Positions 1-64,000 of a DNA stretch of 64,000 nt are shown here, in pieces (positions within the stretch are counted from its first letter, which is position 1; each line of letters begins with the position of its first letter). Source of the DNA: a virus; the IMG/VR virus record IMGVR_UViG_3300035696_000038, positions 5,616 through 69,615 of that record. The stretch is one strand, 5' to 3'. The position numbers were made by a program, and so were the translations under genes. The notes below the pieces were generated by a model, which ran no database searches, was not told the DNA's origin, and was given only the letters and a program-made list of their open reading frames with translations.

Positions 1-360
1 CACTGGCTGCGAAAACCACGTGAGCCGGCTGGCATCCCAAATGGTCAAAATAATGCCTTTTTCGTTCCCGGCGAAGTCGGCCCACACCTGCGGCAGCGAG
101 GGAAGAACCCAGTCCTCTACCCCCGCAACGGCATACTGCCGAGAGGCGAAGGCATACTGCGGAAAGACGAAACGGCGCGCGCCCGCGCCGCCGTAACCAA
201 AGGTGGCGACGCGAAATATTTCGCCGAGATGCTGGTGGATGCCGGTGGCCAGATCGGCGGCGATACGCCCCAAACCCGTCTGCGCCGAGGGCGCGTCACT
301 GAGAATCAACAACGGCCGCGGTGGTTTTACCCCTGCTTTCTCTTCCAACGGTATCCTCCT

Positions 361-705
361 TTAGAGCGGCTTTAACTCGCGCGTCTTCAACCCTTTGCGG
401 TTGTACTCGAAAAGCCGGAAGACGAAATACGGAAACATCTCAGCCGCCACTTTGACTTTGACGTAGGCGTCGTCTGTGGTGAAACCGCCCTTGACCTCGT
501 GAAATTCGATGGCGCCATCGGCCATCAGGACAAGAAAGTCGGGCTCATACGTGGTGTCGGGCGCGAGCTTGAACCGCAATGGCTGCCAGCGGTAGTCCTG
601 AATTTCGCCGGCGCGCTTGCGCATCTCAAGATCGAGGGCGTGAGCGCTCTCGGTCTTGTTCATCTGTGTGCGGTTGCGCCCCAATGCGATAAAATCCCGT
701 CTCAT
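361..705 (-). CDS. PD-(D/E)xK endonuclease, DUF1064-like phage protein
   Basis: Contains TYEPDFLV...IEFHEVKG, a PD...ExK motif. Start moved to ATG at 705 (MRRDFIALG). Confidence 0.7.
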   Translation of the reverse strand: MRRDFIALGRNRTQMNKTESAHALDLEMRKRAGEIQDYRWQPLRFKLAPDTTYEPDFLVLMADGAIEFHEVKGGFTTDDAYVKVKVAAEMFPYFVFRLFEYNRKGLKTRELKPL

Positions 706-715
706 GCCTTTTGAA

Positions 716-732
716 AGTCCAGACTCTGGACT
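716..732. promoter_or_regulatory. Perfect palindrome AGTCCAGACTCTGGACT (copy 1 of a dispersed operator/parS-like site)
   Basis: The same core GTCCAGA(C/G)TCTGGAC recurs at 3377, 12838, 28071, 42729, 58783 and 62620 (last has one mismatch). Confidence 0.6.
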
Positions 733-872
733 CGCCTGCCAATCTCGGACAGACGCAGTATCGGTGAAAGGCGGTTTGCGCGCAACGGTTGTTTTGAAGG
801 TGCATTGCGGGCCAAACAAACCTACAATGGACGCCAGGAACGTAAGCCGCCTGGAGAGCAAGGGAGCCCACT

Positions 873-1187
873 ATGGCAACGCCCGAGAGAAGACAGGACT
901 ATCCCGTGCTGGAATACAAGCTCAATGCCCTGGGCGAGAGCGTGAAGGAACTGTCTTCAACCGTGGAGAAAAAGTTCGAGGAGGTGACCGAGCGCCTTGA
1001 AACCGTGCAGGGCGACCAGCAAACCAACTCGACCCTGCTGAGGCTGGTGGTGGGCAACGGAGAACCGGGCGCCGGACGGCTGGGACAAGCCGAGAAAGCG
1101 ATTGACGCCCTGAAACGCTACTGGTGGCAGTTTGCCGGCGGCGTTGCCGTGATCCTCTACGTCCTGGACCTGCTTTTTAAGAAATAA
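873..1187 (+). CDS. Small coiled-coil protein with C-terminal transmembrane helix (holin/XhlA-like architecture)
   Basis: GGAG upstream; coiled-coil N-terminus followed by WWQFAGGVAVILYVLDLLF. Confidence 0.55.
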   Translation: MATPERRQDYPVLEYKLNALGESVKELSSTVEKKFEEVTERLETVQGDQQTNSTLLRLVVGNGEPGAGRLGQAEKAIDALKRYWWQFAGGVAVILYVLDLLFKK

Positions 1188-1398
1188 CTTGCGCTTCTGG
1201 CGCAAAAAAGGATAGAGTGATGTTGCTCTGATTGACCACCAGAGTTGCTCACGGCAGCTTCTCGGCCCTGGGCAGGAACGGTTGGCAAACTCCCCGTCTG
1301 CGGGCAAAGCCCTTGAAATGACAATCAAGGGCTTTGTTTTTTAGAGCAGGCGCAAACCAGCCGGTGAGAAAAACGGCAAGCAATGAAAGCGGAGGCAA

Positions 1399-1947
1399 GT
1401 GCGAATCAAGCACAGACCGTTCAACGAGCAAGTGCTGCGCAGGCTGAAGGCGAAGCGCGATGCCAGGAGAATGTTGATATTCAGGATCGTGTGGCTCCTC
1501 GCGCTGCTGTTCATGGCTTCAACCTCTGCCTATTTCCGCTACCAAATACGTCACCCTGTTTCGCTGTTCAGAGGAAGCGTGGCCAACAGCGCGCCGCAGC
1601 AGTGGGATATTTCAAAAAACGAAGACGGAATTCCCGCGCGCCTGAACATAAACGGCGAAAGTTGGTATGTGGTGCGAGTGAAGAACTTCAGCGACTCGGA
1701 GTTGGCGGCACAGCAGTCATGCCAGGCCAGAGTGATCTGGTATCTGCCCAGCGACGCACCCTCAGAGCTACGAAACACCATTGTGCATGAGATTTTCCAT
1801 GCGGGGGCTTGTCTGCATGGCGGCGATACGTGGTGGAACAGCATCAACCCAAACCAGAAAACCCATGAAGGCGTCTACCATCTTGCGGATTTTTGGACCG
1901 GATTTGCCCGCGCCAACCCGGAATTCATGGAGTGGTTGGCGAAGTAG
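1399..1947 (+). CDS. Membrane-anchored protein with HExxH motif (putative metallopeptidase)
   Basis: GGAGG RBS before GTG; N-terminal TM helix; TIVHEIFHA. Confidence 0.55.
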   Translation: MRIKHRPFNEQVLRRLKAKRDARRMLIFRIVWLLALLFMASTSAYFRYQIRHPVSLFRGSVANSAPQQWDISKNEDGIPARLNINGESWYVVRVKNFSDSELAAQQSCQARVIWYLPSDAPSELRNTIVHEIFHAGACLHGGDTWWNSINPNQKTHEGVYHLADFWTGFARANPEFMEWLAK

Positions 1948-1986
1948 CGAACAGCGCACAACGACCCCTGGAGGATTCAACACCTA

Positions 1987-3078
1987 ATGAACGTTGCCAC
2001 GCGTGAAACCAATGGCGGTTGCGAATTGCTTGGCGCTGTTGAGCGCCAAAAAGCCGAGAGACAGCGGATATTCTCGCTGGACGGACTGCGCGCCATATCG
2101 ATTATTCTGGTCCTCTTGGGACACCTGGGCGGGACGCGCGGATTCAGCAAGGTGGATCTGCTTATTGGCGATTATGCGCACTTGGGCGTCACGGTATTTT
2201 TTGTCATTTCAGGCTTTCTGATTACGACCCTGCTCATGTCTGAGCACGCAACTCGCGGTTCAGTGTCGCTGCGCTCGTTTTATGAGCGGCGCGCTTTGCG
2301 CATATTCCCCGCTTCATACGCTTACCTTGCCGTTATCGGCATCTTGGGATTTATTGGCGTTGTCAGTTTGAATGCGCGCGATTTGTGGTGTGGCGCTCTC
2401 TACGTGATGAACTACCTGCCGCAGCGGTCTTGGGTTGTTGGCCACCTGTGGTCCCTCTCGGTTGAAGAACAGTTCTACCTTCTGTGGCCGTTGGCGTTTG
2501 TGATGCTGCGCAAGAAAGGCCAAGTAAGGATTATCGCTGCCGTGATTGTGGTGTCGATTTTGGCGCGGGCCGCCAACCGCGTTGCCTTCATCGGCACGCC
2601 GCTGCACGACTTGGAGATCTTCCCCTCGGTCGCCGACAGCCTTGCGATTGGATGCCTGCTGGCGATTCTGAAAGAATGGCTCGAAAGGCAGAGATGGTAT
2701 CTCAAACTCTTGCAGCCGGGATGGTCGCTGCTTGTTCTGCTGACGGTACTGCTGCTGAACCGATGGGCAGGACGCACGGTCGACGCTGTTGTGGGCACAA
2801 CGCTGATCAATGTGGGCATTGCGGTGCTTATCCACCGCTGCGTGTCTTTCCCGAATGACGCTGTTGGAACCATCTTGAATTGGCGGCCTTTGGCGGCGCT
2901 TGGAGTGCTGTCGTACTCGCTGTATCTGTGGCAGCAGTTGTTCCTGAATAGATGGTCTACCGCATGGGTCAATGCCTTTCCTCAAAATCTGCTTTTTGCG
3001 CTGGCTGCCGCGTTGTGTTCGTATTTTTTGCTGGAGAAGCCGTTGATGGGTCTAAGAAAGCGCTTGGCCCGGACATAG
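1987..3078 (+). CDS. Acyltransferase family 3 (OafA-like membrane O-acetyltransferase)
   Basis: Motifs SLDGLRAISI, GVTVFFVISGFLIT, FYERRALRIFP, HLWSLSVEEQFYLLWP and SYSLYLWQ; many TM helices. Confidence 0.92.
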   Translation: MNVATRETNGGCELLGAVERQKAERQRIFSLDGLRAISIILVLLGHLGGTRGFSKVDLLIGDYAHLGVTVFFVISGFLITTLLMSEHATRGSVSLRSFYERRALRIFPASYAYLAVIGILGFIGVVSLNARDLWCGALYVMNYLPQRSWVVGHLWSLSVEEQFYLLWPLAFVMLRKKGQVRIIAAVIVVSILARAANRVAFIGTPLHDLEIFPSVADSLAIGCLLAILKEWLERQRWYLKLLQPGWSLLVLLTVLLLNRWAGRTVDAVVGTTLINVGIAVLIHRCVSFPNDAVGTILNWRPLAALGVLSYSLYLWQQLFLNRWSTAWVNAFPQNLLFALAAALCSYFLLEKPLMGLRKRLART

Positions 3079-3091
3079 CGACGCCAGGCGG

Positions 3092-3733
3092 TCAACTGTT
3101 CCAAACCCAAACGCGGTCCAAGCTGGGAAACATAGCCCGGCTGCGCAGGAATGGCAAGACGTGCTCCTGATGCGGCAGGGCCATGATCTTCTTGGCTCCA
3201 TGGACCTTGATGTTACCGATGAGAATGTAGGTCGAGCCGCCGGCGACGATCTGGTCTTCTTTGATGCCCCAGGGGTTGCCGCCGGTGGGCGGTGGCGGTA
3301 GATTGGGGTCGATCCACTCTGTGACCCAGGAGGCGATGACCACCTCGGGCCGATAGGTGGCTACGGCGTCGATGGCGTCCAGACTCTGGACGAAGCCTGG
3401 ATACCGGATGACCGGCTGGCCCATCAAGCGATAGTTGACCTGAATCTCTGGCCATTCCTGCATCCGGTTGTCAGTTGCGGGGATGCCGAGATGGTGAGCG
3501 AGATCGCCAGAGCCGGAACCGATCTCAATGACGGTACGGCCCGCGATCTGCTCCCGGAGCCAATTCACCAACTCCACGGTGGGCAACCCGTAACGCGCAT
3601 GCTTATGGCAGAAAAGGCGCAAGGCATCGCGGGCGATGGCATCATAGGCCGAAGCGGAAAGAAGTCTGAGCAAACCGTCGCCATCGAGCAGATCGGGCAG
3701 GGGCGGATTGGCGCGCAGGATGGAGAATTGCAT
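3092..3733 (-). CDS. Putative SAM-dependent methyltransferase-fold protein
   Basis: VIEIGSGSGDLA glycine-rich motif I. Confidence 0.55.
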   Translation of the reverse strand: MQFSILRANPPLPDLLDGDGLLRLLSASAYDAIARDALRLFCHKHARYGLPTVELVNWLREQIAGRTVIEIGSGSGDLAHHLGIPATDNRMQEWPEIQVNYRLMGQPVIRYPGFVQSLDAIDAVATYRPEVVIASWVTEWIDPNLPPPPTGGNPWGIKEDQIVAGGSTYILIGNIKVHGAKKIMALPHQEHVLPFLRSRAMFPSLDRVWVWNS

Positions 3734-3797
3734 GGTAGGATAATCGCACCCAAGCCGCGATGCGCGCAAATAAACCACGGAGAGTGAGCCAGAAGAG

Positions 3798-4028
3798 ATG
3801 CCGAGTCCAGAAACCTTTACGTTGCGACGGGAAGAGAATGGCTTTGCCTGCGCGATCGACTGCCGGGGCGTAACCGTACTGCATCTGCAGCCCGGAACCG
3901 AACGCAACGAACTGAGCGCAAGCGCCGGCCTGATTGAATTTATGCTCGAAGCGCTGAACGCGATGGAACCGGAGCGAATTGAGAAGATACTGCAGGCGGT
4001 GGACGCTTACCGGTTCATCGATAGCTGA
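3798..4028 (+). CDS. Hypothetical protein directly upstream of satellite CRISPR array A
   Basis: 76 aa ORF with plausible composition. Confidence 0.5.
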   Translation: MPSPETFTLRREENGFACAIDCRGVTVLHLQPGTERNELSASAGLIEFMLEALNAMEPERIEKILQAVDAYRFIDS

Positions 4029-4044
4029 TGAGACCAAATCTGTG

Positions 4045-4268
4045 CACGACGAGAGGTTTGAGTGCGCCCATCGGGCGCAACTTGGGTTGCTAGGCTTTTG
4101 CTTTGAAAAGATGTTGTCGTGACGAGTTTCGAGTGCATCGCGGAGATGCAACTGTGTGGTATCGCACGTACGCAACTATAAGTGGAAGTCGCAACGGGAT
4201 TCGAGTGCGCCCATCGGGCGCAACACTGAGGCTGAGGCTTTCGAGTTGACCGAAAGCAGCCGCAACGG
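4045..4268 (+). CRISPR. Satellite CRISPR mini-array A (3 divergent 37-bp repeats plus a 5'-half repeat, 3 spacers)
   Basis: Repeats at 4045-4081, 4116-4152 and 4188-4224 end in GAGTGCGCCCATCGGGCGCAAC or GAGTGCATCGCGGAGATGCAAC. Spacers are 34-35 bp. Remnant GCCGCAACGG at 4259. Confidence 0.85.
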
Positions 4269-4323
4269 CTCCCAAACACGCTGTTGGCGGCGTAGCCGTA
4301 GGTGGTTAAGGTAGGGAATCGCG

Positions 4324-5010
4324 ATGGTGATCAAGTCCCCATTCAAGGACTACTACGACTTTGTCGCCCACCAATATGGCGGGGGCGACCCCGCGATTGT
4401 CTACGTCAGAAACCGCCTGGCGCCGATGGAGCAGGACCGCCTTGGCGGCTTGCGGCAAACTTCGCGGGAAGTGACGGTTCCTGGGGATTGCCCGCTACCG
4501 GCGTCGATCTGGTGGCGACCGACAGAAGGCACTAGCGAGATGTTTTTGTCAGCTGTGGGCAGGGGCTATTTGCTGCGCAAAAAGAGCGACTTGAACGACG
4601 ACGATCCGAACACTTACGCCGTGATTGCGCCGGCGGAGATCGATCGCGAAGAGCAGAAACGTGGCTACTACGGGAAAAGGTACCGGAGATTCGAGTTTGG
4701 CAAGGAATCGGCTTTCCTGGTTGAACTGTCGCGGACCATCGGGGCACCCGTTTTTGCCATCCAAAGCATTTTGTATCTTCACCGACCGGATACCTGCGTC
4801 TTGCGCATTCCGGGCCCGTGCCCGGTGCTGCGGGAGATCGGAATGCCAGCGCTGATTTCACCCCGGCAGATGTACCAGGACTTGGCCTACTTTTTGGGCA
4901 ATACCATGAAGCCGCACCCGGACACCGAACCGCCCGTCGAAGTGAGCAACCGGCAAAAAATTGTGAAGGCGGGATTCGACTTGAAACAGTCTTTCCGCCA
5001 CCGGCTATAA
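4324..5010 (+). CDS. Hypothetical phage protein
   Basis: 228 aa ORF (IKSPFKDYYD...KIVKAGFDLKQSFR). Confidence 0.7.
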   Translation: MVIKSPFKDYYDFVAHQYGGGDPAIVYVRNRLAPMEQDRLGGLRQTSREVTVPGDCPLPASIWWRPTEGTSEMFLSAVGRGYLLRKKSDLNDDDPNTYAVIAPAEIDREEQKRGYYGKRYRRFEFGKESAFLVELSRTIGAPVFAIQSILYLHRPDTCVLRIPGPCPVLREIGMPALISPRQMYQDLAYFLGNTMKPHPDTEPPVEVSNRQKIVKAGFDLKQSFRHRL

Positions 5011-5029
5011 TTGCGCGCATGGAGGAACT

Positions 5030-5236
5030 ATGGCCCTGGGACCGGGAAAGTACGATACGCAATGCACGCAGGTTCGCGAAGAAACCCAGGCAACCGGCGT
5101 TTGCTTGCTGGTTTTTGACGGGTGTAAGGGCAGCGGCTTCTCTGTGCAGACCGAAAACCTGTGCTCGCTGGCCATGCTGCCCCAGATTCTGCGCGATGCC
5201 GCCGACCAGATTGAAAGCTCGGGCGGGACGGCTTGA
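5030..5236 (+). CDS. Hypothetical protein
   Basis: TATAAT at 5006 and GGAGG RBS upstream. Confidence 0.65.
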   Translation: MALGPGKYDTQCTQVREETQATGVCLLVFDGCKGSGFSVQTENLCSLAMLPQILRDAADQIESSGGTA

Positions 5237-5277
5237 CGAAGCCCGCAACAGTGTTATACTGCGCGCGGAGATGAGCG

Positions 5278-5967
5278 ATGCGCGATGAACTGACACAAAT
5301 TGCATTGATCCTGGACAGGTCGGGCTCAATGGGCTCGATTGCAGGCGCGACCGTGGAAGGCGTAAACGCCTTTGTGGCCGAACAGCAAAAGGCTCCTGGC
5401 GAGGCGCTGCTTTACTTCGTACAGTTCGATGACGTGTATGAGCGCGTCTACGATGGCAGCATACAGAACGCGCCCCTGCTGACGCTTGCCAAGACCCTGA
5501 ACGTGCGCGAGCACCGCTTCCAGCCGCGCGGATGGACGGCGCTGCTGGACGCCATTGGCACAACCCTCGACGACGTAGGCAAACGCTTGGGCGAGATGCC
5601 GGAAGCCGAACGGCCGGGCAAGGTAGTAGTGGTGATCATGACCGACGGCATGGAGAACAAAAGCAAGAAATTTACCCGTGACCGGATTGCCGAGATGATT
5701 GCCCTGCAGCGCGACGTGTACAAGTGGCAATTCCAATTCCTGGGCGCCAATCAGGACGCGATTCAGGAAGCGGCGAAGTACAACATTCCTGCGGCCAATG
5801 CCGTGAGCTTTGCCAGCACGGCCACCGGCACAGGGAACGTGATACGGGCTATGTCGATCAATTTAACCAACTATCGCGTGAGCGGCCAAGCGCGGGCGAT
5901 GAGCTATAGCCCCGAAGATCGCGCCAAAGCCATGGCCGAGGACCGGCCAGCGCCCGGAAAGCATTAA
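5278..5967 (+). CDS. von Willebrand factor A domain protein
   Basis: MIDAS motifs ILDRSGSM, TALLDAIG and IMTDGMEN; TTGACG-N16-TATACT promoter upstream. Confidence 0.88.
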   Translation: MRDELTQIALILDRSGSMGSIAGATVEGVNAFVAEQQKAPGEALLYFVQFDDVYERVYDGSIQNAPLLTLAKTLNVREHRFQPRGWTALLDAIGTTLDDVGKRLGEMPEAERPGKVVVVIMTDGMENKSKKFTRDRIAEMIALQRDVYKWQFQFLGANQDAIQEAAKYNIPAANAVSFASTATGTGNVIRAMSINLTNYRVSGQARAMSYSPEDRAKAMAEDRPAPGKH

Positions 5968-6058
5968 CGAACCGCCGCACGCCAACTTTTTGAATGGGCC
6001 CTAAGCATAATGCCGCTCGATCTTTTCGGCTCGGGCGGCATGGGTTTTTGGAGGAGCA

Positions 6059-6391
6059 ATGGACCTTTGCGATTTTTGCAGCTCCCCGGCGGTGATAAAA
6101 CGTTTTGAGTGCCGGGACTTTGATAGCGCATCGAAGGACGCGGGCGTGATTTACCCGGAAACCGCGGCCGCTACCGGGCCGACCAACCTGGTATTTGCCA
6201 GCAAGGGCTATTGGGCCGCCTGCGCGCCTTGCGCGGCGCTGGTGGAAGCCGGCGACGTTGAAGGCTTGGTAAAACGCGTGCTCGATGAGTTTGAGCCGCT
6301 GCGGCATCGAGCGGAACTTGAAAGCCACCTGCGCAGAACCTACAAACTGTTCCTCGAAAACCAGATCGTCAAAGAAGAATCTGGCCTTTAA
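6059..6391 (+). CDS. Hypothetical protein with two CxxC pairs
   Basis: GGAGGAG RBS; CDFC...CAPC. Confidence 0.65.
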   Translation: MDLCDFCSSPAVIKRFECRDFDSASKDAGVIYPETAAATGPTNLVFASKGYWAACAPCAALVEAGDVEGLVKRVLDEFEPLRHRAELESHLRRTYKLFLENQIVKEESGL

Positions 6392-6469
6392 CGGCAAGCG
6401 ACCTTTGGCTGCCGCCAGGGGCCCAAAACCGGCGGCTTGAACTTGCTGCCGGACACAGGAAGGCAGGCG

Positions 6470-6865
6470 ATGAAACAACTGCTTCTGGTGGCGCTTTTTG
6501 TTGCTTTGGCGCCGTTGATGCGCGCCCAAAACAAAGGGACCGCCCCGGTGACGATGAGCGGGGCCAAGACCTTCTCTGTTTGGCTTACCTGGATCGCGCC
6601 GGCAAGTTCGCCAGACCCGGTTGCGGGCTACGCCGTCTTCCGGTCCTTGGACGGCACCCAGACTTACCAGCGGCTGAACACGCAGCCGACGACGGCGACG
6701 GCCTACACCGATTGGACACCCCAAACCAGTACGGCGTACGACTACTATGTGGTAAGCGTTGATGCCCAAGGGATAACGAGCGTACCATCGAACGTTGTGG
6801 CAGTGACGATTCCAACGCCGCCCGCAAGCGCCACAAACCTGACGGTGGCTGGAAAGGGAGCTTGA
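6470..6865 (+). CDS. Secreted fibronectin type III-like protein
   Basis: Signal peptide; LTW..P, VAGYAVFRS, YTD, YDYYVVSVD...S.PSN. Confidence 0.8.
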   Translation: MKQLLLVALFVALAPLMRAQNKGTAPVTMSGAKTFSVWLTWIAPASSPDPVAGYAVFRSLDGTQTYQRLNTQPTTATAYTDWTPQTSTAYDYYVVSVDAQGITSVPSNVVAVTIPTPPASATNLTVAGKGA

Positions 6866-7288
6866 ATGAAACCCCTGTTTGTACTACTGACCCTTGTACT
6901 GGCGTCTGTGCTTCCCGGACTGGCGCAGACCAAAGGAACCACAACCGTAACCCTTAGCGGAGCCTCACCGCAGACCGTGGTGGTAAGCTGGGCGGCACCG
7001 GTTGCTTCTGGCAGTTGGGCAGGCTGCACGACCGCCGCGCCCTGCACCTACGTGGTTTCAGTGCTTGCCGGTGCCTGCCCCTCTACCGTGGTTGGCTCCA
7101 GCGGCTGGCTGCAGTTTACGCCGGTGAGCGCGCTGACCCTGACAGACACAACGGAGACGCCCGGCGCAACTGTGTCTTATGTTGTTACGACGGTCCAGAA
7201 CGGTTTTAACGCCGCGCCATCGAATTGCGCGTCTTACACCGTCCCTTTGGACCCAAGCCCTGCCACCGGGCTGACAGTGGGTGGCTAG
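6866..7288 (+). CDS. Secreted FN3-like protein (paralog-like neighbour)
   Basis: Signal peptide; VVSWAAP...SYVVTTV...PSN. Confidence 0.7.
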   Translation: MKPLFVLLTLVLASVLPGLAQTKGTTTVTLSGASPQTVVVSWAAPVASGSWAGCTTAAPCTYVVSVLAGACPSTVVGSSGWLQFTPVSALTLTDTTETPGATVSYVVTTVQNGFNAAPSNCASYTVPLDPSPATGLTVGG

Positions 7289-7327
7289 CCAAGTTGTGGT
7301 GCTGGCTGAAACGGGTGTTTTGAGAAA

Positions 7328-7399
7328 CAGTTTTCAGTTCTTAGTTCGTAGTTCACAGTTGCAAAGGTCGGGGACTAAGAACTGTGAACTACGAACTAG
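7328..7399. repeat. Inverted heptamer tandem repeats (CAGTTNN / NNAACTG)
   Basis: CAGTTTT CAGTTCT TAGTTCG TAGTTCA CAGTT, followed by the mirror ACTAAGA ACTGTGA ACTACGA ACTA. Confidence 0.75.
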
Positions 7400-7416
7400 C
7401 CTTTATAATTGCGCCC

Positions 7417-7926
7417 ATGCCGATCTTGATTGCATACGACGCTTGGTTCGAAGGGCGCATCGAGGCGCTGTTGCGATGGCTGGATAACTGGCTCTCGATC
7501 AGCCAAAAATGGGCCGAACGCGGCATGATCGCGATTTACGTTGTCTTGTATCTTTGCGACGAGACAGAAGCTCTGGCATTGATCGCGTTGCGGCTCTCGA
7601 TAGCCTTCTTTTTGGCAATGATCATGTGGCATTTGCACCGGAGCCCGGCGGCAATGCGCGGACGGCGCAAACGCGTTCCGTTTTATCCTCTTATCCGAGT
7701 CGGCTTTCAATTGCTTATGTGCGGAAGCGGAGCTTTAGCGTCCCAAACGGCGAAAAGCCAGCGAGAAACCATCTCGCTGATGGCGATGCAGATTGTCTAC
7801 ATCGTCTTCTTCTATGCAACAGACATTGCCTTCGATGGCGAAAGCGGCCGTAAACGGAAGCTTGCGTGGGAGAAGATTCATAGTTCTCAGCTCCCGGGCT
7901 TTGCAACTGAGAACTATGAACTGTGA
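7417..7926 (+). CDS. Membrane protein, probably leaderless
   Basis: TATAAT-TGCGCCC-ATG at 7404-7419; four hydrophobic segments. Confidence 0.6.
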   Translation: MPILIAYDAWFEGRIEALLRWLDNWLSISQKWAERGMIAIYVVLYLCDETEALALIALRLSIAFFLAMIMWHLHRSPAAMRGRRKRVPFYPLIRVGFQLLMCGSGALASQTAKSQRETISLMAMQIVYIVFFYATDIAFDGESGRKRKLAWEKIHSSQLPGFATENYEL

Positions 7927-7991
7927 ACTGAAAACTGTTCCAAGGAACTATTTGGCGCAACGTGGATTCCGAAACCGATCGAAGTGCCGCA

Positions 7992-8348
7992 ATGAGCGAT
8001 GAAGACAAAACGATAAGCCGCCGCCCACCCGACTTTCTGGTATGCGGCGAGGCGCCTGTCTTGAACTCGCGGGAGGCGCAATGCTGCCGGTGCCAGGGCA
8101 AAATCTGGGTTACGGCAGGGAGCCTGGAACTGGCCATGCGGCAAAAGATCGCGCTAATCTGCTTGACCTGCTATAGCAAGGTTCCGGTCAGTTACTTTGC
8201 CGGATTTATGCACCACGGCACCATGCTCGACCCGGTGACGAGCGAAAAGATGCTCGTTGAAGTGCTTCAGCGTCTTGCCGCCGATGCGGAAGGCAACCGC
8301 CGTGCCCAGCCGCCGTTTTCCCCCCAGGCTCCGGGAGCAAAAAGCTGA
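7992..8348 (+). CDS. Hypothetical Zn-binding protein
   Basis: CCRC...CLTC. Confidence 0.5.
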   Translation: MSDEDKTISRRPPDFLVCGEAPVLNSREAQCCRCQGKIWVTAGSLELAMRQKIALICLTCYSKVPVSYFAGFMHHGTMLDPVTSEKMLVEVLQRLAADAEGNRRAQPPFSPQAPGAKS

Positions 8349-8371
8349 CCCGCGGCGTTATAATTGCGCGC

Positions 8372-8845
8372 ATGGGTGGAGATATCTTGCCAATCACGCG
8401 GGACAATTTGGGACGATTCACAGGTGGCTCTTATTGGCAAGAACACAAGGGTGACACTCGCCTGCAAGGCCCAAACCACTGGAATTGGAGTGGAGATACT
8501 GTCGGTTACTCTGCCCTTCATAAGTGGGCGAGGAAACAATTTGCTGGACCAGATTACTGTTGGCTTTGCGGCAAAACCGATTGCCGCGTTGAAATGGCGT
8601 GCATCAATAAGGTCTACACGCGCTCAGGATCAACTTGGGCAAAACTTTGTGTCCGGTGCCACCACATTATCGATGGCCACCCATTTTCGCCATGGAAGGT
8701 TGAGACCCGAAGAAAAGAGGTTTATCGGTTGATTGCCGCAGGGAACACGACTAGCCAGATTGCAAAAAAGTTGGGCGTGAGCAAACGCACAATCCTTCGT
8801 GACGTTGTGGTGGTTCGGTCAAGTCATGGCGCGAGCGAAGATTAG
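8372..8845 (+). CDS. HNH-like endonuclease with C-terminal HTH, leaderless
   Basis: YSALHKW, CWLC, LCVRCHH; HTH TSQIAKKLGVSKRTILR; TATAAT-N7-ATG upstream. Confidence 0.7.
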   Translation: MGGDILPITRDNLGRFTGGSYWQEHKGDTRLQGPNHWNWSGDTVGYSALHKWARKQFAGPDYCWLCGKTDCRVEMACINKVYTRSGSTWAKLCVRCHHIIDGHPFSPWKVETRRKEVYRLIAAGNTTSQIAKKLGVSKRTILRDVVVVRSSHGASED

Positions 8846-8909
8846 AAAAAACGTTTTCTTGCTGAAATTCCACAAGCAAGTCAACCAACTTGGTCGCAAC
8901 GAGGTGAAG

Positions 8910-9332
8910 ATGAACCGCAGAGGCTTTGCAAAACAGGTTTTGGGAATTGCGGCCATGGGAGCCGCCCTGCCCAAGGTGGTGTGGGAACAGCCGCTGGAAG
9001 ATGCCAGCAATCGCAGCTATGAATCGGCGACTCTTTCGGTGCGCCTGCTGGAAGAGGAACCCGGTAGAACGTCGGTGTATCTGACCGAACATGGAGACGC
9101 TGATTACGCCATCGTGGATGCGTTTTACTGGAGCACGTTTGAAGACCAACGTCTTTTGCTCCACAAAGAGACGACTGCTCCACTGGTCAAAGGAGCCATC
9201 GTGGGGGCCGATCTCCCGATGACAGTGGCCAGCATCGTCTTTCTCCGGGTCTATGAGTTGAAACTGCTCAGCCAATCTGAATTTGGCAAGGTGCCCGGCA
9301 CGGCACCAGTGAAAACACAGCCTGCGCCTTAA
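8910..9332 (+). CDS. Hypothetical protein with twin-arginine-like signal
   Basis: GAGGTG RBS; MNRRGFAKQVLGIAAMGAA. Confidence 0.55.
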   Translation: MNRRGFAKQVLGIAAMGAALPKVVWEQPLEDASNRSYESATLSVRLLEEEPGRTSVYLTEHGDADYAIVDAFYWSTFEDQRLLLHKETTAPLVKGAIVGADLPMTVASIVFLRVYELKLLSQSEFGKVPGTAPVKTQPAP

Positions 9333-9342
9333 ATTTCGCTTG

Positions 9343-9370
9343 TAGACTGCTTCAAAAATGGGTGTATACT
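9343..9370 (+). promoter_or_regulatory. Candidate sigma70 promoter of the tRNA-like RNA / Ro operon
   Basis: TAGACT-N16-TATACT. Confidence 0.45.
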
Positions 9371-9391
9371 CATTTCCGTTGCGTTTTGGGT

Positions 9392-9514
9392 TTCCCTGCT
9401 ACTTGGCGGCATACACGTAGCTCATCGGTAGAGCATCTCAATTGAAATGAGAGGGTAGTTGGTTCGAATCCAACCCTGATCCCGAAAGGGATTTGCCACC
9501 AGACTTGCAGGGAA
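9392..9514 (+). ncRNA. tRNA-like RNA unit 1 (D, anticodon and T arms; acceptor stem extended into the UACU/GACUU motif)
   Basis: D arm TAGCTCATCGGTAGAGCA; TCTCA-ATTGAAA-TGAGA; GTTGG-TTCGAAT-CCAAC; extra GAAA hairpin; closing stem TTCCCTGC/GCAGGGAA. Confidence 0.75.
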
Positions 9515-9522
9515 CAAACTTA

Positions 9523-9641
9523 GCCGGGTTAGCAAAGCGGAAATGGACGAGACTTTTGGGCGTGAGCCCGATACTTCGGTCATATACATGCACAGGTTCC
9601 ATAAACCTGCTACGCTGGTTCAAATCCAGCACCCGGCTCCA
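9523..9641 (+). ncRNA. tRNA-like RNA unit 2 (anticodon CAT, 3' CCA) with a ~45-nt hairpin inserted in the D-loop
   Basis: Acceptor GCCGGGT/ACCCGGC-T-CCA; CAGGT-TCCATAA-ACCTG; GCTGG-TTCAAAT-CCAGC; insert GACTT-TTGGGC-GTGA-GCCCGA-TACT. Confidence 0.8.
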
Positions 9642-9689
9642 GTTTGCGGCGCCCCGGCGATAGGTCTACCTTGCCGGGGCGCTAGAGGT

Positions 9690-9811
9690 AATGGCGGTTA
9701 CTGTACGGTTTACACGCCCTTTCAAGGCGAATGCAGGTTCGAATCCTGCCGGTCGCGCAAGCGAACGTTGCTAAATTGGCAAAAGCACTAACCGGACGAC
9801 TTACCGCCATT
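9690..9811 (+). ncRNA. Circularly permuted tRNA-like RNA unit 3 (YrlA-like)
   Basis: Closing stem ATGGCGGT/ACCGCCAT. Order is anticodon-like arm (CGCC-CTTTCAA-GGCG), T arm (GCAGG-TTCGAAT-CCTGC), GCAA-capped acceptor hairpin, D-like arm. Confidence 0.75.
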
Positions 9812-9820
9812 GAACTTCAG

Positions 9821-9939
9821 GGGGGAGAAGCAGATGAACAAACGGATGCGACTTTCTGGGCGACCGGATACTGCCTGCGTTTACATGCACAGCCTGTCCA
9901 AGGCTGCTTTAGCTGGTGAAACACCAGCCTCCTCCACCA
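9821..9939 (+). ncRNA. tRNA-like RNA unit 4 (anticodon TCC, 3' CCA) with D-loop insertion
   Basis: Acceptor GGGGGAG/CTCCTCC-A-CCA; CAGCC-TGTCCAA-GGCTG; GCTGG-TGAAACA-CCAGC; insert GACTT-TCTGG-GCGA-CCGGA-TACT. Confidence 0.75.
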
Positions 9940-9940
9940 G

Positions 9941-10084
9941 TCTGGGCTGATACGGGTCGCGGTTACATGTTGATTTCCACCTCGTAAGTGGAAGCCCCCC
10001 CATAAAAATCACGGGGGCTTCAGGGATAGGCCGCAAGGCCGAGTCCTGAATCGAACAAAACCACAACCGACTTTCAGCCCAAGA
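9941..10084 (+). ncRNA. Structured RNA unit 5 with the same internal-loop motif
   Basis: GGGCTGA-TACG-GGT...ACC-GACTT-TCAGCCC encloses three hairpins, one anticodon-like (TTCCAC-CTCGTAA-GTGGAA). Confidence 0.65.
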
Positions 10085-10110
10085 CCTTCCTGCCGAGGAC
10101 TCAAAAAACC

Positions 10111-10650
10111 ATGGCCAGCGGTGACAGGTTTTACGAACTTGACTTGCGCCATCGTGAGGCGCTGTACGGCGACATTGGCTCGATCTTGCGGATCGAGGGA
10201 CTGGTGATCGGCGGCGAAGGCGCGCAATGTGTGCTGATGCTCCCCGATACCGAATGGAAGGGATGGGAAACGCCCGTCAACCATCTTGACGAAGCGGAAT
10301 GGACCGACTGGCTGCATAGATCCGACAACCCCGAGATACTGGTGATGCCGGCCAAGGCCTTCCACCGCAAGGTGCGCCACGAAATATCGGGTGCCGTGCA
10401 GCAGAAAGTGTGGATGGCCGATGGGCTGAAATGCGTTTACTGCGGCGCGATGATGGGCAAGGTACAGTTGACCGTGGACCATTTCGTCCCGATGGAAATG
10501 GGCGGCACGAACGATACCTCGAACTACCTTTCGGCCTGCCGAAAGTGCAACAAGGATAAGGGCGCCATGGACCCACGCGACTTTTGCGAGTGGCGCAACC
10601 TGAACTATGAAGCGCTGGTGGATTACCTGGCGCGGCGGAAGGTGGCTTGA
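10111..10650 (+). CDS. HNH endonuclease domain protein
   Basis: CVYCG...LTVDHFVP...GG.ND.SNYLSACRKCNKDKG. Confidence 0.88.
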   Translation: MASGDRFYELDLRHREALYGDIGSILRIEGLVIGGEGAQCVLMLPDTEWKGWETPVNHLDEAEWTDWLHRSDNPEILVMPAKAFHRKVRHEISGAVQQKVWMADGLKCVYCGAMMGKVQLTVDHFVPMEMGGTNDTSNYLSACRKCNKDKGAMDPRDFCEWRNLNYEALVDYLARRKVA

Positions 10651-10678
10651 GCGGACTTTTGGGAAGGGGGTAAAAACA

Positions 10679-12178
10679 GTGGAAACAGGACTGACCAAGA
10701 ACCAGATTTTGTCGCAACTTTCGAAGTCGCCACACGGAGACCTGAAGGAATATATTCCGGTGGTGCAGGTGGCCGTGAAGCAGGAACCCGAGTTCCTGGC
10801 CCACCTGATTGCGTGGGACCGGCTGAACGGCCAGGTGCGCGACGCTAAAGTCGCGCTGCCGGTGATCACACTGACGGTGCCCGGATTCCCGGTAGAACTG
10901 GCCGAAAACTCTCTGGCCCACGCCGCGCTACTCGGACCGCGGGAGCTGCTGCGCGCCTGCCGCTTTGCCGGCCCGGTGGTGTTTGGACCGAACGGCAAGA
11001 TCCGCAAGATGCGCCTGCTGATCCAAAAGTGGCTGCAAGAAAAAGAGCGGGACCAGAGGGGCTGGGACCGAGTTGCCCTGCAGCACCGGCAGACGCTGAA
11101 GGAACTCTACTGCCTGGCGCACGCCAAGCCGGGAAGCGACCGAGCCAACGTGGTGATGTTTGGCCGCGCACTGGATAAAACCAAGACGCCACTGCCCAAA
11201 GGCTCGGTGTTTGAAGCGGTGGCGCGGCTGAAGGATATGTCTGCCGCCGAAGCGGCGGGCGAGATTGTGCGCCGCAAAATTCCCTTTCTGGTGGCGCACG
11301 GCGCGCTGGGCGCGAAGGCCAAGGACCCTGACCTGGTGCTGGCGCTGATTGGCCAAATGTCACCGACGGAGCTGGTGACCAATACCAAGATGCTGGAGAA
11401 GCTCGGTGTCAAAAGCAATCCGGCGCTGCGCGGCGCGTTCGAGGAGGCCATCGGCAAGGCCGCGAAGAGCAAGAAGAACGTGCTGAAGACCACGCGCGCC
11501 GCCGAAGCCATTGAAGACGAAACGCTCAAGGAAAAGCTGCGCGGCTTGCAGGACAAGCAACTGCAGGCGATGGGCGTGGAAGGGAACTGGCTGGTGCTGG
11601 GCGATAAATCTGGCTCAATGACGCGCGCCATCGAGATTGCGAAACAGATTGCCGCAACCCTGGCCAAGATGGTGAAAGGCAAGGTGTGGCTGGTCTTCTT
11701 CGACACCGCGCCGCAGACCATTGACGTGACCGGCGCCGCGCTGGACACCATCCAGAAGGCAACGCGCTACATTACGGCCAATGGCGGCACCTCAATTGGC
11801 TGCGGGCTGCAACGGATGCTCGAAGCCAAGGAAGAGATCGACGGCATCGCCATTGTTTCAGACGGCGGCGAGAACACGGTGCCCTACTTCCACCAGGTTT
11901 ACCCGCAGTATGCGGCGTTTGCCGGGAAGCAGCCGACCGTTTACCTTTACCATTGCGGCGACCGCAGCAGCGCCTTTACCGGCTTTATGCAGCGCGCGGG
12001 AATCGATATGCAGGTGTTCGAGATTTCAGAGAACATCGACTTCTATTCGCTGCCAAATTTGGTGAGCACCATGCGGACCAATCGCTACTCACTGTGTGAC
12101 GAGGTGATGGCGACGCCGCTGCTGACCATGAACGATGTATTCAAAACAGAACAGGAGGAGTTGAGCCATGCTTCTTGA
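10679..12178 (+). CDS. TROVE/Ro60-like RNA-binding protein with C-terminal vWA domain
   Basis: ~300 aa helical N-terminal region (EPEFLAHLIAW..GQVRD) followed by MIDAS motifs LVLGDKSGSM, GGTSIG and IVSDGGEN; ~500 aa; adjacent to tRNA-like RNAs. GTG start after AAGGGGG. Confidence 0.7.
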   Translation: METGLTKNQILSQLSKSPHGDLKEYIPVVQVAVKQEPEFLAHLIAWDRLNGQVRDAKVALPVITLTVPGFPVELAENSLAHAALLGPRELLRACRFAGPVVFGPNGKIRKMRLLIQKWLQEKERDQRGWDRVALQHRQTLKELYCLAHAKPGSDRANVVMFGRALDKTKTPLPKGSVFEAVARLKDMSAAEAAGEIVRRKIPFLVAHGALGAKAKDPDLVLALIGQMSPTELVTNTKMLEKLGVKSNPALRGAFEEAIGKAAKSKKNVLKTTRAAEAIEDETLKEKLRGLQDKQLQAMGVEGNWLVLGDKSGSMTRAIEIAKQIAATLAKMVKGKVWLVFFDTAPQTIDVTGAALDTIQKATRYITANGGTSIGCGLQRMLEAKEEIDGIAIVSDGGENTVPYFHQVYPQYAAFAGKQPTVYLYHCGDRSSAFTGFMQRAGIDMQVFEISENIDFYSLPNLVSTMRTNRYSLCDEVMATPLLTMNDVFKTEQEELSHAS

Positions 12179-12464
12179 AGCTTACCGAAACTTCAACAAG
12201 GAACGGATGGATCTGGACGAGTTGGTGGAGTTGGCCGCGTTTGGCCGGATGCTGCGCCAGGAGTACGAGGCGCAGAAGGTGGACGAACCGGAGTTTGTGG
12301 GAATCCAACTTACCGGCTTGCGCCGCGAGATCCAATCGCGCCTGGATGACCAGCGCGAAAAGCGCCGCCGGCAGATCAAGACCCAACTGCAGGGCTTGAA
12401 GACCACCGCCGAGCGCCGCACCGAGCTGGAAGAGGAACTGAAGAACTTGGAAATCGTGCCGTGA
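12168..12464 (+). CDS. Small coiled-coil protein translationally coupled to the TROVE-vWA gene
   Basis: AGGAGG RBS; overlaps the upstream stop. Confidence 0.75.
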   Translation: MLLEAYRNFNKERMDLDELVELAAFGRMLRQEYEAQKVDEPEFVGIQLTGLRREIQSRLDDQREKRRRQIKTQLQGLKTTAERRTELEEELKNLEIVP

Positions 12465-12467
12465 AGA

Positions 12468-12543
12468 CAGTTCTCAGCCGCCAGTTGTCAGTTTTCAGCA
12501 AAAAGCCCGGGGCTGAAAACTGACGACTGGGAACTGACAACTG
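12468..12543. repeat. Inverted heptamer repeats around AAAAAGCCCGGG
   Basis: CAGTTCT CAGCCGC CAGTTGT CAGTTTT CAG ... CTGAAAA CTGACGA CTGGGAA CTGACAA CTG; near-identical layout at 37725-37815. Confidence 0.75.
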
Positions 12544-12559
12544 CGCTATAATTGCGGCC

Positions 12560-12781
12560 ATGACGAACCTGCAGCTAGCCCTGTCGATCGGTATTCCTTC
12601 CATCTTGGTTCTGGTGGGAATCTTTTTGAATAACGCCCGTTTCGGCGCTATCGACGGGCGGTTCAGCGCGATCGACGCACGCCTGGATCGGATGCAAGCC
12701 GATCTTTCGCAGTTTTACCGCGACCTGGGCCGGCACGATGCGGAGATTGCGAACCTGAAGGACCGCCAGCGCAACGCTTAG
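12560..12781 (+). CDS. Small TM plus coiled-coil protein, leaderless
   Basis: TATAAT-TGCGGCC-ATG; MTNLQLALSIGIPSILVLVGIFLNNARF. Confidence 0.75.
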   Translation: MTNLQLALSIGIPSILVLVGIFLNNARFGAIDGRFSAIDARLDRMQADLSQFYRDLGRHDAEIANLKDRQRNA

Positions 12782-12898
12782 CTTCCGGCTCTGCGCGTTG
12801 CCACCCGCGAATTTGCCAAATTGGGTCTTCACCAGAAGTCCAGACTCTGGACTGAAAACTGACAACCGAAAACCGACAACTGAACTATAATTGCGCTC

Positions 12899-13441
12899 AT
12901 GAATTGGCGCGAAGAATGCCGCAACCTGCACTGGGAAGCAATTGCAGCGCTGAAACGGGATGGGCGCATCCCTTTTTTGCTGCGAGCCTATGACCAAGAT
13001 GGAAAAATTAGCGCACCAGATCTGGCGCTCAAAGACGGGCTGGACGACATAAGCCGAACCTTGCTGCGCACCGTAGCGGCAGCTTTGTTTCGCGCCGTCG
13101 ATCAACCTGCGGCATTGACCCAAAGCGATGCCATGGAAGTGAGCCAGCCGAAGTTCTGTGCTTATTTCAACCTTCCCAAGACCTTGCGGGCAGAGCAATA
13201 CATGGAGGAGTACAACCGCATAGTGAGCAGTCAATTTGGCGGCACAATGGCTAACTTGCCCAGGCAACTTTGGTCGGAGGCGATTATTACGCGCTTGAAG
13301 GGCCCCAAAATCGAGCCGGTCCTTTTTCATACGGCTTACCAGAGGGAGGAAGAGGCCGGGATCGTCTTTGGAAAAACCAGGGAGTTGGACGTGGGCTTTG
13401 ACTACCTGCTGCCAGACTGGTGGGACGCGATGAAGCAGTGA
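12899..13441 (+). CDS. Hypothetical protein, leaderless
   Basis: TATAAT-TGCGCTC-ATG, preceded by heptamer repeats and a palindrome copy. Confidence 0.7.
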   Translation: MNWREECRNLHWEAIAALKRDGRIPFLLRAYDQDGKISAPDLALKDGLDDISRTLLRTVAAALFRAVDQPAALTQSDAMEVSQPKFCAYFNLPKTLRAEQYMEEYNRIVSSQFGGTMANLPRQLWSEAIITRLKGPKIEPVLFHTAYQREEEAGIVFGKTRELDVGFDYLLPDWWDAMKQ

Positions 13442-13502
13442 ACGGCACAAATTTGCGCGCATTCGGGAGAAGGTGTATAGTCTCTTGCTTTGGGAGAAGA
13501 AC

Positions 13503-14267
13503 ATGACCAAATTGCACGAATTGCTGGCTGTGCAGAGCAGCTTGAGCGGGCAGGCATCGAAGGTGCGCCAGGAACTGGCCGTGACCTTCGAGAAAAAGCG
13601 CCACCTCTTCGAGGAGCGGCGCAAGAGCTTCCGATCAAACGAAGAAGGAGTCCCGGTAGCGGTGGAGGAGCAGCAGGACATCCAGACCACCGTGGCCAGC
13701 GAGATTGAGTGGATCTCAAACCACCTTGCCAAAGCCGTGGACGTGGCCTACCAGGTTGACTTGGCCAACACCGAAGCCAAAGCCGACGTGGTGACCGAGG
13801 ACGGAGAGACGCTGGTAAAAGATTTGCCGGCGACGACGCTGCTGCAACTGGAAAAGCGGGTGGCGGAGTGGAAGGAACTGATTGTCGCCATTCCCACGCT
13901 CGACCCCGCCAAGGGCTTTAAGCCAGACGAGATGCGCGGCTTGGGCTTTTGGAAAGCGAGGGATGTCACCAAGCCGCGCACCAAGAAAGAAAAGAAACCG
14001 CTGGTGCTTTACCCAGCCACCGACAAACACCCCGCGCAAACCCAAGTGCTCGACGTGGACACCGTTACTGGAACCATCTTGGAGCAAGAATGGAGCGCAT
14101 TGATCACGCCGACAATGAAAGCCGAACTGCTGGACCGCGTGGAAACGCTGTACAGAGCGGTGACCAAGGCGCGTTCGAAGGCCAACGACCACTCTGTCGA
14201 CACCGCCGGCAAGAAGATTGGCGAAACGCTGCTGGACTTCGTGTTTAAGCCGCTGACCGCGAGTTGA
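13503..14267 (+). CDS. Conserved coiled-coil protein of unknown function (MTKLHELLAV...ATDKHPAQ family)
   Basis: GGGAGA RBS. The ATDKHPAQ motif resembles a family recalled from phages and actinobacteria (not verified by search). Confidence 0.8.
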   Translation: MTKLHELLAVQSSLSGQASKVRQELAVTFEKKRHLFEERRKSFRSNEEGVPVAVEEQQDIQTTVASEIEWISNHLAKAVDVAYQVDLANTEAKADVVTEDGETLVKDLPATTLLQLEKRVAEWKELIVAIPTLDPAKGFKPDEMRGLGFWKARDVTKPRTKKEKKPLVLYPATDKHPAQTQVLDVDTVTGTILEQEWSALITPTMKAELLDRVETLYRAVTKARSKANDHSVDTAGKKIGETLLDFVFKPLTAS

Positions 14268-14276
14268 GGAGGCGTT

Positions 14277-14543
14277 GTGCGACTGCCGGAGCTGAACGCC
14301 GAAGAGTTCGAGACGCTGTTGATTATGTGCGGCTATGCTACGGGAGCGGCGGCTGAAAAGGGTGATAGTTTTTTTGTCGATCGCTTTTTACGCCTGGTGA
14401 ACAAATTGAACGAATGCAACCCGCAATTCGTCCCCTACGAAACTCGGGGCGATGCAGGAGAAGATCGACGGGCTGAAGCAAGATGCCCGCGCAAGTTGGG
14501 TGGGGCCGAAAGGCTCGATCCAGGCTCAGACTTAAACTCATGA
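14277..14543 (+). CDS. Small hypothetical protein; 3' part overlaps the structured RNA
   Basis: GAGGAGG RBS before GTG. Confidence 0.45.
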   Translation: MRLPELNAEEFETLLIMCGYATGAAAEKGDSFFVDRFLRLVNKLNECNPQFVPYETRGDAGEDRRAEARCPRKLGGAERLDPGSDLNS

Positions 14544-14623
14544 CTCAAACTCAACCCGGCACCGCAAAGCCGGTTCAGATTCTCACCCAAAGGCTTATCG
14601 CGGTAAAACGATAGCAAGGCAGG

Positions 14624-14722
14624 CTGAGCCAACCAAACACGAGTCGCCGGTTCAAATCCGGCAGGGCCGCCCAAAAAACACCGGCCCTTAGCTCAGCGGT
14701 AGAGCACGTGGATCAGGCTCAG
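14624..14722 (+). ncRNA. YrlA-like circularly permuted tRNA mimic
   Basis: T arm GCCGG-TTCAAAT-CCGGC, then closed acceptor hairpin AGGGCCG/CGGCCCT, then D arm TAGCTCAGCGGTAGAGCA; enclosed by CACG/CGTG and CTGAGCC/GGCTCAG. Confidence 0.8.
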
Positions 14723-14758
14723 GGCTCTGGGTTGCCAAGCAAGGCGTGGCCGCACAAC

Positions 14759-14831
14759 CATCGACTAGCTCAGAGGTAGAGCATACGACGGCAAATCGTA
14801 GATCATCGGTTCAAATCCGGTGTCGATAACA
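14759..14831 (+). tRNA. Atypical or pseudo tRNA (anticodon GCA, Cys-like; G33; no CCA)
   Basis: ATCGAC/GTCGAT acceptor; TAGCTCAGAGGTAGAGCA; TACGA-CGGCAAA-TCGTA; ATCGG-TTCAAAT-CCGGT. Confidence 0.6.
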
Positions 14832-14833
14832 TA

Positions 14834-14863
14834 GGGGCCGTTCGCGCGGTAGCGGGCGGCCCC
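14834..14863. repeat. REP-like GC hairpin GGGGCCGTTCGCGCGGTAGCGGGCGGCCCC (copies at 15296-15314 and inverted at 16904-16934)
   Basis: 19-bp identical direct repeat at 14844 and 15296; reverse-complement copy after the AAA ATPase gene. Confidence 0.7.
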
Positions 14864-14906
14864 ACCTATTTTGATGCGGAGTTCCTCCGCACTCTAGGAA
14901 TGCGGT

Positions 14907-15296
14907 ATGGGCTACACGGGCGAGAAAAAGCGGACATATCAGCGCCAATGGATCAAGGCGAGGCGAGACGTATGGATCAAGGAACATGGACCATGCGTCG
15001 ACTGCGGCGGCTGGGAGGAACTTGAGATTGACCATCGGGATCGGTCAACAAAAGAGAGATTTATTAGTCGGATATGGTCATATTCTGCCGCAAAGAGGAT
15101 GGAAGAGTTGGAGAAGTGCGTTGTCCGCTGCACCGCCTGTCATCGCAAGAAGACACACAAAGAGACCACCCGCTCCGAGGCCGAAAGACACGGACGGTAC
15201 ACAACCTACAACAAAGACAAATGCCGTTGCGCGGCATGTGTGGCGGCAGCGAATGAACATAAACGGGAATACCGCACAAAGGGCGGTGCGCATTAG
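14907..15296 (+). CDS. HNH homing-type endonuclease
   Basis: CVDCG..LEIDHRD...ELEKCVVRCTACHRKKT; C-terminal HG..TTY..KCRCAAC. Confidence 0.85.
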   Translation: MGYTGEKKRTYQRQWIKARRDVWIKEHGPCVDCGGWEELEIDHRDRSTKERFISRIWSYSAAKRMEELEKCVVRCTACHRKKTHKETTRSEAERHGRYTTYNKDKCRCAACVAAANEHKREYRTKGGAH

Positions 15297-15394
15297 CGCG
15301 GTAGCGGGCGGCCCTTTAATTTGCCGTGAAAATTATTTGCGCGCGTGCACGGAAAACGCGATAGAGTGCTGTTTACGCTTTAAGGAGGCGTGAT

Positions 15395-16879
15395 ATGGGG
15401 CTGAAGATCAACGAAGCAGAGAAGCCGCAAAAGACCGTGGTTGCCGAAATAACACGCGCTGGCGAGGCGATCACCATACCTACCGGGGTGACGATTGCCG
15501 AGGCAATTGAGGTTCTGGCCGCGAAGCAAAAAGAAGAAGAACAGGTTGTAGCACTGTCGGAAGAGTTTGACGCGTTTATCTGGGATGGTTGCTTTGCGCT
15601 GGCCAACGCCCTGGATAAGAAGTTTGGTTGGTACAGGCAGATGTCCACGCCGGGATCGTTCTTCTCGCCCAACCAGTCACCGCAACTGCGCAGCGTGAAG
15701 GCGGGGCCTGACGAGACCGTGCAGGTGCCGTGGGGCCGGTTTCTGATTCCTGGAATTCCGGTTGGCGATGGCTATATGTCCACTGCGTATTTTCAGAACC
15801 CCACGGGCATGATCTGCTTCAGGCTCGCGGCAGAGATCCGCAGGAAGCACAGCGACCTGTTCAAGGAACTGTGCAAGGAAATCAACCTGCAACTGAAGAC
15901 AGCAAGCCTCTACAAGGCCAAGGCGATTACGATCCAGTTCCACGACGAGGACGGTGAGAAGATCGAGTTTCCCGAACCCGTGTTCCCAAAGATCGCCGCC
16001 GTGGACCCGAGCCAACTGATCTTTTCGCGCGAGATCGAAGCCTCGCTCAACGCCAACCTTTACACGCCGCTGACCAAGACCGCGCTGGTGCGCGAGGCCG
16101 GAATTCCGCTGAAGCGCGGCGTGCTGCTGGCCGGCCCCTACGGCACAGGCAAGACGTTGATTGCCACCGTCACCGCGGGACTGGCGACGAAGAACGGATG
16201 GACGTTTCTGTTTTGTCAGAGCGCGGCAGACTTTCCCGATTGCGTCCGCTTCGCCTCAAAGTACCAGCCCGCCGTGGTTTTTTGCGAGGATATTGACCGC
16301 GTGACGGATGGGGACCGCGACGAACAGATGGACGAGATTTTGAACGTGATCGACGGTGTGGATTCAAAATCGAGCGAGATCATGCTGGTGCTGACCACCA
16401 ATGAAGTTGAAAACATCCACCAGGGAATGCTGCGGCCCGGCAGACTGGATGCGGTGGTTGCCGTGGAGCGGCCGGATGCCGAGGCCGTGGAGCGGCTGAT
16501 CCGCTATTATGCGGGCACACTGCTTGAAAAAGAGGAAGACCTTGCCGAGGCCGGAGAACTGCTGGCCGGAGCGACGCCGGCGGTTATCCGCGAGGTTGTG
16601 GAGCGTGCGAAACTGACGGCGCTGGCACAGAACGAGAGTCTGCGCTTGACCGAAAACGCATTGAAGGTTGCCGCCAAAACGATGCGCGTGCAACTCGACC
16701 TGCTCAACAGGGAAGCAAAACGAGACCCTCAGCCGATGGAGGTTTTTGGCCGCGTTCTCGCGGAGCACCTTATAGCGGGAAGCAAGGCCGCGCATGTTGC
16801 CGCTCCACAGGTCTTTCGTAGTCTACAGAAGCCCGAGAATGGATATGCGCCGAAGTCTAACGGCGCGGCGGAAGCCTGA
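15395..16879 (+). CDS. AAA+ ATPase
   Basis: Walker A GPYGTGKT, Walker B VFCEDID, SRH LTTN...MLRPGRLD; AAGGAGG RBS. Confidence 0.92.
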   Translation: MGLKINEAEKPQKTVVAEITRAGEAITIPTGVTIAEAIEVLAAKQKEEEQVVALSEEFDAFIWDGCFALANALDKKFGWYRQMSTPGSFFSPNQSPQLRSVKAGPDETVQVPWGRFLIPGIPVGDGYMSTAYFQNPTGMICFRLAAEIRRKHSDLFKELCKEINLQLKTASLYKAKAITIQFHDEDGEKIEFPEPVFPKIAAVDPSQLIFSREIEASLNANLYTPLTKTALVREAGIPLKRGVLLAGPYGTGKTLIATVTAGLATKNGWTFLFCQSAADFPDCVRFASKYQPAVVFCEDIDRVTDGDRDEQMDEILNVIDGVDSKSSEIMLVLTTNEVENIHQGMLRPGRLDAVVAVERPDAEAVERLIRYYAGTLLEKEEDLAEAGELLAGATPAVIREVVERAKLTALAQNESLRLTENALKVAAKTMRVQLDLLNREAKRDPQPMEVFGRVLAEHLIAGSKAAHVAAPQVFRSLQKPENGYAPKSNGAAEA

Positions 16880-16978
16880 TAGAGAACGGGAAATGGGGCG
16901 CTTGGGGCCGCCCGCTACCACGCGGACGGTCCTTTAATTTGCGCCATTTTTGGCGCGAAAACGGTTATAATTGCGCGC

Positions 16979-17314
16979 ATGACTACGGATAAGGGAAAAA
17001 CGGGTCACTTCTGGGTCAATGGAATTGTCGCTGCGCGCAATCAAAAGCCCTATATTCAACTCTCCAATGAAAAGGGTCTGATTGTGCAATTCACGATGAG
17101 CGAAGCGCGGCAGGTGGCCATGGACATCCTGGTGATGGCGGCGCACACCGAGGCCGACGCCATGATCTTCAAATTCTTCGATAAGGCTCAATTTCCGCAA
17201 GGCGCGGCAGGCGCGTTGATGCAAGAGTTCCGCGACTTTCGCGCCGAACTCGACAGGGAAGCGGTCGAGCGGGGAAGCGAAGACGGCGATGACTCAGAAG
17301 GAGAGACGCCATGA
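16979..17314 (+). CDS. Hypothetical protein, leaderless; first gene of the run leading into the Cas12 operon
   Basis: TATAAT-TGCGCGC-ATG. Confidence 0.7.
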   Translation: MTTDKGKTGHFWVNGIVAARNQKPYIQLSNEKGLIVQFTMSEARQVAMDILVMAAHTEADAMIFKFFDKAQFPQGAAGALMQEFRDFRAELDREAVERGSEDGDDSEGETP

Positions 17315-17556
17315 ACTACGCAATGGCGCGCAAACTTGGCACGGGAGAAGCCGTGGACGTGCGGCATCTGGGTGAAGAGATCGAGCCCGGGATCTTCAGG
17401 CTGCATCATTTTATTGAAGACGTGGACTATTGCAACGCCCAGCGCGAGGTGTGGACCTGGAGCATTGGAAGACGCAAAACCGATGACGCGATTCTGGCCG
17501 CAACCGATGTGCGCTTCTATGAAAACCCGGAATTCGAGTGCCTGTGGCTGAGGTAG
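17311..17556 (+). CDS. Hypothetical protein
   Basis: ATGA overlap with the upstream gene; GGAG RBS. Confidence 0.65.
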   Translation: MNYAMARKLGTGEAVDVRHLGEEIEPGIFRLHHFIEDVDYCNAQREVWTWSIGRRKTDDAILAATDVRFYENPEFECLWLR

Positions 17557-17568
17557 TTCCGCTGGCCA

Positions 17569-18026
17569 ATGGGAAAGATCAAAATGCCGTGGAATATGGA
17601 CGAAGACAAGCTGCTCTGCCTGATGGCGCTGAACGACGGCGTGGCCCTGAAACTGAGTTCGCAGGCCGGAAAGCATATTGGCGGGGATTTATTTTGGAGA
17701 ACCGCACCACCCGCGCCGTGCACGCCCTGTTCCGGTTCAAATATAAGAACGGCAACCGGAATTGGTTCAGTATGCAACCCAAGCAGAAGGGCGACCGGGA
17801 AACGACGATGCACGCGCTGCGCTGCAGCCTGGAAGACAATATCAAGCTGGCCATGAAAGTTTTTGGCATTCCACCCGAAGTTGCTGCCCAGGCGATTGAA
17901 TGCTTTTATCCGCCTGACGACGAGGGAGATCCTGGAAAGACCGTTATTTGGCTGGAGCAGCGCAACTTGATTGAAATCCATGTACAACCCGAGGAAGCAG
18001 AAGATGATCGAAAAAGTAACCTATGA
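17569..18026 (+). pseudogene. Frameshifted paralog of 52864-53367 immediately upstream of the Cas12 gene
   Basis: The N-part KLLCLMALND..SSQAGK and the C-part AYWRGFILEN...PPDDEGD..WLEQRNLI lie in different frames, switching at GGAAAGCA (~17668-17675). Both align to the intact paralog. Confidence 0.7.
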
Positions 18027-20295
18027 CGGCGCGACCGTGCGCGTCCACCTGGCTTCGATTTCATTGAAGGCAACCAAGGCGTTTACCCACGGCAGCTTCA
18101 TCTTCGACAAAGAGACGCAGCGGCTGACCATGGGCCAACTGGCTCCGGTGCCCATACCAGCCGAGTTGGAGCTGAGCGAAGGCGCACAGCTCAACTTTCA
18201 ACTGGTGGCGCCCGACGGCGCCCTGCGCAAACAAACCCGCTGTGGCGTGCTCAAAGCAAATGAGAAACAACCATCGATCTTGCGTATCGCCGGCATGGCC
18301 AAGACGGCGCGACGCTACCCCGCCGAAGAAGGCTGGCGCAACGAAATCTATAAATACCGCGCCTGCTTTGCCCACGAGGGTCTGAAGACCGACGCCGTGC
18401 TGGGTGAGCCTCTCAACTTGCCCGAATGGCTCAAGGGTTGCGTTGCGCGGCAAAAAGCGCTGTGGAACCGCCTGGCCTGGCTTTGCCGCGATGCGCGGCG
18501 TAAATGCTCCCCGGCGCCGACCGAGGCGATTGCGGAGCTTGTTAAAGGCACGATTTTGCCCATGATCGATGCCTTCAATTTCAACCTTGGCCGCGCCAGA
18601 GCCAAGGAGAAGATGCGCCACCCGGCCAAGCTGAAAGTGGAGATGCCGGGGCTGGACGGAGTTTGGAGCTTTATTGGAGAACTGCGCCATAGAATCGAAA
18701 AGGGCCAAGCCGTGCCGGAAAAACTGCTTGAAGAGGTGGTGGCCTTTGCCGAACAATACAAGGCCGAGTACACGCCAATCAACGAGTTTCTGAACAACTT
18801 TGCCGCCATTGCCGAGAGAGAAGCTAGGGCGCTGGGGCTGCGGCACTTTGAGGTGCGTCCCACCGTGAGCGCCTTCAAAGCCGTGCTGGACCGGCGCAAG
18901 ACCACCAACGCGCCATGGTCGGAGGGTTGGCCCTTGATCAAGTATCCAGACCGGCCAAAAGCCGCCGATTGGGGTGTTTACTTCTACTTCAACAAGGCGG
19001 GCGTGGACGCGAGCCTGCTGGAGACGGGACCCGGCGTGCCCGGCTTGCGCTTTTCGCCGCCGGTACCGCCCGAAAAGACCGGACACAAAGGCATGACGGG
19101 CGCGGCGGCCAAACGCGCGCTGCGCGAAGCGGAAATTTCAATTACCGGAGACGACGGTGAGAAAGGCGAACGATGGTCGCTGCGCTTTGGCGTCCTTCAG
19201 CATCGTCCGCTGCCGCCAAACTCGCACATCAAGGAATGGAAACTCCTGTTTCAGAACGATGCCCTGTGGCTTTGCCTGGTGGTTGAGCTGCAACGGCCCC
19301 CAGCCACACGTACCCCGCAAACGGCTGGCTTGGATATTGGCTGGCGGCGCACGGAAGACGGCATCCGCTTTGGCACCCTGTATGAATCCGCCACCAAGAC
19401 CGTGCGGGAATTGACGCTCGACCTGACACGATCACCCGGAGACCACAAGAACCGCGTGCCCTTCCGGATCGACTTGGGGCCCGATAGCTGGACGCGTACG
19501 GTTTTTGCTCAACTGGAACGCGGCGAGACCGAGAACCCGCGCCGCGGCCCCTGGGACAGCACCGTGCTTTGGCGTGCCTATAAGGACTGGAAGCCGAAGG
19601 ACGGAATCCCCGGCATTTTGGAGATTCGCACCACGCTACAGGCCCGTAACGACTACCTGAAGGAGACCGCCAAGATTTTGCTGCGCAAGCACCTGGGGGA
19701 CAAGACTCCGGCCTGGCTCGAAAAAGCTGGCCGCAGGGGTTTGTTCAAGATGCAGACAGAGTTTTTGGAAGACGCGCGGGTGCAGGAGATTTTGACCCCA
19801 TGGCGCGAAGAAGACGGCAGGATTGCCCGCTTTCTAGCGGTGTTTGCCGCCAACGCAGCCCGGCGCATTGAATACGGCCAAGCGCAAGTGGCGCACGACA
19901 TCTGCCGGTACCTTGTACAGAAAAACGTGAAGGTGCTGGTGGTTGAAAAGAACTTTCTAAGCAAGCTGGCGCAGCACCACGACAACGAAGACCCAGTGAG
20001 CTTGAAGCGCAGCCAGAAGTACCGCCAGTTTGCGGCGGCGGGAAGATTTGTGACCATCGTGAAGAACACGACTGTAAAGTATGGGATCGTGGTTGACGAG
20101 ATCGATGCAGCCAACACCACACGTATGTGCCACTATTGCGATTTTTTGAACCCGTCGACGGAGAAGGAATGCTACAACTGCGGGGGTTGCGGCCGACAAG
20201 TGAAACAGGATGAAAACTCGGGGATCAATCTGGTGCGGTTTGCGGCAGACCCGGAACTGGCAAAGAAAGCGCAGGAGGGGGGACGCGAAGCCTAG
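18004..20295 (+). CDS. cas12: Type V CRISPR effector (TnpB/Cas12 family, Cas12m/V-U1-like), ~763 aa
   Basis: WED/REC start IYKYRA...KALWNRL; RuvC-I TAGLDIGWRRTEDGIRFG; RuvC-II VLVVEK; Zn finger TTRMCHYC...CGGC; RuvC-III QDENSGINL; abuts cas4. Alternative starts at 17971 and 17980. Confidence 0.85.
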   Translation: MIEKVTYDGATVRVHLASISLKATKAFTHGSFIFDKETQRLTMGQLAPVPIPAELELSEGAQLNFQLVAPDGALRKQTRCGVLKANEKQPSILRIAGMAKTARRYPAEEGWRNEIYKYRACFAHEGLKTDAVLGEPLNLPEWLKGCVARQKALWNRLAWLCRDARRKCSPAPTEAIAELVKGTILPMIDAFNFNLGRARAKEKMRHPAKLKVEMPGLDGVWSFIGELRHRIEKGQAVPEKLLEEVVAFAEQYKAEYTPINEFLNNFAAIAEREARALGLRHFEVRPTVSAFKAVLDRRKTTNAPWSEGWPLIKYPDRPKAADWGVYFYFNKAGVDASLLETGPGVPGLRFSPPVPPEKTGHKGMTGAAAKRALREAEISITGDDGEKGERWSLRFGVLQHRPLPPNSHIKEWKLLFQNDALWLCLVVELQRPPATRTPQTAGLDIGWRRTEDGIRFGTLYESATKTVRELTLDLTRSPGDHKNRVPFRIDLGPDSWTRTVFAQLERGETENPRRGPWDSTVLWRAYKDWKPKDGIPGILEIRTTLQARNDYLKETAKILLRKHLGDKTPAWLEKAGRRGLFKMQTEFLEDARVQEILTPWREEDGRIARFLAVFAANAARRIEYGQAQVAHDICRYLVQKNVKVLVVEKNFLSKLAQHHDNEDPVSLKRSQKYRQFAAAGRFVTIVKNTTVKYGIVVDEIDAANTTRMCHYCDFLNPSTEKECYNCGGCGRQVKQDENSGINLVRFAADPELAKKAQEGGREA

Positions 20296-20931
20296 ATGGA
20301 AGAAGATGATTTTGTCTCAATTTCCGCCTTGCAGCACTACAGCTATTGCCCTCGCCAATGCGGTCTGATCCATGCCGAACAGAGCTTTGCGGAGAATGTC
20401 TACACGGCGAGGGGTAATGCGGTTCATCGTAAAGCCGATTTTAGTGGCTATGAGCTGCGAGTTGGACTCCGCATGGAGCGCGCTCTGCCGTTGGCAAGCC
20501 AAAAATTGGGGCTGATTGGAAGAGCCGATATCGTTGAATTCTCTTCAGACAGATCGGCTTATCCGGTGGAATACAAGCACGGACTGCGCCGACAGCAAAA
20601 CCATGACGACATCCAATTGGCCGCTCAAGCTCTATGCCTGGAGGAAATGACAGGTCTCTCCGTACCGTTTGGTGCAATCTATCACGCGAGCAGCCGCCGT
20701 CGGCGCGAGGTGGAAATCACAGACGCACTTCGCGTGGAAGTTGTCGAAACAACACAAGCAATTCGCGTCATGATCCAGACGGGATGGTTGCCGCCGCCCG
20801 CCAATGACGCGCGTTGTCCCCAATGTTCCCTGATCGGTCTTTGCCAGCCACAGGCGCTCGCGGAGCGTTCGAGACGGAGAACTATGCAAACGAATCTCTT
20901 TATTGTGGAGGATGAATGCGGCCCTTATTGA
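20296..20931 (+). CDS. cas4: CRISPR-associated exonuclease Cas4 (I-C-like)
   Basis: ISALQHYSYCPRQ, GRADIVE, PVEYKHG, QLAAQALCLEEM, CPQCSLIGLC. Confidence 0.96.
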   Translation: MEEDDFVSISALQHYSYCPRQCGLIHAEQSFAENVYTARGNAVHRKADFSGYELRVGLRMERALPLASQKLGLIGRADIVEFSSDRSAYPVEYKHGLRRQQNHDDIQLAAQALCLEEMTGLSVPFGAIYHASSRRRREVEITDALRVEVVETTQAIRVMIQTGWLPPPANDARCPQCSLIGLCQPQALAERSRRRTMQTNLFIVEDECGPY

Positions 20932-21956
20932 ACACGCTCTACATTACACTGCGCGGCTACCTGCACCTCGAAAACGACACACTTCGTTTTGAAGTAGAAC
21001 ACGAAACCAAGTTGCGTGTGCCCTTGCATCACCTTGGATGCGTGGTGTGCTTTGGCGATGTAATGGTTTCGCCGGCAGCTATGGCTCGATTGGCGAAAGA
21101 AGGCAAATCGCTTGTCTTTCTCGATATGAATGGCCGTTTTAAGGCGAGGGTTGAAGGGCCGATCAACGGAAATATCCTGCTGCGCAAGGCGCAGTTCGCC
21201 CGTGCGGATTCGCCAGAGTTTGCCTTGGCGCACGCCAAGGCGTGCATTGCTGGGAAGTTGAGAAACAGCCGTTCCGTTTTGCTGCGCAGCGCCCGCAATG
21301 CAGATGAAAGAGAAGATACCGACAACTTGCGAAAGGCCGCAGCTAGCTTGGTTGTAAACTTGCGCTCCTTGGAGAGCGCACTCACGCTCGATGCTGTGCG
21401 TGGATTGGAAGGTGAATCGGCGAGACGCTATTTTTCTGCGTTTGGTTGCATGATCCGCAAAGACCTGCGCGCGCAATTCGCACCCGACGGACGGAGCCGT
21501 CGACCGCCGCGCGACCGAATGAACGCGCTTCTTTCGTTTCTTTACAGCATGTTGGCTAACGATTGCCGCAGCGCGCTTGAAACCGTCGGGCTCGATCCGC
21601 AACTTGGCTATCTGCACGCCGTGCGGCCCGGACGCGCGTCGCTCGCTCTTGACTTGATGGAGGAGTTTCGGGCAATTTTCGCAGATCGCTTGGCAGTGAC
21701 GCTTGTCAATCGCAAACAGATTCAATACGACGATTTTGAAGAACGGCCAGGAGGAGGAATTGAGTTGCGGGAGGCCGCTCGAAAAACGCTTATTTTCGCC
21801 TTCCAAGAACGCAAGAAGGAGATCGCTTACCACCCATTGTTGGACCAAAAACTAGCTCTTGGCTTGCTTCCACAAATTCAGTCCAGATTTCTCACTCGCG
21901 TAATTCGTGGCGAAGCCGAGCACTACCTGCCCTTTTTGGAGGACCGACCGTGCTGA
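20916..21956 (+). CDS. cas1: CRISPR-associated integrase Cas1 (type I-C-like)
   Basis: [64 protein letters not shown]. Confidence 0.97.
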
Positions 21957-22240
21957 TCTTGGTTTGTTACGACGTGGCAACGGATACGCACGACGGCAGA
22001 AACCGGCTGCGCAGAGTGGCTAAAGCCTGCGAGGCGGTTGGACAACGAGTGCAGCGGTCAGTGTTCGAATGCCGAGTGAATCAGATGGAGCGTGAAGAGT
22101 TGGAACGGAATCTTCTGGAAATCATTGATCCGTTGGAGGATTGCCTACGGTTCTACCGCATCACCGAACCCTCTGGTCAGCACGTCAAAGAATACGGTAC
22201 ATTTACAGCCGTGGATTTTGACGGGGTACTCGTAATTTGA
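21950..22240 (+). CDS. cas2: CRISPR-associated endoribonuclease Cas2
   Basis: MLILVCYDV...[21 protein letters not shown]...DCLRFY. Confidence 0.97.
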
Positions 22241-22425
22241 GGCGTGCTGCGCTAACCCCAAGTGAACATGAAAATGCCGGGGGGTTAGTAGGCACGGTAA
22301 CAGCTTGATTTTATGGAGTATAGGCCGTAGTATGAGTTCATTGCGCCTGTTCGAGCCTGTGGAAAAGTCGAGGTTAGCGCAAAATGCCCCTGGCGCGTTG
22401 ACACGAAAGAGCTTTTGGCGGTGGC
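22241..22425 (+). promoter_or_regulatory. CRISPR leader
   Basis: Non-coding gap between cas2 and the first repeat with inverted GCGCTAACC...GGTTAGCGC boxes, as typically seen in I-C-type leaders. Confidence 0.75.
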
Positions 22426-23461
22426 GGCGCAACGCAGTTCCAGTGCACCCCATGGGTGCAACTTATTGGAGGATTCAAGAATCGCCTGGGCGATGGGGCG
22501 CAACGCAGTTCCAGTGCACCCCATGGGTGCAACCGCCGGCCGCCGCATACAGGCTTCTTTACCGCAAGGCGCAACGCAGTTCCAGTGCACCCCATGGGTG
22601 CAACGTCCTGGTCGTACATCTTCCCGCACTTCTCACACGGCGCAACGCAGTTCCAGTGCACCCCATGGGTGCAACTTCTTTTGGTTCCAGCATCATCCTT
22701 CCCGAGCATCGGCGCAACGCAGTTCCAGTGCACCCCATGGGTGCAACGCTGCGCTGGCGGCGTTGTTCACTGGTGTTGACCGGCGCAACGCAGTTCCAGT
22801 GCACCCCATGGGTGCAACTTTGCAACGCTCGCGACTGCGACCGCGCAGACTCGGCGCAACGCAGTTCCAGTGCACCCCATGGGTGCAACTTTGGCATGCT
22901 GTGGACGCATAGCACTTTAGGGCCGAGGCGCAACGCAGTTCCAGTGCACCCCATGGGTGCAACTTTGTGGAATGCCTCGCTGATCTCGAGCGGAAGATGG
23001 CGCAACGCAGTTTCAGTGCACCCCATGGGTGCAACTGGCGTCCGTTTAGCCACTCTTGAAACTCGGAGGCGCAACGCAGTTTCAGTGCACCCCATGGGTG
23101 CAACCTCTTGCTCGACCGCAACAAGCGCGCCGGCACAAGGCGCAACGCAGTTTCAGTGCACCCCATGGGTGCAACTTATGCTGCGCGCACAGCCACTCGA
23201 TGACGCGCTGGCGCAACGCAGTTTCAGTGCACCCCATGGGTGCAACCGTTAGAAGGTGAATATCGAAAATGGACAAAAACGGCGCAACGCAGTTTGAGTG
23301 CATCCTCTGGATGCAACTTTCGACAGCTTGTTTGCTCTCGCCTTCCCGCCGCGGCGCAACGGGATTTGAGTGCATCCTCTGGATGCAACTGTTGTTCAGA
23401 CCGATCTGATGATGATTGTTTCTGGTCGCAACGCAGTTTGAGTGCACCCCCGGTGGGATCT
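22426..23461 (+). CRISPR. Main CRISPR array: 15 repeats of 37 bp and 14 spacers of 32-37 bp
   Basis: Consensus GGCGCAACGCAGTTCCAGTGCACCCCATGGGTGCAAC. R9-12 carry TTTCAG; R13-14 have stem TGCATCC-TCT-GGATGCA; R15 is degenerate. Confidence 0.98.
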
Positions 23462-23637
23462 CACCAAGCACGCACCCCCGACCAATTCATCGCCAATCGG
23501 TCGCAAATTACGCAAAATGGCCAGGAATTTTTCGAATGGTTTGCGGAATTGTTTTGATTTATCGCGATTAACCGAGTAATAAACACAATGAACGCTGTTT
23601 AGCCACGATTTTTTAAGAATTTATCCCAAGGCCAGAA

Positions 23638-23820
23638 TCAAACCGCCTTCTTCGGCCTGCCGCCGTTGTAAGAATCGCGAGGGTGGCTCTTGGCCGCCAG
23701 CTTGGAAAAATACTGCGTGCCCCTTTTACGCACCAATTTTTCACCGGCCAGTTTGGCAATCTTTGAATAAAATTCCGGGTCTGCCTTGCTGAGCTTCTCG
23801 CCTTGCTTCACCTTTGCCAT
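23638..23820 (-). CDS. Small basic protein
   Basis: 60 aa with repeated FYSKIAK / YFSKLAA and a GGRPKK tail. Confidence 0.6.
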   Translation of the reverse strand: MAKVKQGEKLSKADPEFYSKIAKLAGEKLVRKRGTQYFSKLAAKSHPRDSYNGGRPKKAV

Positions 23821-23974
23821 AAGCGCAGTATGCGAAAAATTCCAGGTTCCGTCTACACCAATTTTCTGCGCGCGCCAAACCGCGCATCAAACCTGAGCGG
23901 CGGAATTTTTACCGTAGACAGAAAAACAAAATTGAATTATTGGTGAGTCACCGAGGAGCGCATCGGAGGCGCTC

Positions 23975-25093
23975 ATGACCGAAGAGATTGAAATGGTGGC
24001 TCACACTACCGCGGACTTTTTTCACTCGCCGGAATTCAAGGAAGCCTACGCGGCGTTTGTTGAGGCTCAGGCGGAATTTACGCCCGTGCCAAAAAACAAA
24101 ACAGCCAAAGTCAAAGGCCGCACGAAAACCGGCACCGATTACGAGTACAGCTACAAGTACGCCGACCTGGCCGACGTGCTGGCCATGGCGTTGCCCGTGC
24201 TGACCCGGCACGGCCTGGGCCTGCTGCAACCAAACCTGATGGTGGATGGAAGGCTGAGAGTGTGTACGCGGCTACTGCACAAATCTGGCCAGTGGCTGCA
24301 ATCCTATGGGCTGATGCTGCCGGAAAACATGGCTCCCCAGGAGTTTGGCAGCATCTCAACCTATTGGCGCCGCTACGACGTGTGCAGCCTGCTGGGCATT
24401 GCCGCCGACGAAGACGTTGACGCGCAGGGAACCGGACAAGGGACCGGACAGAAAACCGGAGAGGGACGCGCCCCAGCGGCCCAGAGCCGCGCAGTGCGCC
24501 AGCCCGCCGCCGCGAATGCGCCAACAGCGCCAACGCTTTCCGCCGGAGAGCAGTTGCTGGCCCGGCGCGACGAGATGGTGGAGAAACTTACCGCGCTCGT
24601 CCCGGACCGGAAAGAACTCGGCCATCGCGCCAAACTGATGTTCCCCGAACACAAGACCACAAAAACCCTGACCGTGATCGATCTTGAAAACCTCTACGAG
24701 ACTCTGCTGCGGGAAAAAGCCGACGAAGAACGCCTCGAAGAACCAAAACTGGCTGCGCCAACGCCCACCAAAGAACCCGCAAAACCAGCACCGGAGCCGC
24801 GGACGGGGTTCCCCGCGGATATTCCGGCCGATGTGGCGGCCATGTTCGACGAAGGAAAACTGACCACCGCGGGGCAGCTACGCGGACGCACCATTGGGAA
24901 AGGCCTGGCGCAGCGGCTGCACAAACTCATCGGCATCCACAAAATCCATACCGAAGAGGAATTGATGGAAGTGTATCTGAAACCGTCGGGACTGGAGCAC
25001 GTTTCAGACTTGCCCTACGACTTGTACGACACGCTGTGCGCCTGGGCCGAGGGAAAGCTCGAAGAAGGTACCTCGGGCGACGGCGCGGAATAA
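23975..25093 (+). CDS. ERF-family single-strand annealing protein
   Basis: YSYKYADLADVL, TRLLHKSGQW, PQEFGSISTYWRRY..GIAADEDVDA. Confidence 0.88.
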   Translation: MTEEIEMVAHTTADFFHSPEFKEAYAAFVEAQAEFTPVPKNKTAKVKGRTKTGTDYEYSYKYADLADVLAMALPVLTRHGLGLLQPNLMVDGRLRVCTRLLHKSGQWLQSYGLMLPENMAPQEFGSISTYWRRYDVCSLLGIAADEDVDAQGTGQGTGQKTGEGRAPAAQSRAVRQPAAANAPTAPTLSAGEQLLARRDEMVEKLTALVPDRKELGHRAKLMFPEHKTTKTLTVIDLENLYETLLREKADEERLEEPKLAAPTPTKEPAKPAPEPRTGFPADIPADVAAMFDEGKLTTAGQLRGRTIGKGLAQRLHKLIGIHKIHTEEELMEVYLKPSGLEHVSDLPYDLYDTLCAWAEGKLEEGTSGDGAE

Positions 25094-25210
25094 GTGGCGG
25101 GAGATGTAAGCGCAAATGTGCGCGCATTGGAAACGCCATTGCTCAAAAGGGTTACGAGGTTTTGATTTATCATTCATGGGTTACCGAAAACCGTACCGAG
25201 GAGACAACTT

Positions 25211-25534
25211 ATGAAAATGATGGATCAGTCCGCGGCCTTTCCGAGAAAAGTCAACTTCGACCAGTACCTGCCTTTGGTGGAGGCGGCGCTGAACGCCGCC
25301 AAGGGCGTGGACGGCTTGCCCAGGGTGGTGATTGAGGGCTACGAGAACAGCAAACTGGCCGTCCGCGCGGCAAACGCGATTCGCAACCACGTGAAGCAGA
25401 ACGGCCCGGAACTGCGAGTCTCGTGCCCGGAGAACGGCAAGAGCGTTTACGTGGTAAAGGGCAAACCGCGCGCAAGGAGACCGAATGCGCCCAAGCAGAC
25501 AGTATCCTCAGCAGACAACGGGACAGAAGCTTGA
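25211..25534 (+). CDS. Hypothetical protein
   Basis: GAGGAG RBS; 107 aa. Confidence 0.65.
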   Translation: MKMMDQSAAFPRKVNFDQYLPLVEAALNAAKGVDGLPRVVIEGYENSKLAVRAANAIRNHVKQNGPELRVSCPENGKSVYVVKGKPRARRPNAPKQTVSSADNGTEA

Positions 25535-26162
25535 AATTCCAGGCGGCTGGTTTGAGCCCGAAGGACACATCTACCGTGACGCGCAGGGACAGAGGGTACT
25601 GAGCGTCACGCAGATATTCCAGATGCTGGGGCTGGTGAACTACGACGACGTGGATGCGGACACGCTAAAGCGCAAGTCGGAGATTGGGATTGCAGTGCAT
25701 AAGGCGGTTGAACTGCTGCTCGAAAACAATCTGGACTGGGACACGGTGGACGACGCCGCCATGGCCTACGTGGTAGGCACGGAACTCTGGTTCCGCGATA
25801 TGCGCTTTGAGTTGCTGGGCTGCGAACAGCAGGGCATCCACAGCATCTATGGCATCAGATACGGCTACCAGTATGACCAGCTTGGCCGCATCGTTTACCA
25901 GAACCAGTGGCGGCTCGTGGTGGTGGATCTGAAGACGGCGGTGGCGAAAAGCCCGACCTGGGCATTGCAAACCGCCGCCTACGCGCTGGCCGCGCCTGCG
26001 TTGCCAGCGGGCGAACACTACCTGCGCGTGGTGCTGCACCTGCAAAAGGACGGTCGGGTGAAGCCGCTTTACTACAATGATCCGCAGGACGAAAAGACGT
26101 TTTTGTATATGGCTTATAGTGCAATATGGAAGGCTAATCACGGGTACCCGCTGGCGGCGTAA
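25485..26162 (+). CDS. PD-(D/E)xK exonuclease (partner of ERF)
   Basis: H.Y....LSVTQI, G.AVHKAVE, VVDLKT, LQTAAY; start uncertain. Confidence 0.8.
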   Translation: MRPSRQYPQQTTGQKLEIPGGWFEPEGHIYRDAQGQRVLSVTQIFQMLGLVNYDDVDADTLKRKSEIGIAVHKAVELLLENNLDWDTVDDAAMAYVVGTELWFRDMRFELLGCEQQGIHSIYGIRYGYQYDQLGRIVYQNQWRLVVVDLKTAVAKSPTWALQTAAYALAAPALPAGEHYLRVVLHLQKDGRVKPLYYNDPQDEKTFLYMAYSAIWKANHGYPLAA

Positions 26163-26174
26163 GGAGAACAGAAA

Positions 26175-26471
26175 ATGGCAGAGAAAAGCGAGTTGGAACG
26201 CTATATGGCGGCGGCGCACGCCATGCAGTCGGGCGTGGCCGCGGCGATGAACGTTAACGACCAATCACTGGAAACCAGCCCCAAACACCTGCGCGTGGGA
26301 GTCAACTCCGCGATGTGCGACCACGCCGCGCTGGTGCGGCTGCTGATTGCAAAAGGACTGTTTACCGAGGCTGAATACAACAAGGAAATTGCCGACGAGA
26401 TGGAACGGGAGAAGGCGCGTTACGAGCGCGAACTCTCCGAGCATTACGGTAAGCCGATCACGCTGGCGTGA
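26175..26471 (+). CDS. Conserved hypothetical phage protein
   Basis: AAGGAG RBS; AHAMQSGVA...TSPKHLRVGVNSA. Confidence 0.75.
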   Translation: MAEKSELERYMAAAHAMQSGVAAAMNVNDQSLETSPKHLRVGVNSAMCDHAALVRLLIAKGLFTEAEYNKEIADEMEREKARYERELSEHYGKPITLA

Positions 26472-26478
26472 GACCGCA

Positions 26479-26949
26479 ATGAAAGTTGTTTTTCTCGATT
26501 TCGACGGGCCGATTATTCCCGAGCAGTCGCACCTGGAACGCCGCCCGCTGAAGCAAAAGGCTTGGCCCCCGGCGATCACCGCGCTGAACCGGATTACCAG
26601 AACCACCGGGGCCAAGATTGTGGTGAGCAGCACATGGCGGCTGGCTGGCTTTGAAGACGTGCGCCGTCATCTGAGAAACTGGGGCGCGAGCGGAGATGTC
26701 ATTGGGATTACGCCCTGTGGCATGGAAGAAGAAGGAAAAGAGGCGTGGTCGGCAACGCGGGGCCAGGAGATTGCGGCGTGGCTTGCAGAGCACCCAGAGG
26801 TTGAGTCGTTTGTCATTCTTGACGACGACCGCGACATGGAGCACCTGATGCCGTTTCTTGTTCACACTCCCTTTGTGGTGGGATTGACGGAAAGCACCGC
26901 AGACCGAGCAATCGAGGTATTGAAGCAGGGAAACACACGGGATAGGTAA
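26479..26949 (+). CDS. HAD-superfamily phosphatase (RNA-repair-associated HAD type)
   Basis: VFLDFDGPI, IVVSSTWR, RGQEIAAWL, FVILDDD. Confidence 0.85.
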   Translation: MKVVFLDFDGPIIPEQSHLERRPLKQKAWPPAITALNRITRTTGAKIVVSSTWRLAGFEDVRRHLRNWGASGDVIGITPCGMEEEGKEAWSATRGQEIAAWLAEHPEVESFVILDDDRDMEHLMPFLVHTPFVVGLTESTADRAIEVLKQGNTRDR

Positions 26950-26991
26950 TGGCTACCCGACGAAACACACCGAGGGGAAAGCGATGACAAC

Positions 26992-27684
26992 GTGGAGGAC
27001 TTTGAGTTTGAGTCGGAGATAGGCACCGACCTGGTGCCCCGCGCAGAGCCGGAACTGCTGCTGCCTTCGGAGTTCCACACGCGCATGAATGCGATGCGCG
27101 CGGAATCGATGGCCGTGGTGCGCCACGCGGAAATGCTGCTGGCCAGCAAGATTGAGACGCTTGAAGAACACGACCGGGTGATTGAAGCCGGCCGCCTGCT
27201 GCAGGCTTCGCTCAAGAACGTTACCGAGTTCTATAAGCCGATCAAGCAGAAGATCGACGCGCTCAAACAGCCGATCTTGGACTGGGAGCGCGCAGACGCC
27301 GACGTGCTGAAGGGCACCAAGGAGCGTTGCGGCGCCGCGGTGCAGGAGTTTGAAGAGCGCCAAGCCGCCGCCGAAGCCCTGGCCCTGAAACAGAATGAGG
27401 CGCAGACGAGCGCCGCGGCCGCCGATGGGGAACTACCCCTGCCCGCCATTGTGCAGGCCACCGTGCCAGCAAAGACGCGCGGGAAGGTGCCGCGCACCAC
27501 TTGGCACGCCGAAGTCGTAGACTTTTTGAAACTGATCAGGGCCGTTGCGGCCGGAGAGGTTTTGACCGCCGCGCTGCTGCCAAACGAAAGCTATCTGAAC
27601 AAAAGAGCCGACTCGGACCGGGGGGGAATGAGCATTCCCGGGGTAGTGGCGCGCGAAGTGAAAAAAGTGCATTTCAGAATGTAA
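26992..27684 (+). CDS. Coiled-coil phage protein
   Basis: 230 aa with a C-terminal SIPGVVARE motif; start uncertain. Confidence 0.7.
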   Translation: MEDFEFESEIGTDLVPRAEPELLLPSEFHTRMNAMRAESMAVVRHAEMLLASKIETLEEHDRVIEAGRLLQASLKNVTEFYKPIKQKIDALKQPILDWERADADVLKGTKERCGAAVQEFEERQAAAEALALKQNEAQTSAAAADGELPLPAIVQATVPAKTRGKVPRTTWHAEVVDFLKLIRAVAAGEVLTAALLPNESYLNKRADSDRGGMSIPGVVAREVKKVHFRM

Positions 27685-27699
27685 GGAGGATGCTTCGGC

Positions 27700-28053
27700 A
27701 TGAACCAACGAAATCGAGTAACCGTGGGTGCCGCGCTGTTTCTTTCAACCCTTTTTGCCGTTGGGGCGATCTGCGCCGCAGCCCAGGCAGGGAAACCGGA
27801 ACCGGTGCCGGCGACGGTCCCGGCGCCAGTGGCGGCCACCGCCGAACAGCAAGCCAAGATCGACAGCGCATGGAAGGATGTGCAGATCGCCAATCTCCGG
27901 CTCCAACTGATGGTGGAACAAGTGGTGAGCGAGATGGAGAAGGGCACCTATTACGACTACAACCAGCAACGGTTTTTCCGCCGGGTTCCGGCACCGGCAA
28001 AGCCTGCGCCAGCGCCGCCGCCTGCGCCGCCGCCCGCCCCAGCCAAGAAGTAA
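27700..28053 (+). CDS. Secreted Pro/Ala-rich protein
   Basis: AAGGAGG RBS; signal peptide. Confidence 0.7.
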   Translation: MNQRNRVTVGAALFLSTLFAVGAICAAAQAGKPEPVPATVPAPVAATAEQQAKIDSAWKDVQIANLRLQLMVEQVVSEMEKGTYYDYNQQRFFRRVPAPAKPAPAPPPAPPPAPAKK

Positions 28054-28172
28054 AAGTGCGTCGGAGCAGAGTCCAGACTCTGGACTTGTTTGCCGCGCAC
28101 AGATCGCGGGTAAATTGCGCTGGTTCAAAATCGGCCTTGACAGGATTTTGGAACGGCCGTCCAATCGAGGTG

Positions 28173-28318
28173 TGCAGGCCTTCCCCTCTGCTGAAGGTCT
28201 GCGTTGGCTGAGCCGCGAAATGCCCCCCAGCTAATGCGGTTGGCCGCCCATGCAGGCCGGTCTTTCCTCGGTGACCGGCCTGCAGCCATTTGGGGCCGTG
28301 ATTCCTCAGTTGGCGCCC
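28173..28318. ncRNA. Candidate small RNA with four hairpins sharing CC(T/C)CNG loops
   Basis: Hairpins TGCAGGCCTTC/GAAGGTCTGCG and TGCAGGCCGGTC/GACCGGCCTGCA plus two weaker ones, in a non-coding gap. Confidence 0.45.
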
Positions 28319-28450
28319 TAAACCCTTTAGAAAAGTGAGAAAATAACGCTCTATTCATTTTTCTCTTGCGCAATGATCCAAAAAGGTCTACGCTGCGTTG
28401 GTTAAATACGAAACATCGCGTTCAGACAGATAGGTACCGCGAGGATCGAT

Positions 28451-28681
28451 ATGGGCATTATCCAGATTGAACCGGCCGGAGAACCGCTGATCGGTCTGCG
28501 GCCCGCAGCGCGGATGCTGGGAATGGGGCGGGTAACGGTAAGCAAGATGGCGCGTTGCGGACAGATCCCAACCATGGCCTTTCCGATGAAGGGAGGCAAG
28601 TTTCGCTACATGTTCCGCGTATCGGAGCTGGAAGCTTATCTGGCTACGCTCCGCCGTCCATTGCAGGAAAAAGCGTCATAG
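28451..28681 (+). CDS. Excisionase-like HTH protein
   Basis: AARMLGMGRVTVSKMARCGQIP...FRVSELEAYL; upstream of the recombinase. Confidence 0.8.
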   Translation: MGIIQIEPAGEPLIGLRPAARMLGMGRVTVSKMARCGQIPTMAFPMKGGKFRYMFRVSELEAYLATLRRPLQEKAS

Positions 28682-28792
28682 CCTGCGTTTTCCACACAGG
28701 GACCCAAAAAGTTACTATGAACAACCGACCGCCGTCCGATAGACTCACTTATCGGCCGCTGTCTGGTTGGTTGGCATGCACAGGAGTACGGC

Positions 28793-29011
28793 ATGATCAC
28801 TCACGCCAAGGAGCGGACCTACGAAGGAGTAGCGCGTGCCGCATGGGCCCTGGCGCAGCAGGAGGCCAGCGCCCTGGAGCGGATAGAGCACTTTCTGGAA
28901 AATGGGGATTCTGAAAGTGCGCTCACGGCCATGAAAGACTTCTTCGGTCAGAAAAAACCGAGCGCGAGGGCTCAACTGTATGACACCGAGGAAAGAAAAC
29001 GAGTCGTTTGA
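28793..29011 (+). CDS. Hypothetical protein
   Basis: AGGAG RBS. Confidence 0.55.
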   Translation: MITHAKERTYEGVARAAWALAQQEASALERIEHFLENGDSESALTAMKDFFGQKKPSARAQLYDTEERKRVV

Positions 29012-30716
29012 CCGGATTCCGGTCGTAGCGCTGATTCGCGTCAGCACTGAAGAGCAGGCAACCGAGGACAAGGGCGGCATTCCCGCGCAACAAGATGCCA
29101 TCAAGCGGATCGCCCAACAGCACGACCTGGACATCCGCTGGACCGTTCAAATCGAGGGCGTCAGCGGCGCCGTCGTCATGCAATCGCAGCAAATGAAGGA
29201 AGTTCTGCGCATCGTGCGCGGCGGCGTTTGCAAGGGCATCGTGATGAAGGAAGAATCCCGCCTGATGCGCGCGGAAAACTTTGAAGACTACGCGATCTTG
29301 CAGACGCTTCAACAGCACGGAGTCAAAATCTACTTGGTCGACGGCGTGATGGACCTGAGCAAGGCCGGAGACAAACTGTTCAGCCATATCAAGTTTGCTT
29401 TTGCCGGCTACGAACGGACCATCATCCGCGACCGCATGCTGGGCGGAAAAAAGGCCAAGCGGCGCCGGGGAGAATGGGTCGCCGGCCCAAATTCAGTAGC
29501 CTTTGGCCTGAAGCTGGTTAAGGATGGCAAGATCAACCGCCTGCAGGTGGACGATGCTTCGATTCACAGAGTCCAGCACCTCTTTCAACTCTTCATCAGC
29601 GGCGTAACTTCGTTTGGGAAACTGGCCCGCGAAACCGGCATTTCTTACTATTCCATCCCGTATATCCTGGAAAATGAGATATATGCGGGCGTGCATGTGC
29701 CGCGCAAAACGGTTGATCCGAACCGCAACGTGTACCGCGACGACGGAAGCCTGCGCTACCAGAGGCGCTTGGTTGTCCCGGTGACCGAACGGGAACGTAT
29801 CCAGGTTCTGGATAACCCGCCCATCTCACCAGAGGTCTTTGCCCAGGCCCAGTGGCTTTTGAAACTCAAGCGCGAAATGCGATGGAAGCGGACCCAGGAA
29901 ACGGAGGACCTCTACATCTATCGCGGCTTTCTGCGTTGCGCTGAGTGCGGAATGCGCTTGACCACCGTGAAGTACCTCAACAAGCAAGCCAATAACTTTC
30001 GGGCAGACTACTACGTGTGCAGGGCCGCGCACGGTGCCGCCAGAGCCAATGGAACTTGGCAAATCAAGCCCGCTAGCTGCAAGACCCGGCGGATACGGCG
30101 GGAAGTGCTGGAACCAATGCTGGATGATCTTGTCGTCCGGCGCTTCGCCAACCCGAATTTTTTGCTGGAGCTGATCGAGGCGCACTCGGTCGCCGAAACT
30201 CAGGCTGCGGTGACCAAAACCATCGAGAGACTGCACCTTGAAATCGAAGAGGCTGACAGGGCAATTGAACGCAATCAGGAAATGTACATCCGGGGCAAAA
30301 TTTCCCAAGCCGTCTTCGACAAGAATGACCACAACTTGCAATTGGAAAAACGCACTTCAGAGGTGGAACTGGCCAAGTTGCGCCCCAATGTAGAGCAAAT
30401 CACCCCAGAGATGTGGGTTCCGATTGCGCGACAGTTTCAGCGCTGGCCGAAGGTAGCACCACAGCAGAAGAAAGTGCTGCTCGCAGCCATCGCGCCGATC
30501 TTTATCGTCGGCGGCTACGCAGGGGAGAAGTATCACGATACCGTGGTGAAGGTGAAGGGATGCCACGTCAACTTGACCGGCGAGCATCTGAGTGTTGAAT
30601 CGGACAAATCTGCGGAAGGTGAAGGTTCAGAGGAAGAGGACGTATTGGTTGACATTGGGAGCCGATTGTATTCGGGTCGTGATGTGAACCAATCATCTAT
30701 CTACATTCCTTTCTAA
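28980..30716 (+). CDS. Large serine recombinase (integrase type)
   Basis: ALIRVSTEEQ, EGVSG, SRLMR, recombinase domain (ILENEIYAG), Zn ribbon LRCAECG..YYVC, coiled coil. Confidence 0.92.
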   Translation: MTPRKENESFDRIPVVALIRVSTEEQATEDKGGIPAQQDAIKRIAQQHDLDIRWTVQIEGVSGAVVMQSQQMKEVLRIVRGGVCKGIVMKEESRLMRAENFEDYAILQTLQQHGVKIYLVDGVMDLSKAGDKLFSHIKFAFAGYERTIIRDRMLGGKKAKRRRGEWVAGPNSVAFGLKLVKDGKINRLQVDDASIHRVQHLFQLFISGVTSFGKLARETGISYYSIPYILENEIYAGVHVPRKTVDPNRNVYRDDGSLRYQRRLVVPVTERERIQVLDNPPISPEVFAQAQWLLKLKREMRWKRTQETEDLYIYRGFLRCAECGMRLTTVKYLNKQANNFRADYYVCRAAHGAARANGTWQIKPASCKTRRIRREVLEPMLDDLVVRRFANPNFLLELIEAHSVAETQAAVTKTIERLHLEIEEADRAIERNQEMYIRGKISQAVFDKNDHNLQLEKRTSEVELAKLRPNVEQITPEMWVPIARQFQRWPKVAPQQKKVLLAAIAPIFIVGGYAGEKYHDTVVKVKGCHVNLTGEHLSVESDKSAEGEGSEEEDVLVDIGSRLYSGRDVNQSSIYIPF

Positions 30717-30751
30717 CATTTACCCAAAGACGGTTTGCCAAGGAAAGTGTA

Positions 30752-30777
30752 CCACTCCCCCTTTCGAGGGGGAGTGG
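30752..30777 (+). terminator. Strong hairpin after the recombinase gene
   Basis: CCACTCCCCCT-TTCG-AGGGGGAGTGG. Confidence 0.6.
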
Positions 30778-30808
30778 ATAGATTTTGCGCGTTTTTTGAG
30801 GGTTTGCC

Positions 30809-32272
30809 TTGCGCGCTTACTACAACGAACTCGACGCCGTGAAAGCCGAGGTTTTGCGCGAAGCAATCAGGGCGGGCGCAATCGCGCCAGGGGACGTAGA
30901 TGAACGCAGCGTCGCCGATGTCGAATCAGCCGACCTTGTGGGATATACCCAGTGCCACTTCTTTGCCGGCGGCGGCTTCTGGTCCCTCGCCCTGCGACAG
31001 GCCGGATGGCCCGACGACCGCGAAGTGTGGACCGGAAGCTGCCCCTGCCCCAGCTTCTCCGCCGCAGGAAAAGGCCAAGGGTTTAGAGACCCTCGTCACC
31101 TCTGGCCTCATTGGGCGCGACTCATCGCCGAGCGCCGCCCTGCAGTCGTCTTTGGAGAGCAGGTTAGTGCCGCGATTGGACACGGCTGGCTCGACCTTGT
31201 TCAGACTGACCTGGAAACACAAAACTACGCCGTTGGGAAGGCGGTACTTGGAGCGTGCAGCGTCGGCGCTCCGCACATCCGCCAAAGACTCTACTTCGTT
31301 GCCACCACCTGCGGTGGGGCCAACCGCAGCTACACCGGCGACGACAGGTTGGCCGACGCCGCAGACCCACGACGACAAACTGCGTGGCAACACGGAAGCC
31401 GACTGCCACTACTCCCCCCACGACCTGAGCAACGCGGCCACGCTGAGCAGTTGGTCGCCACCGACCCAGTGGGACTCCGAGGGCGGTGGCCAAGCGGCGC
31501 AGGCGACGAACCCAGCACGCTCGAACGATCTGGGCGACTTTGCGCTGCTTGCATCGTGGAGCACGCCGAGGAACGAAGACGCGGAATCGGCTGGCATGAG
31601 GCTGGCACGGGGAACAGCGGATACGCTGACGGCGCAGACTTCGCTGGCAGCTTGGGCGACGCCGGCGGAACGGGACTACCGCACCGCCAACCTGAAGAGC
31701 TTCGAAGAGCGCGGCGGCGGCAAGAAGGGCGAGCAACTACCCAACCAAGTGAAGCATCTGGCGGGCTGGCCGACACCGATGGCGGGATCTCCGGCGACCG
31801 AGGACTACAACGAGGCGGGCAACACGGACAGCAGCCGGAAAACGGTGGCGCTGGCGGCGTGGCCGAGCCCCTGCACGCCGAACGGTGGCCGTTCGATGTC
31901 GACGGACCAGATGGACGCGACCGGGAAGACGCTGGACGGCAGGAAGCACACGGCCTCTTTGGAACACGCAGTGAAGTTCGCCGGCCCGGTGCGCTTAACG
32001 GCTTCTGGGCTGGCGCTGACTGGATCGGATGCCGGGATGGAAAGTTCAGGCCAGTGCCAGGGACAACTCAATCCGGCCCACTCGGCTTGGTTAATGGGGA
32101 TTCCGCCGATTTGGGATATTTTCTGCTTCCGGGCGGCCAAGGCTATGCGTTCTCGCCGCTCATCCAAAAAGGAAAAGAAAGAACTGGCAGGCTCAGGCTC
32201 TACGGCGACGCAATCTGCGTGCCCGCCGCGCGGGCGTTCATTGAAGCATTCCTTGAAACCGTCAGCAAATAG
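30809..32272 (+). CDS. DNA cytosine-5 methyltransferase, large subunit
   Basis: HFFAGGG (I), TGSCPCPSFS (IV), FGEQV (VI), VGAPHIRQRLYFV (VIII), RLRLYGDAI (X). Confidence 0.88.
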   Translation: MRAYYNELDAVKAEVLREAIRAGAIAPGDVDERSVADVESADLVGYTQCHFFAGGGFWSLALRQAGWPDDREVWTGSCPCPSFSAAGKGQGFRDPRHLWPHWARLIAERRPAVVFGEQVSAAIGHGWLDLVQTDLETQNYAVGKAVLGACSVGAPHIRQRLYFVATTCGGANRSYTGDDRLADAADPRRQTAWQHGSRLPLLPPRPEQRGHAEQLVATDPVGLRGRWPSGAGDEPSTLERSGRLCAACIVEHAEERRRGIGWHEAGTGNSGYADGADFAGSLGDAGGTGLPHRQPEELRRARRRQEGRATTQPSEASGGLADTDGGISGDRGLQRGGQHGQQPENGGAGGVAEPLHAERWPFDVDGPDGRDREDAGRQEAHGLFGTRSEVRRPGALNGFWAGADWIGCRDGKFRPVPGTTQSGPLGLVNGDSADLGYFLLPGGQGYAFSPLIQKGKERTGRLRLYGDAICVPAARAFIEAFLETVSK

Positions 32273-32276
32273 CTGA
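30900..32276 (+). CDS. Overlapping alternative-frame subunit of the C5 methyltransferase
   Basis: 458-codon +1 frame ORF with repeated W(P/S/A)TP units and motif IX-like GQLNPAHSAWLMGIP, which is absent from the main frame. Confidence 0.7.
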   Translation: MNAASPMSNQPTLWDIPSATSLPAAASGPSPCDRPDGPTTAKCGPEAAPAPASPPQEKAKGLETLVTSGLIGRDSSPSAALQSSLESRLVPRLDTAGSTLFRLTWKHKTTPLGRRYLERAASALRTSAKDSTSLPPPAVGPTAATPATTGWPTPQTHDDKLRGNTEADCHYSPHDLSNAATLSSWSPPTQWDSEGGGQAAQATNPARSNDLGDFALLASWSTPRNEDAESAGMRLARGTADTLTAQTSLAAWATPAERDYRTANLKSFEERGGGKKGEQLPNQVKHLAGWPTPMAGSPATEDYNEAGNTDSSRKTVALAAWPSPCTPNGGRSMSTDQMDATGKTLDGRKHTASLEHAVKFAGPVRLTASGLALTGSDAGMESSGQCQGQLNPAHSAWLMGIPPIWDIFCFRAAKAMRSRRSSKKEKKELAGSGSTATQSACPPRGRSLKHSLKPSANS

Positions 32277-32312
32277 AGTCTGCGTAAGCAGATATGGAAG
32301 CGGAGCGACGCA

Positions 32313-33272
32313 GTGATTATCGAACCGGAAGGCTTGTTCGGAGGAGAGAGATTGGCCGCTTGTAGCGATCTGGCACAGCTCTACTGGCCGAGGCTCTACA
32401 TCGGCTCGAATGGCTATGCGCGCTTGGAACTGTCTTATCCGTCAATCATTTCAAAAATCTTCCGAAACTTTCGGAAAGTACCGGATCAAAAAACGCTATG
32501 GAACGTCTTTCGTGAGTACGAAGCCAACTACTTGGCGGTGTTGTATGAGGCAGATGGCACTTGGTGGTGCCAGTTCGCCACTTCGGAGAAGTTCCTGCCT
32601 CGATACAAGACGCGGCGAGACAGCGAAAGCCCGAGCCCTAGCGCGGAAACCATGCAGGCGTTCCGAAAAGGCTACATGAAGTGGAAATCCACTAAGTCCC
32701 TTTCAGGCCAACCTTTTCAAAAAATTCCAGAAGATTTTGGAAAGTTTCCGCTGGAGAGGAGAGGAGTAGGTGTTGGTGTTGGAGAAGGTGTTGGTGTGGT
32801 TGAAGAACCGCCGGAAGTAGCAAAGAACGCTACTTCCTCGTCCGGCGGCTCGCCGGACCAAGACGGCGCGGATTTTTTTGAACTGGAAGTTGCGCAAACT
32901 ACCAAGACACGTAAGAAGGCACGTCCTGAGCGCGTCTTGGCCGTTGAGGATGTTTGGAAATTCTACCAAGAGACGTTCAACAAGCAGGGTATGACGCTTA
33001 CGGATAAACGTAAGCAAAAAGGGCTGGCGCGGCTCGGAGAAGCACTCCGTATGCCAGAAGCAAACGGCAATCTTGCCGTCGCAGTGAACTTGATGAAGGC
33101 GGCGATTGAAGAAGTAGCGCAAGACCCGTGGGAAGGTCGCCTGACTTTTAACGATTGGGAAAAGTATGTTTTCGGCAGTGCCGAGCGATTTGAGAACTGG
33201 GTGGATAGATGGCGGAAGGGAAGCGAAAAGGAAGAGAGATCGACTGAACGGAGGCAAGCCTATGCACGATAA
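32313..33272 (+). CDS. Putative replication initiator / replisome organizer
   Basis: N-terminal helical domain, low-complexity GVGVG linker and C-terminal domain; lies upstream of the primase-helicase. Confidence 0.55.
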   Translation: MIIEPEGLFGGERLAACSDLAQLYWPRLYIGSNGYARLELSYPSIISKIFRNFRKVPDQKTLWNVFREYEANYLAVLYEADGTWWCQFATSEKFLPRYKTRRDSESPSPSAETMQAFRKGYMKWKSTKSLSGQPFQKIPEDFGKFPLERRGVGVGVGEGVGVVEEPPEVAKNATSSSGGSPDQDGADFFELEVAQTTKTRKKARPERVLAVEDVWKFYQETFNKQGMTLTDKRKQKGLARLGEALRMPEANGNLAVAVNLMKAAIEEVAQDPWEGRLTFNDWEKYVFGSAERFENWVDRWRKGSEKEERSTERRQAYAR

Positions 33273-33840
33273 AGCCAACGTTGGCCACCGGACCCCAGCG
33301 GAGATTTTGTTCTGCGACGGTTTTTTGAAAACGACCGTGAAGTGGGAGCACCTCAGCGAAAAGGCGAAGCAGTTCGTGCTGCTGGAGAAGCGGACGGAAC
33401 ACGAATTGTTATTTGAGGAGGAGATTTGCTCATGGTTTGAATGTAAACCAAATGACGGCTTTTTCTTTACGCAATACCCGTTCGGACCGTACTTTGTGGA
33501 TTTTGCCTTTTACGCAGGCTACATGAATTTCACTCGGTTTGTTGTGGTCGAGATCGACGGCGGGTACCACTCCACCGAGGAGCAAATCGAAAAAGATGCG
33601 CAGAGAACACGGTTTCTGGAAAAGCAAGGTTGCGTAGTCCTGCGGTTTACGAACCAACAACTGGAAGACGGGTTCGAGACGGTTGTGAAGAAGATCAAGC
33701 AAGTAATTAAAGCAACCAAGGCCGAAGCGCGTGCACTCTTCTTTTCCGACACCAACGCAGACTACCGGGCTCGACTACCACACCCGCAGCGTCGAACAGT
33801 GCAATCGATTTTGAGCCCACAGGAGGCCAAACATGCGTGA
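33262..33840 (+). CDS. DUF559 / Vsr-like endonuclease
   Basis: QYPFGPYFVDF, VVEIDGGYH, KDAQRTRFLEKQGCVVLRFTN. Confidence 0.88.
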   Translation: MHDKANVGHRTPAEILFCDGFLKTTVKWEHLSEKAKQFVLLEKRTEHELLFEEEICSWFECKPNDGFFFTQYPFGPYFVDFAFYAGYMNFTRFVVVEIDGGYHSTEEQIEKDAQRTRFLEKQGCVVLRFTNQQLEDGFETVVKKIKQVIKATKAEARALFFSDTNADYRARLPHPQRRTVQSILSPQEAKHA

Positions 33841-34153
33841 GTTGAACGGTGTGGAAATGATTGCCCAGGAGCGCCGCCGGCAGGTGGACGTGGAAGGGTG
33901 GACGCCCGAACACGACCGGCAACACTACTGCGGAGAACTGCCGATTGCCGCCGCCTGCTATGCCAGCCTGGCCAGCGCGCAAGCACGGTGGTCGAGCCCG
34001 CTGCTGGTTTACGAGTTGCCCAAGTTCTGGCCGTGGGCCCTGAAGTGGTGGAAACCGTCAACCGACCCGCTGAGGAATTTGGCCAAGGCCGGAGCGCTGA
34101 TTGCCGCCGAGATCGACCGCATCTTGACAGAACAGGAGAAACACGATGCCTGA
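33833..34153 (+). CDS. Conserved hypothetical phage protein
   Basis: ERRRQVDVEGWTPEHD...RNLAKAGALIAAEIDR. Confidence 0.8.
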   Translation: MRELNGVEMIAQERRRQVDVEGWTPEHDRQHYCGELPIAAACYASLASAQARWSSPLLVYELPKFWPWALKWWKPSTDPLRNLAKAGALIAAEIDRILTEQEKHDA

Positions 34154-34373
34154 ACCGATGGTGACCGTGACCCTGAACCCGCTGGAACTGAAACTGCTGC
34201 GCCGGGCGATCGCCAAAGCCGTGGACGACGGCCTGCTCGACCTGAACGTGGGCACCAAGCGCATTTGCGAACTGGACGTGCTGCGGCACCTGGCGGAAGA
34301 GGCGGGCGGCAACGCCAAAGTGGCCGCCCGGGTGAAGCGCGACCACCGCCAGCCGGGACGGAGGGTGGCATGA
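34146..34373 (+). CDS. Hypothetical protein
   Basis: AGGAG RBS; coupled to neighbours. Confidence 0.6.
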   Translation: MPEPMVTVTLNPLELKLLRRAIAKAVDDGLLDLNVGTKRICELDVLRHLAEEAGGNAKVAARVKRDHRQPGRRVA

Positions 34374-34696
34374 GCCTGCCGTTGCGCTATTACCTCTCGT
34401 TCTTTCCGCGGACGCTGACGTTTATTGCCGGAGCGCCCGAACAAAAAGAGAAACCTAACTTGGGCCGCTTCCGCCTGGCCTTCAAGCTAAACAAGGGCGA
34501 CGTGCTGAGCTATACCTGCACGGATTGCCTGCTGGTCTGCGCGAAGGCGCGGATAGGCGAGTTTACCTCGCCGGTTTTTGTGGAAGACGAAAAAAACACC
34601 GTGCCCGACGCGGTGAGGCGCTGGATGGAAAACCACACCCGCCTGCATAGCGAGATGCGGAACTGGGCCGAGACGCGGATGCGGGGTGCGGCATGA
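34370..34696 (+). CDS. Hypothetical protein
   Basis: ATGA overlaps at both ends. Confidence 0.6.
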   Translation: MSLPLRYYLSFFPRTLTFIAGAPEQKEKPNLGRFRLAFKLNKGDVLSYTCTDCLLVCAKARIGEFTSPVFVEDEKNTVPDAVRRWMENHTRLHSEMRNWAETRMRGAA

Positions 34697-34986
34697 AGCG
34701 CCATGAGCAGGCAGAGCCAACCCAGTGCATCTGCGGACACTGGATGACCGAAGAGCGTTTCGACATGTGGATCGACGAGATCAATACGCCGGGTACCTCA
34801 CCGCCGCGCTGGACCTGCCCCACCCCGGGATGCTGCGGCAATGTGCGGGAACTCGAAGCCAAACGGCTGCGCGCGATGCTGAGGCTCACCAACGAAGAAC
34901 TGCAAATTCTGGGGCTGTGGCACTACGCGGACGAAGAAAGCAAACACGCCTTCGGGCGCTTGCTGCACGGGATCTTCCATGTCTGA
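34693..34986 (+). CDS. Hypothetical protein with Cys pairs
   Basis: ATGA overlap; CICG, CPTPGC. Confidence 0.55.
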   Translation: MKRHEQAEPTQCICGHWMTEERFDMWIDEINTPGTSPPRWTCPTPGCCGNVRELEAKRLRAMLRLTNEELQILGLWHYADEESKHAFGRLLHGIFHV

Positions 34987-37720
34987 GTTCCAACCCAACT
35001 TCGACCAGGCTTACGCCTACTTCAGCTACCGGCTGCCGATGGAGCGGCTGGCCAAGCACGACGCGCAAAACGTGCGCTGCCCCTTCCACGGCGATGCGCA
35101 CGCGTCGATGAGCCTGAGCCTGGCCAAGGGAATCTTCAACTGCCATACCTGCGATGCCCACGGCGGAATGCTGGAATTCGAGCGCCGCATGATGGGCACC
35201 GACACCGAAACCGCCTGGGCGGAGATTTACCGCATTACCGGCATGGAGCCGCCAAAGGTAACTCGCAAGTTGGTAAAGGTCTACGACTACGTGGACGTGC
35301 AGGGCAAACTGCTCTACCAGAAACTGCGCTACGAGCCGAAAGACTTTTCTCAGCGCCAGCCAGACGGCAAAAACGGCTGGTGGTACAACCTGAACGGCGT
35401 GAAAAAGGTGCTCTACCGCCTGCCCGAGGTGATTACCGCCAAGTTGGTTGTTTGTTTGGAGGGCGAAAAAGACTGCGACAACCTGAAAGAAGCCATGGAT
35501 GCAGCGGGTCTGAAGGACTGCGCGACGACCACCAGTTTTGATGGTGCCGGGCATTGGAAGGCGGAGTACGCGCCTTACTTTACCGGGCGGCTGGTGATGG
35601 TGATTCCCGACAACGACGCCAAAGGCAAAGCCCACGCCCAGACCGTGGCCGCCAGCGTGAAACCCTATGCCGCCAAGGTGAAGGTGGTGGAGCTGCCGGG
35701 ACTTCCCGAAAAAGGCGACGTGAGCGACTGGCTGGCGCAAGGGCACACGGTGAAGGAACTGATGGCGCTGGTAAAAGCCGCGCCCATCTGGGAGCCGGAA
35801 GCCTGCGACCATGTGCTGCTTGAAGAGATGCGCGACTTTCTGGACCGCGCGCCAGCCGAGATTGAATGGCTGGTGGAAGACTTGATCCCGGTGAAGACGC
35901 GCGGCCTGATGGTGGCAGATCCCAAGGTCGGGAAAGCGAGCCCGCTGGATACGCCGGTATTGACGCCTGACGGCTGGAAGCCCATGGGCAGCATTCGACC
36001 GGGCGATTTGGTCATTGGCAGCAACGGCAGCCCGACGCGCGTCCTTCAGATTCATCCGCAAGGAAAGTTGCCTTGCTACAAAGTAACGATGTCCGATGGC
36101 GTTTGGGTGGAGACGACAGCCGAGCATCTATGGGAAGTAAAAAACGCTAATGCGCGAAAGAGACATCGCGCAGCGAAGAAGGCAACAACGCAGGAAATTG
36201 CAGAGATGCTCGCGAAAGGCAAGAAGAGCGATGCTTACGTACCGCTAGTCAAGCCAGTCGAGTTCAGCGAGCGTGAATATGTGATTAGCCCATACGTGAT
36301 GGGGGTGATCCTGGCCAACGGCGGCATGGCACCGCTTGGTTGCCGGATTACGACGGGCGACCAACCCGTATTGGACCGTGTGGCGCAAGAACTGCCTTTT
36401 GGCGCGGAACTTTCCCACTTGTCGGTTGAAATCACGCACGGAATACGCGCGACTTCGAGAAAGATCGACAACGTGGTGGTGGGCGAGCTGAAGCGGCTGG
36501 GCCTGATTGGTCACAAGTCGACGGAGAAATGGATTCCAGAAGAGTATCTGCATGGCTCCGTGCAGCAGCGTTGGGCATTGTTACAGGGCCTACTGGATAG
36601 CGATGGATGCTTCGAGGCTGGGAAACTGCTGACCTACACCAGCGCAAGCAAGCGTTTGGCTGAAGGCGTGCGAGAGCTTGTGCTCTCTCTCGGCGGAACT
36701 TGCCGCATGAAGCCAAAGCGAACCTTTTACACGAAGAAGGGTTCGCGTGAGCGGCACGAAGCCTCTGGCGCTTACACTCTGGTAGCCAAACTGGAACGGG
36801 AAATGGGAAGCCCTTTCTGGCAGGACCGAAAGCGTGAAGCGTGGGAAAACAGCAGGGTCGGGATGAAAAAGAAGCCGTGCCGAAAAATCAGCGCAGTGGA
36901 GTTTTCGCGCAGCGCAGAAGCTCAGTGCATTACCGTTGACGCCGCAGATGGCTTGTATGTGACAAAAGACTACATCTTGACGCACAACTCGCCGCTGGCA
37001 TTGGACCTGGCGCTGGCGCTGGCATCGCAGTCAAGCTGGCTGGGCCACGTGGTGCCGCGGCGGCGCAGGGTGGCCGTCATCAGCCGCGAAGACTCACCGG
37101 ATGAAACCGCGCGGCGGCTGAAGCTCTTTGCGGCCGGCTCGGCGGCGCGCAGCGAATACAACTGGGGCCAGATTTGGGTGAACACCACGGCGCACTCCGC
37201 GCAACTGCATGTGGACAACCTGGAACAGATGGACGCGCTGATTGGCGAACTGAAGATGGAGCAGTTCGACCTGACCATCTTCGACGTGCTGAACGTGCTG
37301 CACTCCGGCGACGAAAACGACAACACCGTGATGGCCGGAGTGTTGGCGGCGCTCAAACGGGTGCAGACCGAGGCCGGCTGCGGCATCTTGCTGCTGCACC
37401 ACATCTCAAAGGCGCAGTCGACCAACATCTTTCGCGATGCGCGCGGCGCGGGCGCCATCCACGGCTGGCCGGAGTGGGGCGTGGGCCTGACCGTAACGGA
37501 TGAAACCCTGCCCCGCCGGGACTGGGTGCGGCGCACCGAGTTTGAACTGAAGTATGCCTGCCCCGCCGACCCCGTCTACTTCAAGATTGTGGGCGACGAC
37601 ACCGCCCTGCGCATTGAGCTGACCGAGACGCCGGAAAAGCCGGCGGCAAAACAGCGGCGCAAGGTGGAGGAGATTGCAAGCCCCTACGACGGACGCCAGC
37701 GGGCGGCGGGGGAGAACTGA
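34979..37720 (+). CDS. Primase-helicase (CHC2 Zn finger, TOPRIM, RepA/AAA_25-like helicase) with an intein
   Basis: RCPFHGD..FNCHTC; CLEGEKD; IPDND..G; KGDVSDW; P-loop ADPKVGK|S split by the intein; Walker B TIFDVL; LLHH.SK. Confidence 0.92.
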   Translation: MSEFQPNFDQAYAYFSYRLPMERLAKHDAQNVRCPFHGDAHASMSLSLAKGIFNCHTCDAHGGMLEFERRMMGTDTETAWAEIYRITGMEPPKVTRKLVKVYDYVDVQGKLLYQKLRYEPKDFSQRQPDGKNGWWYNLNGVKKVLYRLPEVITAKLVVCLEGEKDCDNLKEAMDAAGLKDCATTTSFDGAGHWKAEYAPYFTGRLVMVIPDNDAKGKAHAQTVAASVKPYAAKVKVVELPGLPEKGDVSDWLAQGHTVKELMALVKAAPIWEPEACDHVLLEEMRDFLDRAPAEIEWLVEDLIPVKTRGLMVADPKVGKASPLDTPVLTPDGWKPMGSIRPGDLVIGSNGSPTRVLQIHPQGKLPCYKVTMSDGVWVETTAEHLWEVKNANARKRHRAAKKATTQEIAEMLAKGKKSDAYVPLVKPVEFSEREYVISPYVMGVILANGGMAPLGCRITTGDQPVLDRVAQELPFGAELSHLSVEITHGIRATSRKIDNVVVGELKRLGLIGHKSTEKWIPEEYLHGSVQQRWALLQGLLDSDGCFEAGKLLTYTSASKRLAEGVRELVLSLGGTCRMKPKRTFYTKKGSRERHEASGAYTLVAKLEREMGSPFWQDRKREAWENSRVGMKKKPCRKISAVEFSRSAEAQCITVDAADGLYVTKDYILTHNSPLALDLALALASQSSWLGHVVPRRRRVAVISREDSPDETARRLKLFAAGSAARSEYNWGQIWVNTTAHSAQLHVDNLEQMDALIGELKMEQFDLTIFDVLNVLHSGDENDNTVMAGVLAALKRVQTEAGCGILLLHHISKAQSTNIFRDARGAGAIHGWPEWGVGLTVTDETLPRRDWVRRTEFELKYACPADPVYFKIVGDDTALRIELTETPEKPAAKQRRKVEEIASPYDGRQRAAGEN
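35936..36988 (+). mobile_element. Class 3 intein with LAGLIDADG homing endonuclease (351 aa)
   Basis: Starts ASPLDTPVLTPDGW; block B TAEHLW; LLQGLLDSDG; block F AQCITV; ends ILTHN|S. Confidence 0.9.
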
Positions 37721-37724
37721 AAGG

Positions 37725-37815
37725 CAGTTGTCAGTCTACAGTTGTCAGTTGTCAGTAAAAAGGCCCGGGACTGAAAACTGTGGACTGAAAACTGTGGACT
37801 GAAAACTGATAGCTG
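37725..37815. repeat. Inverted heptamer tandem repeats
   Basis: (CAGTTGT)n ... AAAAAGGCCCGGG ... (ACTGAAA/ACTGTGG)n. Confidence 0.8.
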
Positions 37816-37833
37816 AAACCCGAAAGGAGACAC

Positions 37834-38052
37834 ATGAAGGGGTTGAAGATTTTCACGGGCGTGGTGGGAATGTGCATCACCCTGCCGATTTGGTTTTACC
37901 TCATCTACTCGATCTTGTGCGCCATCCACCCAGACAGGCTGGTGTGGTTCCTGTTCTGGGTCTACGTGCCGTTGACGTTCCTGGTTGCCGCCATGCAGAA
38001 GGTCATCGATGCAGGCGAGAAAGACAAGAAGGCAACTGCTGGAGCGAAGTAA
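37834..38052 (+). CDS. Small two-TM membrane protein
   Basis: AAGGAG RBS; two hydrophobic helices. Confidence 0.7.
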   Translation: MKGLKIFTGVVGMCITLPIWFYLIYSILCAIHPDRLVWFLFWVYVPLTFLVAAMQKVIDAGEKDKKATAGAK

Positions 38053-39791
38053 TGTACCAGATTTTACAGGGCGACGTGATTGAGCAACTGCGGACGCTGG
38101 CAGATGCGTCGGTGGACGCTGTTGTGACCGACCCGCCTTACGGACTGGCGTTCATGGGAAAAGAATGGGACGACTTTGGCCGCCAACAAGAATACAAGGA
38201 GCGCGGCGGCTACAACGATGCCGGAATCATCCCGGGCTATGGGCGCGGCGGAACGAGCGAGCAACGCGAAAAATTCCGCCGCACATCGAACAGCTCTTAC
38301 CAGATGTTTTGCGAAGCGTGGACTACCGAATGTTTACGTGTACTGAAGCCGGGTGGCCACCTGCTGGCCTTTGGCGGAAGCCGGACCTACCACCGCCTAG
38401 CGTGCGCTGTTGAGGATGCCGGGTTTGAGATTCGCGACCAGATCATGTGGATCTACGGGAGCGGGTTTCCGAAGTCGCTGGACGTTTCGAAGGCGATTGA
38501 TAAGGCCGCGCGCGGCGTCCCGCAGGGCGGTGCCGACCCGACCAGTCCCCATCACGGCCAATACAAGAGCGGCTGCTCAGAGGAGAACGCGAGTGGGAAA
38601 GGCTTTGGCGCGGGACCGGGGCAGTTCATGAAGGATAGCCGCTCCAAATACGACAGCTCCAATCGCAAACCCGCGCCAAGCACAAGCAAAGGGTTCGGAT
38701 ATGAAAGCAAGGGCAATATCCCAGAATCGCAACCCCTCACCGATGCCGCGAAGCAATGGGATGGATGGGGCACGGCGCTGAAACCGGCACATGAACCCAT
38801 CGTGGTGGCGCGCAAGCCACTGGCAGGAACAGTTGCGGCGAACGTGCTGGAGTATGGCACTGGGGCGCTGAACATCGATGCCTGCCGGATTGGGACAGAT
38901 GGAGGATGTGCTGGTGCTGGTGCTGGTGCTGGCGGAAGAGTCTACGGCAACGGGTTAAACGGACCCTTCGCTCAACCTATCGAAGGCTTGGGCCGCTGGC
39001 CAGCCAACGTGATTCATGACGGCAGCGAGGAAGTAGTGAGCCTGTTCCCAGAGGCACAAACGGGGGATTTCTCTGGCCGTCGCAATGAACCCAAGACGAA
39101 AAACACTTTCAGTTCGTTCCAATTGCGGGACGAAGTTGGACACCGGGGCGACTCGGGCTCCGCGGCGCGGTTTTTCTATGCTGCGCGCAAGGATGAGCCG
39201 AGCGCGGAGCGCACCTACGAAGACAACGGCGGAACCAACTTTGCCATGAAGCCCGGCGCCCGGCGGCTGGACGAAGGCTCGCCTGCGCGCTTCTTCTACT
39301 GCGCCAAAGCAGATAAGGAAGAACGCGAGATCGGCTGCTATGCAGTGAACGCGCAGCCTCTTGCTTACGGAAACCAAGCGCTTGCCGAAGTTAAGCGCGG
39401 CGTGACAGAGAAGCACAGTAACAGCGGGATGAACGCCGTCAAAATGCGCGGAAACACGCATCCAACGGTCAAGCCTCTTGACTTGATGGCTTATCTTTGC
39501 CGGCTGGTGACGCCGCCGGGCGGGACGGTCGTGGATTGCTTTATGGGGTCGGGAAGCACCGGCATCGCCGCGCTGCGCGGCGGCTTCAACTTTATCGGTA
39601 TCGAGAAGAACCCAGAGTATGTGGAAATTGCGCGCCTGCGCCTGGAAGGCGATGCGCCGCTCTTCAACCGCGAAGCCGACAGTGGACAGTGGTCAGTGGA
39701 CAGTGAGCAACCGCTGCTTTTTGCTGAGAACTGCGAACTGACAACTGAGAACTGCGAACTGACAACTGAGAACTGCCCGGAGGACACGTAA
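38052..39791 (+). CDS. DNA amino (N6-A / N4-C) methyltransferase, beta class
   Basis: VVTDPPYG, RVLKPGG, GSGFPKS, HPTVKP, VDCFMGSGSTG; the C-terminus runs through heptamer repeats. Confidence 0.93.
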   Translation: MYQILQGDVIEQLRTLADASVDAVVTDPPYGLAFMGKEWDDFGRQQEYKERGGYNDAGIIPGYGRGGTSEQREKFRRTSNSSYQMFCEAWTTECLRVLKPGGHLLAFGGSRTYHRLACAVEDAGFEIRDQIMWIYGSGFPKSLDVSKAIDKAARGVPQGGADPTSPHHGQYKSGCSEENASGKGFGAGPGQFMKDSRSKYDSSNRKPAPSTSKGFGYESKGNIPESQPLTDAAKQWDGWGTALKPAHEPIVVARKPLAGTVAANVLEYGTGALNIDACRIGTDGGCAGAGAGAGGRVYGNGLNGPFAQPIEGLGRWPANVIHDGSEEVVSLFPEAQTGDFSGRRNEPKTKNTFSSFQLRDEVGHRGDSGSAARFFYAARKDEPSAERTYEDNGGTNFAMKPGARRLDEGSPARFFYCAKADKEEREIGCYAVNAQPLAYGNQALAEVKRGVTEKHSNSGMNAVKMRGNTHPTVKPLDLMAYLCRLVTPPGGTVVDCFMGSGSTGIAALRGGFNFIGIEKNPEYVEIARLRLEGDAPLFNREADSGQWSVDSEQPLLFAENCELTTENCELTTENCPEDT

Positions 39792-40276
39792 TGGCGATCC
39801 TCAATTACTCCACCGCAGTTTCGCCCGAACGCACGATCGGGGAGATCACTTCCTTGCTGGTTCGCAAAGGCGCACGCGCGATCACCACCGAATTTAGCGA
39901 GAACGGAGAAGTCTCTGCGGTGTCGTTTGTGATGCCCGTGGGCGGGTTACCCATCCGCTTCCTGTTGCCGGCCAATGCGGACGGCGTGGCCGCGGCCATG
40001 CTGCGCGACGAGCCGTGGAACAGCCGGCGGCAGAAGACACGGCTGGACTACGAAGCGAGTGTGCGCCATCGCTCAAAATGGGTAGCTTGGAGAATTTTGA
40101 AAGACTGGGTGGCCGCGCAGATGGCGCTGATTGAGTCAAACCAAGCCGAAGCCGCGCAGGTGTTTATGCCCTACGCTCAGGACGGCAAGGGGCAAACAAT
40201 GTTTCAGGTCTGGGTGGAAAACAACCAAAAACGGCTAACGGCTGGAAATGGGGTGCTGCATGGCGATCTCGATTGA
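39791..40276 (+). CDS. Conserved hypothetical phage protein
   Basis: ILNYST....TIGEI...VAWRILKDWV.AQMALIE. Confidence 0.8.
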   Translation: MAILNYSTAVSPERTIGEITSLLVRKGARAITTEFSENGEVSAVSFVMPVGGLPIRFLLPANADGVAAAMLRDEPWNSRRQKTRLDYEASVRHRSKWVAWRILKDWVAAQMALIESNQAEAAQVFMPYAQDGKGQTMFQVWVENNQKRLTAGNGVLHGDLD

Positions 40277-40496
40277 AAAAGGCAGGCCCGCGCCGCGCAG
40301 GCGCGCAGGCGCGGAAGAGATTGTGCCGGAACTGGCGCAAATGGAAGTGGGCGACAGCATCTTTATCCCCAACCAGACCGCCAGCGGCAACCCGGCGGTA
40401 AGCGCGCTGGGCGTGGGGATCTATGGGGTGAGAGTGGACAGGCAATTCGAGACTCGCTACGAGGACGACGGGCTGCGGGTGTGGAGGACGAGATGA
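40260..40496 (+). CDS. Small DNA-binding-like phage protein
   Basis: IEKGRPAP...MEVGDSIFIP...GLRVWRT. Confidence 0.65.
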   Translation: MAISIEKGRPAPRRRAGAEEIVPELAQMEVGDSIFIPNQTASGNPAVSALGVGIYGVRVDRQFETRYEDDGLRVWRTR

Positions 40497-40750
40497 AAGA
40501 CCTGCGCCCATTGTCATCGCTTGAAAGCGCTCTCGAAGCCGCCGCGCGGCTGTGCTGCGAGGCGCCGCAACTGCAAAAACTGCTGGTGCTGGGAGTGCGC
40601 CGCGACGGAACCAGCTTCTCTTGCGACAACGGCCTCACCGTGGACGAGGCCAAGACCATGATGGTGCACTTTGAAACCTGGCTCGATGCCTGCCTGGAGC
40701 GGCAGAGAAAACGCGAACGGAACCTGGAGAACAGCGAACGACCAAACTGA
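40493..40750 (+). CDS. Hypothetical protein
   Basis: GGAGG RBS; ATGA overlap. Confidence 0.6.
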   Translation: MKDLRPLSSLESALEAAARLCCEAPQLQKLLVLGVRRDGTSFSCDNGLTVDEAKTMMVHFETWLDACLERQRKRERNLENSERPN

Positions 40751-40760
40751 GGAGAGAACC

Positions 40761-41549
40761 ATGGAGACCCTACCGATTGCGGGCGGATGGGCGGAGCCGA
40801 TCAGCGACACGCTCCTGGCGCAACTGAAAGAAAGCGACCGGCGCATCACAGGAAACGGCGGCCGGTTCAACCGGATCAGCATGGAGATTGGCTGGGACGG
40901 CTACTTCATCAAACGCCACAACGGCTGGCGCGTGCTGGGCTATGAGGACGAGAAACACTACCGGCGCATAAAAGGCATCGGTCGCTCAACGTGGTACAAG
41001 ATGACCGGCATTGCCGAGCGGCTCTCGCACCTGAGCATGGAAGAGTTTTTAGCCATGACGGTGGAGAATGCCGAGCAGCTCTCAGTGCAGCCCTCCGAAG
41101 CCAAGCGCGACCCCGAACTGATATTGAAGGCGCAGACCAAGACCGCGCAGGAGTTTGCCGACGAGCTGGTGATGGCGCAGGCTACGCGCGAGAACAAGCC
41201 GCTGGGCGAGGTCTACGTGACCATTAAGTGGCGGCTAAAGCAGGCGCAGCGCGAGGTGATCGAGCGCGGACTTGAAGACTGGCAGCACGAGCACGGCATC
41301 GACGACCCCGGCTATGCGCTGGAACTTTTGGTGACCGAATACCGGGAACGGCCGACCCTGGTGGGCTTTATGACCGAATCGATTCCGCGGCTCTCGCGCG
41401 AGGTGCTGGGAGTGCATACCGGCAGCCCGGAGATCGAGCTGGTCGAGCTGCGCCACCTGCGCGACGAGTTCGCCGTGCACATCCACGAGATGGGCGAAAT
41501 ACTGAGACTCTGCTGCGGCGAGGCGGACAGCGATCAAGTTGCGGCGTGA
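40761..41549 (+). CDS. Hypothetical protein
   Basis: GAGGAG RBS; 262 aa. Confidence 0.75.
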   Translation: METLPIAGGWAEPISDTLLAQLKESDRRITGNGGRFNRISMEIGWDGYFIKRHNGWRVLGYEDEKHYRRIKGIGRSTWYKMTGIAERLSHLSMEEFLAMTVENAEQLSVQPSEAKRDPELILKAQTKTAQEFADELVMAQATRENKPLGEVYVTIKWRLKQAQREVIERGLEDWQHEHGIDDPGYALELLVTEYRERPTLVGFMTESIPRLSREVLGVHTGSPEIELVELRHLRDEFAVHIHEMGEILRLCCGEADSDQVAA

Positions 41550-41807
41550 GCCGCCGTCCTGCAACTCCCGTAAAAAGGGAACGGGCAACGGCTGCTGCCG
41601 GGAGCTGTTGCCCGCAGGGACGGTAAAGGCAGCCGGTGATGTCTGGTCGAGGGTCGGAGTTGAAAGCTGTTTTGATACGGGGAGCTTGCTGCAGAAGGGT
41701 AGGGCTCCCCTTTTTCTTAAACGCTGGCCTAGCCAGCATAACCAGCGTAGGTGCGGCACGGCGAAGCAGGCCCGTGCCAGATGTGGCCAACCTGCTTCTG
41801 GAAGGGT

Positions 41808-42022
41808 TGGCAGGCGCGGTATGGCAGTTAAGGCATGGCACGGCAGGGCCTAGTACGGCGCAGCAAGGCGAGCCAAGGCATGGCAGGCGGGGCTGGGCAA
41901 GGCAAGGCTCGGTCGGGCATGGCTCGGCCCGGCATGGCAGGCGAGGCGAGGTTTGGCGGGGCAACGCAAGGTATGGCAAGGCGGGACAAGGCTAGGCCCG
42001 CCCAGGATAGGCGCGGCAGGCC
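41808..42022 (+). repeat. Degenerate pentamer tandem repeat (GGCNN)n, ~40 units
   Basis: GGCAT GGCAC GGCAG GGCCT ... GGCAA GGCAA GGCTC GGTCG GGCAT GGCTC GGCCC GGCAT GGCAG. Confidence 0.8.
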
Positions 42023-42116
42023 ACCGCAACAAAGCAGTATCTGGCTGCTGGTTCTTGGTTGGCAGTTTGCGGCTGAGAGCTAGCAGCTAGAAGTTGCTTC
42101 AAAAAAAGGAGGATAA

Positions 42117-42509
42117 GTGAACCGCGAAATCGTTTTGGAACTTTACCGCGCTCTGATCCTGCTGAATGCGCCAGGCGAACTGCTGGCGACTGTGGGCTCG
42201 TGGGGAAGCACCATGCCCGACGAAGACACGTTGGCGCACCTGAAGGGTTGGAACGAAGCCGCTCTGGACGGCCTCAAGAACCGCATTATCCATTACGCCT
42301 TGGGCCGCCCGGACATGCAACCAGATACGCCAGCGAAGCCTAAACGCGACGAAAAACCACCCCGTGCCGACACATTTGCCGCGCGCTTGGAAGAGTTGTT
42401 GATGCCCTTGCTCGAAATCAAGCGGCGACAGCTCGACGAAGAATGCGCGCGGCTGGTGGCCGAAGCAAGAGAGGCGGCAGAACTGAAAACTGACGACTGT
42501 GAACTGTGA
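42117..42509 (+). CDS. Hypothetical protein
   Basis: AAGGAGG RBS before GTG; ends in a (GAACTGT)n repeat at 42481-42534. Confidence 0.65.
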   Translation: MNREIVLELYRALILLNAPGELLATVGSWGSTMPDEDTLAHLKGWNEAALDGLKNRIIHYALGRPDMQPDTPAKPKRDEKPPRADTFAARLEELLMPLLEIKRRQLDEECARLVAEAREAAELKTDDCEL

Positions 42510-42550
42510 ACTGTGAACTGTGAACTGTGAACTGTTACGGAGGAACAAAA

Positions 42551-42844
42551 ATGCCATTCCCGAAGAACGCCGAAGAGATGTGGGCACAGGGCTACCAGTT
42601 TGCCGGCCACGGTGAGTGCGCCGGGTGCCACGACCAGATAGAGTGGTGGCGTACACCGCAAGGACGGCATATCCCAATGAACAGGATGTGCGAGTCAACC
42701 AGCCCCGCCATTGCGCACTGGGCAACCTGTCCAGAGTCTGGACAGTTCAGAACCCCACAACAACAAAAACAGGTTCCCGCGCCGGACGCGCGGTTGGCCG
42801 CACCGCAGGTACCGCCGCAGATGGCAATGAAGAAGGCAAGTTAA
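42551..42844 (+). CDS. Hypothetical Zn-binding phage protein
   Basis: GGAGG RBS; CAGC..IEWWRT..G..IPM...HWATCP. Confidence 0.7.
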   Translation: MPFPKNAEEMWAQGYQFAGHGECAGCHDQIEWWRTPQGRHIPMNRMCESTSPAIAHWATCPESGQFRTPQQQKQVPAPDARLAAPQVPPQMAMKKAS

Positions 42845-42907
42845 GGGAATCACGTACTTAATCCTTTTGGTTAACGTCGTCACTGGCACGAAAGTAGAAA
42901 GGATTTT

Positions 42908-43920
42908 ATGGCAAGCGGAACGTCAGGTCATTTCGAGGGGTGTTGGGAATCGCATCTCCCATGCGCTCTGAAGCGATTGAAGGCAGCCGAACAGGCTGTG
43001 TTTGATGCAGTAAAGTCTTTCGGTGATCGATACGAGCATGGTCCGAATAGAAACGATGAGTATTGGCAAAAGCGCGCTAATGACTTCATCGCACAAGCCC
43101 TTCGCAAGTAACGTCGCGACAGTGAAGACGACAGGAAAGCGGGTGAGCGATGACCAAGGAGGAAATTATCGATGGGCTCAAGAACGGCCGACGGCTGCGC
43201 TGTGACCGCAAGGATGAACCCTTGCTGCCCTGGCTGCTTGAACACCCCATGATCGACAACATGTTTGTGCAGGCAACGGAGGAATCAAGCTATATCGAAT
43301 TCAGGTGGAAAGAGGAGAAGAATGCGGAAAACACCCGAGGAACAGGCCGATGAGGCGGTGGCGCTGCTGAGGCGACTGCTCGAAACGCACTCTGCGGCGG
43401 AGACCGGCCTGATGCTGACCAGCGCGCTCATCACACTGATGCGGGTGATGGGAGTGGAAAACCAGGACGCCCTTGATGTCTACGGGCGAGCCTTTACCGA
43501 GATGTATTTGGCGGAGGCCGAAGATGCGGGCATCGGCAATGCGCAACCGTGCCTTTTTACTGAGAACTGTGAACTAACAACTGAGAACTGTTCGTTAACA
43601 ACTGACAACTGTTCGTTAACAACTGAGAACTGCCCGGAGGAAAAGCCATGTATCCAGTGAGCCCGGTGCTGGCGGGAGACCCGAGGCCGGAAGTGATGCT
43701 GGCCAAAGACCAACACGAGTATGAACCGCTGCCGGTGGTGCGCCTGCCGGGCCACAAGTGGCCCATGGTTTCACGCTGGCGCTTTACCGACGAAGAGCGC
43801 GGCGCGGTGGCTGCCGGAGCCGATGTGCTGCTGACTCAGTTGACCTTTGGCAACCTTTTTCACCCGGTGTTTTTGGAAACCGCGATGCCGGACCAAGGCC
43901 TGCAGACGGCAAGCGAATGA
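42908..43920 (+). CDS. Run of four short hypothetical genes (42908-43111, 43150-43353, 43322-43660, 43648-43920)
   Basis: Consecutive co-oriented ORFs with RBS motifs; the third ends in translated heptamer repeats (ENCELTT). Confidence 0.55.
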
Positions 43921-44276
43921 GCCGGAAGTCGGCTGCGCCCACGGTAAAAGTGCTGCGCGACGGCAGAGAGATTGTGAACCTGCTGACCAAGGCCGGGCAC
44001 GACGAATACCAGCGGCGCAAACGCGTAATGTGGGAGCGGCAGGGCCGGCGCTGCTGCCTGGAACGCTGGGTGATTGGCTGCCCCGGAAAACTGGCGTGGG
44101 CCGATTGTGTTTTCGAGCACCAGGACGGCCGGGGTATGGACGCGGGACACCGGGATGACCGCATTGAAAAACCGAACCCGAAGACAGGAAAGATGGAACA
44201 CTATAACGGTGTAGCCCACCCGGAGTGCAACAGCGCGAAAGGTTCGCGCAGAATCGATTACCATGACGTGCCGTGA
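43917..44276 (+). CDS. HNH-like / Zn-binding protein
   Basis: RQGRRCCL...FEHQDGRG...HRDDR..AHPECNSAKGS. Confidence 0.65.
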   Translation: MSRKSAAPTVKVLRDGREIVNLLTKAGHDEYQRRKRVMWERQGRRCCLERWVIGCPGKLAWADCVFEHQDGRGMDAGHRDDRIEKPNPKTGKMEHYNGVAHPECNSAKGSRRIDYHDVP

Positions 44277-44312
44277 AAAAACAGCGGGTAGCGAACCAGA
44301 GTTGCGAAGGCG

Positions 44313-44540
44313 ATGGAGATGATCAGAAAGTCTTATGACTGCGAGGTCTGCGGCGCTGAGCGCAAGCAAGCCAACCACTGGTTTGTATTTACGCGCACCG
44401 CTACGGGCATTGAATTCCATACGTGGAAGTGGGCCGTGCAGAAAGGAGTTTTGGACTGTGAACCGTTCGGCCATTTGTGCGGCCAGGAGTGCGCGCATAA
44501 GCTGCTTGACGATTTCCTGGCTCAACCGGAACAAGAGTGA
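44313..44540 (+). CDS. Small Zn-ribbon protein
   Basis: CEVCG...NHWF...HLCGQEC. Confidence 0.7.
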   Translation: MEMIRKSYDCEVCGAERKQANHWFVFTRTATGIEFHTWKWAVQKGVLDCEPFGHLCGQECAHKLLDDFLAQPEQE

Positions 44541-44559
44541 GTGTATTGGAGGAGAAAGA

Positions 44560-45066
44560 ATGAACCGACGTGATTTTGGAAAACAAGCGACTGCCGCCGC
44601 CCTGGTGTTTTCACTAGCCGGGTGCGGCGTGAGCACCATTCAGGGCTACATCAATGCCGTCGATATTGCCGTGACCGGCGTGCTGAACCTGATTGGAGAC
44701 GCGGCCCTGGCCAACAAGATTCAAGATGCCATGACCGCTGTTAACGCCGCATTGGCCAACTGGAAATCGGGGACGATTCCGCAGATGGTGATCGAGGCGC
44801 TGAACGACCTGCAACAAGTGCTGGACGCCGTGCCGATCTCAAGCAAGCTGACCGCGCTGATTTCGATTGCCATTGCCGCCATTGACGCGATTTTGACGGC
44901 GAGCGGCGCCGGGACACTGAAGCCGAACGCAGTGGCCAGGCCGCGCCTGCACGGCAAACTGAACCTGGAGCTGAAGACACGCCGCCAATTTGCCAAAGCC
45001 TGGAACAAGGCCATCGACGACGCTGGCTTGTCTGCGACAGCCAAAGTTAAGGTGCCGCTGTTTTAA
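44560..45066 (+). CDS. Tat-signal lipoprotein
   Basis: MNRRDF...LAGC lipobox; GGAGGAG RBS. Confidence 0.75.
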   Translation: MNRRDFGKQATAAALVFSLAGCGVSTIQGYINAVDIAVTGVLNLIGDAALANKIQDAMTAVNAALANWKSGTIPQMVIEALNDLQQVLDAVPISSKLTALISIAIAAIDAILTASGAGTLKPNAVARPRLHGKLNLELKTRRQFAKAWNKAIDDAGLSATAKVKVPLF

Positions 45067-45181
45067 GAAAGACAGTTCTCAGTTCGCAGTTCACAGTTCG
45101 CAGTGGACAGTTCACGGTTGTCAGTTAAAAACACGGCTGTGGACTGCCCGCTGCGAGATTTGAGAGTGGTGAAATACACTG

Positions 45182-45218
45182 CTGGAGACGCGGTTTGAGT
45201 GCGCCCGCCGGGCGCAAC
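45182..45218 (+). CRISPR. Solitary CRISPR repeat B
   Basis: CTGGAGACGCGGTTTGAGTGCGCCCGCCGGGCGCAAC has the same 3' hairpin and AAC end as the arrays. Confidence 0.65.
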
Positions 45219-45248
45219 CGGGGCCACCACATCGCCTGCACGAAGAAT

Positions 45249-45809
45249 TTACTCGGGTTCCTCGGCGGGCGTTTGCAGCGTGACGGCCGCGGTGACGCCG
45301 TTGAGCACCATGAGAATGGCCAAGCCCGCCAAGCTCAGCCACACCACGCTGCAAAAAGTAAGAGTGCCCTCAAGCAACACCACAAAGCCCAGAGCCTTGA
45401 GCCGGTGATTGAACGCCTGCCGCGCCCACCCGAAAACAGAAAACGCCGAGTACACCAGGCCACCCGCCACCAAGGCCCACAACTGCGGACGCCGGGCCAC
45501 CTCAAGATGAATCAGCGTATAACTGGCCAAGGGCACAAAGCCCCCCAGCACCAGCCCGACCAGCGCGGACAAACGATGACCCGCGCCAAACGCCGCAACC
45601 GCCTGGTCAACCGGGTTGCCGCCAGCGCTTTTAAACGCCGCCAGCCGGGCTGCCTCAGCCCGCTGCGCTTGAACGGCGAACTTTCTGGCTTGCTCGGCTT
45701 CAGCCCGCGCCGCGCGCTCTTCGTCAGTAAGAGTTGGGCGCCCACGCTTGCGTTTGGCTTCTATCTGTGGCGCGGCCTCGGGGGTAACTTTCAGGCTCAG
45801 CAATCTCAT
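45249..45809 (-). CDS. Membrane protein with N-terminal AT-hook-like motif
   Basis: KRKRGRP followed by four TM segments. Confidence 0.65.
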   Translation of the reverse strand: MRLLSLKVTPEAAPQIEAKRKRGRPTLTDEERAARAEAEQARKFAVQAQRAEAARLAAFKSAGGNPVDQAVAAFGAGHRLSALVGLVLGGFVPLASYTLIHLEVARRPQLWALVAGGLVYSAFSVFGWARQAFNHRLKALGFVVLLEGTLTFCSVVWLSLAGLAILMVLNGVTAAVTLQTPAEEPE

Positions 45810-45959
45810 CGTCTCTCTGCTCTCTCCAAGCGTTCAAACGCTACCCTAAAATAGCGAAAGCGCTTTGGCTTGTCAAGCAGATAAAATAAATAACAGGCAA
45901 AGCTCAACGACGATAGAGATCAGGCGCTGGCAGCCGGACTGCCGCTGGATAGTCGTGGA

Positions 45960-46280
45960 GTTGCATCCGGGGGATGCACTCAAACTTTATTGCGGCTATA
46001 CTTTCGCGGTATCAGACCATCCGAAAACAGTTGCACCCAATGGGTGCACTTGAACTTCATTGCGGTAAGACGAGATCGTCGGGCCTGTTCAGCGCCTCGG
46101 GGTTGCACTCGGCAGGTGCACTTGAACCTCATTGCGGCAGAGACGACTGCGCTTTGCGACATTCCAGAGCACGTTGCACCCATCAGGTGCACTGAAACTT
46201 CATTGCGACTAACGCAGACCAAAGGGGCTGTTTTGTCCGACTCGTTGCACCCATCAGGTGCACTGAAACATGCTTAGCCG
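45960..46280 (-). CRISPR. Satellite CRISPR array C (5 repeats, 4 internal spacers)
   Basis: Reverse-complement repeats at 45960, 46030, 46102, 46173 and 46244, e.g. GTCGCAATGAAGTTTCAGTGCACCTGATGGGTGCAAC; spacers 33-35 bp. Confidence 0.92.
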
Positions 46281-46720
46281 TTTGGCTTGCTTTGCGCAGC
46301 CTTGCATTGCTCAACCACCAACCGATGCCCTTCAAGCGCCGCCTGGCGGGAAGTATAACGCGACTGCCGCTGATCGAGCGGGCCGCCAAAGACCATCGTC
46401 TCCCACAAGACGGGCTCGTAAGTCAGCGGCGAGGCCATGGGGTGAGAACAGAAAGAGTGATCGAGGCCGAGGAAAACCGTGGAGACCCTGCCCCACCGGA
46501 ACTCGGTGAGCGCTACGTGGCGCGAATGCGTAGCCATCCATTGAGACCAAACCACCACGTCCCGCTCTGGCATGGGATCGCCGCGCTCGTTGAGGATGTA
46601 AAAACCGCACCAATATGCGGCAGGTTCATCATCTTTCCGTTGACCAACTTTCTTGCGCGTCACAACCCAGCCAACCGATAGATGCCGAAACTGATGCGCT
46701 GAATCTTGCCGTCTCTGCAC
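46274..46720 (-). CDS. Conserved hypothetical phage protein
   Basis: VSTVFLGLDH...LWETMVFGG...RY.S...A.EGH; the stop overlaps the first repeat of array C. Confidence 0.75.
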   Translation of the reverse strand: MQRRQDSAHQFRHLSVGWVVTRKKVGQRKDDEPAAYWCGFYILNERGDPMPERDVVVWSQWMATHSRHVALTEFRWGRVSTVFLGLDHSFCSHPMASPLTYEPVLWETMVFGGPLDQRQSRYTSRQAALEGHRLVVEQCKAAQSKPNG

Positions 46721-47724
46721 ATGGTTGCAAGCAGGACCGGAAGATAGTGCTTGGCGTGAGCGCGCTTGCCGGCAGGGAGTTGCTCGCGAATCTCGGCCGA
46801 GGTCCAGTTTGTTCCTAAATTTTCAGTGAAGAACTTGACAATATCGGCTTGCCGGCACATGGAGGCATCTGAAACACTCCATCGGCCCGTAGCCCCTTTT
46901 GTGGGCTTTTCAGGCTTGGCGTGGTTGCGCCGGGCGGCAAGAAGCGTTGGCTCGATGCCTGCGCTTTGCTCCGCAACCAGAGCGCAGGCCGAGATGGTGT
47001 CGTCAATCTGGCGCAGGCTTTCTCTTTGTTGCTCGATGCGGTATTGAACGGCAAAAAGCTCTTCTTCAAGCTTCTTTTGCTGGGTTCGTTCCTGCTCCAT
47101 GGAAAACGCAATGTGGCTTTTGGCATCGCGCAGATGATCGACCATCGCCTTGAGGCTGTCACTAAACGGGGTTTGCTTTTCAAGCCAGCTTAGGTCGGGC
47201 GGCACAAACGGCACAAGTGTCTCGCTTATTGCCTCACCTGGAGCTTCAAGGGCTGGAGCCTCTGCCGCGCTTGCTTCTACCGCGGCGGGATCTGCGGGTT
47301 GAACGGCTTGAAGCGGAATTTCAGGGAAGGAGACCAGCGCGTCTTGCTCACTTGCCGGTTGAACCGGCGCGGTGATGAATTGATTGCCCTCTTTGCTCTG
47401 CTGAACTTTAGCGAGGACTAGTTCCGGCGCCGGCGAATCAACTAAGATCGCTGGAATTTCTGACTCAGCCGCTATGCTCTCAGTCTCTGGCATGGGCGGC
47501 TCACTAGTTGAAAATGCGTGTACCCTGAAAGGGTTTGACCGTTTGGCCGGAGGCACATAACGCGGCCCTAAAACTGGAGCGGCCGCGGCGGCTGACACGG
47601 GCTTTTCAGCCTTTTTGAGCACCCTTGAACCGTTTGATGCCGCTTTGGCTTTGCTGCTTGCCTCGGAACCGCTGCCTGCCGATAATACGCTGGACAACTT
47701 CTCTTGCATGATCGTGTTGCGCAT
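46660..47724 (-). CDS. Protein with low-complexity N-terminus, coiled coil and C-terminal winged-helix-like domain
   Basis: GAGGAG RBS; C-terminus ...MCRDGKIQRISFGIYRL. Confidence 0.65.
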   Translation of the reverse strand: MRNTIMQEKLSSVLSAGSGSEASSKAKAASNGSRVLKKAEKPVSAAAAAPVLGPRYVPPAKRSNPFRVHAFSTSEPPMPETESIAAESEIPAILVDSPAPELVLAKVQQSKEGNQFITAPVQPASEQDALVSFPEIPLQAVQPADPAAVEASAAEAPALEAPGEAISETLVPFVPPDLSWLEKQTPFSDSLKAMVDHLRDAKSHIAFSMEQERTQQKKLEEELFAVQYRIEQQRESLRQIDDTISACALVAEQSAGIEPTLLAARRNHAKPEKPTKGATGRWSVSDASMCRQADIVKFFTENLGTNWTSAEIREQLPAGKRAHAKHYLPVLLATMCRDGKIQRISFGIYRLAGL

Positions 47725-47836
47725 TTTTCTCCTCGGTTTTTTCCCACAGCGTTTTGAGTTGGACCGCGACTCAAAAAAGATTTGTGCCGACACAATAAGT
47801 TAAAAAACGCGCTTTGTCTAGCTCGATCACGGCATT

Positions 47837-48241
47837 TTATGCAATTTTGGCGCGATAGACGCCGCGGCCGACGCGCACAATGCCGCCCTCACGGCAAAGA
47901 TCGAAGAGCCGCTGGGCGGCGTAACGGCGGGCGCTCAACCGCTTTTTGGGCGGCGCCGCATCGATGAGGTCGGAGGCCCGCACATCCCGGCCAGGATGAG
48001 ACTGAAAGTAGTCACGGCAATCTTCGATCGTCCAAAGGTCAGCCCGCTTCCGCTCTGACGCGCTGACGGGTTGCGGCTTTTTGGCCGCGGTGCCTTTGGC
48101 GCGAGCCTCAATGGCCTTGGCAATGTTGCGGCGGGCGGCGGCCAGCTTGGCCGAAGTGCGCGCCGAACCCCCTGCCCTGCCGCCCTTGGACCCCAGGCAG
48201 GAGAGACAAACCAACTCGGTTTGATGGAGCGGACAGCGCAC
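47837..48241 (-). CDS. Protein with Zn knuckle, KGG motif and winged-helix-like C-terminus
   Basis: CPLH..CLSC, GSKGG..TSAKLAAARRN; C-terminus LCREGGIVRVGRGVYRA resembles its neighbour. Confidence 0.65.
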   Translation of the reverse strand: MRCPLHQTELVCLSCLGSKGGRAGGSARTSAKLAAARRNIAKAIEARAKGTAAKKPQPVSASERKRADLWTIEDCRDYFQSHPGRDVRASDLIDAAPPKKRLSARRYAAQRLFDLCREGGIVRVGRGVYRAKIA

Positions 48242-48303
48242 GGCAAAACCCCTTTCAACTTGCGTGGATCATAACAAGGCGGTTTTGCTCAAGTCAACAA
48301 GGC

Positions 48304-48546
48304 GTTGCATCCGGTGGATGCACTGGAACTGCGTTGCGGGGGTCAATGAGGCGTTTTATTCCGGAGGTATCAAAAGTTGCATCCAGAGGATGCACTGGAA
48401 CCTTATCCCGCCAACATGTCGAGAGAAATCCAAAGTTGCACCCGATGGGTGCATTAAAACATTACCGCGAGGGACACCGCCATTGACAAGACGCCATGGC
48501 ATCTCGAAAGTTGCACCCGGTGGGTGCACTCGAACCCGCTCGCCGT
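48304..48546 (-). CRISPR. Satellite CRISPR array D (4 divergent repeats)
   Basis: Reverse-complement repeats at 48304, 48376, 48435 and 48510, e.g. CCCGCAACGCAGTTCCAGTGCATCCACCGGATGCAAC; spacers of 35, 22 and 38 bp. Confidence 0.88.
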
Positions 48547-48612
48547 AAGTCTATCCGCCGCCGCTGCTTGCTGACAACTGTGAACTGCGAACTGTGAACT
48601 GTGAACTGTCCC

Positions 48613-49215
48613 CTACGGCCTGGCGAGAAGCCGATAAATGGTCGACGGCGCGGCGCCCAAAGCCTGCGCGATGGCACTGTAAGGCATGCGCGCGGCGCGC
48701 ATGGCCCTGGCTTTGTCAATGTCGATCTTTGCGGACGGACGGCCCGGACCGGTTTGCCCCGTGGGACCCGGTTTTTTAGTCTGCTTTTGCCGCCGCAGCC
48801 CGGCCTTGGTGCGCTCGGACTGCAGAATGCTCTCTTGCCGCCAAAGTGACGCCAAAATCGAAAGCACCAGACCGCCAGAGGCACCGCAGGTATCGATAGT
48901 CGACTCGGTAAACGACCGGAAGCTCACCCCCAAGTCGGAGAGTTGAACCAGAAGGCGCAGCGTGGCCAGCGCGCCCAGACGCGAGAACTGATCGAGCGAC
49001 CAAAAGACCACCACGTCAAAACGGCCGCACGTGGCGTCGGCCAGCATCGCGGCCCGCTGCTGCTGCTGAACGGCAAACCCGGTTGCGGCTTCGCAATAAA
49101 CCTTTACAAGCGTCCACCCTTGCCGATGAACGAACTCGCTGAGCTTGCTTGACTGAGCCTCGTCGGCAAACGCCTCACCCGCGTTACCGGCGCGTAGATA
49201 GATGGCTGCCCGCAT
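48613..49215 (-). CDS. Small serine resolvase/invertase with HTH; catalytic motif degenerate
   Basis: MRAAIYLRAGN (canonical YxRVST), FDVVVFWSLDQFSR, ERTKAGL, GRP, STIYR. Confidence 0.82.
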   Translation of the reverse strand: MRAAIYLRAGNAGEAFADEAQSSKLSEFVHRQGWTLVKVYCEAATGFAVQQQQRAAMLADATCGRFDVVVFWSLDQFSRLGALATLRLLVQLSDLGVSFRSFTESTIDTCGASGGLVLSILASLWRQESILQSERTKAGLRRQKQTKKPGPTGQTGPGRPSAKIDIDKARAMRAARMPYSAIAQALGAAPSTIYRLLARP

Positions 49216-49312
49216 GAAACACCCCCCGATAATGGAACATTGTACCTCACTACCGGGCGCAACGCGCCACCAATGTTGGTAAATATGCCCCTTTGGTTTA
49301 CATTGCATCTAT

Positions 49313-49577
49313 GATTCGGGACGGCAAAATTGCTCACTGCGATGTGTGCCACGAGGAATGGGTGCACGACGAGAACCAGCCGAAGCGCGAACGGTGCAAA
49401 AACCGGCGATGCCGCTCAAGACGCTGGGACTCTGGGGGAGAAGACCGCCGCACCTGGCCGCGCCTAGATCCGCGATTAGACCCGCGCCTAGATCCGCGAT
49501 TGGACCCGCGCCTGAACCCCCCACCCCCTGCCTCACCCGGACCCCCGTTGCCGCCGCCCCGCAAACCAACCCGCTGA
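49313..49577 (+). CDS. Small Zn-ribbon protein with (LDPR)4 tandem repeat
   Basis: CDVC..W....P.RC...CRSRRW; 12-bp tandem repeat at ~49460-49515. Confidence 0.55.
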
Positions 49578-49624
49578 GCCGCGGATGAGCCAAAGCATAT
49601 TATTTTGCGCTTTACCAATGCAAA

Positions 49625-49996
49625 ATGGGGTATCGTGTTGTGCATCGCATTGGCCCCCCAAAAAACGAAGCCGAGGAGCGGGTTTTGGACTTTGAAGACG
49701 AAATGGCTTTTACGAATTTCAGAACGCCACCGGCTGTTTGCCCGAAGTGCGGCTACCAGATGAACGCGGCGACCCCAGCGACCCCTGGCACCAAGACCGC
49801 GCCCGAGCCGGGGGACTTTAGCATCTGCATTGAGTGCGCCGCCGCCCTGCGTTTTGGCCCCGCCCGATGCCTGCGCGAAGTGACCGATGAGGAACTGGCG
49901 GAGCTGGCGCTTGAAGACCTGCAGGGCTTTCAGCTCTTGGTGAAGGCGCAGAATGTAGTGGCGACCCTTGCCGGGCAAAGAAAGAAAAAGCGATGA
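49625..49996 (+). CDS. Zn-ribbon hypothetical protein
   Basis: CPKCG...PEPGDFSICIEC. Confidence 0.65.
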   Translation: MGYRVVHRIGPPKNEAEERVLDFEDEMAFTNFRTPPAVCPKCGYQMNAATPATPGTKTAPEPGDFSICIECAAALRFGPARCLREVTDEELAELALEDLQGFQLLVKAQNVVATLAGQRKKKR

Positions 49997-50199
49997 GCGA
50001 GAAGGTGACACTGGTGATGGATATTCGCGGTCTGCGGCGGGAAGCCGGAGTCACCATCGAACAAGCGGCGGCGATGACCGAAGTTCCCAAGGCAACACTG
50101 ATGCGCATCGAGACCGGAGCCGCGCCAGCGCTGGAGAACGCGCTGAGGATTGCGCGCTTTATGCGGACACCGGTGGAAGAGATTTGGAGGCTTGAATGA
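49993..50199 (+). CDS. XRE-family HTH regulator
   Basis: LRREAGVTIEQAAAMTEVPKATLMRIETG..P.LENALRIA. Confidence 0.85.
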   Translation: MSEKVTLVMDIRGLRREAGVTIEQAAAMTEVPKATLMRIETGAAPALENALRIARFMRTPVEEIWRLE

Positions 50200-50597
50200 C
50201 TAACGAGCTTAAATGCGACCTATGCGGCGACGGTGGAACGATTTATTTGCATGCGCGGTGCCACGGCGTGGAGCCGCCCTGGGTCTGCTTGACCGGCGAT
50301 GTGCTGACCCTGGAATGCTCGGTTTGCAAGCGGCTGGTGAGCCGGTTCAGGCTGGCGCAAGAAGGAACGGACCCAGCCGCCGCGCGGCTGGAACAAGCCC
50401 TGCAAATTGCCCGGCACGCCTTGAGCGAACAGCACGACGCCATCGATCAATTGTTTGCCCGGCTGACAGTGGCGGACGAAAACTTTTCTCCATCGCGCAC
50501 CGGACAGCCCTGGCGGGCGCTGCTGGAGGGCAACGAAGCCATGAAGGCGATTGAGGCCACCATGCTACGAGCGGACAACCAGGGAGAACCGCAATGA
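50196..50597 (+). CDS. Hypothetical protein
   Basis: ATGA coupling; Cys/His cluster. Confidence 0.65.
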   Translation: MTNELKCDLCGDGGTIYLHARCHGVEPPWVCLTGDVLTLECSVCKRLVSRFRLAQEGTDPAAARLEQALQIARHALSEQHDAIDQLFARLTVADENFSPSRTGQPWRALLEGNEAMKAIEATMLRADNQGEPQ

Positions 50598-50977
50598 GGG
50601 TCATCATTGCCGGCAGCCGCAATATTGGCGATATGTGGGCGCTGGAGGCGGCCATTCGCCAGGCAGACTTTGAAATTACCGAGGTGGTTTCAGGCCGGGC
50701 CGCGGGCGTGGACACGTTGGGCGAGATATGGGCCGACCTGAACGGAATACCGAAAAAGCTGTTTGCGCCCGACAGGAAGAAACACGGCTGGCCTAAAGCC
50801 GCCTTTGTGCGAAACGCGCAGATGGCCGACTATGCCGATGCCTTGATTGCCGTGTGGGACGGCGAAAGCCACGGCACGAAACACATGATCGAGTGTGCCA
50901 GGAAGAAAGGCTTGAAGGTGCACGTGTTTTTGCTTGACCCAATCAGGTACCGCCCCTGTGACCGAGGCAACTCGTGA
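50594..50977 (+). CDS. SLOG-family (YspA/DUF2493-like) nucleotide-binding protein
   Basis: VIIAGSR, VVSGRAAGVDTLGE.WA, RNAQMADYADALIAVWDGESHGTKHMI. Confidence 0.88.
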   Translation: MRVIIAGSRNIGDMWALEAAIRQADFEITEVVSGRAAGVDTLGEIWADLNGIPKKLFAPDRKKHGWPKAAFVRNAQMADYADALIAVWDGESHGTKHMIECARKKGLKVHVFLLDPIRYRPCDRGNS

Positions 50978-51348
50978 CCAAAAAACATGAACTCATGGAA
51001 GAACTTGACTTTATGCTCTTGGGCTTGGTAAGCGCGGAAAGGATGCAATTATCGAGACAACAGGCGATTATCCGGCGCATTGTCGGGCGTTTAGTGGAGC
51101 AACTGGCCGAACTTGAGACAAACAAAAATGAAGATCGCTGCGATATCTGACACCCATGGGCTGGCCTTTGACCGGCCCCCCGGCAGACAGAATGCTTCCG
51201 CCGCTGGTGTTTGAGATTACCTAACTGGCTCAATGCGCGCAGATTAAACTAGACTTGCGCCTTGGGCTCGGTTATCTTGCTCAAGAATGCCTGCCGGGCA
51301 GTTGAGGGACGGCAGGAGCTAGAACCCCACGAGGAGGGGGAAACGGAA

Positions 51349-51756
51349 ATGAAGGCCGCAAATAAAAAAGCGAAGCTGAAGTGCCCGGAGTGCCACCGCG
51401 GCGACTTTGAAAACCTGCGCAATTTGGGCGTGCATCGGAAGTTCCAGCATGGGGTGCCGGGACAATCTGCCGCGTCGGTTTACAAGCGGAAGCACGAGCA
51501 GAACGAAAAGCTGGCCGAGGACCCGAACCATGACCAGGACCGGGCCCGCGAGCCCCAGGAGCCGCAGGGGGCCGTCGAAGCTCTGCCGTCGATAGCGGCG
51601 GCGCAAGCCGCGGCCACTATTACTCCAGTGCTGGTGGGCTACGCCGTGGCCAAGTTGGAACACCTGGCCGAGACCATTGCGCGCGCCCAAGCAGTGCCTG
51701 AAAGGGAATTTGTAAAACTGGTGGCCCGGCAGCTGGTGGCCTTGAGAGACCGGTAG
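51349..51756 (+). CDS. C2H2 Zn-finger-containing hypothetical protein
   Basis: CPECH...F..L..LGVHRKFQH; TAGACT-N17-TATCTT promoter at ~51250. Confidence 0.65.
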   Translation: MKAANKKAKLKCPECHRGDFENLRNLGVHRKFQHGVPGQSAASVYKRKHEQNEKLAEDPNHDQDRAREPQEPQGAVEALPSIAAAQAAATITPVLVGYAVAKLEHLAETIARAQAVPEREFVKLVARQLVALRDR

Positions 51757-51876
51757 AACAATGGCAGACGAGCTGGCTGCGAGGCGGCGCGTGACAATGT
51801 CGCAGTGGGTGATCTATGACCACCCACGCGACCACCCCCAAAAGGAACATAGCCAACCAGAGAAAGACGCGAACGA

Positions 51877-52302
51877 ATGACGGCGGAATGGAAAGAGACC
51901 CTGCTAACTCTTGCTGACATCTTCGCCAGCCTGTTGCTGGTCGCTTACGGGATGATGATCGGTCATCAATCCCGCCACAGCATGTGGTTTGGGGCTTTGT
52001 TGTGCTCAGCGATTGCGAGCTTTCTTATCGCCTCGACCGCAGTGCGAAACCACGCTGCGCGTAAGTTGATTGAGGTGTCGAAACAACTGATCCTGATGCA
52101 GAAGAGACTGATCGGCGATGCCGACATCCTGAACCTGCGGGAGCGGAACGCCAAGCTTACTGACGTTGCATTGTCCGCAGTGGCGCTGATGGTGACCATT
52201 GAACATGGAATGACGCCCGACCTGCACGCCCTGAAACGGGATTTGGCGGCTGCGGGCCAACTGCGCGCTGAAGACAAGCCGAACAGCGCCGCAAAACCTT
52301 GA
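51877..52302 (+). CDS. Membrane protein
   Basis: Two N-terminal TM segments. Confidence 0.55.
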   Translation: MTAEWKETLLTLADIFASLLLVAYGMMIGHQSRHSMWFGALLCSAIASFLIASTAVRNHAARKLIEVSKQLILMQKRLIGDADILNLRERNAKLTDVALSAVALMVTIEHGMTPDLHALKRDLAAAGQLRAEDKPNSAAKP

Positions 52303-52336
52303 CCGCCGATCGCTGCGATAGGAGAAAGAGCCCGCC

Positions 52337-52867
52337 ATGCCCTATGACCTGACACCCGTGAACCGCGAAGCCGGTGCCTTTCGCTTTGGCGCCTTCAGCT
52401 TTGTTGTATTGCTCGAAGCCTGCGGGTACCTGTTTACCTGTGTTCATGGGCCAGCGCAATGGTTTTGTGTGTGGGAAGCCGATGAACGGATGAACGGAGC
52501 GCACCCCGACGGCTCAAAAGACCCTTACCCTGCGATCTTGGGCGGCGGTTTTGACGTGAGCGACGAAGAAGCGCGCATCATGGCGCGCATGGCGCGAAAC
52601 TTTGCGGCGGTGCAGCGCAAGCTGCCAGAAGAAAACCGTGCGCAGGATCTGCGCTCAAAACCGAGATTCGACCGTGCCGACGTTCTGCACCTGCTGACCA
52701 AGGCAATGGCGGGTGGCCAGGCGGGTCCCTGGCCGACGAAGGTACGCGACGACTTTACCGCCAGGATCGAGCGGTTTGCCGAATGGGCGCCGCGCTCGGG
52801 CGGCTTCCACGTCAACTTCAGTTTGACCGTGCGCTTTACAAACGCCCAAGAAAAGGATGAAGCATGA
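52337..52867 (+). CDS. Hypothetical protein
   Basis: AGGAG RBS; 176 aa. Confidence 0.7.
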   Translation: MPYDLTPVNREAGAFRFGAFSFVVLLEACGYLFTCVHGPAQWFCVWEADERMNGAHPDGSKDPYPAILGGGFDVSDEEARIMARMARNFAAVQRKLPEENRAQDLRSKPRFDRADVLHLLTKAMAGGQAGPWPTKVRDDFTARIERFAEWAPRSGGFHVNFSLTVRFTNAQEKDEA

Positions 52868-53367
52868 CCGACAAAATAACCGCCCCGCTGGCCGACCCAG
52901 ACTTGGACTGCGTGGGCTTTAACCTGGACACGCAAAAACTGCTGTGTCTGATGGTCTTGGACGACGAGCTGGCCGCGCTGCTCAGCGACCAGGCCGGAGA
53001 GGCTTTTTGGCGCGCGTTTATTGTGGAAGATCGTGTTACTGGCGAGATCCACGCGCGGCAACGCTTCCGCTACGTTGACCACGATTCGTGGTCGCACCTG
53101 AACCTGAACGCCGAGCGGCAAAAGAAAAGCCGTGAGGAGCGCGTGGACTATCTGCGGGGAGGGCTTGAGTTTGTGCTGCGCGGGGCTTTTGCCATGCTGA
53201 CCAAGGGTGCACCGGCACCTAAGGATATGGTGGTCAACTTCTTTCCGCCAGACGACCAGGGCGACGGCAACAATACACTCAAGTGGCTGATCGAGAAGGA
53301 CCTGATTTACGTGCGCGGGGTGGAGAAAGCAGAAGGCGAACCGGCAGAGGGAGATGTTTTGATGTGA
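52864..53367 (+). CDS. Hypothetical protein; intact paralog of the gene upstream of cas12
   Basis: KLLCLMVLDD, FWRAFIVED, FFPPDDQGD..LKWLIEKDLI; the stop lies within the first repeat of array E. Confidence 0.8.
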   Translation: MTDKITAPLADPDLDCVGFNLDTQKLLCLMVLDDELAALLSDQAGEAFWRAFIVEDRVTGEIHARQRFRYVDHDSWSHLNLNAERQKKSREERVDYLRGGLEFVLRGAFAMLTKGAPAPKDMVVNFFPPDDQGDGNNTLKWLIEKDLIYVRGVEKAEGEPAEGDVLM

Positions 53368-53938
53368 CGCGAGTGCATCCCACGGATGCAACTGTCCAGG
53401 CGGTATGCTTGGGGGACGCCAACTGGGCGCGGCGTGATTCGAGTGCACCCCTTGGGTGCAACATACTGATGGGAACCGCGCTTGACTTCTTTGGTCGGGT
53501 CGTCACGTGGTTTGAGTGCATCCCACGGATGCAACTACGTCGAACGTCCCGATCAGCATCGCGCTGAATGGGCGCAACGCAGTTCAAGTGCACCCCTTGG
53601 GTGCAACAATCGGCCCTGTTTGATCGCCGCGTGGAGAGTGCGCGGCGCAATGCAGTTTCAGTGCACCCCATGGGTGCAACACTCATCGGTCCTATCTCCT
53701 CGGTTTTGTTGATCGGCGCAACGCAGTTCAAGTGCACTTTCTCGGTGCAACCTTAAACTCGTAGGTCAACGTCTCTGTATTGCCGTGGCGCAACGCAGTT
53801 TCAGTGCACCCCACGGGTGCAACGTATTCGCTGTTTTCAAGAATGCGGTGAGTGATCTCCCGCAACGCAGTTCGAGTGCATCCCCAGGATGCAACCGCGT
53901 AGGCCAAAAAGATCGTTGGCGCGCTTTGCCGTAACGCG
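53356..53938 (+). CRISPR. Satellite CRISPR array E (8 repeats plus a 5'-half remnant)
   Basis: Repeats end at 53392, 53462, 53535, 53607, 53680, 53751, 53823 and 53895; spacers 33-36 bp; remnant GCCGTAACGCG at ~53928. Confidence 0.95.
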
Positions 53939-54006
53939 CTATGATGCCCCAAACACTGCGGACCAGGGCCAAACGGGGCGCGCACGGCGCGCGGAGCGCG
54001 AACGAG

Positions 54007-54408
54007 ATGTCAAAGAGCGTCAACAAGGCGATCCTACTGGGCAATGTGGGCAAGGACCCGGAGATTCGCGCCCTGCCCAATGGCACCAAAGTTGCCACGC
54101 TGAGCCTGGCTACCAGCGAAAGCTACAAAGACGCGACCGGCAACCAGAAAGACCGCACCGAATGGCACACCGTGGTAGCCTACGGCCGCGCCGCCGAGCT
54201 GATTGAAACCTACGTGAAAAAGGGCGCCAAACTCTACGTCGAGGGCCGCATCGAAACCCGCTCATGGGACGACAAGCGCAGCGGCGAAAAAAGATACGCC
54301 ACCGAGATCCGCGTGAACGAAATCGTGTTTGCCGGCGCACCCGCCACCGCCGCCCCTGCCGCGCAAGCACAGCGTGAGCCCGGCGAAGACTGGGACAATT
54401 TCCGCTAA
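54007..54408 (+). CDS. ssb: Single-stranded DNA-binding protein
   Basis: SVNKAILLGNVGKDPEIR, TEWH.VV, YVKKGAKLYVEGRIETRSW. Confidence 0.96.
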   Translation: MSKSVNKAILLGNVGKDPEIRALPNGTKVATLSLATSESYKDATGNQKDRTEWHTVVAYGRAAELIETYVKKGAKLYVEGRIETRSWDDKRSGEKRYATEIRVNEIVFAGAPATAAPAAQAQREPGEDWDNFR

Positions 54409-54508
54409 CGAAAACACGCCGAAACACACCAAAACAAGCCGTAACGCACCCGCCGCGAACAGTGGGTTTATCATGCCTGCCGAGGGTTGTATTTTTCGGG
54501 GGGGCGTT

Positions 54509-55387
54509 ATGAGCAACACGGCAGTCCAGACCGTGGACTCGGCTGTTGAGCGGACATGGCACATCCTGAACCTGGGCGCGGGCGTGCAGTCGACCACGCT
54601 CTACCTGATGGCCATGCAGGGCGCTTTCCCGGTGGACTACGCCATCTTTGCCGACACCGGCGATGAGCCCCGCGCTGTTTACGACCACCTTGCGTGGTTG
54701 CAAAGCCTGAACGGGCCGGCGATCTTGGTGCGCAGCAAAGGGCGGCTGAGCGACGACCTGAAGCGAGGCGTCAACTCAACCGGCGGCCGGTTCGCATCGA
54801 TCCCGGCGTATACCAAACTGCCCGGCGCGGAAGAAGAAGGCCGCACCCGCCGCCAGTGCTCAAAAGAATACAAGGTGGAAGTGATTGAGCGGACGATTCG
54901 CCGCGAGGTGTGCGGACTGGCGCCGGGAAGGCGCATCCCCAAGACGATCACTATCGTGCAGTATGTCGGGATCTCCTTGGACGAAGCCGGCCGCTTTGAA
55001 CGCATGAAGCGGAACCGCAAACTAGGCACGATGCGCGCCCCGCTGATCGAGCGCTTTATGACCCGCGAAGCCTGCAAGATATGGCTCACGGAGTTTGGCA
55101 ACGTGCCCCACGAGGTGCCGCGCTCAGCCTGCGTCTTTTGCCCCTTCCACGACGACGAGGAGTGGCTGCGCGTAAAGAGCGTGCCGGACGACTGGGCGCA
55201 CGCCGTGGAAGTGGACGAGGCGCTGCGCATCAAGGGCAACGTGGTAAACCGCAATATGGATGCGGAGATGTTTGTGCATCGCAGCTGCCAGCCGCTGGTG
55301 CAGATCGACTTTCAACCAAAGATAAAGGACGACCGCCAAGCGAGCATTCCGTTCTGGCGCGAGTGCTTGGGAGTGTGCGGGGTATGA
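54509..55387 (+). CDS. PAPS-reductase-like (PP-loop) phage protein
   Basis: LNLGAGVQSTT, IFADTGDEP, RQCSKEYKV, RSACVFCPF. Confidence 0.8.
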   Translation: MSNTAVQTVDSAVERTWHILNLGAGVQSTTLYLMAMQGAFPVDYAIFADTGDEPRAVYDHLAWLQSLNGPAILVRSKGRLSDDLKRGVNSTGGRFASIPAYTKLPGAEEEGRTRRQCSKEYKVEVIERTIRREVCGLAPGRRIPKTITIVQYVGISLDEAGRFERMKRNRKLGTMRAPLIERFMTREACKIWLTEFGNVPHEVPRSACVFCPFHDDEEWLRVKSVPDDWAHAVEVDEALRIKGNVVNRNMDAEMFVHRSCQPLVQIDFQPKIKDDRQASIPFWRECLGVCGV

Positions 55388-55929
55388 TGCCAGCCTTGAA
55401 ACAAAGAGCGCCGCACCTGCGGCTTTACCGGCGGGAATGGGCGCTGCCCGCTTGCCGGCTGGTTGAGCGAAGCGACGATATTGAGCCGCTGGTGCGGGAG
55501 ATGACACGGATTTGCCACACGATGCGCGCGGGCGGCCTGTCTGCCCCGCAACTGGGCGTGAACCTGCGCCTGGCCGTGGTGATGACCGAGAGCGGAATGG
55601 CGGAGACCCTGATTAACCCCGAGATCGTGAACCTGGCCGGCCGCGACCTGCTGGCGCCCGAGGGCTGCCTGAGCCTGCCGCCGCACAACCAAGCCATGGC
55701 GCGCGTGTGGCGCAGCGAGATTGTGCAGGTGAGAACAGGCACGGCGGAAGACCCCGGCGCGCGCCTGCTGCGCGATTACCACAGACAGGCGGCGCGGCTG
55801 GTGCAGCATGAGATCGACCACCTGGAAGGCGTCTTCTTTATCGACCGCTGCGGACCAATCGCCCGCTCGATTGTGCTACGGCAGTTCGACCGCTGCCTGC
55901 GAAGCAGAGCGCCGCATCCGCTCCCGTAG
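55384..55929 (+). CDS. def: Peptide deformylase
   Basis: GGLSAPQLG, LINP, EGCLSLP, QHEIDHLEG. Confidence 0.92.
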   Translation: MMPALKQRAPHLRLYRREWALPACRLVERSDDIEPLVREMTRICHTMRAGGLSAPQLGVNLRLAVVMTESGMAETLINPEIVNLAGRDLLAPEGCLSLPPHNQAMARVWRSEIVQVRTGTAEDPGARLLRDYHRQAARLVQHEIDHLEGVFFIDRCGPIARSIVLRQFDRCLRSRAPHPLP

Positions 55930-56382
55930 GATGTCGGGCTTGTGCTGCCGCTTCCAGCGCGACCAAAGGCGATTCCATAACTTGGCATACAGGTCACCGG
56001 CCCGCCACGCCTTCATGACCTCTACCAAACCCTGAGACGACAGATTGCCGCGCTCGGGGCCGCAATCGAAGTACGCACACCCGAACGGCGCCACGGCGTG
56101 AATGCCGCAACGCAGTTGCCCGGTAAGGTGAATGCACGAGCCATCTTTTTTGACCGCCGGAACCAGCGTGTGAATGCGGAACGTCTGGCCGTCTCTGATA
56201 GCCAGAGCGCCGGGCGATGCCAGCAAATGCTTGTCGGCCCACAAGTACGCGTCCTCGCCCGCCGGGATCATCCGCTCAAGGTCGCTCGGGATCAGAAAAC
56301 CCGGCATGAACCGGCAGTTGGTGGTGCAGGCTTGGCACCCGCAGATAGTACGCTCAAATCCGAATTCTGCCCGAACGCTCAT
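55876..56382 (-). CDS. YkgJ-like Fe-S/Zn cysteine-cluster protein
   Basis: C.C..C...C, CIHL...CGIH..PFGC..F.C. Confidence 0.7.
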   Translation of the reverse strand: MSVRAEFGFERTICGCQACTTNCRFMPGFLIPSDLERMIPAGEDAYLWADKHLLASPGALAIRDGQTFRIHTLVPAVKKDGSCIHLTGQLRCGIHAVAPFGCAYFDCGPERGNLSSQGLVEVMKAWRAGDLYAKLWNRLWSRWKRQHKPDILRERMRRSASQAAVELP

Positions 56383-56479
56383 GAAACCCCTCAAAATAAC
56401 CTGTAGGCGCGGAAACCCGCGCAGGACGCGCCGAAAAACACCGAAAGCGCAGGTAAAGCGCAAGAATGGTGCACCCAAC

Positions 56480-57136
56480 TCAAACTTGCCGATTCCGTGC
56501 CAGAATCTTTGCCACCGTGCCGGCGTTCCAAGGCCGCCCCATGCGCGTGGGAACCGCCTGTTGACCGAGGATGGCCGCGATCTCACGCGGCTTTAATCCA
56601 TCGGCCCTGTAGGCCCGGATTTGCCGTAAGACTTCGGCTTCACCGGGCTTCTCTCCATACGCATGACGACCCTCGCCCTTGCCCGTCCGCGCCTTCTTCC
56701 GCTGCCGCGCGCCGCGCAGCTTGAGCACGGTGATTGCCCTATCGTACTGAGCTATGGCGCCGAAAATCTGCCGCATGAGTACACGGCTGGGATCTTGCGA
56801 GCAAAGATCGGGCTCGCAGGTTGAAACGAGCGTGTAACCGTGCTTCTGAATGTCTGCAACGATGGTCTCTTGCACCATGAGGTCGCGCGCCAAGCGGTCG
56901 AGTTTCTCGATAATGACCGTCTTGATGCCGTTCTCTTCAAGCGCGGCCAGCAGCTCGGCCAGGGCGGGGCGATCGTCGAGTTCCTTGGTGCCCGAGACGC
57001 CCTCTTCGCGGAAGACTTCAATGATCTCAATGCCGTTTGCCGCGGCATACTTGGTGCACGCTGCTAACTGGCGGTCGAAGCCGTCGCCGTCTACTTGACC
57101 GAGGCCCGAAACCCTTAAATATGCGAATGCCTTCAT
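56480..57136 (-). CDS. Serine recombinase (resolvase family)
   Basis: AYLRVSG..Q, EEGVSG, RPAL, EKLDRLARD. Confidence 0.92.
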   Translation of the reverse strand: MKAFAYLRVSGLGQVDGDGFDRQLAACTKYAAANGIEIIEVFREEGVSGTKELDDRPALAELLAALEENGIKTVIIEKLDRLARDLMVQETIVADIQKHGYTLVSTCEPDLCSQDPSRVLMRQIFGAIAQYDRAITVLKLRGARQRKKARTGKGEGRHAYGEKPGEAEVLRQIRAYRADGLKPREIAAILGQQAVPTRMGRPWNAGTVAKILARNRQV

Positions 57137-57215
57137 TTTTCCTCTGTTGACGGCGGGTTGTTGATTTATTCGTCCTAGTCCATGCGGTAACGGTTGAACC
57201 AGCGTTGCTCGGCCA

Positions 57216-59025
57216 TTATGAAAACCTCTCTTCATTCGCCAGCCAAGTAGCTATGTTCTCAGGCTCCACGACGCCATCGGGGCCGGGCAGGTCGATGTGA
57301 TACTCAAAGCCGTGATCGGCGCGGCTGAGCCTGAGATAGAACCGCTCGCGGTTGTTGCAGCCGACAAGCATCTTGTTGAAGTCCTCGTCGCTGAGTTGCT
57401 GAATAATCGGCTGCATGTTCATGCTAGCTTCTCCAGCCGGCTGACCAACTCGCGGATTGGCCCGGCTCCGCATTTGTTCCATCCGTTGCCGCGCGTGAGA
57501 TGGTGCCACCAGCAATCTTCAACTTTGACAGGCACCGGGTTGTGCCCCTTGCTGCCCCGGCAATGCGGACACATGGCTAGAGCGGCCTCAAGCAAGACGG
57601 CGCGGCGTACCGCGGGATCAATCGGCATCGAGGCTCCTGGTGCGCTTGGGCTTGGGTAACGCAATCGCCACCTTGCCGGTTTTCTTGGATGGCCGGGCGG
57701 CGGGCGCCGGAGACGCACCGAGCGCGCCATGGCCGTTTGGTTTTTTGCTGGCGGCGCCGATCTTGGCGGCGCGCGTTGGCACCGCCACGGGCGCGACCTC
57801 TTCAAACTCAAACTCGCCGGTAGCGTCCCGGTCAACGTAGAGCATCTTCTTGCCCTTGCGGTCGGTGCGCTTGTCGTGGCCGTTCCAGGTATGACGACCG
57901 CACCAGCGGCAGCGATCTGGAATACCCTTGCCGGGTCGCGAGACCCAAGGCTCGCCCTTGCCGGGACAATCCTCCAGCTCACAGACGCACTTGTACACAA
58001 CTTGCGTGACGGTTTCGTAGCTCAATAGATTCCTCGATTAGCAGGAAACACTCGGATTCCTGAAGGTTAGAGTTGCTCTGCCGCGGGCCGGCGCTCGTTC
58101 ATCTTCCGCACTTGGACCCGGCAAGCTGGATGAGGGCAGGTGATTAGCCCACGAGACCAGTCACCCGCGCTCCAAAGAATTTCGCCGCGCAGAGACTCAT
58201 GACCACCAAACATGCGCCCGCAATTGGGACATGGTAGCCAGAAGTAGCCGCCACGCCACGCTTTGAGGCGCTCTAGAAATTCGATCCTGGGCATTACCAA
58301 TTACCCCCGATCGTGTCGGCTTCTCCAAAGGTGCATGGGCCGCACATGCCTGTAGCCGGAACGATAGGCGACTCACCGCACACCTCGCACTTGCCTGTCC
58401 AGTCCGGCTCCATCTCGGGATCGCGCACCGTCTTGGGTGGCTTCTTATGAACCTGCGGGCGGGCTGGCTGTTTGCTTGGCTGCTTGGTTGTTTGCTTCGT
58501 CATTGCGTCCTCCAATCTGCCTGCATTTTCCGCTCAGCCTCCCAGCGGAGCAAGGCCCCTTTGCAGCGCTCGCTGCACGTGCGGCGCAGATTGGACAACA
58601 CGCGCGCCGCTGAAACCGGCTGCCAAGTGAAAAGCTGCTTGCACCACTCACAGCGCAGATGGAGCGCGGGCACTGGCCGTCTGCGCCCGCACACACAGCA
58701 CCGCATTACTTTGGCAAAGGCGATGTAACGGTGCTCGTGGTGAGATGCTGCCATGCGAGGCCAACTTCTACGCCGCAGTTTCGTCCAGAGTCTGGACTGC
58801 CATGGTTTCCACAATCCGCTGGATGTCGAGCAGATAGCGGTGATAGTCGCACACGTAAATGTTGCCGGCGTGCGTGGCCCAGGTGGCATCTTCGCCGCAC
58901 ATGCCCACGCGATCACACGCGATGCGATGCCGGTCGCGGGGATCGACCGCCCGCCAGACCCGGTTTTCGGTCATGGGCGGGACGTTGACCAAAACCCTTC
59001 CGCGATACTGCTGCCCTGAATCCAT
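57216..59025 (-). CDS. Run of short minus-strand hypothetical genes (57216-57422, 57419-57629, 57618-58025, 58067-58300, 58294-58503, 58500-58754, 58768-59025)
   Basis: Co-oriented, abutting or overlapping short ORFs, mostly with CxxC pairs; individual boundaries are uncertain. Confidence 0.45.
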
Positions 59026-59194
59026 GATTGGCCTCGATCTGCCCGGAGCGCCGGGCCGGTTGATTCATTTGGTCCGCTATCAAAGAGACCGGACCGAATT
59101 ACCTGTGTTTACGTTGCGCTTGTTGCATCGATATGTCAAGTACAAAGGGCAACGTGATGCACGTTATAAACGGCGTCGAGTTGGAGCCTCGATC

Positions 59195-59674
59195 TCACCC
59201 GCCGCAGTTCAGCCGCTGGCAGAGCGCGTCGATCTCTTTGCTTGTAAGCTCTTCGGCTTCGGTGAAGTGGTCGCAGTTCCCAGACATGCAGTCACCGGGC
59301 CCGTCGGCGCGCTCCTGAACCATGCGCAGACCATGCAGGACCGTGGCCCACTCGCCGCGGCTGAAAGATGGGCCGGCTTGCTGAGGACGGAACTGAATAC
59401 CTGCCCCTACCGTGGCCGCCCAGTAATGCACGGCGGCCAAGCGCAGCCGGCCGCTAAGGTCGATGCCGTCGCGGTCGCACATGTGCGCCAGGTTGGCCAG
59501 GAGATTGGAGAGATTTTGTTCGCGGATCTCACGGCGCAGCGTTTCGCCCAGCCCGGGCAAGGACGGCTTGCCGTGGGCTTGGATGAACTGCTCGAATGCC
59601 TCTGCCGCCCACTGCGCGCGCCGGCTGTTCATTTGCTCAGGATCGGGCGGCAATGCCCGTGCTTTGGTCTTCAT
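59195..59674 (-). CDS. Hypothetical protein
   Basis: GAGGAG RBS; PPDPEQMN..RAQWA..A...LLANLAHMCDR. Confidence 0.7.
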   Translation of the reverse strand: MKTKARALPPDPEQMNSRRAQWAAEAFEQFIQAHGKPSLPGLGETLRREIREQNLSNLLANLAHMCDRDGIDLSGRLRLAAVHYWAATVGAGIQFRPQQAGPSFSRGEWATVLHGLRMVQERADGPGDCMSGNCDHFTEAEELTSKEIDALCQRLNCGG

Positions 59675-59747
59675 GATCTCCTCGGTTTCTGCCCGGTTGT
59701 GTGCGGGCGCGGTTTGGGTTTCATTTGGTTCGCTATCAAACAAAGCG

Positions 59748-59957
59748 CTAGGCCGATGGCTGATTCTCGACAAGACAACAAGCCGCGGAAGGAAAAATAT
59801 AGCCGTGCCTCCCGAGAAACCTGTATCGCAGATCGATACGTGCATGTTGGAGAAACTTGTCGACGGCTTCAGTCTCGGTTGCGGCTTCCACGTTCGCAAT
59901 GTACTCGCCGACAGATTCGCCATCCTGTGAGACTTGAATTGTGATTCTGGTTTTCAT
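59748..59957 (-). CDS. Hypothetical protein
   Basis: GAGGT RBS; 69 aa. Confidence 0.5.
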   Translation of the reverse strand: MKTRITIQVSQDGESVGEYIANVEAATETEAVDKFLQHARIDLRYRFLGRHGYIFPSAACCLVENQPSA

Positions 59958-59966
59958 GCCGTTACC

Positions 59967-62045
59967 TCACCCCTCAATGACCAGCAGCGCCGTGTTTACA
60001 TTGGTGCCCTGCTCGCTGAACGTGCCGGCGGGCAAGTCTTCCCACCATCCGCCGGAGTTCTCCGCCAGGGGCTTCAGAATCTCGCGCTGGCGCGGACCGT
60101 TGGCACAGAGCGCGACCAGCCGGCCGCCAGGCTTCAAAAACTTCTGCGCGTGCTGGATGTGGCGAATGTCTGCACCGTTCTGAAACGGCGGATTCATTAC
60201 GATGCGGTCGTATGGCTTGGGCCCTCCCAGAGCGCCGTCCAGGTTGTACTGCAAGAAGTCCATACAAAGAACGGGCATGAGAGGGAATTCGGCTCGCAAT
60301 CGGCCAGCAAGCCGGTTGTCGATCTCTACAGCGGTCGGCAGCCCCTTATCTGTGTTCATAAGGGCTTGCACAAGGTTTCCCGTTCCCGCGCTGGGCTCCA
60401 GAATGCGGTGCCCGGGCTCGATTTCTGCCTCTTCGACCATGCGCGCGGCCAGCTCGGGCGGAGTGGGGAAGAGTTGCGGCGCGCTCACCACTTGCACGCC
60501 GGCGCGCAACGTGGCCTTGAGTTCCTCGATCTTGGCGCTGAGCGCGGCGGGACTGACAGCGGCTTCAATTTCCGCATTGGTGGCGCGGGTGAATTGCACC
60601 TCGTGGTTAAACGGCAATGTAGGGCGCTCCGGCTCCGGCTGGGGTCTGGCGGCGGGCAGGACGGGGCGCGCGGGCTCGATGGCTGGCGCGGGCTCGGCCA
60701 GGAGCGAAGCAGGCGGCGCATCCTTGCGCTTGGCGTCGGTGATGAATACGGGCCAGTAAATGTGCGTGCGGTTGGCAGAGCAGTAACCGGGTTCCAGCTC
60801 CCGGCCCACGGGCGCGGGAAGATGTAGCCGGTAACCAATGGCGGTGCGGACGCGGTGCGCTCCAGCGGCTGCGGTTGCCTCCAGCTTGCGGCTACCCTTC
60901 AAATCCTTGTGGATGGCGTCCCATTCGGCCTGCGTGCAGGTGGCGAAGCGCCCGCCAGGATAGTTGCAGAGCGGGCCCGGCTTGTTGGCCGCTGCGACGG
61001 CCTGCGCCTGCTCTTGGCTGGGCGCTTCGTAGCTCTGGATATTCTCAGCGCTCACAACCGGCACGTAACGGCGATTGGTGGTGACGCTCAAGATCCGGTC
61101 ATCTTTGCGGGTGACGCGGAGCACGGTGAGCCACTCACGGCCAACCAGCACGCGACCGCCTACGGCGATGTCTGTTTGGTCCGCTATCAAACCGCCGCTC
61201 TCGCCCAGCATGGCGCGCTCATAGGCCAAGCGGTTATCCAGGTGCGCGATCCACCGGGCATTGACGGCCAGCGTGTGGCGCGCATTGCTGAGCGTGGCGC
61301 GCTGCGCCTCCTCTGGCGTCATGCTGCCGTTGCTCAGGCCCAGGTAGACGCCCATACTTGCCGTGTTGGTATGCCCGGCCAAAAACAGTGCGCGATCCGG
61401 GAAAGTGGTAGCGCTCCCGTCACGGTTTACGCTGGGGACAGCGCCGTCAAGATGCACATTTTCCCACAGCTTGATGGTCTTTTCGGCGTCGGCTTGGTTG
61501 CGCTCACACTTGCGCTTGTCTGCTTCCAGGCCCTTGATGCGGCGGGCGCGCACGTCGGAGCGCTCCTTGTACTTGGCCAGGGCCAGCGCGCCAGCGGCGC
61601 GGCCTTTCCAGTATTCGGCGGCTTCCCAGCAGGAAACGGCCTTGCGCATTCCGTTCTCGATGCGTTCGGCATCCTTGCGGGCGCGGCGCTCACTGTGATG
61701 GCCGATCAGGATAGGTTGGCCCAGGGGAATTCCGCTGGTGATGCGCTCGACCGCCTTGTGTGCCTGCGCGGCTTGCTCGGTGCGGCGCTCGCTCAGATCC
61801 TCAAGGCGCTCGGCCTTAGCTTCGGCGCGCTCGACCAGGCTGGTGTCTTCGTCGCCGATGTCTCCGCACATCTGCAGGAGCAAGTCCTCGCGGTCGGGAG
61901 TCCAGGCAGGCGCGACAAATAGCTCTTGCTTGGGCGCCCAGCCGAAACCGGCGGCCTTGACGGTGGCGTAGTCTTCCGCGCTAAGCCGGTAAGCGGGATA
62001 GAGCCGGAGCTTGTTGTCTTCAGGGCTGTACGTGGCGGTGTGCAT
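59967..62045 (-). CDS. DUF3560-domain protein fused to an amino-methyltransferase domain
   Basis: ATYSPEDNKLRLY, IPLGQPILIGHHSERRAR; FPTP, ILEPSAGTG, IVMNPPF. Confidence 0.88.
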   Translation of the reverse strand: MHTATYSPEDNKLRLYPAYRLSAEDYATVKAAGFGWAPKQELFVAPAWTPDREDLLLQMCGDIGDEDTSLVERAEAKAERLEDLSERRTEQAAQAHKAVERITSGIPLGQPILIGHHSERRARKDAERIENGMRKAVSCWEAAEYWKGRAAGALALAKYKERSDVRARRIKGLEADKRKCERNQADAEKTIKLWENVHLDGAVPSVNRDGSATTFPDRALFLAGHTNTASMGVYLGLSNGSMTPEEAQRATLSNARHTLAVNARWIAHLDNRLAYERAMLGESGGLIADQTDIAVGGRVLVGREWLTVLRVTRKDDRILSVTTNRRYVPVVSAENIQSYEAPSQEQAQAVAAANKPGPLCNYPGGRFATCTQAEWDAIHKDLKGSRKLEATAAAGAHRVRTAIGYRLHLPAPVGRELEPGYCSANRTHIYWPVFITDAKRKDAPPASLLAEPAPAIEPARPVLPAARPQPEPERPTLPFNHEVQFTRATNAEIEAAVSPAALSAKIEELKATLRAGVQVVSAPQLFPTPPELAARMVEEAEIEPGHRILEPSAGTGNLVQALMNTDKGLPTAVEIDNRLAGRLRAEFPLMPVLCMDFLQYNLDGALGGPKPYDRIVMNPPFQNGADIRHIQHAQKFLKPGGRLVALCANGPRQREILKPLAENSGGWWEDLPAGTFSEQGTNVNTALLVIEG

Positions 62046-62077
62046 CGATTTGGTCTCCTATCAATTTTGGTTCGCTA

Positions 62078-62347
62078 TCAAAACAGCGTCGGGTTTCCGC
62101 CGGTGCCGAAAAACAGCGGCGATTCGCGCTCGATTCGCCCCGCTTTGGCGCTGATGTCGGCCTTGGGTGTGCGCATGGCTGCGGTGAGTTCCTCGGCTTG
62201 GGCAAGCTGGCGCACGGTCTCGCGGTCAGTGTCGGTCGTCTCCATGCCAGGCAATGCGGCGGAGTGGATGGCGGTGCCGGGGAGCTGCCCGCAGGCCAGG
62301 CAGGGCTGGCCAGGACGCGCGCGGCGCATGTAAGGGTGTGGCTGCAT
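62078..62347 (-). CDS. Hypothetical protein
   Basis: Short co-oriented ORF ending PLFFGTGGNPTLF. Confidence 0.55.
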   Translation of the reverse strand: MQPHPYMRRARPGQPCLACGQLPGTAIHSAALPGMETTDTDRETVRQLAQAEELTAAMRTPKADISAKAGRIERESPLFFGTGGNPTLF

Positions 62348-62349
62348 GG

Positions 62350-62568
62350 CTATTCGTCCCCCTCTGTCACTTGCTCGAAAACGAAACCACCGATAACCGT
62401 GGGCCCCTCGGCATCGCAGGCGGACCACTGCGCGCCGCTGGGCCGGTGCTCAACGAACCATTGCCCGTGTTCAAAGAACGCGGAAAGATTGCGCTTGCCC
62501 AGCGTGGCGCGGGCCGATGCCAGCATCTTCTTTTCTATCGCCGGCGTGTTTTGTTCGGTCTTCAGCAT
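62350..62568 (-). CDS. Hypothetical protein
   Basis: GGAG RBS; FFEHGQWFV...QWS..DA.G. Confidence 0.65.
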   Translation of the reverse strand: MLKTEQNTPAIEKKMLASARATLGKRNLSAFFEHGQWFVEHRPSGAQWSACDAEGPTVIGGFVFEQVTEGDE

Positions 62569-62712
62569 AAAAATTCTCCGGGTTACAGTTGGTTGCCTAT
62601 CAAAGCAGCGGCGGCTGGTGTCCAGACTCCGGACTCAGGCCGTCATCATCTCAAGTTCAAGATCCATCAGGGCGGCGCGAATATTGTTTTACGGTGCGCG
62701 TACAATGGCCGC

Positions 62713-63294
62713 ATGTCGAGCCCAGAGTACAACAAGCGATATCGGCAAGAGCGGAAGAAAGCGGGCATGTGCGGCAGTTGTTTTACGCGACCGTCCCAGC
62801 CAGGCAAAACCCAATGCGACCGATGCAGTGAAATGCGAAGGCAGCGAGAGCGATCCAACTATCGTGCAGGGCTGTGTATTTGTGGCCGGCCGCGAGACGG
62901 AAAAGCAAAATGCCCCGCATGTGCTGAGCGGCATAAGGCATGGATAAGCATTCCAGAGAACCGGAAACGCTGGGGTGAGCGGGTGAACGTGAGTAACCGA
63001 GTCAGGCGCATTAGGGTCCTCATGCACTACGGGGGCAAGTGTGCTTGCTGTGGCGAAACAGGTATGCCGTTTCTGACACTTGACCACATCAACAACGACG
63101 GCAAGAAAGATCGAAAATACATGGTCGGTTCGTATTGGTTCCGGTGGATTGTCAAAAACGGTTATCCAAACGATCTGCAAGTCCTGTGCTGGAATTGCAA
63201 TATGGCGAAGTCGCGTTACGGGAATGGAGTGTGTCCGCATAAGATTCTCACGCCATCAGTAGAGCAAGCTCTAGATCCATCAGCGCTGCTCTAA
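62713..63294 (+). CDS. HNH-type homing endonuclease inserted against the local gene orientation, leaderless
   Basis: TACAAT-N6-ATG; HYGGKCACCGE...LTLDHINNDG...LQVLCWNCN.AK...CPH. Confidence 0.8.
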   Translation: MSSPEYNKRYRQERKKAGMCGSCFTRPSQPGKTQCDRCSEMRRQRERSNYRAGLCICGRPRDGKAKCPACAERHKAWISIPENRKRWGERVNVSNRVRRIRVLMHYGGKCACCGETGMPFLTLDHINNDGKKDRKYMVGSYWFRWIVKNGYPNDLQVLCWNCNMAKSRYGNGVCPHKILTPSVEQALDPSALL

Positions 63295-63907
63295 TGTTTG
63301 AATTGTTTTCCTTGATGATCCGCGCAAAATTCGGCGTCTCTGGTTTACCGTCCGTTTCGGTCTGCCAGATGCGCTCCAATAGCGCTGTAGCCTCTTTTGC
63401 AATGCCGTAACTGGAGAATTCCAAAACGCGGTTGCGGCTGAGAAACCGCGGCTCAAAGCGCTCGGTTGAGTTGCAGGTAAAGATCCAAATGGTATCGGGC
63501 GCGGGAGTCGTTCCGTCAAGCTTGCTTAGCAACGAATCCTGTGCTGCTTTGCTCATGGTGTCGGCTTCATCGACCAGCACGACGTGAAAGCGCTTGCCAG
63601 GTTCAGGCAGGTAAAAGCAGTTTGCCCAGACCGTTTCAATGCGGCTCACCGTGCAGTCTTGGCTGGCAATGTGCTGAATTTGCGCCGGTATGCTTTCAGC
63701 CAATGCCAGCGCCAGGGTTGTTTTCCCGGTCCCGCTTGCGCCGGTGAAAATCCAGTTGGACGAATAGGGCCGCGCGGCCAGCTTGGCCATGATGCGGCGC
63801 GGCTTTTCCAGGCCGGCAAAGTCGGCAAGTTGGCGCGGGCGGTACTTATCCACCAGACTGACAGGCGGCGCGGGTTGAGACGGAAACATCAGCGGCTGCG
63901 CGGACAT
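63248..63907 (-). CDS. Clamp-loader-clade AAA+ ATPase (DnaX/RFC-like N-terminal domain)
   Basis: LVDKYRPRQLADFAG, GASGTGKTT, VLVDEAD.MS..AQ..LL, FLSR. Confidence 0.85.
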   Translation of the reverse strand: MSAQPLMFPSQPAPPVSLVDKYRPRQLADFAGLEKPRRIMAKLAARPYSSNWIFTGASGTGKTTLALALAESIPAQIQHIASQDCTVSRIETVWANCFYLPEPGKRFHVVLVDEADTMSKAAQDSLLSKLDGTTPAPDTIWIFTCNSTERFEPRFLSRNRVLEFSSYGIAKEATALLERIWQTETDGKPETPNFARIIKENNSNIRAALMDLELALLMA

Positions 63908-64000
63908 GGGAACCTCTCTGAACTGATTACAGTATCTTGCAAGTAGCTGTTACTTGTCAATACTAAAATACAAGTGACCGTTCTTTAGTTGGTTCGCTAT

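What the first reader, a model, noticed from the sequence alone, without database searches (positions are those of the whole stretch)
4045..53938. One type V effector served by six repeat loci: a leadered array plus five leaderless satellites scattered over 50 kb
Seen: besides the main array (22426-23461), the same repeat family occurs at 4045-4268 (+), 45182-45218 (+, solitary), 45960-46280 (-), 48304-48546 (-) and 53356-53938 (+), about 36 repeats in all. Every satellite is co-oriented with an upstream gene. Arrays C and E overlap that gene's stop codon, A starts 16 bp after it, and D and B follow short heptamer-repeat tracts. None has a leader. First repeats keep only the 3' ~22 nt, and arrays A and E end in a 5'-half remnant, i.e. 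exactly the units needed for a 3'-handle+spacer crRNA. Inference: these are fixed guide cassettes wired into the 3' ends of different phage transcripts, so different guide sets could be expressed at different stages (timed targeting of competitors, or Cas12m-style repression of host genes), while the main array acquires new spacers.
Basis: partly seen in the sequence, partly recalled or inferred. Interest (0 to 1): 0.92.

Follow-up and report, generated by a model that had tools for sequence, protein, structure and literature searches.

The report
Phage CRISPR with scattered guide arrays
A soil-bacterium virus carries its own CRISPR protein, one normal guide array and five small extra arrays tucked behind unrelated genes, a layout its relatives share and that probably lets ordinary viral messages also deliver guide RNAs.

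Summary
The window has 35 intact repeat units plus one degenerate unit. They form one array with a leader (22426-23461) beside a cas12-like gene and cas4-cas1-cas2, and five leaderless sets (A 3, B 1, C 5, D 4, E 8 units).

The satellite units keep the 3' hairpin and the GCAAC tail. Their 5' halves and loops have drifted, and stem changes are compensated. Each set follows a co-oriented gene; C and E start 10 and 5 nt after a stop codon.

Six related IMG/VR virus records and one metagenome contig show the same multi-array layout, partly at syntenic sites. Syntenic arrays share no spacers, so the satellites turn over and are not strictly fixed.

At genus level, main-array spacers match Terracidiphilus genomes: a TonB-dependent receptor gene, a MacB-like ABC transporter and a rival cas12-like gene. 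Satellite spacer E04 matches (32/36, TTTT flank) an excisionase-like gene next to an integrase.

The effector folds most like Cas12m but is larger and has adaptation genes.

My reading is working guide arrays read through from neighbouring operons (about 0.6). Transcription, processing and stage-specific timing are untested.

Earlier AI notes of this scan report the same layout on other phages of this clade. I found no paper describing it.

The parts
18004..20295 (+). cas12-like effector (763 aa from the ATG; 774 aa from the TTG at 17971)
   Evidence: Pfam Cas12f1-like TNB domain, E 6.7e-9. AlphaFold model pLDDT 84; best PDB folds are Cas12m2 8hhl (E 5e-19, TM 0.55) and Cas12m 8pm4. RuvC residues D455/E659/D747.
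20296..22240 (+). cas4 (20296-20931), cas1 of type I-C kind (20916-21956), cas2 (21950-22240)
   Evidence: Pfam and NCBIfam hits; cas1 scores 466 bits against TIGR03640 cas1_DVULG, above its cut-off of 385.
22241..22425 (+). leader of the main array, with a conserved motif at 22358-22375
   Evidence: The motif is shared 17/18 with the leader of relative G002, the only other record with cas1. There is no other copy in the record.
22426..23461 (+). main array: 14 intact repeats plus a degenerate terminal repeat (23425-23461)
   Evidence: There are 4 distinct repeat variants, graded from the leader end. Spacers M02, M03, M10 and M12 have protospacers in Terracidiphilus genomes.
4045..4268 (+). 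satellite A: 3 units, then a possible 10-nt remnant of a repeat's 5' half
   Evidence: It lies between the small ORF 3798-4028 (+) and gene 4324-5010 (+).
45182..45218 (+). satellite B: a solitary unit after a CAGTTNN heptamer tract (45069-45130)
   Evidence: CM E 3e-8. The sequence after it runs into the 3' end of the convergent gene 45249-45809 (-).
45960..46280 (-). satellite C: 5 units
   Evidence: The first hairpin lies 10 nt after the stop of gene 46274-46663 (-). A promoter-like site for the next gene lies at 45876-45848.
48304..48546 (-). satellite D: 4 units after a heptamer tract (48570-48610)
   Evidence: The upstream gene 48613-49215 (-) is a resolvase/invertase. Promoter-like sites lie at 48577-48548 (just before the array) and 48297-48268 (just after it).
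53356..53938 (+). satellite E: 8 units
   Evidence: The first hairpin lies 5 nt after the stop of gene 52864-53367. A promoter-like site at 53916-53945 precedes ssb (54007-54408). Spacer E04 (53608-53643) matches 32/36, with a TTTT flank, an excisionase-like gene next to an integrase in a Terracidiphilus genome.
52864..53367 (+). gene X, which carries array E at its 3' end; a paralogue lies at 17694-18026 just before cas12
   Evidence: 31% paralogy. A 66%-identical homologue on a separate metagenome contig is again followed at once by an array of at least 6 units. No family was found.

Best explanation
WHAT IT IS. The record is a fragment of a temperate phage, or phage-like integrative element, of Terracidiphilus (Acidobacteriaceae). 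It carries its own type V CRISPR system with a large Cas12m-like effector.

HOW THE GUIDE STORE IS SPLIT.
- One array next to cas4-cas1-cas2 has a leader and takes up new spacers.
- Five leaderless mini-arrays sit at the 3' ends of other transcription units.

PROPOSED MECHANISM. The satellites are transcribed by read-through from the gene in front of them. The effector recognises the conserved 3' hairpin of each repeat (about 26 nt, GTTYNA + stem-loop + GCAAC), cuts the transcript, and keeps hairpin plus about 34 nt as a guide. The 5' half of the repeat is then needed only for spacer uptake, which explains why it has decayed in the satellites.

WHAT THE GUIDES AIM AT. They are directed at host chromosomal genes and at rival mobile elements. 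For a prophage this fits binding and silencing better than cutting.

SHOWN: the anatomy, the selection pattern, the conservation across the clade, and protospacers for four main spacers and one satellite spacer.

INFERRED: transcription, processing, loading, and silencing rather than cleavage.
For: 1. UNIT COUNT. There are 35 clean units and no half-decayed ones in the window.

2. POSITION-SPECIFIC CONSTRAINT in the 21 satellite units against the main repeat:
- positions 1-11 differ at 29% in inner units and 69% in first units;
- the loop differs at 44-48%;
- the stems differ at 8-10%;
- the GCAAC tail differs at 0%;
- 125 of 126 stem cells pair, and 11 of 12 changed stem cells still pair.

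3. COVARIATION across 150 distinct repeats from six records:
- pair 24-30, which my search motif did not constrain, is CG 103, UA 39, UG 4, unpaired 4;
- pair 23-31 is UA 94, CG 54;
- 0 of 500 shuffles reach the observed score.

4. SPACER LENGTHS are the same in satellites and main arrays: median 34-35, mostly 32-38.

5. GENE CONTEXT. In 24 of 24 arrays with an upstream gene call, across six records, that gene is co-oriented. Many first hairpins lie 0-33 nt after its stop.

6. PROMOTERS. Promoter-like sites for the next genes lie after C, D and E, not before C or E.

7. CLADE-WIDE LAYOUT. All six related virus records examined hold several arrays (G001-G005 and G411; G411 is 99.985% identical to G001). 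So does one metagenome contig. Arrays recur near the homologues of ssb, 51262-51756, 55384-55929 and 4324-5236.

8. REPEAT HOMOGENEITY. Only the arrays next to cas1 are homogeneous: identity of 5' halves is 0.93 and 1.00, against 0.35-0.87 for all others. Hairpins stay intact throughout.

9. TARGETS.
- Satellite spacer E04 has a 32/36 protospacer with a TTTT 5' flank.
- Main spacers M02 (32/34) and M12 (31/34) have TTT/TTTT flanks.

10. EFFECTOR. It is closest in fold to Cas12m, whose members process their own pre-crRNA within the repeat (passages read in PMC11013384).
Against: - There is no expression or processing data of any kind.
- Only 1 of 16 true satellite spacers has a convincing protospacer, with 4 mismatches, in 1 of 376 genomes. 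E01 (28/33) is not significant.
- A, C and D gave nothing in the few genomes I could still search.
- My units were first found with a hairpin motif, so hairpin conservation is partly built into the sample. The filter-free covariance search and the regular spacing reduce this worry but do not remove it.
- Gene calls are my own crude ones.
- A promoter-like site lies just upstream of D, so D may not depend on read-through.
- The simple terminator scan also flags several repeat hairpins followed by T-rich spacers. They could stop part of the transcription inside arrays.
Confidence: 0.6

Rival explanations
1. The satellites are mainly cis-acting RNA elements, not guide sources. The effector, or a host RNase, binds or cuts the repeat hairpins inside polycistronic messages. 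This sets the stability or translation of the flanking genes (ssb, cas12 and others), or the hairpins soak up Cas12 proteins of the same family made by the host or by rivals (an RNA anti-CRISPR or decoy role). This is most plausible for the solitary units.
For: - Solitary hairpins lie 23 nt before the cas12 start in relative G003 and at the cas12 start in MAG contig L001.
- The 15 nt after unit A03 are identical to the 15 nt after a solitary unit in G001, where they form a Shine-Dalgarno region and start codon.
- Terminal units of D and E are followed directly by promoter-like sites.
- Single repeat units acting as RNA anti-CRISPRs are known (abstract of PMC10651486 in the listing; passages of PMC11656645).
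Against: - Hairpins alone would not need unique spacers of constant length (median 34-35) between them.
- E04 has a real protospacer with the same T-rich flank as main spacers.
- No satellite spacer has a partial match within the record that could serve self-regulation: 2 seed hits of at least 16/20 against 2.0 expected.
Confidence: 0.17
2. The satellites are inert leftovers. They are pieces of the main array, or of a duplicated CRISPR locus, moved around by recombination. They are carried along and slowly decay.
For: - Gene X before array E has a paralogue just before cas12. In relative G004 an X homologue sits before an array that precedes cas12, so E could be a copy of 'X-array'.
- Units E05 and E07 differ by one base from the older main-array repeat variant, and D03 has the same hairpin as M13/M14.
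- The 5' halves are decayed, and most spacers have no target found.
Against: - Neutral decay would hit stems as hard as 5' halves and loops. It does not: 8-10% against 29-69% and 44-48%, with compensated changes.
- There are no half-decayed units anywhere.
- The multi-array layout persists across relatives whose proteins are only 30-70% identical, at partly the same sites but with new spacers. That pattern speaks for maintenance and renewal rather than decay.
Confidence: 0.12
3. The repeats at module borders serve chiefly as homology patches for recombination between co-infecting relatives (module shuffling). Any guide RNAs are a by-product.
For: - Arrays lie at junctions between gene blocks.
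- Repeat variants are mixed within single arrays, for example alternating stem types in E. This is what exchange between arrays would give.
Against: - Recombination needs sequence identity, not a base-paired stem, so it does not explain compensated stem changes or the invariant GCAAC tail.
- No test of recombination breakpoints was made.
Confidence: 0.04

Closest known systems
Type V-M CRISPR-Cas (Cas12m; PDB 8hhl, 8hio, 8pm4)
   Same: - Best structural match of the effector.
- The only PDB sequence hits above noise are Cas12m and TnpB.
- The first RuvC residue varies in the family: D 18, E 8, H 1 of 27. Passages of PMC11013384 describe similar variation for Cas12m.
- The repeat has a 3' hairpin.
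- The system is carried by a mobile element.
- Spacers against chromosomal genes fit silencing by binding.
   Different: - The effector has about 763 aa rather than about 600, with 13-15% identity over the fold match.
- It is joined to cas4-cas1-cas2. The V-U and V-M systems described in the passages I read lack these.
- It has several dispersed arrays.
- Whether it cuts DNA is unknown.
Viral CRISPR mini-arrays and single repeat units (reviewed in PMC11656645; Racr in PMC10651486)
   Same: Short arrays or single repeats sit inside virus genomes, away from any cas operon, and are thought to act in conflicts between mobile elements.
   Different: - The described cases copy the host's repeats and borrow or block the host's Cas proteins, with one or two spacers (passages).
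- Here the repeats belong to the element's own effector.
- The arrays reach 8 units in this record and 22 in relatives.
- They sit at gene 3' ends.
Compact phage-encoded arrays of huge phages (CasPhi/Cas12j and others; PMC7162821)
   Same: The CRISPR system is phage-borne, with a roughly 750-aa type V effector and compact arrays (median six repeats). Most systems lack adaptation genes. Spacers are aimed at competing phages and host genes (passages).
   Different: - The effector is of another family.
- The passages I read do not describe leaderless arrays spread through other operons.
- I did not read the supplements, which are closed.
Engineered single-transcript-unit Cas12a designs
   Same: Guide arrays are placed on a protein-coding transcript and cut out by the Cas12 enzyme itself. 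I know this from titles and abstracts in the listing, for example PMC11672738.
   Different: Those are man-made constructs for Cas12a. Here it would be a natural arrangement, and it is unproven.
Regulatory repeat-like cr-RNAs and mini-arrays in cas loci (PMC10120712)
   Same: Stand-alone repeats or mini-arrays lie outside the main array and have degenerate repeats.
   Different: Those carry spacers that partly match cas promoters (passages). No such self-match exists here.

Membership tests
CRISPR array (each of the six loci) | Direct repeats of one family separated by unique spacers of near-constant length | tested here: met
   Units are spaced 69-75 nt apart (one of 59) and spacers are 32-38 nt (one of 22). 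B is a single unit and is therefore not an array in the strict sense.
CRISPR array (each of the six loci) | Leader with promoter and integration signals next to the first repeat | tested here: not met
   Met for the main array only (motif shared with G002). The satellites have no leader copy, and C and E have only 10 and 5 nt between the stop codon and the first hairpin.
Type V (Cas12) system | Single large effector with a split RuvC domain and a TNB zinc finger, next to an array | tested here: met
   Pfam TNB; Cas12/TnpB folds fill the PDB hit list; D/E/D and CxxC..CxxC columns are conserved; the gene lies 2.1 kb upstream of the main array.
Subtype V-M (Cas12m) | Closest sequence and structure relatives are Cas12m | tested here: met
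   The match is distant: phmmer E 5e-8 over the C-terminus only, and TM 0.55 normalised to the target.
Subtype V-M (Cas12m) | Compact effector of about 600 aa without adaptation genes | tested here: not met
   763 aa, with cas4-cas1-cas2 directly downstream. The family definition comes from passages of PMC11013384.
Subtype V-M (Cas12m) | Binds but does not cut target DNA | not testable with these tools
   Indirect hint only: main spacers match host chromosomal genes.
Subtype V-M (Cas12m) | crRNA only, no tracrRNA | tested here: inconclusive
   The covariance search on both strands found no anti-repeat in the window apart from echoes of the palindromic stems. A short or diverged anti-repeat could be missed.
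Viral mini-array that exploits host Cas | Repeats match the host's own CRISPR arrays, and no cognate effector is on the virus | tested here: not met
   A cognate effector and main array are on the same record. Some Terracidiphilus genomes do hold arrays of this repeat family (G543, G706). Those may themselves be prophages.
RNA anti-CRISPR (solitary repeat unit) | A single repeat without a functional spacer that blocks a Cas protein | tested here: inconclusive
   Only B fits the form.
Self-regulatory cr-like RNA | The spacer partly matches the element's own cas promoter or another own site | tested here: not met
   2 seed hits of at least 16/20 against 2.0 in shuffles, none near cas12. No hit of 17 nt or longer within the record.

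The most novel reading that the evidence does not exclude
By wiring guide arrays into the 3' ends of different operons, the phage ties each set of guides to a different transcription programme (prophage-expressed, early replication, the minus-strand block with the resolvase). A non-cutting Cas12m-like protein would then silence different host and rival genes at different stages. The same cuts at repeat hairpins would also trim the neighbouring messages (ssb, cas12), giving a CRISPR-based gene-control circuit built into a phage genome.
Probability: 0.2. Interest if true: 0.88.

Novelty: new variant of a known kind. Interest (0 to 1): 0.7.

Why it matters
If the satellites work as read, this is a natural case of guide RNAs delivered on ordinary messenger RNAs. 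It separates the part of a CRISPR repeat needed to make a guide from the part needed to acquire spacers.

The record also shows a temperate phage aiming its own CRISPR at host genes: an outer-membrane receptor and a transporter. It aims as well at a rival's cas12-like gene and at an integrative element. That points to CRISPR used for host take-over and for exclusion of competitors rather than for defence.

The compact hairpin handle (about 26 nt) and the roughly 763-aa effector may also interest tool builders.

Tried and rejected
RNA EVIDENCE. A look-up of public RNA runs for 44900-54100 listed no RNA holder (none was listed).

All gene calls are my own crude codon-usage calls.

SPACER TARGETS THAT GAVE NOTHING
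- All 217 spacer-like stretches of six records against those six records. Only 11 non-self hits came back: nine of 15-16 nt and two pairs of duplicated neighbouring spacers.
- GenBank phages and PLSDB plasmids by blastn, with the main array and with 45960-53938: no spacer hit, only three short gene-level matches.
- Exact 26-mers of M03, E05 and C02 in IMG/VR: none.
- Arrays C, D and A against five chosen Terracidiphilus genomes: one marginal hit (E 0.007), otherwise none.

FAMILY-LEVEL SEARCHES. In 401 Acidobacteriaceae genomes the tallies were 19 (main), 18 (E) and 14 (C) genomes at per-genome E <= 0.01, with the best at 2e-4. I first read all of these as noise. The genus-level search later showed that the main-array hits at M02 and M10 were weak copies of real targets. 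A cluster of 8 weak hits at M11 did not reappear at genus level and stays unresolved.

E04 AND E01. A second apparent E04 hit (G695) spans the spacer-repeat border and is not a protospacer. E01 (28/33) is not significant once the 376 genomes are counted.

CLOSE RELATIVES. None was found for testing spacer stability.
- The nearest effector is 65% identical.
- G411 and G001 are the same element (9 differences in 58,705 bases).
- The metagenome scan with gene X gave one contig.

GENE X. No Pfam family, and only low-score leads in the protein atlas.

RNA FOLDS. Folds of arrays E and C show many of the local hairpins, with modest z-scores of -1.9 and -2.6. I draw nothing more from them.

LITERATURE. 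Searches found no description of leaderless arrays embedded in other operons of a phage with its own effector. The Cell 2022 paper on virus-encoded CRISPR systems is not in the searchable library, and supplements are closed, so this is not proof of absence.

UNPUBLISHED GENOMES. G278 and G257 appeared among marginal hits.

Full report
WHAT IS THERE

The window is bases 5616-69615 of a 69,615-base IMG/VR virus record.

A 763-aa protein is encoded at 18004-20295.
- It has a Cas12f1-like TNB domain.
- It is followed without a gap by cas4, a type I-C-like cas1 and cas2.
- Then come a 185-nt leader and an array of 14 repeats plus a degenerate 15th.

The 37-nt repeat ends in a 7-bp stem, a 3-nt loop and the tail AC.

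The hairpin motif occurs 36 times in the window against 3.0 expected.
- 35 of these form the main array and five further sets: A (3 units, +), B (1, +), C (5, -), D (4, -) and E (8, +).
- A covariance model built from 150 repeats of this phage clade, run without filters, finds the same 35 units (28-50 bits). It then finds the degenerate unit (18 bits) and nothing else but antisense echoes of the stems.
- So the satellites are made of clean units, and the window holds no half-decayed copies.

SELECTION ON THE UNITS

I compared the 21 satellite units with the main repeat.
- Positions 1-11 differ at 29% in inner units and 69% in the five first units, which is about random.
- Positions 12-17 differ at 21-33%.
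- The loop differs at 44-48%.
- The two stem halves differ at only 8-10%, and the GCAAC tail at 0%.
- 125 of 126 stem cells pair, and 11 of 12 changed stem cells remain paired.

I then looked at 150 of the 169 distinct repeats found among 217 units in six records.
- Pair 24-30, which my search motif left free, is CG in 103, UA in 39, UG in 4 and unpaired in 4.
- Pair 23-31 is UA in 94 and CG in 54.
- No shuffle of 500 reaches the observed covariation score, and slid registers fall to 18-46% paired.

One caveat applies. Units were first collected with a hairpin motif, so some conservation is built in. The filter-free model search and the unbroken spacing in this window argue that few units were missed.

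The conserved part is about 26 nt: GTTYNA, the stem-loop and the tail. This is the part a Cas12-type enzyme keeps as the guide's handle. The decayed part is what only spacer integration would need.

CONTEXT

All gene calls here are my own rough ones.
- Every array follows a co-oriented gene: 6 of 6 here and 24 of 24 across six records.
- The first hairpin lies 5 nt (E), 10 nt (C) and 33 nt (A) after the stop codon.
- B and D follow CAGTTNN heptamer tracts.
- Promoter-like sites for the next genes lie just after C, D and E. One also lies just before D.
- The main leader has no second copy in the record. Its motif GTGGAAAAGTCGAGGTTAGCG recurs (17/18) only in the leader of relative G002, the only relative with cas1.
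- The '5'-half remnants' after A and E are 9/14 matches, which random places give 11% of the time.

RELATIVES

The effector belongs to a family of about 110 clusters of 725-790 aa. Where sources name them, they are called zinc-ribbon proteins of Terracidiphilus or Acidobacteriaceae MAGs.

Six IMG/VR records encode relatives at 54-61% identity.
- Two of these records are the same element.
- Every one holds several arrays of the same repeat family: 2 to 5 real arrays each, of 1 to 24 units. I set aside two single motif hits with broken stems as chance.
- One relative is rated 99% complete at 133 kb. It has a large terminase and no cas1.
- Two relatives are classed as proviruses.
- In this window I found an integrase, a primase-helicase, ERF, exonucleases, SSB and methylases, but no structural genes. 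It looks like the early or replication part of a temperate phage.

Arrays recur at partly the same places:
- upstream of ssb or after the 51262-51756 homologue (this record's E; G002; G003; G005);
- after the 55384-55929 homologue (G001, G002, G003; not here);
- before the 4324-5236 homologues (A here; G002; G003).

On a separate metagenome contig, a 66%-identical copy of gene X (52864-53367) is again followed at once by at least 6 units.

Arrays next to cas4-cas1-cas2 are homogeneous: identity of 5' halves is 0.93 here and 1.00 in G002. All other arrays are heterogeneous (0.35-0.87) with intact hairpins.

NOT FIXED

Spacers of syntenic arrays are unrelated.
- In-register similarity of E to the array behind the 66%-identical gene X is 0.28-0.43.
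- The background mean is 0.33 and the 99th percentile 0.47.
- No spacer is shared between records.

Inherited, unchanging cassettes next to a gene at 66% protein identity should still be recognisable. So the satellites have been refilled over time. This could happen by exchange with other arrays: E05 and E07 are one base from an older main-array repeat variant, and D03 has the hairpin of M13/M14. It could also happen by uptake that I cannot see. Spacer lengths are the same in all arrays.

TARGETS

Searches in GenBank phages, plasmids and IMG/VR (exact words) found nothing. A sample of 401 Acidobacteriaceae genomes gave only weak hits.

That search gave clear matches for the main array in 38 of 381 genomes at E <= 0.001:
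- 22 genomes matched M02;
- 11 matched M10;
- 2 matched M03;
- 1 matched M12;
- 2 were array look-alikes.

The best alignments and their targets are as follows.
- M02 matches 32/34 inside a TonB-dependent receptor gene beside mutS.
- M10 matches 32/34 in a MacB-like ABC transporter.
- M03 matches 32/34 inside the TNB region of a cas12-like gene only about 31% identical to this one, in two MAGs.
- M12 matches 31/34 in an unknown small gene.

Array E gave 5 of 376 genomes.
- E04 matches 32/36 in an HTH_17 (excisionase-like) gene about 0.7 kb from a tyrosine integrase.
- E01 (28/33) is not significant.
- Two hits are array look-alikes.
- One hit crosses a spacer-repeat border.

The 5' flanks are TTT (M02), TTTT (M12) and TTTT (E04), but TCTC (M03) and GGAC (M10). 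The numbers are too few to fix a PAM, but the satellite spacer shares the T-rich flank.

A prophage that carries spacers against host chromosomal genes is easier to understand if the effector silences rather than cuts. That is how Cas12m works (passages of PMC11013384; PMC11656645).

EFFECTOR

The AlphaFold model has pLDDT 84.
- It matches Cas12m2 best (8hhl, E 5e-19, TM 0.55 by target), then Cas12m 8pm4, then Cas12f and TnpB.
- By sequence, only the C-terminus matches.
- In 27 family members the first RuvC residue is D in 18, E in 8 and H in 1. The other two catalytic residues are kept in 26 of 27.
- The protein fails two defining features of V-M as described: its size, and the absence of adaptation genes.
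- It is best called a large Cas12m-like relative, not a member.

READING

The most likely account is that the satellites are working guide arrays without uptake function. They would be transcribed with the genes in front of them and processed at the conserved hairpin. The main array would do the learning. I put this at about 0.6.

The rival readings are cis-acting processing or decoy elements (0.17, strongest for the solitary units), inert relics (0.12) and recombination patches (0.04). The idea of stage-specific guide sets remains open (about 0.2).

No RNA data could be had (see Tried and rejected).

PRIOR NOTES AND LITERATURE

Earlier AI notes of this scan describe the same layout on other phages of this clade. 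They are not independent evidence.

In the papers I could search and the passages I read, I found viral mini-arrays that borrow host Cas, solitary repeat decoys, regulatory mini-arrays and compact phage arrays. I did not find leaderless arrays of a phage's own system embedded in its other operons.

Noticed in passing
window 22534-22567 (M02), 23105-23138 (M10); loci L048/L055, L047: Two main-array spacers match host chromosomal genes of Terracidiphilus. M02 matches a TonB-dependent receptor gene next to mutS (22 of 381 genomes, best 32/34). M10 matches a MacB-like ABC transporter (11 of 381, best 32/34). A receptor gene as target would suit exclusion of other phages.
   Followed up: partly
window 22605-22638 (M03); loci L045, L046: Spacer M03 matches (32/34) the zinc-finger region of a cas12-like gene that is only about 31% identical to this element's own. 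It occurs in two Terracidiphilus MAGs. This looks like one CRISPR system aimed at a rival's effector gene.
   Followed up: partly
window 23638-23820 (-): A roughly 58-aa protein (KLTKADPEFYSKIA...GGRPKK) is 71-84% identical in all five relatives. That is more conserved than the effector. It always lies antisense just after the effector-side array, behind a conserved inverted repeat GTCTAC...GTAGAC. The third-base pattern shows it is coding, not a tracrRNA.
   Followed up: partly
window 7374-48621 (for example 12464-12552, 39701-39784, 42482-42543, 45069-45138, 48570-48621): Heptamer tandem tracts (AACTGNN, or CAGTTNN on the other strand) occur at about ten gene junctions. Some form inverted pairs able to make long hairpins. 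Several lie directly before TATAAT-N7-ATG cassettes that look like leaderless genes (families D5, D8, D11, D12, D14).
   Followed up: no
window 52864-53367 and 17694-18026; L044 2147-2620; G004 27220-27654: Gene X of unknown family has a paralogue just before cas12. Its homologues elsewhere also sit just before arrays. It could be an accessory gene, or a trace of a locus duplication.
   Followed up: partly
G003 10278-10297 (L022), L001 9985-10003: A single repeat hairpin lies directly in front of the cas12 start codon in two relatives. This could allow the effector to act on its own message. This window has none there.
   Followed up: no
window 4225-4239; G001 about 50540-50554: The 15 nt after unit A03 (ACTGAGGCTGAGGCT) are identical to the 15 nt after a solitary unit in relative G001. 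There they are a ribosome-binding region followed by ATG.
   Followed up: partly
window 45249-49215: A minus-strand gene block in an otherwise plus-strand region holds arrays C and D. It ends with a small serine recombinase of the resolvase/invertase kind. I did not test whether it is an invertible segment.
   Followed up: no
record bases 1-9300 (window up to about 3733): The left end carries glycosyltransferase and acyltransferase genes and few homologues in the relatives. It may be host flank of a provirus or cargo.
   Followed up: no
main array and array D: Spacers often begin with TT: 7 of 13 in the main array, 3 of 3 in D, 30 of 187 across all records, with T at 36-37% of spacer positions 1-3. 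This may reflect slipped uptake next to a T-rich PAM. It also makes several repeat hairpins look like terminators.
   Followed up: partly

Follow-up and report, generated by a model that had tools for sequence, protein, structure and literature searches.

Why should a viral genome keep several small CRISPR arrays whose repeats mostly differ from one another, when Cas1-Cas2 is expected to copy repeats exactly? The question is raised by a stretch of 64,000 nucleotides (the window) from the 69.6-kb virus record IMGVR_UViG_3300035696_000038. A preliminary description of this DNA had proposed that the repeats lying between position 4045, where array A begins, and position 53895, where array E ends, share a hairpin that compensatory changes have preserved as a crRNA handle. 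It had further proposed that the satellite arrays are old, no longer expanding, and under selection for effector recognition only. The span and the hairpin are real: with up to two mismatches allowed, the hairpin motif occurs 33 times in the window, against a mean of 0.41 in shuffled sequences, none of 100 of which reached 33.

The record, which carries cas12, cas4, cas1, cas2, and a main array of 14 repeats, probably represents a virus or provirus of peat Acidobacteriaceae and has its own type V system (Cas12m-like effector, Cas4, Cas1, and Cas2). The predicted effector (17971..20295, + strand; 774 amino acids) has a C-terminal RuvC-like domain with a zinc-ribbon (TNB) insert, as type V effectors do. 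Matches to Pfam Cas12f1-like_TNB and to the NCBIfam TnpB family cover its C-terminus only (PF07282, E = 6.7e-09). Its RuvC residues D455, E659, and D747 form a canonical D-E-D set and, together with four cysteines, are kept in 25-34 of 35 homologs. The best sequence matches in the PDB are to Cas12m (profile E = 3.3e-21, RuvC region), and the top Foldseek matches, which extend over the whole length, are Cas12m2 (8hhl_A, E = 5.7e-19) and GoCas12m (8pm4_A, E = 3.2e-16); every top fold match is a Cas12 or TnpB. A 162-amino-acid open reading frame (ORF; 17538..18026, + strand) overlaps the start of cas12; it matched no Pfam family, and its homologs lie upstream of cas12 in two related loci (L011 and L048).

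Downstream of the effector gene, all on the + strand, are cas4 (20296..20931; PF01930, E = 6.5e-23; TIGR00372, E = 5.1e-37), a type I-C-like cas1 (20916..21956; PF01867, E = 2.1e-95; TIGR03640 cas1_DVULG, 466 bits against a cut-off of 385), and cas2 (21950..22240; PF09827, E = 2.2e-23). The stretch between cas2 and the first repeat (22241..22425, + strand) is the putative leader, assigned from its position. The main array (22426..23389, + strand) consists of 14 repeats of 37 nt in four distinct forms: repeats 1-8 are identical, as are 9-12, and 13 and 14 have diverged. A degenerate 15th repeat (23425..23461, + strand), recognized from its sequence and a partial covariance-model match (18.2 bits), retains the 5' arm of the hairpin and has lost the 3' arm and the terminal AAC. 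The main array is the only one of the window with a putative leader and adjoining cas1-cas2, as in an expanding array.

A structure scan and a covariance model agree on 35 intact 37-nt repeats in the window, 25 of them distinct; no repeats were found in the remaining 5.6 kb of the record. Beyond the 14 of the main array, 21 belong to five satellites. Array A (4045..4224, + strand; three repeats, two spacers) sits between + strand ORFs at 3798-4028 and 4324-5010. B1 is a solitary repeat (45182..45218, + strand; TGCGCCC GCC GGGCGCA; 45.1 bits in the covariance model), 55 nt upstream of which heptamer repeats occur. Arrays C (45960..46280; five repeats) and D (48304..48546; four repeats) lie on the - strand; a promoter-like site (48577-48548) is found directly upstream of array D, and a resolvase gene adjoins it. 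Array E (53356..53895, + strand) has eight repeats, in the first of which a 167-amino-acid ORF stops (52864..53367, + strand); this ORF is a paralog of the one overlapping cas12 (33% identity over 115 amino acids, E = 3e-18). As the preliminary description had noted, the repeats within a satellite are unlike each other: all are distinct in A (3/3), C (5/5), D (4/4), and E (8/8). Upstream of all five satellites no sequence resembling the main leader was found, and no adaptation genes lie alongside.

The arrays are otherwise ordinary, with repeats of constant length, a period of 70-73 nt, and unique spacers of 32-38 nt apart from one of just 22 nt in array D. Among 190 spacers from the window and its relatives, none is common to different arrays or records, and the only duplicates are two neighboring pairs, each within a single array of a relative. 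The target search returned no target for any spacer, and matches to the 69.6-kb record reach 12-13 nt at most, of which we estimate about two to be expected by chance.

In the window, a 7-bp stem adjoins the spacer, and across the 25 distinct repeats 98.3% of the 175 cells (repeat by pair) are paired. Twelve cells, at two pairs, have changed on both sides and still pair, and neither pair shows a half-change; these cells are not independent events, the arms being 3-5 nt apart and inherited together. Not one of 500 shuffles attained either the paired share or the 12 double changes, and structures slid by 1-3 columns were only 18-53% paired. The variants reported earlier are all present, namely TGCGCCC/GGGCGCA in three distinct repeats, TGCATCC/GGATGCA in eight (nine for that pair, since A2 also has U-A there), and the wobble form TGCACCT/GGGTGCA in two. 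Unpaired cells number three: C3 has C·A, E6 has U·C, and A2 has G·A, the last being the usual state in relatives, and the six pairs found family-wide show a single mismatch in 150 cells. RNAalifold returned the same helix, which is also the minimum-energy fold of 23 of the 25 distinct repeats.

Constraint on the repeat is uneven. When the 21 satellite repeats are compared with the main repeat, differences amount to 37% of bases 1-12 (93/252) and 63% of the loop (40/63), against none in the outer three base pairs (0/126), one in the AG before the stem (1/42), and none in the AC after it (0/42); of 29 changes in the inner stem, 20 are paired doubles. In 24 of 25 distinct repeats the stem has G18 on one side and A36 on the other, and AAC, which the structure scan did not demand, follows the stem in all 35 intact repeats, so that its loss is confined to the degenerate terminal repeat, as had been claimed. 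The loop is indeed free, although the loops first listed were incomplete (CGG, ATT, CCC, and ACC also occur), and free drift of the first dozen or so bases holds only in part, because G4, A7, T13, and T14 vary in merely 4-12% of distinct repeats. The evidence supports a hairpin held by compensatory change, in a pattern compatible with a crRNA handle, grading from fixed outer pairs and flanks, through inner pairs that need only pair, to a free loop.

Peat viruses and Acidobacteriaceae metagenome-assembled genomes (MAGs) yielded about 40 related arrays that share this hairpin, aligned as 203 distinct repeats from 41 non-redundant arrays. Because the family scans demanded at least five of six pairs, a G preceding the stem, and AC following it, the family's paired share and its G..A flank are partly built in; so read, the alignment covaries at three pairs, with pair 4 being A-U in 177 repeats, G·U in 18, G-C in five, and C-G in three, pair 5 being U-A in 144, C-G in 58, and C·A in one, and pair 6 being C-G in 149, U-A in 39, U·G in 12, and C·A in three. 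Eight fully paired stem types occur, and, counting from the haplotype list, we find that linking them takes six double changes or more. Aligning 113 distinct repeats of relatives with a model, which is itself fitted to the structure, gives an agreeing picture. Since U-A is the commonest state at pair 5 in the relatives, the nine U-A repeats of the window may be retained ancestry rather than nine separate events. Between orthologous units of three related arrays, the stem and flanks differ at 2/304 positions and the spacers at 9/650, compared with 13/304 in the 5' parts and 7/95 in the loop region.

Presence of cas1 goes with uniform repeats. Of 82 sources (the window plus 81 loci), the search recovered cas1 from just four, namely the window, L001 (= L049), L078, and L091, all of which also carry cas4. 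All three cas1-adjacent arrays compared are homogeneous (one distinct repeat among 11 in L001, one among 22 in L078, and four among 14 in the main array), whereas all 28 arrays in cas1-less loci are heterogeneous (distinct fraction 0.54-1.0, median 1.0; Mann-Whitney p = 0.0016). The exception is an array in L011 with ten consecutive identical repeats and no cas1 in its 28.6-kb fragment. This family-wide tie of cas1 loss to repeat diversity suggests how virus-borne arrays may persist without adaptation. That the satellites no longer expand gains from it, and from the missing leader-like sequence. Uniformly old satellites are hard to square with E4, E5, and E7, whose first 18 bases depart from the main repeat at just one or two positions. 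The "old and static" reading is thus only partly supported, and that the satellites are no longer changing is doubtful, because in relatives without cas1, three arrays homologous to one another have gained or lost entire units in their interior.

Taken as a whole, the data are probably best explained by selection on an RNA handle, with the main array being copied and the satellites uncopied and diverging. Each array would be transcribed in the repeat-to-spacer direction, yielding a guide RNA in which the repeat's 3' portion precedes the spacer, with a handle that in DNA terms reads approximately TT..AG, a stem of 6-7 bp, a loop of 3-5 nt, and AAC. The effector is predicted to recognize base identity in the three outermost stem pairs (U-A, G-C, and C-G), in the G that precedes the stem, and in the AAC that follows, while requiring only pairing of the inner stem and ignoring the loop. 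Main repeats would be copied at each spacer acquisition, judging from their near-identity and the neighboring cas1-cas2. The satellites, having no leader-like sequence, would not be extended by the integrase, so mutation, probably together with recombination of units, would drive their repeats apart, and selection on guide function would purge changes that break the hairpin or alter fixed bases. With no target found for any spacer, the satellites are putative working guides.

Recombination might account for most of the heterogeneity, hairpin-plus-spacer cassettes being shuffled within and between arrays of co-infecting related viruses; the arrays would then be mosaics of units, each with the repeat variant of its source, and nothing would require the satellites to be old or static. 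This is a serious possibility, if a somewhat doubtful one, and it overlaps with the preferred explanation as to selection on the hairpin. Spacers of L039, L068, and L079 are 97-100% identical and in the same order, yet unique units are interspersed mid-array, a pattern equally well explained if the three lost different units of a larger ancestral array. The stem type travels with its spacer, and 5' parts and loops differ between orthologous units; unit 3 of L079 seems to combine two stem types (TGCATC with AATGCA); pairs 5 and 6 show every one of the four possible state combinations, and stem types are intermixed within arrays. In the window, A2 has exactly the relatives' G..A closing form TGCATCG...AGATGCA, and E4-E8 and D4 combine a 5' part near that of the main repeat with other loops and stems. 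Contigs of two peat sequencing runs join a C4-like repeat to 34-35 nt absent from the window, but on just one side does roughly a single repeat match, at 85% or more, and they may stem from arrays of other viruses. Shuffling between arrays also sits poorly with the uniqueness of the spacers, and the search for close relatives of the window turned up none sharing its repeat type. Further, and speculatively, most Cas12m-like systems of this peat-virus family might have given up adaptation and keep "germline" libraries of such cassettes, with spacers under purifying selection, cassettes reshuffled by recombination at the conserved hairpin and spread inside operons so that viral mRNAs release guides, and repeat diversity itself selected because it limits deletion between units. 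Divergence is 1.4% in spacers, 4-9% in neighboring cas12 DNA, and 4-7% in unconstrained repeat parts.

We consider it improbable that the satellites serve gene regulation or mRNA processing and not immunity, either with the effector cutting or masking polycistronic transcripts at hairpins, as co-directional placement between genes would allow, or with fixed partial-match guides silencing chosen promoters, in the manner of known regulatory mini-arrays. All five satellites are co-directional with at least one flanking gene, and arrays A, C, and E start within a few bases of the end of the upstream ORF; orientation is by itself weak evidence. The last repeat of array A and its next 15 nt are shared with a solitary repeat in the relative L009, where those 15 nt run straight into a start codon, and a solitary repeat in L010 ends 2 nt before cas12. 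Standalone repeats beside cas12a and regulatory mini-arrays are described in PMC10120712. The spacer matches within the record are at about chance level, however, and the period and unique spacers are those of ordinary arrays. CRISPR repeats also serve as Cas1-Cas2 substrates, which, with the resolvase gene beside array D, could point to a palindrome kept in DNA as an integrase or recombinase site or a cruciform. Yet such a palindrome should treat G·U and A·C alike, and on the repeat-then-spacer strand the family has 34 of the former and 7 of the latter (binomial p = 2.5e-5), a bias that favors selection on RNA read in that direction; moreover, conservation is strongest where no cas1 is nearby, and the fixed AG and AAC flanks are not palindromic, so we give this idea very little credence. 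It is just as hard to believe that the satellites are functionless remnants whose hairpin has merely lacked time to decay. The hairpin-less last repeat of the main array, the truncated spacer of array D, and the lack of spacer targets would fit, but the outer stem is untouched where 5' parts and loops have diverged, most inner-stem changes are paired doubles, and the pattern recurs in the relatives' arrays.

One copied, homogeneous array and five uncopied arrays in the same genome amount to a natural mutagenesis screen of the guide-RNA handle, which predicts the bases read, the positions that need only pair, and the free positions for an uncharacterized Cas12m-like effector of 730-780 amino acids. 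The main array, which looks active and adjoins cas1-cas2, provides an internal control in that screen. Natural non-repetitive guide arrays are also of practical interest for stable multiplexed arrays.

The nearest solved relative of the effector appears, by sequence profile and by fold, to be subtype V-M Cas12m (MmCas12m2 and GoCas12m), although the fold alignment has merely 13-15% identity (TM-scores 0.37-0.52) and the sequence match is limited to the RuvC region. The protein and its full-length homologs (711-783 amino acids) are larger than the compact Cas12m (about 600). The canonical D-E-D of its RuvC residues is a further difference, and Cas12m variants with D-E-D also failed to cut (PMC11013384). 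In the solved Cas12m2 guide, a G(-23)·A(-2) pair closes a 6-bp stem beside the spacer (PMC10442227); likewise, the hairpin in the window abuts the spacer and has a G..A flank. As in Cas12m, cas12 and cas4 leave no space for a tracrRNA between them, and the system rides on a mobile element. V-U1 systems are described in PMC11013384 as having no adaptation genes in the locus; most relatives of the window are like them, whereas the window itself has cas4, cas1, and cas2.

In a Cas12a-type guide, a short stem-loop derived from the repeat's 3' end sits immediately 5' of the spacer, and the guide can do without the rest of the repeat upstream. The window likewise has a repeat-derived hairpin, the putative handle, 5' of the spacer, with another effector family and another stem sequence. 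Divergent repeats that keep a structure are no new principle. Kunin et al. 2007 reportedly described compensatory changes in CRISPR repeat stems between systems. Stems of mini-array repeats, too, keep pairing rather than identity (PMC10120712). The solitary B1 and L010 repeats and the small arrays away from cas genes resemble the regulatory mini-arrays and standalone repeats of that paper, from which they differ in that the search of the record revealed no promoter partly matched by a spacer and satellites reach eight repeats. As in both precedents, pairing is kept while bases vary; here, the variation is seen from one repeat to the next within an array as well as among the six arrays of a single genome, and the same is found throughout a family of viruses.

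The viral record is a single record of 69,615 bp, and the window comprises its bases 5616-69615. On the plus strand, a gene for a Cas12-like protein of 774 amino acids (17971-20295) is followed by cas4 (20296-20931), cas1 (20916-21956), cas2 (21950-22240), a 185-nt leader, and the main array, whose 14 repeats of 37 nt occupy 22426-23389. A 15th repeat (23425-23461) is degenerate, its 5' arm being present and its 3' arm and terminal AAC gone; degenerate terminal repeats are a familiar feature of CRISPR arrays. Five satellite loci lie at distances of up to 31 kb: array A (three repeats, 4045-4224, plus strand), the solitary repeat B1 (45182-45218, plus strand), array C (five repeats, 46280-45960, minus strand), array D (four repeats, 48546-48304, minus strand), and array E (eight repeats, 53356-53895, plus strand). 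A covariance model built from the repeats recovered the same 35 intact copies and the degenerate one, and nothing further in the window; a search of the remaining 5.6 kb of the record found no repeats.

Other genes in the window encode a large serine recombinase (28980-30716, plus strand), a resolvase, an ERF recombinase, SSB, a primase-helicase, several DNA methyltransferases, and a PAPS-reductase-like protein; no capsid or tail gene was found among the approximately 50 window ORFs searched. A small resolvase/invertase gene (48613-49308, minus strand) lies immediately upstream of array D, in a block whose arrays, C and D, run opposite to all the others. The spacer between repeats D2 and D3 (48413-48434) is 22 nt long, compared to 32-38 nt for all other spacers, which suggests an internal deletion.

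The repeat consists of a 5' part, AG, a 7-bp stem enclosing a loop, and AAC; stem pairs are numbered from the outermost (1) to the loop end (7). The hairpin motif occurs 33 times in the window, against 0.41 expected. Among the 35 intact repeats, 25 are distinct, and in these the helix that pairs columns 19-25 with columns 29-35 comprises 175 cells, 98.3% of which hold standard pairs. The outer three pairs are invariant; at pair 4, 22 repeats have A-U and three have G-C, and at pair 5, 16 have C-G and nine U-A; there are no half-changed cells at pairs 4 and 5, and the four G·U cells and three unpaired cells all lie at pairs 6 and 7. The G..A of repeat A2 at the loop end looks like a mismatch; in relatives it is the usual arrangement. 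Twelve cells are doubly changed, and neither this number nor the observed pairing was matched in 500 shuffles, results that bear out the covarying hairpin of the preliminary description. Shifting the helix by 1-3 columns lowers pairing to 18-53%, RNAalifold returns the identical helix, and the same helix is the minimum-energy fold of 23 of the 25 distinct repeats.

With the main repeat as reference, the 21 satellite repeats differ at 93 of 252 positions in bases 1-12, at 40 of 63 loop bases, and at 29 of 168 inner stem bases (20 of these 29 in paired double changes); the AG differs at 1 of 42 positions, and the 126 outer stem bases and 42 bases of the terminal AC do not differ at all. The loop, originally described as free, is indeed so, with further loops beyond those first listed; the 5' part is free in general, but G4, A7, T13, and T14 vary in just 4-12% of the distinct repeats. 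Within each satellite every repeat is unlike its array neighbours, as had been claimed for most of them, and the main array has four variants among its 14 repeats.

Homologs of the effector number more than 100 (711-783 amino acids, 42-65% identity); all are from metagenomes or MAGs, and the named ones belong to Terracidiphilus or Acidobacteriaceae. The loci fetched comprise seven from IMG/VR (one a distant C-terminal match only), six from MAGs, and 72 from metagenomes (the last few distant or partial). Their arrays have a common repeat plan, comprising AG, a 6-bp stem (TGCAYY/RRTGCA), a loop of the form G-NNN-A, and AC, and the seventh C-G pair in the window's lineage is derived from the relatives' G..A. 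Several dispersed arrays also occur in relatives' whole records, for example at approximately 2.3, 10.3, 12.8-14.0, 36.1-36.7, and 40.0-41.4 kb in G003.

Across the family (41 non-redundant arrays, 203 distinct repeats), pair 4 is A-U in 177, G·U in 18, G-C in five, and C-G in three; pair 5 is U-A in 144, C-G in 58, and C·A in one; and pair 6 is C-G in 149, U-A in 39, U·G in 12, and C·A in three. To enter the scan, candidates had to have at least five of six pairs, with the stem preceded by G and followed by AC; the total paired share and the flank are therefore in part a product of these criteria, unlike the mix of pair types. The fully paired stems fall into eight types, at least six double changes being needed to link them (counted from the haplotype list), and the wobble intermediates (G·U at pair 4, U·G at pair 6) sit where transition paths would be expected to pass. 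A model-based alignment of relatives' repeats (113 distinct sequences), itself fitted to the model, gives the same picture.

No sequence like the main leader is present at any satellite. In the 82 sources searched (81 loci and the window), cas1 and cas4 are found downstream of cas12 only in the window and in the relatives L001 (the same virus as L049), L078, and L091, the contig of the last ending before any array. Among five whole records examined, cas1 is present in one, and one of the four cas1-less records is rated 99% complete. Arrays adjoining cas1 have 1 distinct repeat in 11, 1 in 22, and 4 in 14, whereas at cas1-less loci all 28 of the 28 non-redundant arrays of at least three repeats have a distinct fraction of 0.54-1.0, with a median of 1.0 (Mann-Whitney p = 0.0016, the loci not all being independent). 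This contrast supports the earlier suggestion that identity among repeats lasts only as long as the integrase goes on copying them. The relative L011 is an exception, its first 10 repeats being identical with no cas1 in the 28.6-kb fragment.

The view that the satellites are old and static fares less well. Over the first 18 bases, repeats E4, E5, and E7 have 1-2 differences from the main repeat, and E1, D2, and A1 have 10-12, so either the ages of the satellites are mixed or units have been exchanged. The nine window repeats with U-A at pair 5 may represent retained ancestry, because U-A is the commonest family state at that pair. Relatives' arrays also differ by whole units: three homologous cas1-less arrays on separate contigs (L039, L068, and L079) have their first, last, and some inner spacers in common, in the same order and at 97-100% identity, with blocks of unique units in between, a pattern that reflects either differential loss of units from a larger ancestor or gain or exchange of units. 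A degenerate pattern for the window's own repeat type matched no record in IMG/VR and none in the metagenome collection, so that no sister strain of the window was found in either.

Among the sequencing runs listed, the stretch is present in two peat DNA runs and in no RNA run, and contigs of the second contain pieces of it, including E5-E8, with zero differences. Contig joints at heptamer repeats, and one joint with main-array spacer 8, were set aside as repeat cross-mapping. At two joints in array C (46030-46138), contigs of the two runs join a C4-like repeat to 34-35 nt foreign to the window and then to C3 or C4; one side of each joint is only one repeat long, and the contigs come either from variant alleles of array C or from other viruses' arrays.

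Probably, the 3' 20-25 nt of the repeat would serve as the handle of the guide for a Cas12m-like effector, the integrase would have ceased to copy the satellites, and selection on guide function would maintain the handle in them. A palindrome kept at the DNA level is a very improbable alternative: G·U-type cells outnumber A·C-type cells by 34 to 7 (p = 2.5e-5; cells counted, not events), an excess that is predicted by selection on an RNA read repeat-then-spacer and not by a DNA palindrome. That the satellites are functionless decay is hardly credible to us. In 19 orthologous unit pairs from L039, L068, and L079, differences are found at 9 of 650 spacer positions (1.4%) and 2 of 304 positions of stem plus flanks, against 13 of 304 in the 5' parts and 7 of 95 in the loop region; the neighbouring cas12 DNA has 91-96% identity. 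The free repeat parts vary more than either spacers or stems (Fisher p about 7e-4 each), and this sequence pattern argues that the fixed guides of these arrays may be in use.

The 5' difference in these three arrays is partly due to hybrid repeats arising from unit loss. Cassette recombination as the chief source of repeat diversity, which overlaps with selection on a guide handle, is a possibility that we entertain tentatively. Under the handle reading the system may act in immunity, in inter-element competition, or in regulation; a regulatory or mRNA-processing role as the explanation of the satellites themselves we consider unlikely.

Tandem heptamers (CAGTTCN / NGAACTG), alike in orientation, precede B1 (at 45072-45126) and array D (at 48576-48609) by 30-55 nt, the latter copy overlapping a promoter-like site (48577-48548). 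They also occur at 7905-7938, 12513-12543, 12851-12884, 37725-37818, 39678-39776, 42480-42535, and 43559-43632. Summed contig depth at the B1 and D heptamer spots is far above the surroundings in the two peat runs (57 and 190 versus approximately 5-9 in one of them, X1), which indicates that heptamers are widespread in the community. Upstream of cas12, a small protein without a known family is encoded in the window (17538-18026), in L011 (902-1300), where the order is small protein, array, cas12, and in L048 (749-1180). Its paralog (33% identity, E = 3e-18) is found directly before array E (52864-53367); array E may be the remnant of a second cas12 locus, or the small protein may be array-associated.

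The last repeat of array A and the next 15 nt, with two GAGG motifs (4188-4239), are common to a solitary repeat of a relative whose Cas12 is 61% identical (L009, 17838-17889; also L016) and in which the 15 nt run directly into an ATG. Either the junction is old and conserved, or a repeat hairpin has been placed in a 5' UTR. A solitary repeat in L010 (9962-9998) ends 2 nt before the cas12 start (10001), recalling the standalone repeats upstream of cas12a described in PMC10120712, and weaker, hairpin-only model matches are found just before or near cas12 in L002 and L007.

No protospacers were found in the record, approximately 300 kb of relatives, phage and plasmid collections, or IMG/VR (three exact scans), and none that were convincing in 406 genomes of the Acidobacteriaceae family. 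Window spacers yielded only self matches and 11-17-nt matches in the whole record and fetched loci, and 190 spacers revealed no cross-targeting among the loci collected to that point. Apart from one unrelated 71-nt match outside the arrays, megablast with 4045-23461 and 45182-53930 found nothing in phages and plasmids; exact IMG/VR scans that used the opening 23-24 nt of three spacers had zero matches each, and the main array matched none of five MAGs encoding relatives. Weak partial matches to the main array (19-28 nt, E = 4e-4 to 1e-2 per genome) occur in 19 of 401 genomes of the family, and one such match (L025) lies within G278; the eight best were rejected as targets, being sited in unrelated chromosomal genes, and treated as chance. 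Self-regulation via 12-13-nt spacer matches in the record was likewise rejected, their number being close to a rough estimate of chance expectation.

Spacer M11 of the main array (23176-23209) has 82-93% matches in seven genomes of the family; the two inspected lie in unrelated amidohydrolase-type genes with a common IEWL motif, and the matches are probably due to chance or to a conserved peptide motif. At spacer starts in the main array and arrays A and D, T is far above expectation: 11 of 29 window spacers start with TT (binomial p = 7e-7) and seven with TTT, including all three of array D, and relatives' spacers have only a mild excess of T starts (55 of 160). The T-rich starts may be what is left of a T-rich PAM taken up with the spacer.

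In the effector itself, Pfam and NCBIfam recognize only the C-terminal TnpB/Cas12 zinc-ribbon region. Its best solved sequence matches are Cas12m proteins (E = 4.6e-08 for the single sequence, and 3.3e-21 over the RuvC part for a 35-sequence profile). The best whole-length matches of its AlphaFold model (mean pLDDT 83.3) are Cas12m2 (E = 5.7e-19) and GoCas12m (E = 3.2e-16), with TM-scores of 0.38-0.50 and 15% identity, and Cas12f, TnpB, Cas12g, and Cas-lambda rank lower. The RuvC residues are D455, E659, and D747, position 455 being D in 25 and E in nine of 35 homologs.

Compensatory change in CRISPR repeat stems was reportedly described by Kunin in 2007. With copied and uncopied arrays side by side in a single genome, the present case provides an internal control; it further contributes a family-wide association of cas1 loss with repeat diversity and a larger Cas12m-like effector clade in Acidobacteriaceae viruses. 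Mini-array stems retain pairing, not identity, according to PMC10120712. In the paper listings and passages covered, no description of this within-array repeat divergence was found for Cas12m-like viral arrays, which is weak evidence of absence; the supplementary tables of PMC11013384 and PMC10120712 may list Cas12m repeats relevant to this. On its sequence and predicted fold the effector appears to be Cas12m-like, and we make no assignment to V-M; it is approximately 170 amino acids longer than Cas12m, its sequence is very distant, and an adaptation module accompanies it here. The Cas12m proteins published so far, D-E-D variants included, bind DNA without cutting it (PMC11013384), and the repeat plan of the window resembles the Cas12m2 guide, in which a G·A pair closes a 6-bp stem beside the spacer (PMC10442227).

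Follow-up and report, generated by a model that had tools for sequence, protein, structure and literature searches.

Bacterial Y RNAs have so far been defined by their link to Ro60. RNAs of the YrlA type, which measure ~100–130 nt, contain a T-arm, a closed acceptor-like stem, a D-arm and a short anticodon-stem-like helix that leads into a longer stem, and their protein partner is Ro60 (Rsr)/TROVE. In two-piece tmRNA, the tRNA-like domain opens with the T-arm and the CCA-bearing 3′ strand of the acceptor; after a linker come the acceptor 5′ strand and a D-like arm. CsrB/RsmZ display GGA for CsrA, and the trp leader displays GAG/UAG triplets for TRAP. GOLLD and ROOL are large structured RNAs, frequent in phages and adjacent to tRNA genes. 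Both are reported to be RNA-only assemblies (PMC12286853). Chen et al. (2014; PMC4201824) place YrlAs on the same strand as a Ro60/TROVE gene and no more than 4 kb from it, and a 2026 preprint describes three tRNA-mimic families (skipping-rope, DUF2693-FD and salivarius-1), none of which corresponds to the RNA analyzed here.

The window, a stretch of 64,000 nt from IMG/VR virus record IMGVR_UViG_3300035696_000038, contains a DUF7873 gene and, 3′ of it on the same strand, a structured RNA of ~380 nt (~14496–14872). Its core module has the arms of YrlA listed above, but RNAs of this type were linked to DUF7873, measured about 250–450 nt and carried additional parts: a hexamer-repeat domain closed by a helix (P1), a conserved terminal hairpin, in many cases a second tRNA-like module and, optionally, a tRNA. 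Three canonical YrlAs were inspected and were without hexamers. The tRNA-like domain is permuted in the same gene order as that of two-piece tmRNA, but SmpB is not the protein linked to it, and identity with two-piece tmRNA was rejected: ARAGORN found neither a tmRNA nor a tag reading frame in the window, there was no tag frame with a resume codon, and the G3:U70 alanine identity pair was absent because the module has G3-C70. As with GOLLD and ROOL, the RNA is large and structured, and such RNAs adjoin tRNA genes; unlike them, it includes tRNA-like modules and is paired with a protein-coding gene of its own. Regularly spaced copies of a single-stranded motif beside the gene for a self-associating protein are analogous to CsrB/RsmZ-CsrA and trp leader-TRAP, except that the motif here is A-R-N-Y-U-N, repeated every 6 nt, the protein belongs to an unrelated family and binding is presumed.

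At a probability of roughly 60%, we favor the reading that the DUF7873 gene and its own structured noncoding RNA form a widespread two-part module, a Ro-independent, YrlA-like ribonucleoprotein (RNP) in which the protein would bind the RNA and for which a function can be proposed. No description of the pair was found in Rfam 15 or in the literature searched, the YrlA catalogs of Chen et al. (2014) aside, and the term DUF7873 was not mentioned in that literature.

The DUF7873 protein and the layout of the RNA

The features of the locus, all on the + strand, were as follows.

13503–14267, +: DUF7873 gene, 254 aa (Pfam PF25283, 219 bits, E 9e-65)
14277–14543, +: small ORF, 88 aa, between the DUF7873 gene and the RNA, sporadically conserved
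14496–14590, +: 5′ hexamer-repeat domain, closed by P1 (U14496-G14502 pairs with C14584-A14590)
14503–14516, +: hairpin 1, 5 bp, GAAA loop of the GNRA type (G14503-C14507 / GAAA / G14512-C14516)
14522–14552, +: hexamer array 1, AGGCUC AGACUU AAACUC AUGACUC AAACUC (sequence, lag-6 periodicity)
14556–14573, +: hairpin 2, CCGGC / 8-nt loop / GCCGG (sequence)
14574–14596, +: further hexamers, UUCAGAUUCUC 5′ of the P1 3′ strand and AAGGCUU just 3′ of that strand
14596–14613, +: hairpin 3, UAUCG / loop / CGAUA, present in the minimum free energy (MFE) fold
14611–14741, +: YrlA-like permuted tRNA module with flanking stems (Rfam RF02553, covariance model R1, covariation)
14759–14830, +: tRNA or tRNA-like element, anticodon GCA (ARAGORN, Rfam tRNA)
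14834–14872, +: terminal 12-bp hairpin with GCGGUA loop, then a U-tract, resembling an intrinsic terminator

The protein was a full-length member of DUF7873, with residues 1–249 aligned to positions 1–243 of the 244 in the PF25283 profile (219.2 bits, curated cut-off 27). The family comprised 2655 clusters at 50% identity (1.84 billion representatives searched) and at least 590 relatives among the species genomes scanned, and the gene-RNA pair was present in 75 records of cultured phages, among them phages of Gordonia, Rhizobium, Vibrio, Klebsiella/Serratia and Arthrobacter. The monomer was modeled with AF2 at pLDDT 87.7. Homodimer prediction gave ipSAE 0.70 in all three runs (best control 0.00, partner pLDDT 90), which agreed in at least 97% of contacts; among proteins of solved structure, the same mark was attained for 20 of 30 homodimers and for 1 of 23 single-chain structures. 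DUF7873 is thus predicted to be an intertwined homodimer that leaves free a conserved basic β-hairpin (RTKK...PATDKHPAQTQ), the conserved tip of which (residues 160–187) lies outside the predicted interface. A first-pass annotation, made from the window's letters, had supposed an oligomeric protein, and the predicted self-association agrees with this.

No RNA-binding fold was recognizable in DUF7873. Foldseek searches of PDB and BFVD gave no match at E ≤ 1e-3, searches of PDB sequences by phmmer and by profile gave none, and neither PADLOC nor NCBIfam matched the protein. The best VIA wide match was 3kdq_A, of unknown function (Z 8.8, rmsd 7.7), and with PF25283 left out the ESM Atlas scores were only 0.80–0.81. 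Pur-alpha was among the weak fold matches, at probability ≤0.18.

The GNRA hairpin, hexamer run, further hairpins, permuted tRNA and tRNA-like fold named in the first-pass annotation were all found in the sequence where it had put them. The RNA proper, however, begins only at ~14496 and not directly after the DUF7873 stop codon; the stretch 14277–14543 is in part the small ORF, whose last ~16 codons (from 14496) overlap P1, hairpin 1 and hexamers of the RNA. By tblastn, homologues of this ORF were found only in loci L114 (53% over 66 aa, E 5e-17) and L185 (44% over 95 aa, E 1e-15); it had a match in 0 of 27 viral loci, and Pfam, PHROGs, PADLOC and NCBIfam contained no family for it. Co-transcription of the RNA with the DUF7873 gene is probable. 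A search of sequencing runs with the sequence of the region returned two peat-metagenome DNA runs and no RNA run.

Folded as a single sequence, the RNA core was not significantly stable (z -1.25); the whole 383-nt RNA gave z -2.61, and none of 100 shuffles was equally stable. P1 was not drawn in the MFE fold of the whole RNA, and the three arms of the permuted module were recovered by MFE folding. The real evidence beyond chance is comparative and consists of conservation, covariation and lag-6 periodicity in more than 100 related loci.

Compensatory changes in P1 were seen among relatives (UUCGGGU/ACCCGA, CUGGGG/CCCCAG, GGUCUAGU/ACUAGACU and CGGGUCU/AGACCCG), and 88.3% of cells were paired vs 79.9% in shuffles (0 of 500 shuffles), a test biased because the alignment ends were chosen by the helix finder. 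Hairpin 1 varied in length; in L011, L015, L117 and L147, longer compensated hairpins take its place. The position of hairpin 2 is occupied in more distant relatives by the first permuted tRNA-like module, and hairpin 3 was kept in the close relatives L002–L004, L109–L124 and L185. The terminal hairpin had at least 8 bp in 92 of 121 loci, with loops recurring as N-G-G-N-U-A(Y).

The hexamer run of the window, taken alone, was moderately unusual: the density of ARNYTN (6 matches in 84 nt vs a mean of 1.09) was equaled by 95 of 63,917 windows of that size, and the motif is degenerate and in IUPAC form self-complementary. Across 85 loci, sequence identity was 0.324 at lag-6, 0.293 at lag-12 and 0.286 at lag-18; besides lag-6, the lags other than 12, 13, 14 and 18 gave 0.243–0.276, and a lag-3 (codon) signal was absent. 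Arrays were found in 68 of these 85 loci. AGGCT occurred 46 times vs 9.3 expected, and an AGGCU-type hexamer lay directly 3′ of the P1 3′ strand in most relatives inspected. In the 160 nt upstream, ARNYTN was found 0, 0 and 4 times for three canonical Ro-linked YrlAs vs 9 times in the window. A coding origin of the run was rejected, given the lack of lag-3 periodicity and the absence of the ORF from most relatives, and these comparisons support the repeats as a conserved, periodic, noncoding feature.

The permuted tRNA-like module and the adjoining tRNA element

In the window, the permuted module comprised a T-arm (14646–14662), an acceptor (14663–14669 paired with 14682–14688) and a D-arm (14691–14705), a 4-bp anticodon-stem-like helix (14638–14641 paired with 14707–14710) and a AUCAGGCUCAG motif (14712–14722). 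The acceptor 3′ strand is followed by CCCA (C-CCA, 14670–14673) and then by a linker; N-CCA at this place was present in 87 of 168 modules. The module scored 74.4 bits with covariance model R1, whose seed sequences were chosen by a pairing descriptor. RNAalifold returned 20 pairs, 19 of them compensated, including the 4-bp helix, which was absent from the search descriptor. Among 61 non-seed sequences, 95.6% of cells were paired vs 66.4% in shuffles, and double changes were found at 20 of 20 pairs (slid controls, 38%–49%), with covariation in all four helices. Conserved structure downstream of homologues, which the first-pass annotation had set as its test, was thus found.

Tandem tRNA arrays also matched R1, weakly (≤35 bits). 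Together with the aberrant tRNA of the window, described below, this fits a reading in which the elements are what remains of tRNA genes after decay or rearrangement within a tRNA island and serve no function. Such an origin is exceedingly improbable, being contradicted by the covariation in all four module helices and in P1 and by an architecture kept from about 29% to 92% protein identity, across phyla.

The element at 14759–14830 was called tRNA-Cys(GCA) by ARAGORN and scored 50.6 bits with the Rfam tRNA model (gathering score 29), with a cloverleaf. It lacks the canonical U33 and a paired 1:72 (loop CGGCAAA, with G33, and C1·A72) and has no encoded CCA. The pseudo-tRNA reading of the first-pass annotation is plausible. 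In the closest relative, L185, the corresponding tRNA has U33 and anticodon UCU, and relatives carry tRNA-Thr(UGU/CGU) or tRNA-Arg(UCU) at the same position. In 12 of 60 bacterial loci, a tRNA of varied anticodon followed the last module by ~30–70 nt (~190 nt in L075).

Phage tRNA islands have a role in countering anticodon nucleases. The tRNA-like modules could accordingly be decoys or substitutes against tRNA-targeting defence or attack nucleases, with DUF7873 as an accessory or chaperone: the phage pairs are located among tRNA genes, and close relatives differ in the anticodon of the 3′ tRNA (Thr UGU, Thr CGU, Arg UCU, 'Cys' GCA). We regard this as quite improbable, since the pair is also common in bacterial chromosomes, beside cellular genes of ordinary kinds (for example, class II aaRS, kinase and permease genes), PADLOC gave no match, and the modules have no anticodon loop to cut.

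Linkage of the RNA to the DUF7873 gene

Of 99 other phage and bacterial loci, 91 had an R1 match beside DUF7873. With a strict permuted-tRNA descriptor applied to ≤900 nt downstream on the same strand, 91 of 108 loci were positive; upstream, it matched in 9 of these loci, and on the reverse complement in 4. In a metagenome set of which no member was in the R1 seed, R1 scored at least 57 bits in 55 of the 57 loci with ≥450 nt downstream; in Rhizobium phage RHph_Y65 and Klebsiella phage KpLz-2_45, R1 also matched the unannotated gap that follows the DUF7873 homologue. In each of five whole bacterial genomes, the best genome-wide R1 match (61–75 bits) adjoined DUF7873. Protein-coding neighbors were not conserved, the largest non-overlapping cluster accounting for 5 of 108 loci. 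The separate protein-RNA module suggested in the first-pass annotation is therefore borne out as a very strong gene-RNA linkage. A role as guide RNA of the Cas12-like gene at 17971–20295 was rejected, as the two occur together in only 4 of 27 viral loci.

DUF7873 was without an R1 match in 8 of 99 loci, mostly from Bacteroidota, and the RNA was upstream of DUF7873 in L104 and on the other strand in L052. R1-type modules apart from DUF7873 were found in L009 (7643–7737, 57.5 bits) and L019 (7978–8135, 43.4 bits), and genome G005 had several such matches of 40–51 bits.

Another reading is a cis-acting role, in which the structures would serve the transcript of DUF7873 or of the tRNA as a 3′ element (RNase P/RNase Z processing signals, a stabilizer or a terminator), a general host factor or nuclease would act at the hexamers, and there would be no dedicated RNP. 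In several relatives P1 and the stop codon of DUF7873 overlap, the locus is often in tRNA islands with a tRNA next downstream, N-CCA is as frequent as noted above, as tRNA-type processing predicts, and the RNA ends in its terminator-like hairpin. This explanation is nevertheless unlikely: an RNA of 250–450 nt with one or two tRNA mimics, periodic repeats and a conserved loop motif is much more elaborate than a processing signal, it is linked to one protein family across phyla while all other neighbors change, and it is kept in some loci where a small ORF or tRNA intervenes between gene and RNA.

In the favored reading, that of a DUF7873-RNA RNP, the P1-closed domain would display single-stranded A-R-N-Y-U-N hexamer arrays, and DUF7873 dimers would bind the RNA, most plausibly at these arrays, through their free conserved basic β-hairpins. 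The tRNA-like module or modules would present a tRNA shape to factors that recognize tRNA, such as RNase P, CCA-adding enzyme, modification enzymes, tRNA-directed nucleases or synthetases, and the acceptor loop may be processed. The particle would then function as Ro60-YrlA does, the RNA being an adaptor or tether and DUF7873 standing in for Ro60. Tentatively, a stronger form of this proposal is possible: an unrecognized, widespread RNP class, sister to Ro60-Y RNA, in which dimers of a new fold sit on 6-nt repeats and one to three RNase P-processed, CCA-ended mimics are coupled to tRNA processing, aminoacylation or surveillance. By linkage, this YrlA-like tRNA mimic has an exclusive protein partner other than Ro60, and it carries extra domains. 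If the pair forms an RNP, a large DUF family would gain a function, and hundreds of unannotated 'gaps' by tRNA genes would be accounted for; Rfam and genome annotation would gain a new RNA family, and the purpose of tRNA-shaped adaptor RNAs in bacteria and phages would become testable in tractable hosts.

Comparison with Ro-linked YrlA RNAs

On the same strand, 2.4 kb upstream of the RNA, is a gene (10607–12178) whose product resembled TROVE clusters in the ESM Atlas (feature scores 0.95–0.96, TM 0.61–0.70). Pfam TROVE (PF05731) did not match this protein at E ≤ 0.01, nor any protein of the record even at E ≤ 10; because the likeness is only of fold and features, the protein is called Ro-like here and not a confirmed Ro60/TROVE. 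The first-pass annotation had offered, as its other possibility, that the RNA is a further Y-like RNA of this protein, which would make DUF7873 an unrelated neighbor. On likeness this was right, because the module is YrlA-like: it has the T-arm, closed acceptor-like stem and D-arm of YrlA and aligned to Rfam YrlA (RF02553) over the full length of the model (E 9e-6). The divergent Ro-like protein, with its TROVE/vWA-like features, and a distance inside the 4 kb reported for YrlAs (PMC4201824) also agree with it.

The linkage data speak against this possibility. The window's Ro-like gene was within 4 kb in 0 of 27 related phage loci, so the distance fits in the window and fails for the family. 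Of the five genomes with the pair, three had TROVE, on another contig or about 330 kb away, and two had none; where TROVE was present, its own YrlA lay beside it with a lower R1 score (33–49 bits). A further element in the window, at 9691–9813, has a YrlA-type terminal stem that fits the consensus and is a better Ro-linked candidate than the RNA at 14496–14872. We therefore consider it unlikely that the latter is an additional YrlA-type Y RNA of the Ro-like protein; it is tied to DUF7873 and independent of Ro.

In the Rfam scan suggested in the first-pass annotation, the tRNA element was above its gathering score, as noted, and the module below that of YrlA (37.0 bits vs 69; relatives, 28.7–42.1 bits). 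In YrlAs, the two ends pair in a terminal stem that holds the Ro60-binding helix; the stem of the module (AGCAA...UUGCC) aligned to the YrlA model with mismatches and non-canonical pairs, and the CCGGUGCGAAG-type stem of the TROVE-linked YrlAs L191 and L192 was missing from it. Sub-threshold matches in relatives covered the full model in L003 and L005 and part of it in L009 (24–84 of 114), and 5 of 10 bacterial loci scanned had full-model sub-threshold matches. At the gathering level, the window had only three Rfam matches, all tRNA-type. At E ≤ 5, no GOLLD, ROOL, tmRNA or other family was found in 12000–15200; the miRNA rows of that scan correspond to a long hairpin at 12474–12537.

DUF7873 protein and its downstream RNA

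The feature under study (13503-14863) is one member of a conserved pair, a DUF7873 gene and the RNA that follows it. The IMG/VR record of 69.6 kb, of which the window is part, was estimated by CheckV to be about 52% complete. The 254-aa product of 13503-14267 is a full-length match to Pfam DUF7873 (PF25283; 219 bits, E 9e-65), and searches of PHROGs, PADLOC and NCBIfam gave no match. The family is large and uniform, with 1571 proteins at E≤1e-3 among 90% clusters and 2655 clusters at 50% identity; the 150 best of the matches were single-domain proteins of 197-273 aa, mostly 240-260 aa. The AF2 model (pLDDT 87.7) consisted of long helices alternating with beta-hairpins, and no convincing structural relatives were found for it. 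The homodimer prediction passed, with ipSAE 0.70 in three runs sharing ≥97% of contacts (best control 0.00; partner pLDDT 90), a mark attained by 20/30 solved homodimers and 1/23 proteins solved as single chains. The model supports a predicted self-association, and the conserved basic hairpin (RTKK and PATDKHPAQTQ motifs) lies outside the predicted dimer interface.

All RNA elements named by the first-pass annotation were found in the sequence.

Elements of the RNA in the window (source in parentheses)
14503-14516, + strand, GAAA hairpin of 5 bp (sequence)
14522-14552, + strand, hexamer run (sequence)
14556-14573 and 14596-14613, + strand, hairpins (sequence)
14646-14662, + strand, permuted tRNA-like module, T-arm (sequence)
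14663-14669, + strand, permuted tRNA-like module, acceptor 3′ strand, then CCCA, then 8-nt linker (sequence)
14682-14688, + strand, permuted tRNA-like module, acceptor 5′ strand (sequence)
14691-14705, + strand, permuted tRNA-like module, D-arm (sequence)
14759-14830, + strand, tRNA-like element (ARAGORN)
14834-14872, + strand, 12-bp hairpin and U-tract

The element at 14759-14830 was called tRNA-Cys(GCA) by ARAGORN; it has a C1·A72 mismatch and G33 instead of U33, and is without an encoded CCA. The hexamer run, taken in the window alone, was among the top 0.15% of 84-nt windows. The minimum free energy fold of the RNA core recovered the three tRNA-like arms and did not exceed shuffles in stability (z -1.25); for the full 383 nt, z was -2.61. 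A small ORF at 14277-14543 had homologues in two related loci only (L114 and L185), and its last ~16 codons (from 14496) are a mere translation of the conserved RNA.

Conservation of the gene and RNA

Related loci comprised 27 distinct viral loci, 80 metagenome loci and 80 loci in bacterial genomes out of at least 590 relatives. The same RNA was seen everywhere when the sequence downstream of the gene was read. It opens with the closing helix of the hexamer-repeat domain (P1), which in some loci overlaps the DUF7873 stop codon; a hairpin of variable length and hexamer runs (e.g. AGGCUC, AGACUY, AAGCUN) come after it. The next position is taken by a first permuted tRNA-like module in most bacterial loci and by a small hairpin in the window's clade, and then follow further hexamers, the P1 3′ strand and one more AGGCU hexamer. 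The RNA ends with a stem, the permuted tRNA-like module, in some loci a tRNA, and a long terminal hairpin.

Linkage was measured with a strict descriptor (T-arm, 7/7 acceptor pairs, linker of 4-74 nt, D-arm), which matched ≤900 nt downstream of DUF7873 on the same strand in 91/108 loci, against 9/108 upstream and 4/108 in the reverse complement, and in 52 of 57 metagenome loci with ≥450 nt downstream. A covariance model of the module, R1, was built from 56 modules and scored the window at 74.4 bits. With duplicates (L006, L010, L012, L014, L025) and loci with short downstream sequence (L030, L053, L086) omitted, R1 matched beside DUF7873 at E≤2e-8 in 91 of 99 other loci; there was no match in L060, L066, L077, L081, L087, L091, L096 or L100. 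The RNA was upstream in L104, on the other strand in L052 and 1.4 kb downstream in L051. Metagenome loci, none of which was in the R1 seed, scored ≥57 bits in 55/57 with enough sequence; L153 matched weakly (34.7 bits) and L170 not at all. No conserved protein-coding neighbour was found in the 108 loci, the largest neighbour cluster covering 5/108 once DUF7873-overlapping ORFs were set aside. Bacterial neighbourhoods of the pair look cellular (class II aminoacyl-tRNA synthetase, protein kinase, permease, histidine kinase). DUF7873 is encoded in 75 GenBank phage records, annotated as hypothetical in all; R1 matched the unannotated gap 3′ of the gene in Rhizobium phage RHph_Y65 (56.5 bits) and Klebsiella phage KpLz-2_45 (41.2 and 47.9 bits).

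RNAalifold on 45 sequences predicted 20 pairs, 19 with compensatory changes, including a 4-bp anticodon-stem-like helix outside the descriptor's requirements. Among 61 distinct non-seed sequences, in an alignment fitted to the model and so tilted toward the structure, 95.6% of cells were paired vs 66.4±1.0% in shuffles (0/500 reached this) and 38-49% in slid controls; double changes occurred in 20/20 pairs and the covariation score was 0.753 vs 0.211. P1, which in the window pairs U14496-G14502 with C14584-A14590, was 88.3% paired in 39 sequences vs 79.9% in shuffles (0/500), a test biased because the helix finder fixed the alignment ends. One P1 pair alternates between U-A (14), C-G (12) and G-C (3), and in more distant loci the strands are entirely different yet complementary.

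The hexamers have the consensus A-R-N-Y-U-N. Outside the modules, 85 non-redundant loci showed an identity of 0.324 at lag 6, 0.293 at lag 12 and 0.286 at lag 18, against 0.243-0.276 at lags other than 12, 13, 14 and 18, and a lag-3 signal was absent; control sequence upstream of DUF7873 genes gave a codon pattern rather than a 6-nt period. By a crude criterion, arrays were present in 68/85 loci, and AGGCT occurred 46 times (9.3 expected).

N-CCA directly followed the acceptor 3′ strand in 87/168 distinct modules (viral or metagenomic, 57/71; bacterial, 30/97). The terminal hairpin had ≥8 bp in 92/121 loci. Across phyla its loop repeatedly follows the pattern N-G-G-N-U-A(Y) (GCGGUA, UGGGUA(Y), AGGCUAC, UGGACAU; e.g. 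window 14834-14863), which suggests more than a terminator. tRNAs with varied anticodons lie ~30-70 nt past the last module (~190 nt in L075): Thr UGU, Thr CGU and Arg UCU in the window's clade, and, in 12/60 bacterial loci, tRNAs that include Gly, Val, Thr, Asn, Ile, Phe, Leu and Glu as well as a further one whose anticodon has 2 nt.

In L137, L138, L140, L144 and L029 the P1 5′ strand contains the DUF7873 stop codon (...UUUUCGGGUAA), so closing-helix formation may be coupled to translation termination. Phage tRNA islands also contained R1-type modules at a distance of several kb from DUF7873 (L009, 7643-7737, 57.5 bits, and 8369-8468, 31.8 bits; L019, 7978-8135, 43.4 bits); such modules therefore also exist alone.

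Relation to Ro and YrlA

At gathering thresholds, Rfam found only tRNAs in the window. With E-value reporting, 14611-14741 matched the full model of YrlA, the bacterial Y RNA bound by Ro60 (RF02553; 37.0 bits, E 9e-6, under the 69-bit cut-off). In addition to a YrlA-like tRNA mimic, the RNA has a hexamer-repeat domain. The first-pass annotation had offered the alternative of a further Y-like RNA of the Ro protein encoded upstream. That 523-aa protein (10607-12178) gave weak vWA matches only and no Pfam TROVE (Ro60 family) match; ESM Atlas grouped it with TROVE/Ro60 clusters (features 0.95-0.96, TM 0.61-0.70), and on this model-based placement it is therefore a very divergent phage Ro-like protein. 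Against its being the partner, no homologue lay ≤4 kb from DUF7873 in any of the 27 viral loci, and among five bacterial genomes with the pair three had TROVE on a different contig or at a distance of about 330 kb, and two lacked it. In whole-genome R1 searches the DUF7873-adjacent RNA ranked first in all five (61-75 bits), and each of the three TROVE genes had a separate YrlA about 1-1.5 kb away with a lower score (48.8, 38.5 and 33.5 bits). The 160 nt upstream contained 0, 0 and 4 copies of ARNYTN for these three canonical YrlAs vs 9 in the window, and the canonical Ro-linked YrlAs L191 and L192 have a CCGGUGCGAAG-type stem. The evolutionary partner of the RNA is DUF7873, not Ro60; likelier as Ro partner is the element at 9691-9813 (YrlA, 24.7 bits; terminal stem near consensus), which lies about 0.8 kb 5′ of the Ro-like gene.

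By analogy with Ro-YrlA, DUF7873 dimers would bind the hexamer arrays and the tRNA-like module(s) would recruit tRNA-handling factors. No description of the pair was found in Rfam 15 or, overlap with published YrlA lists aside, in the literature searched.

Upstream of the Ro-like gene lies a tRNA-like cluster (9417-9475, 9523-9638, 9691-9813 and about 9830-9900) in which one element is a tRNA core that lacks acceptor ends and another is a tRNA whose D-loop carries a 47-nt insertion; R1 matched two overlapping stretches (9600-9718, 31.1 bits; 9719-9810, 31.6 bits). A GACUU/UACU-containing insert has its second copy upstream of the same gene. All of these elements probably serve the Ro-like protein as its own partner RNAs.

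Other features nearby

A near-perfect long hairpin at 12474-12537 was mistaken by Rfam for miRNA precursors. In the same set of regions (window 12474-12537 and 12840-12898; downstream regions of L002-L004) a repeated CUGAAAACUGACAAC...CTATAATTGCG motif ends a few bases 5′ of an ATG; it resembles a phage promoter whose transcripts would start leaderless or nearly so, and a simple sigma-70 scan returned no promoter there. Directly 3′ of the RNA are an HNH endonuclease (14907-15296, phrog_4234) and an AAA ATPase (15395-16879, phrog_10440; weak IetA/TRIP13-like PADLOC matches). The 774-aa protein of 17971-20295 resembles Cas12f/Cas12u1 in its C-terminal region (PADLOC E 4.6e-25) and has a Pfam Cas12f1-like TNB domain and a weak NCBIfam TnpB match; judged by these matches it is the product of a phage-borne Cas12/TnpB-like gene, and it is kept in L002, L003, L004 and L010 at 56-61% identity.
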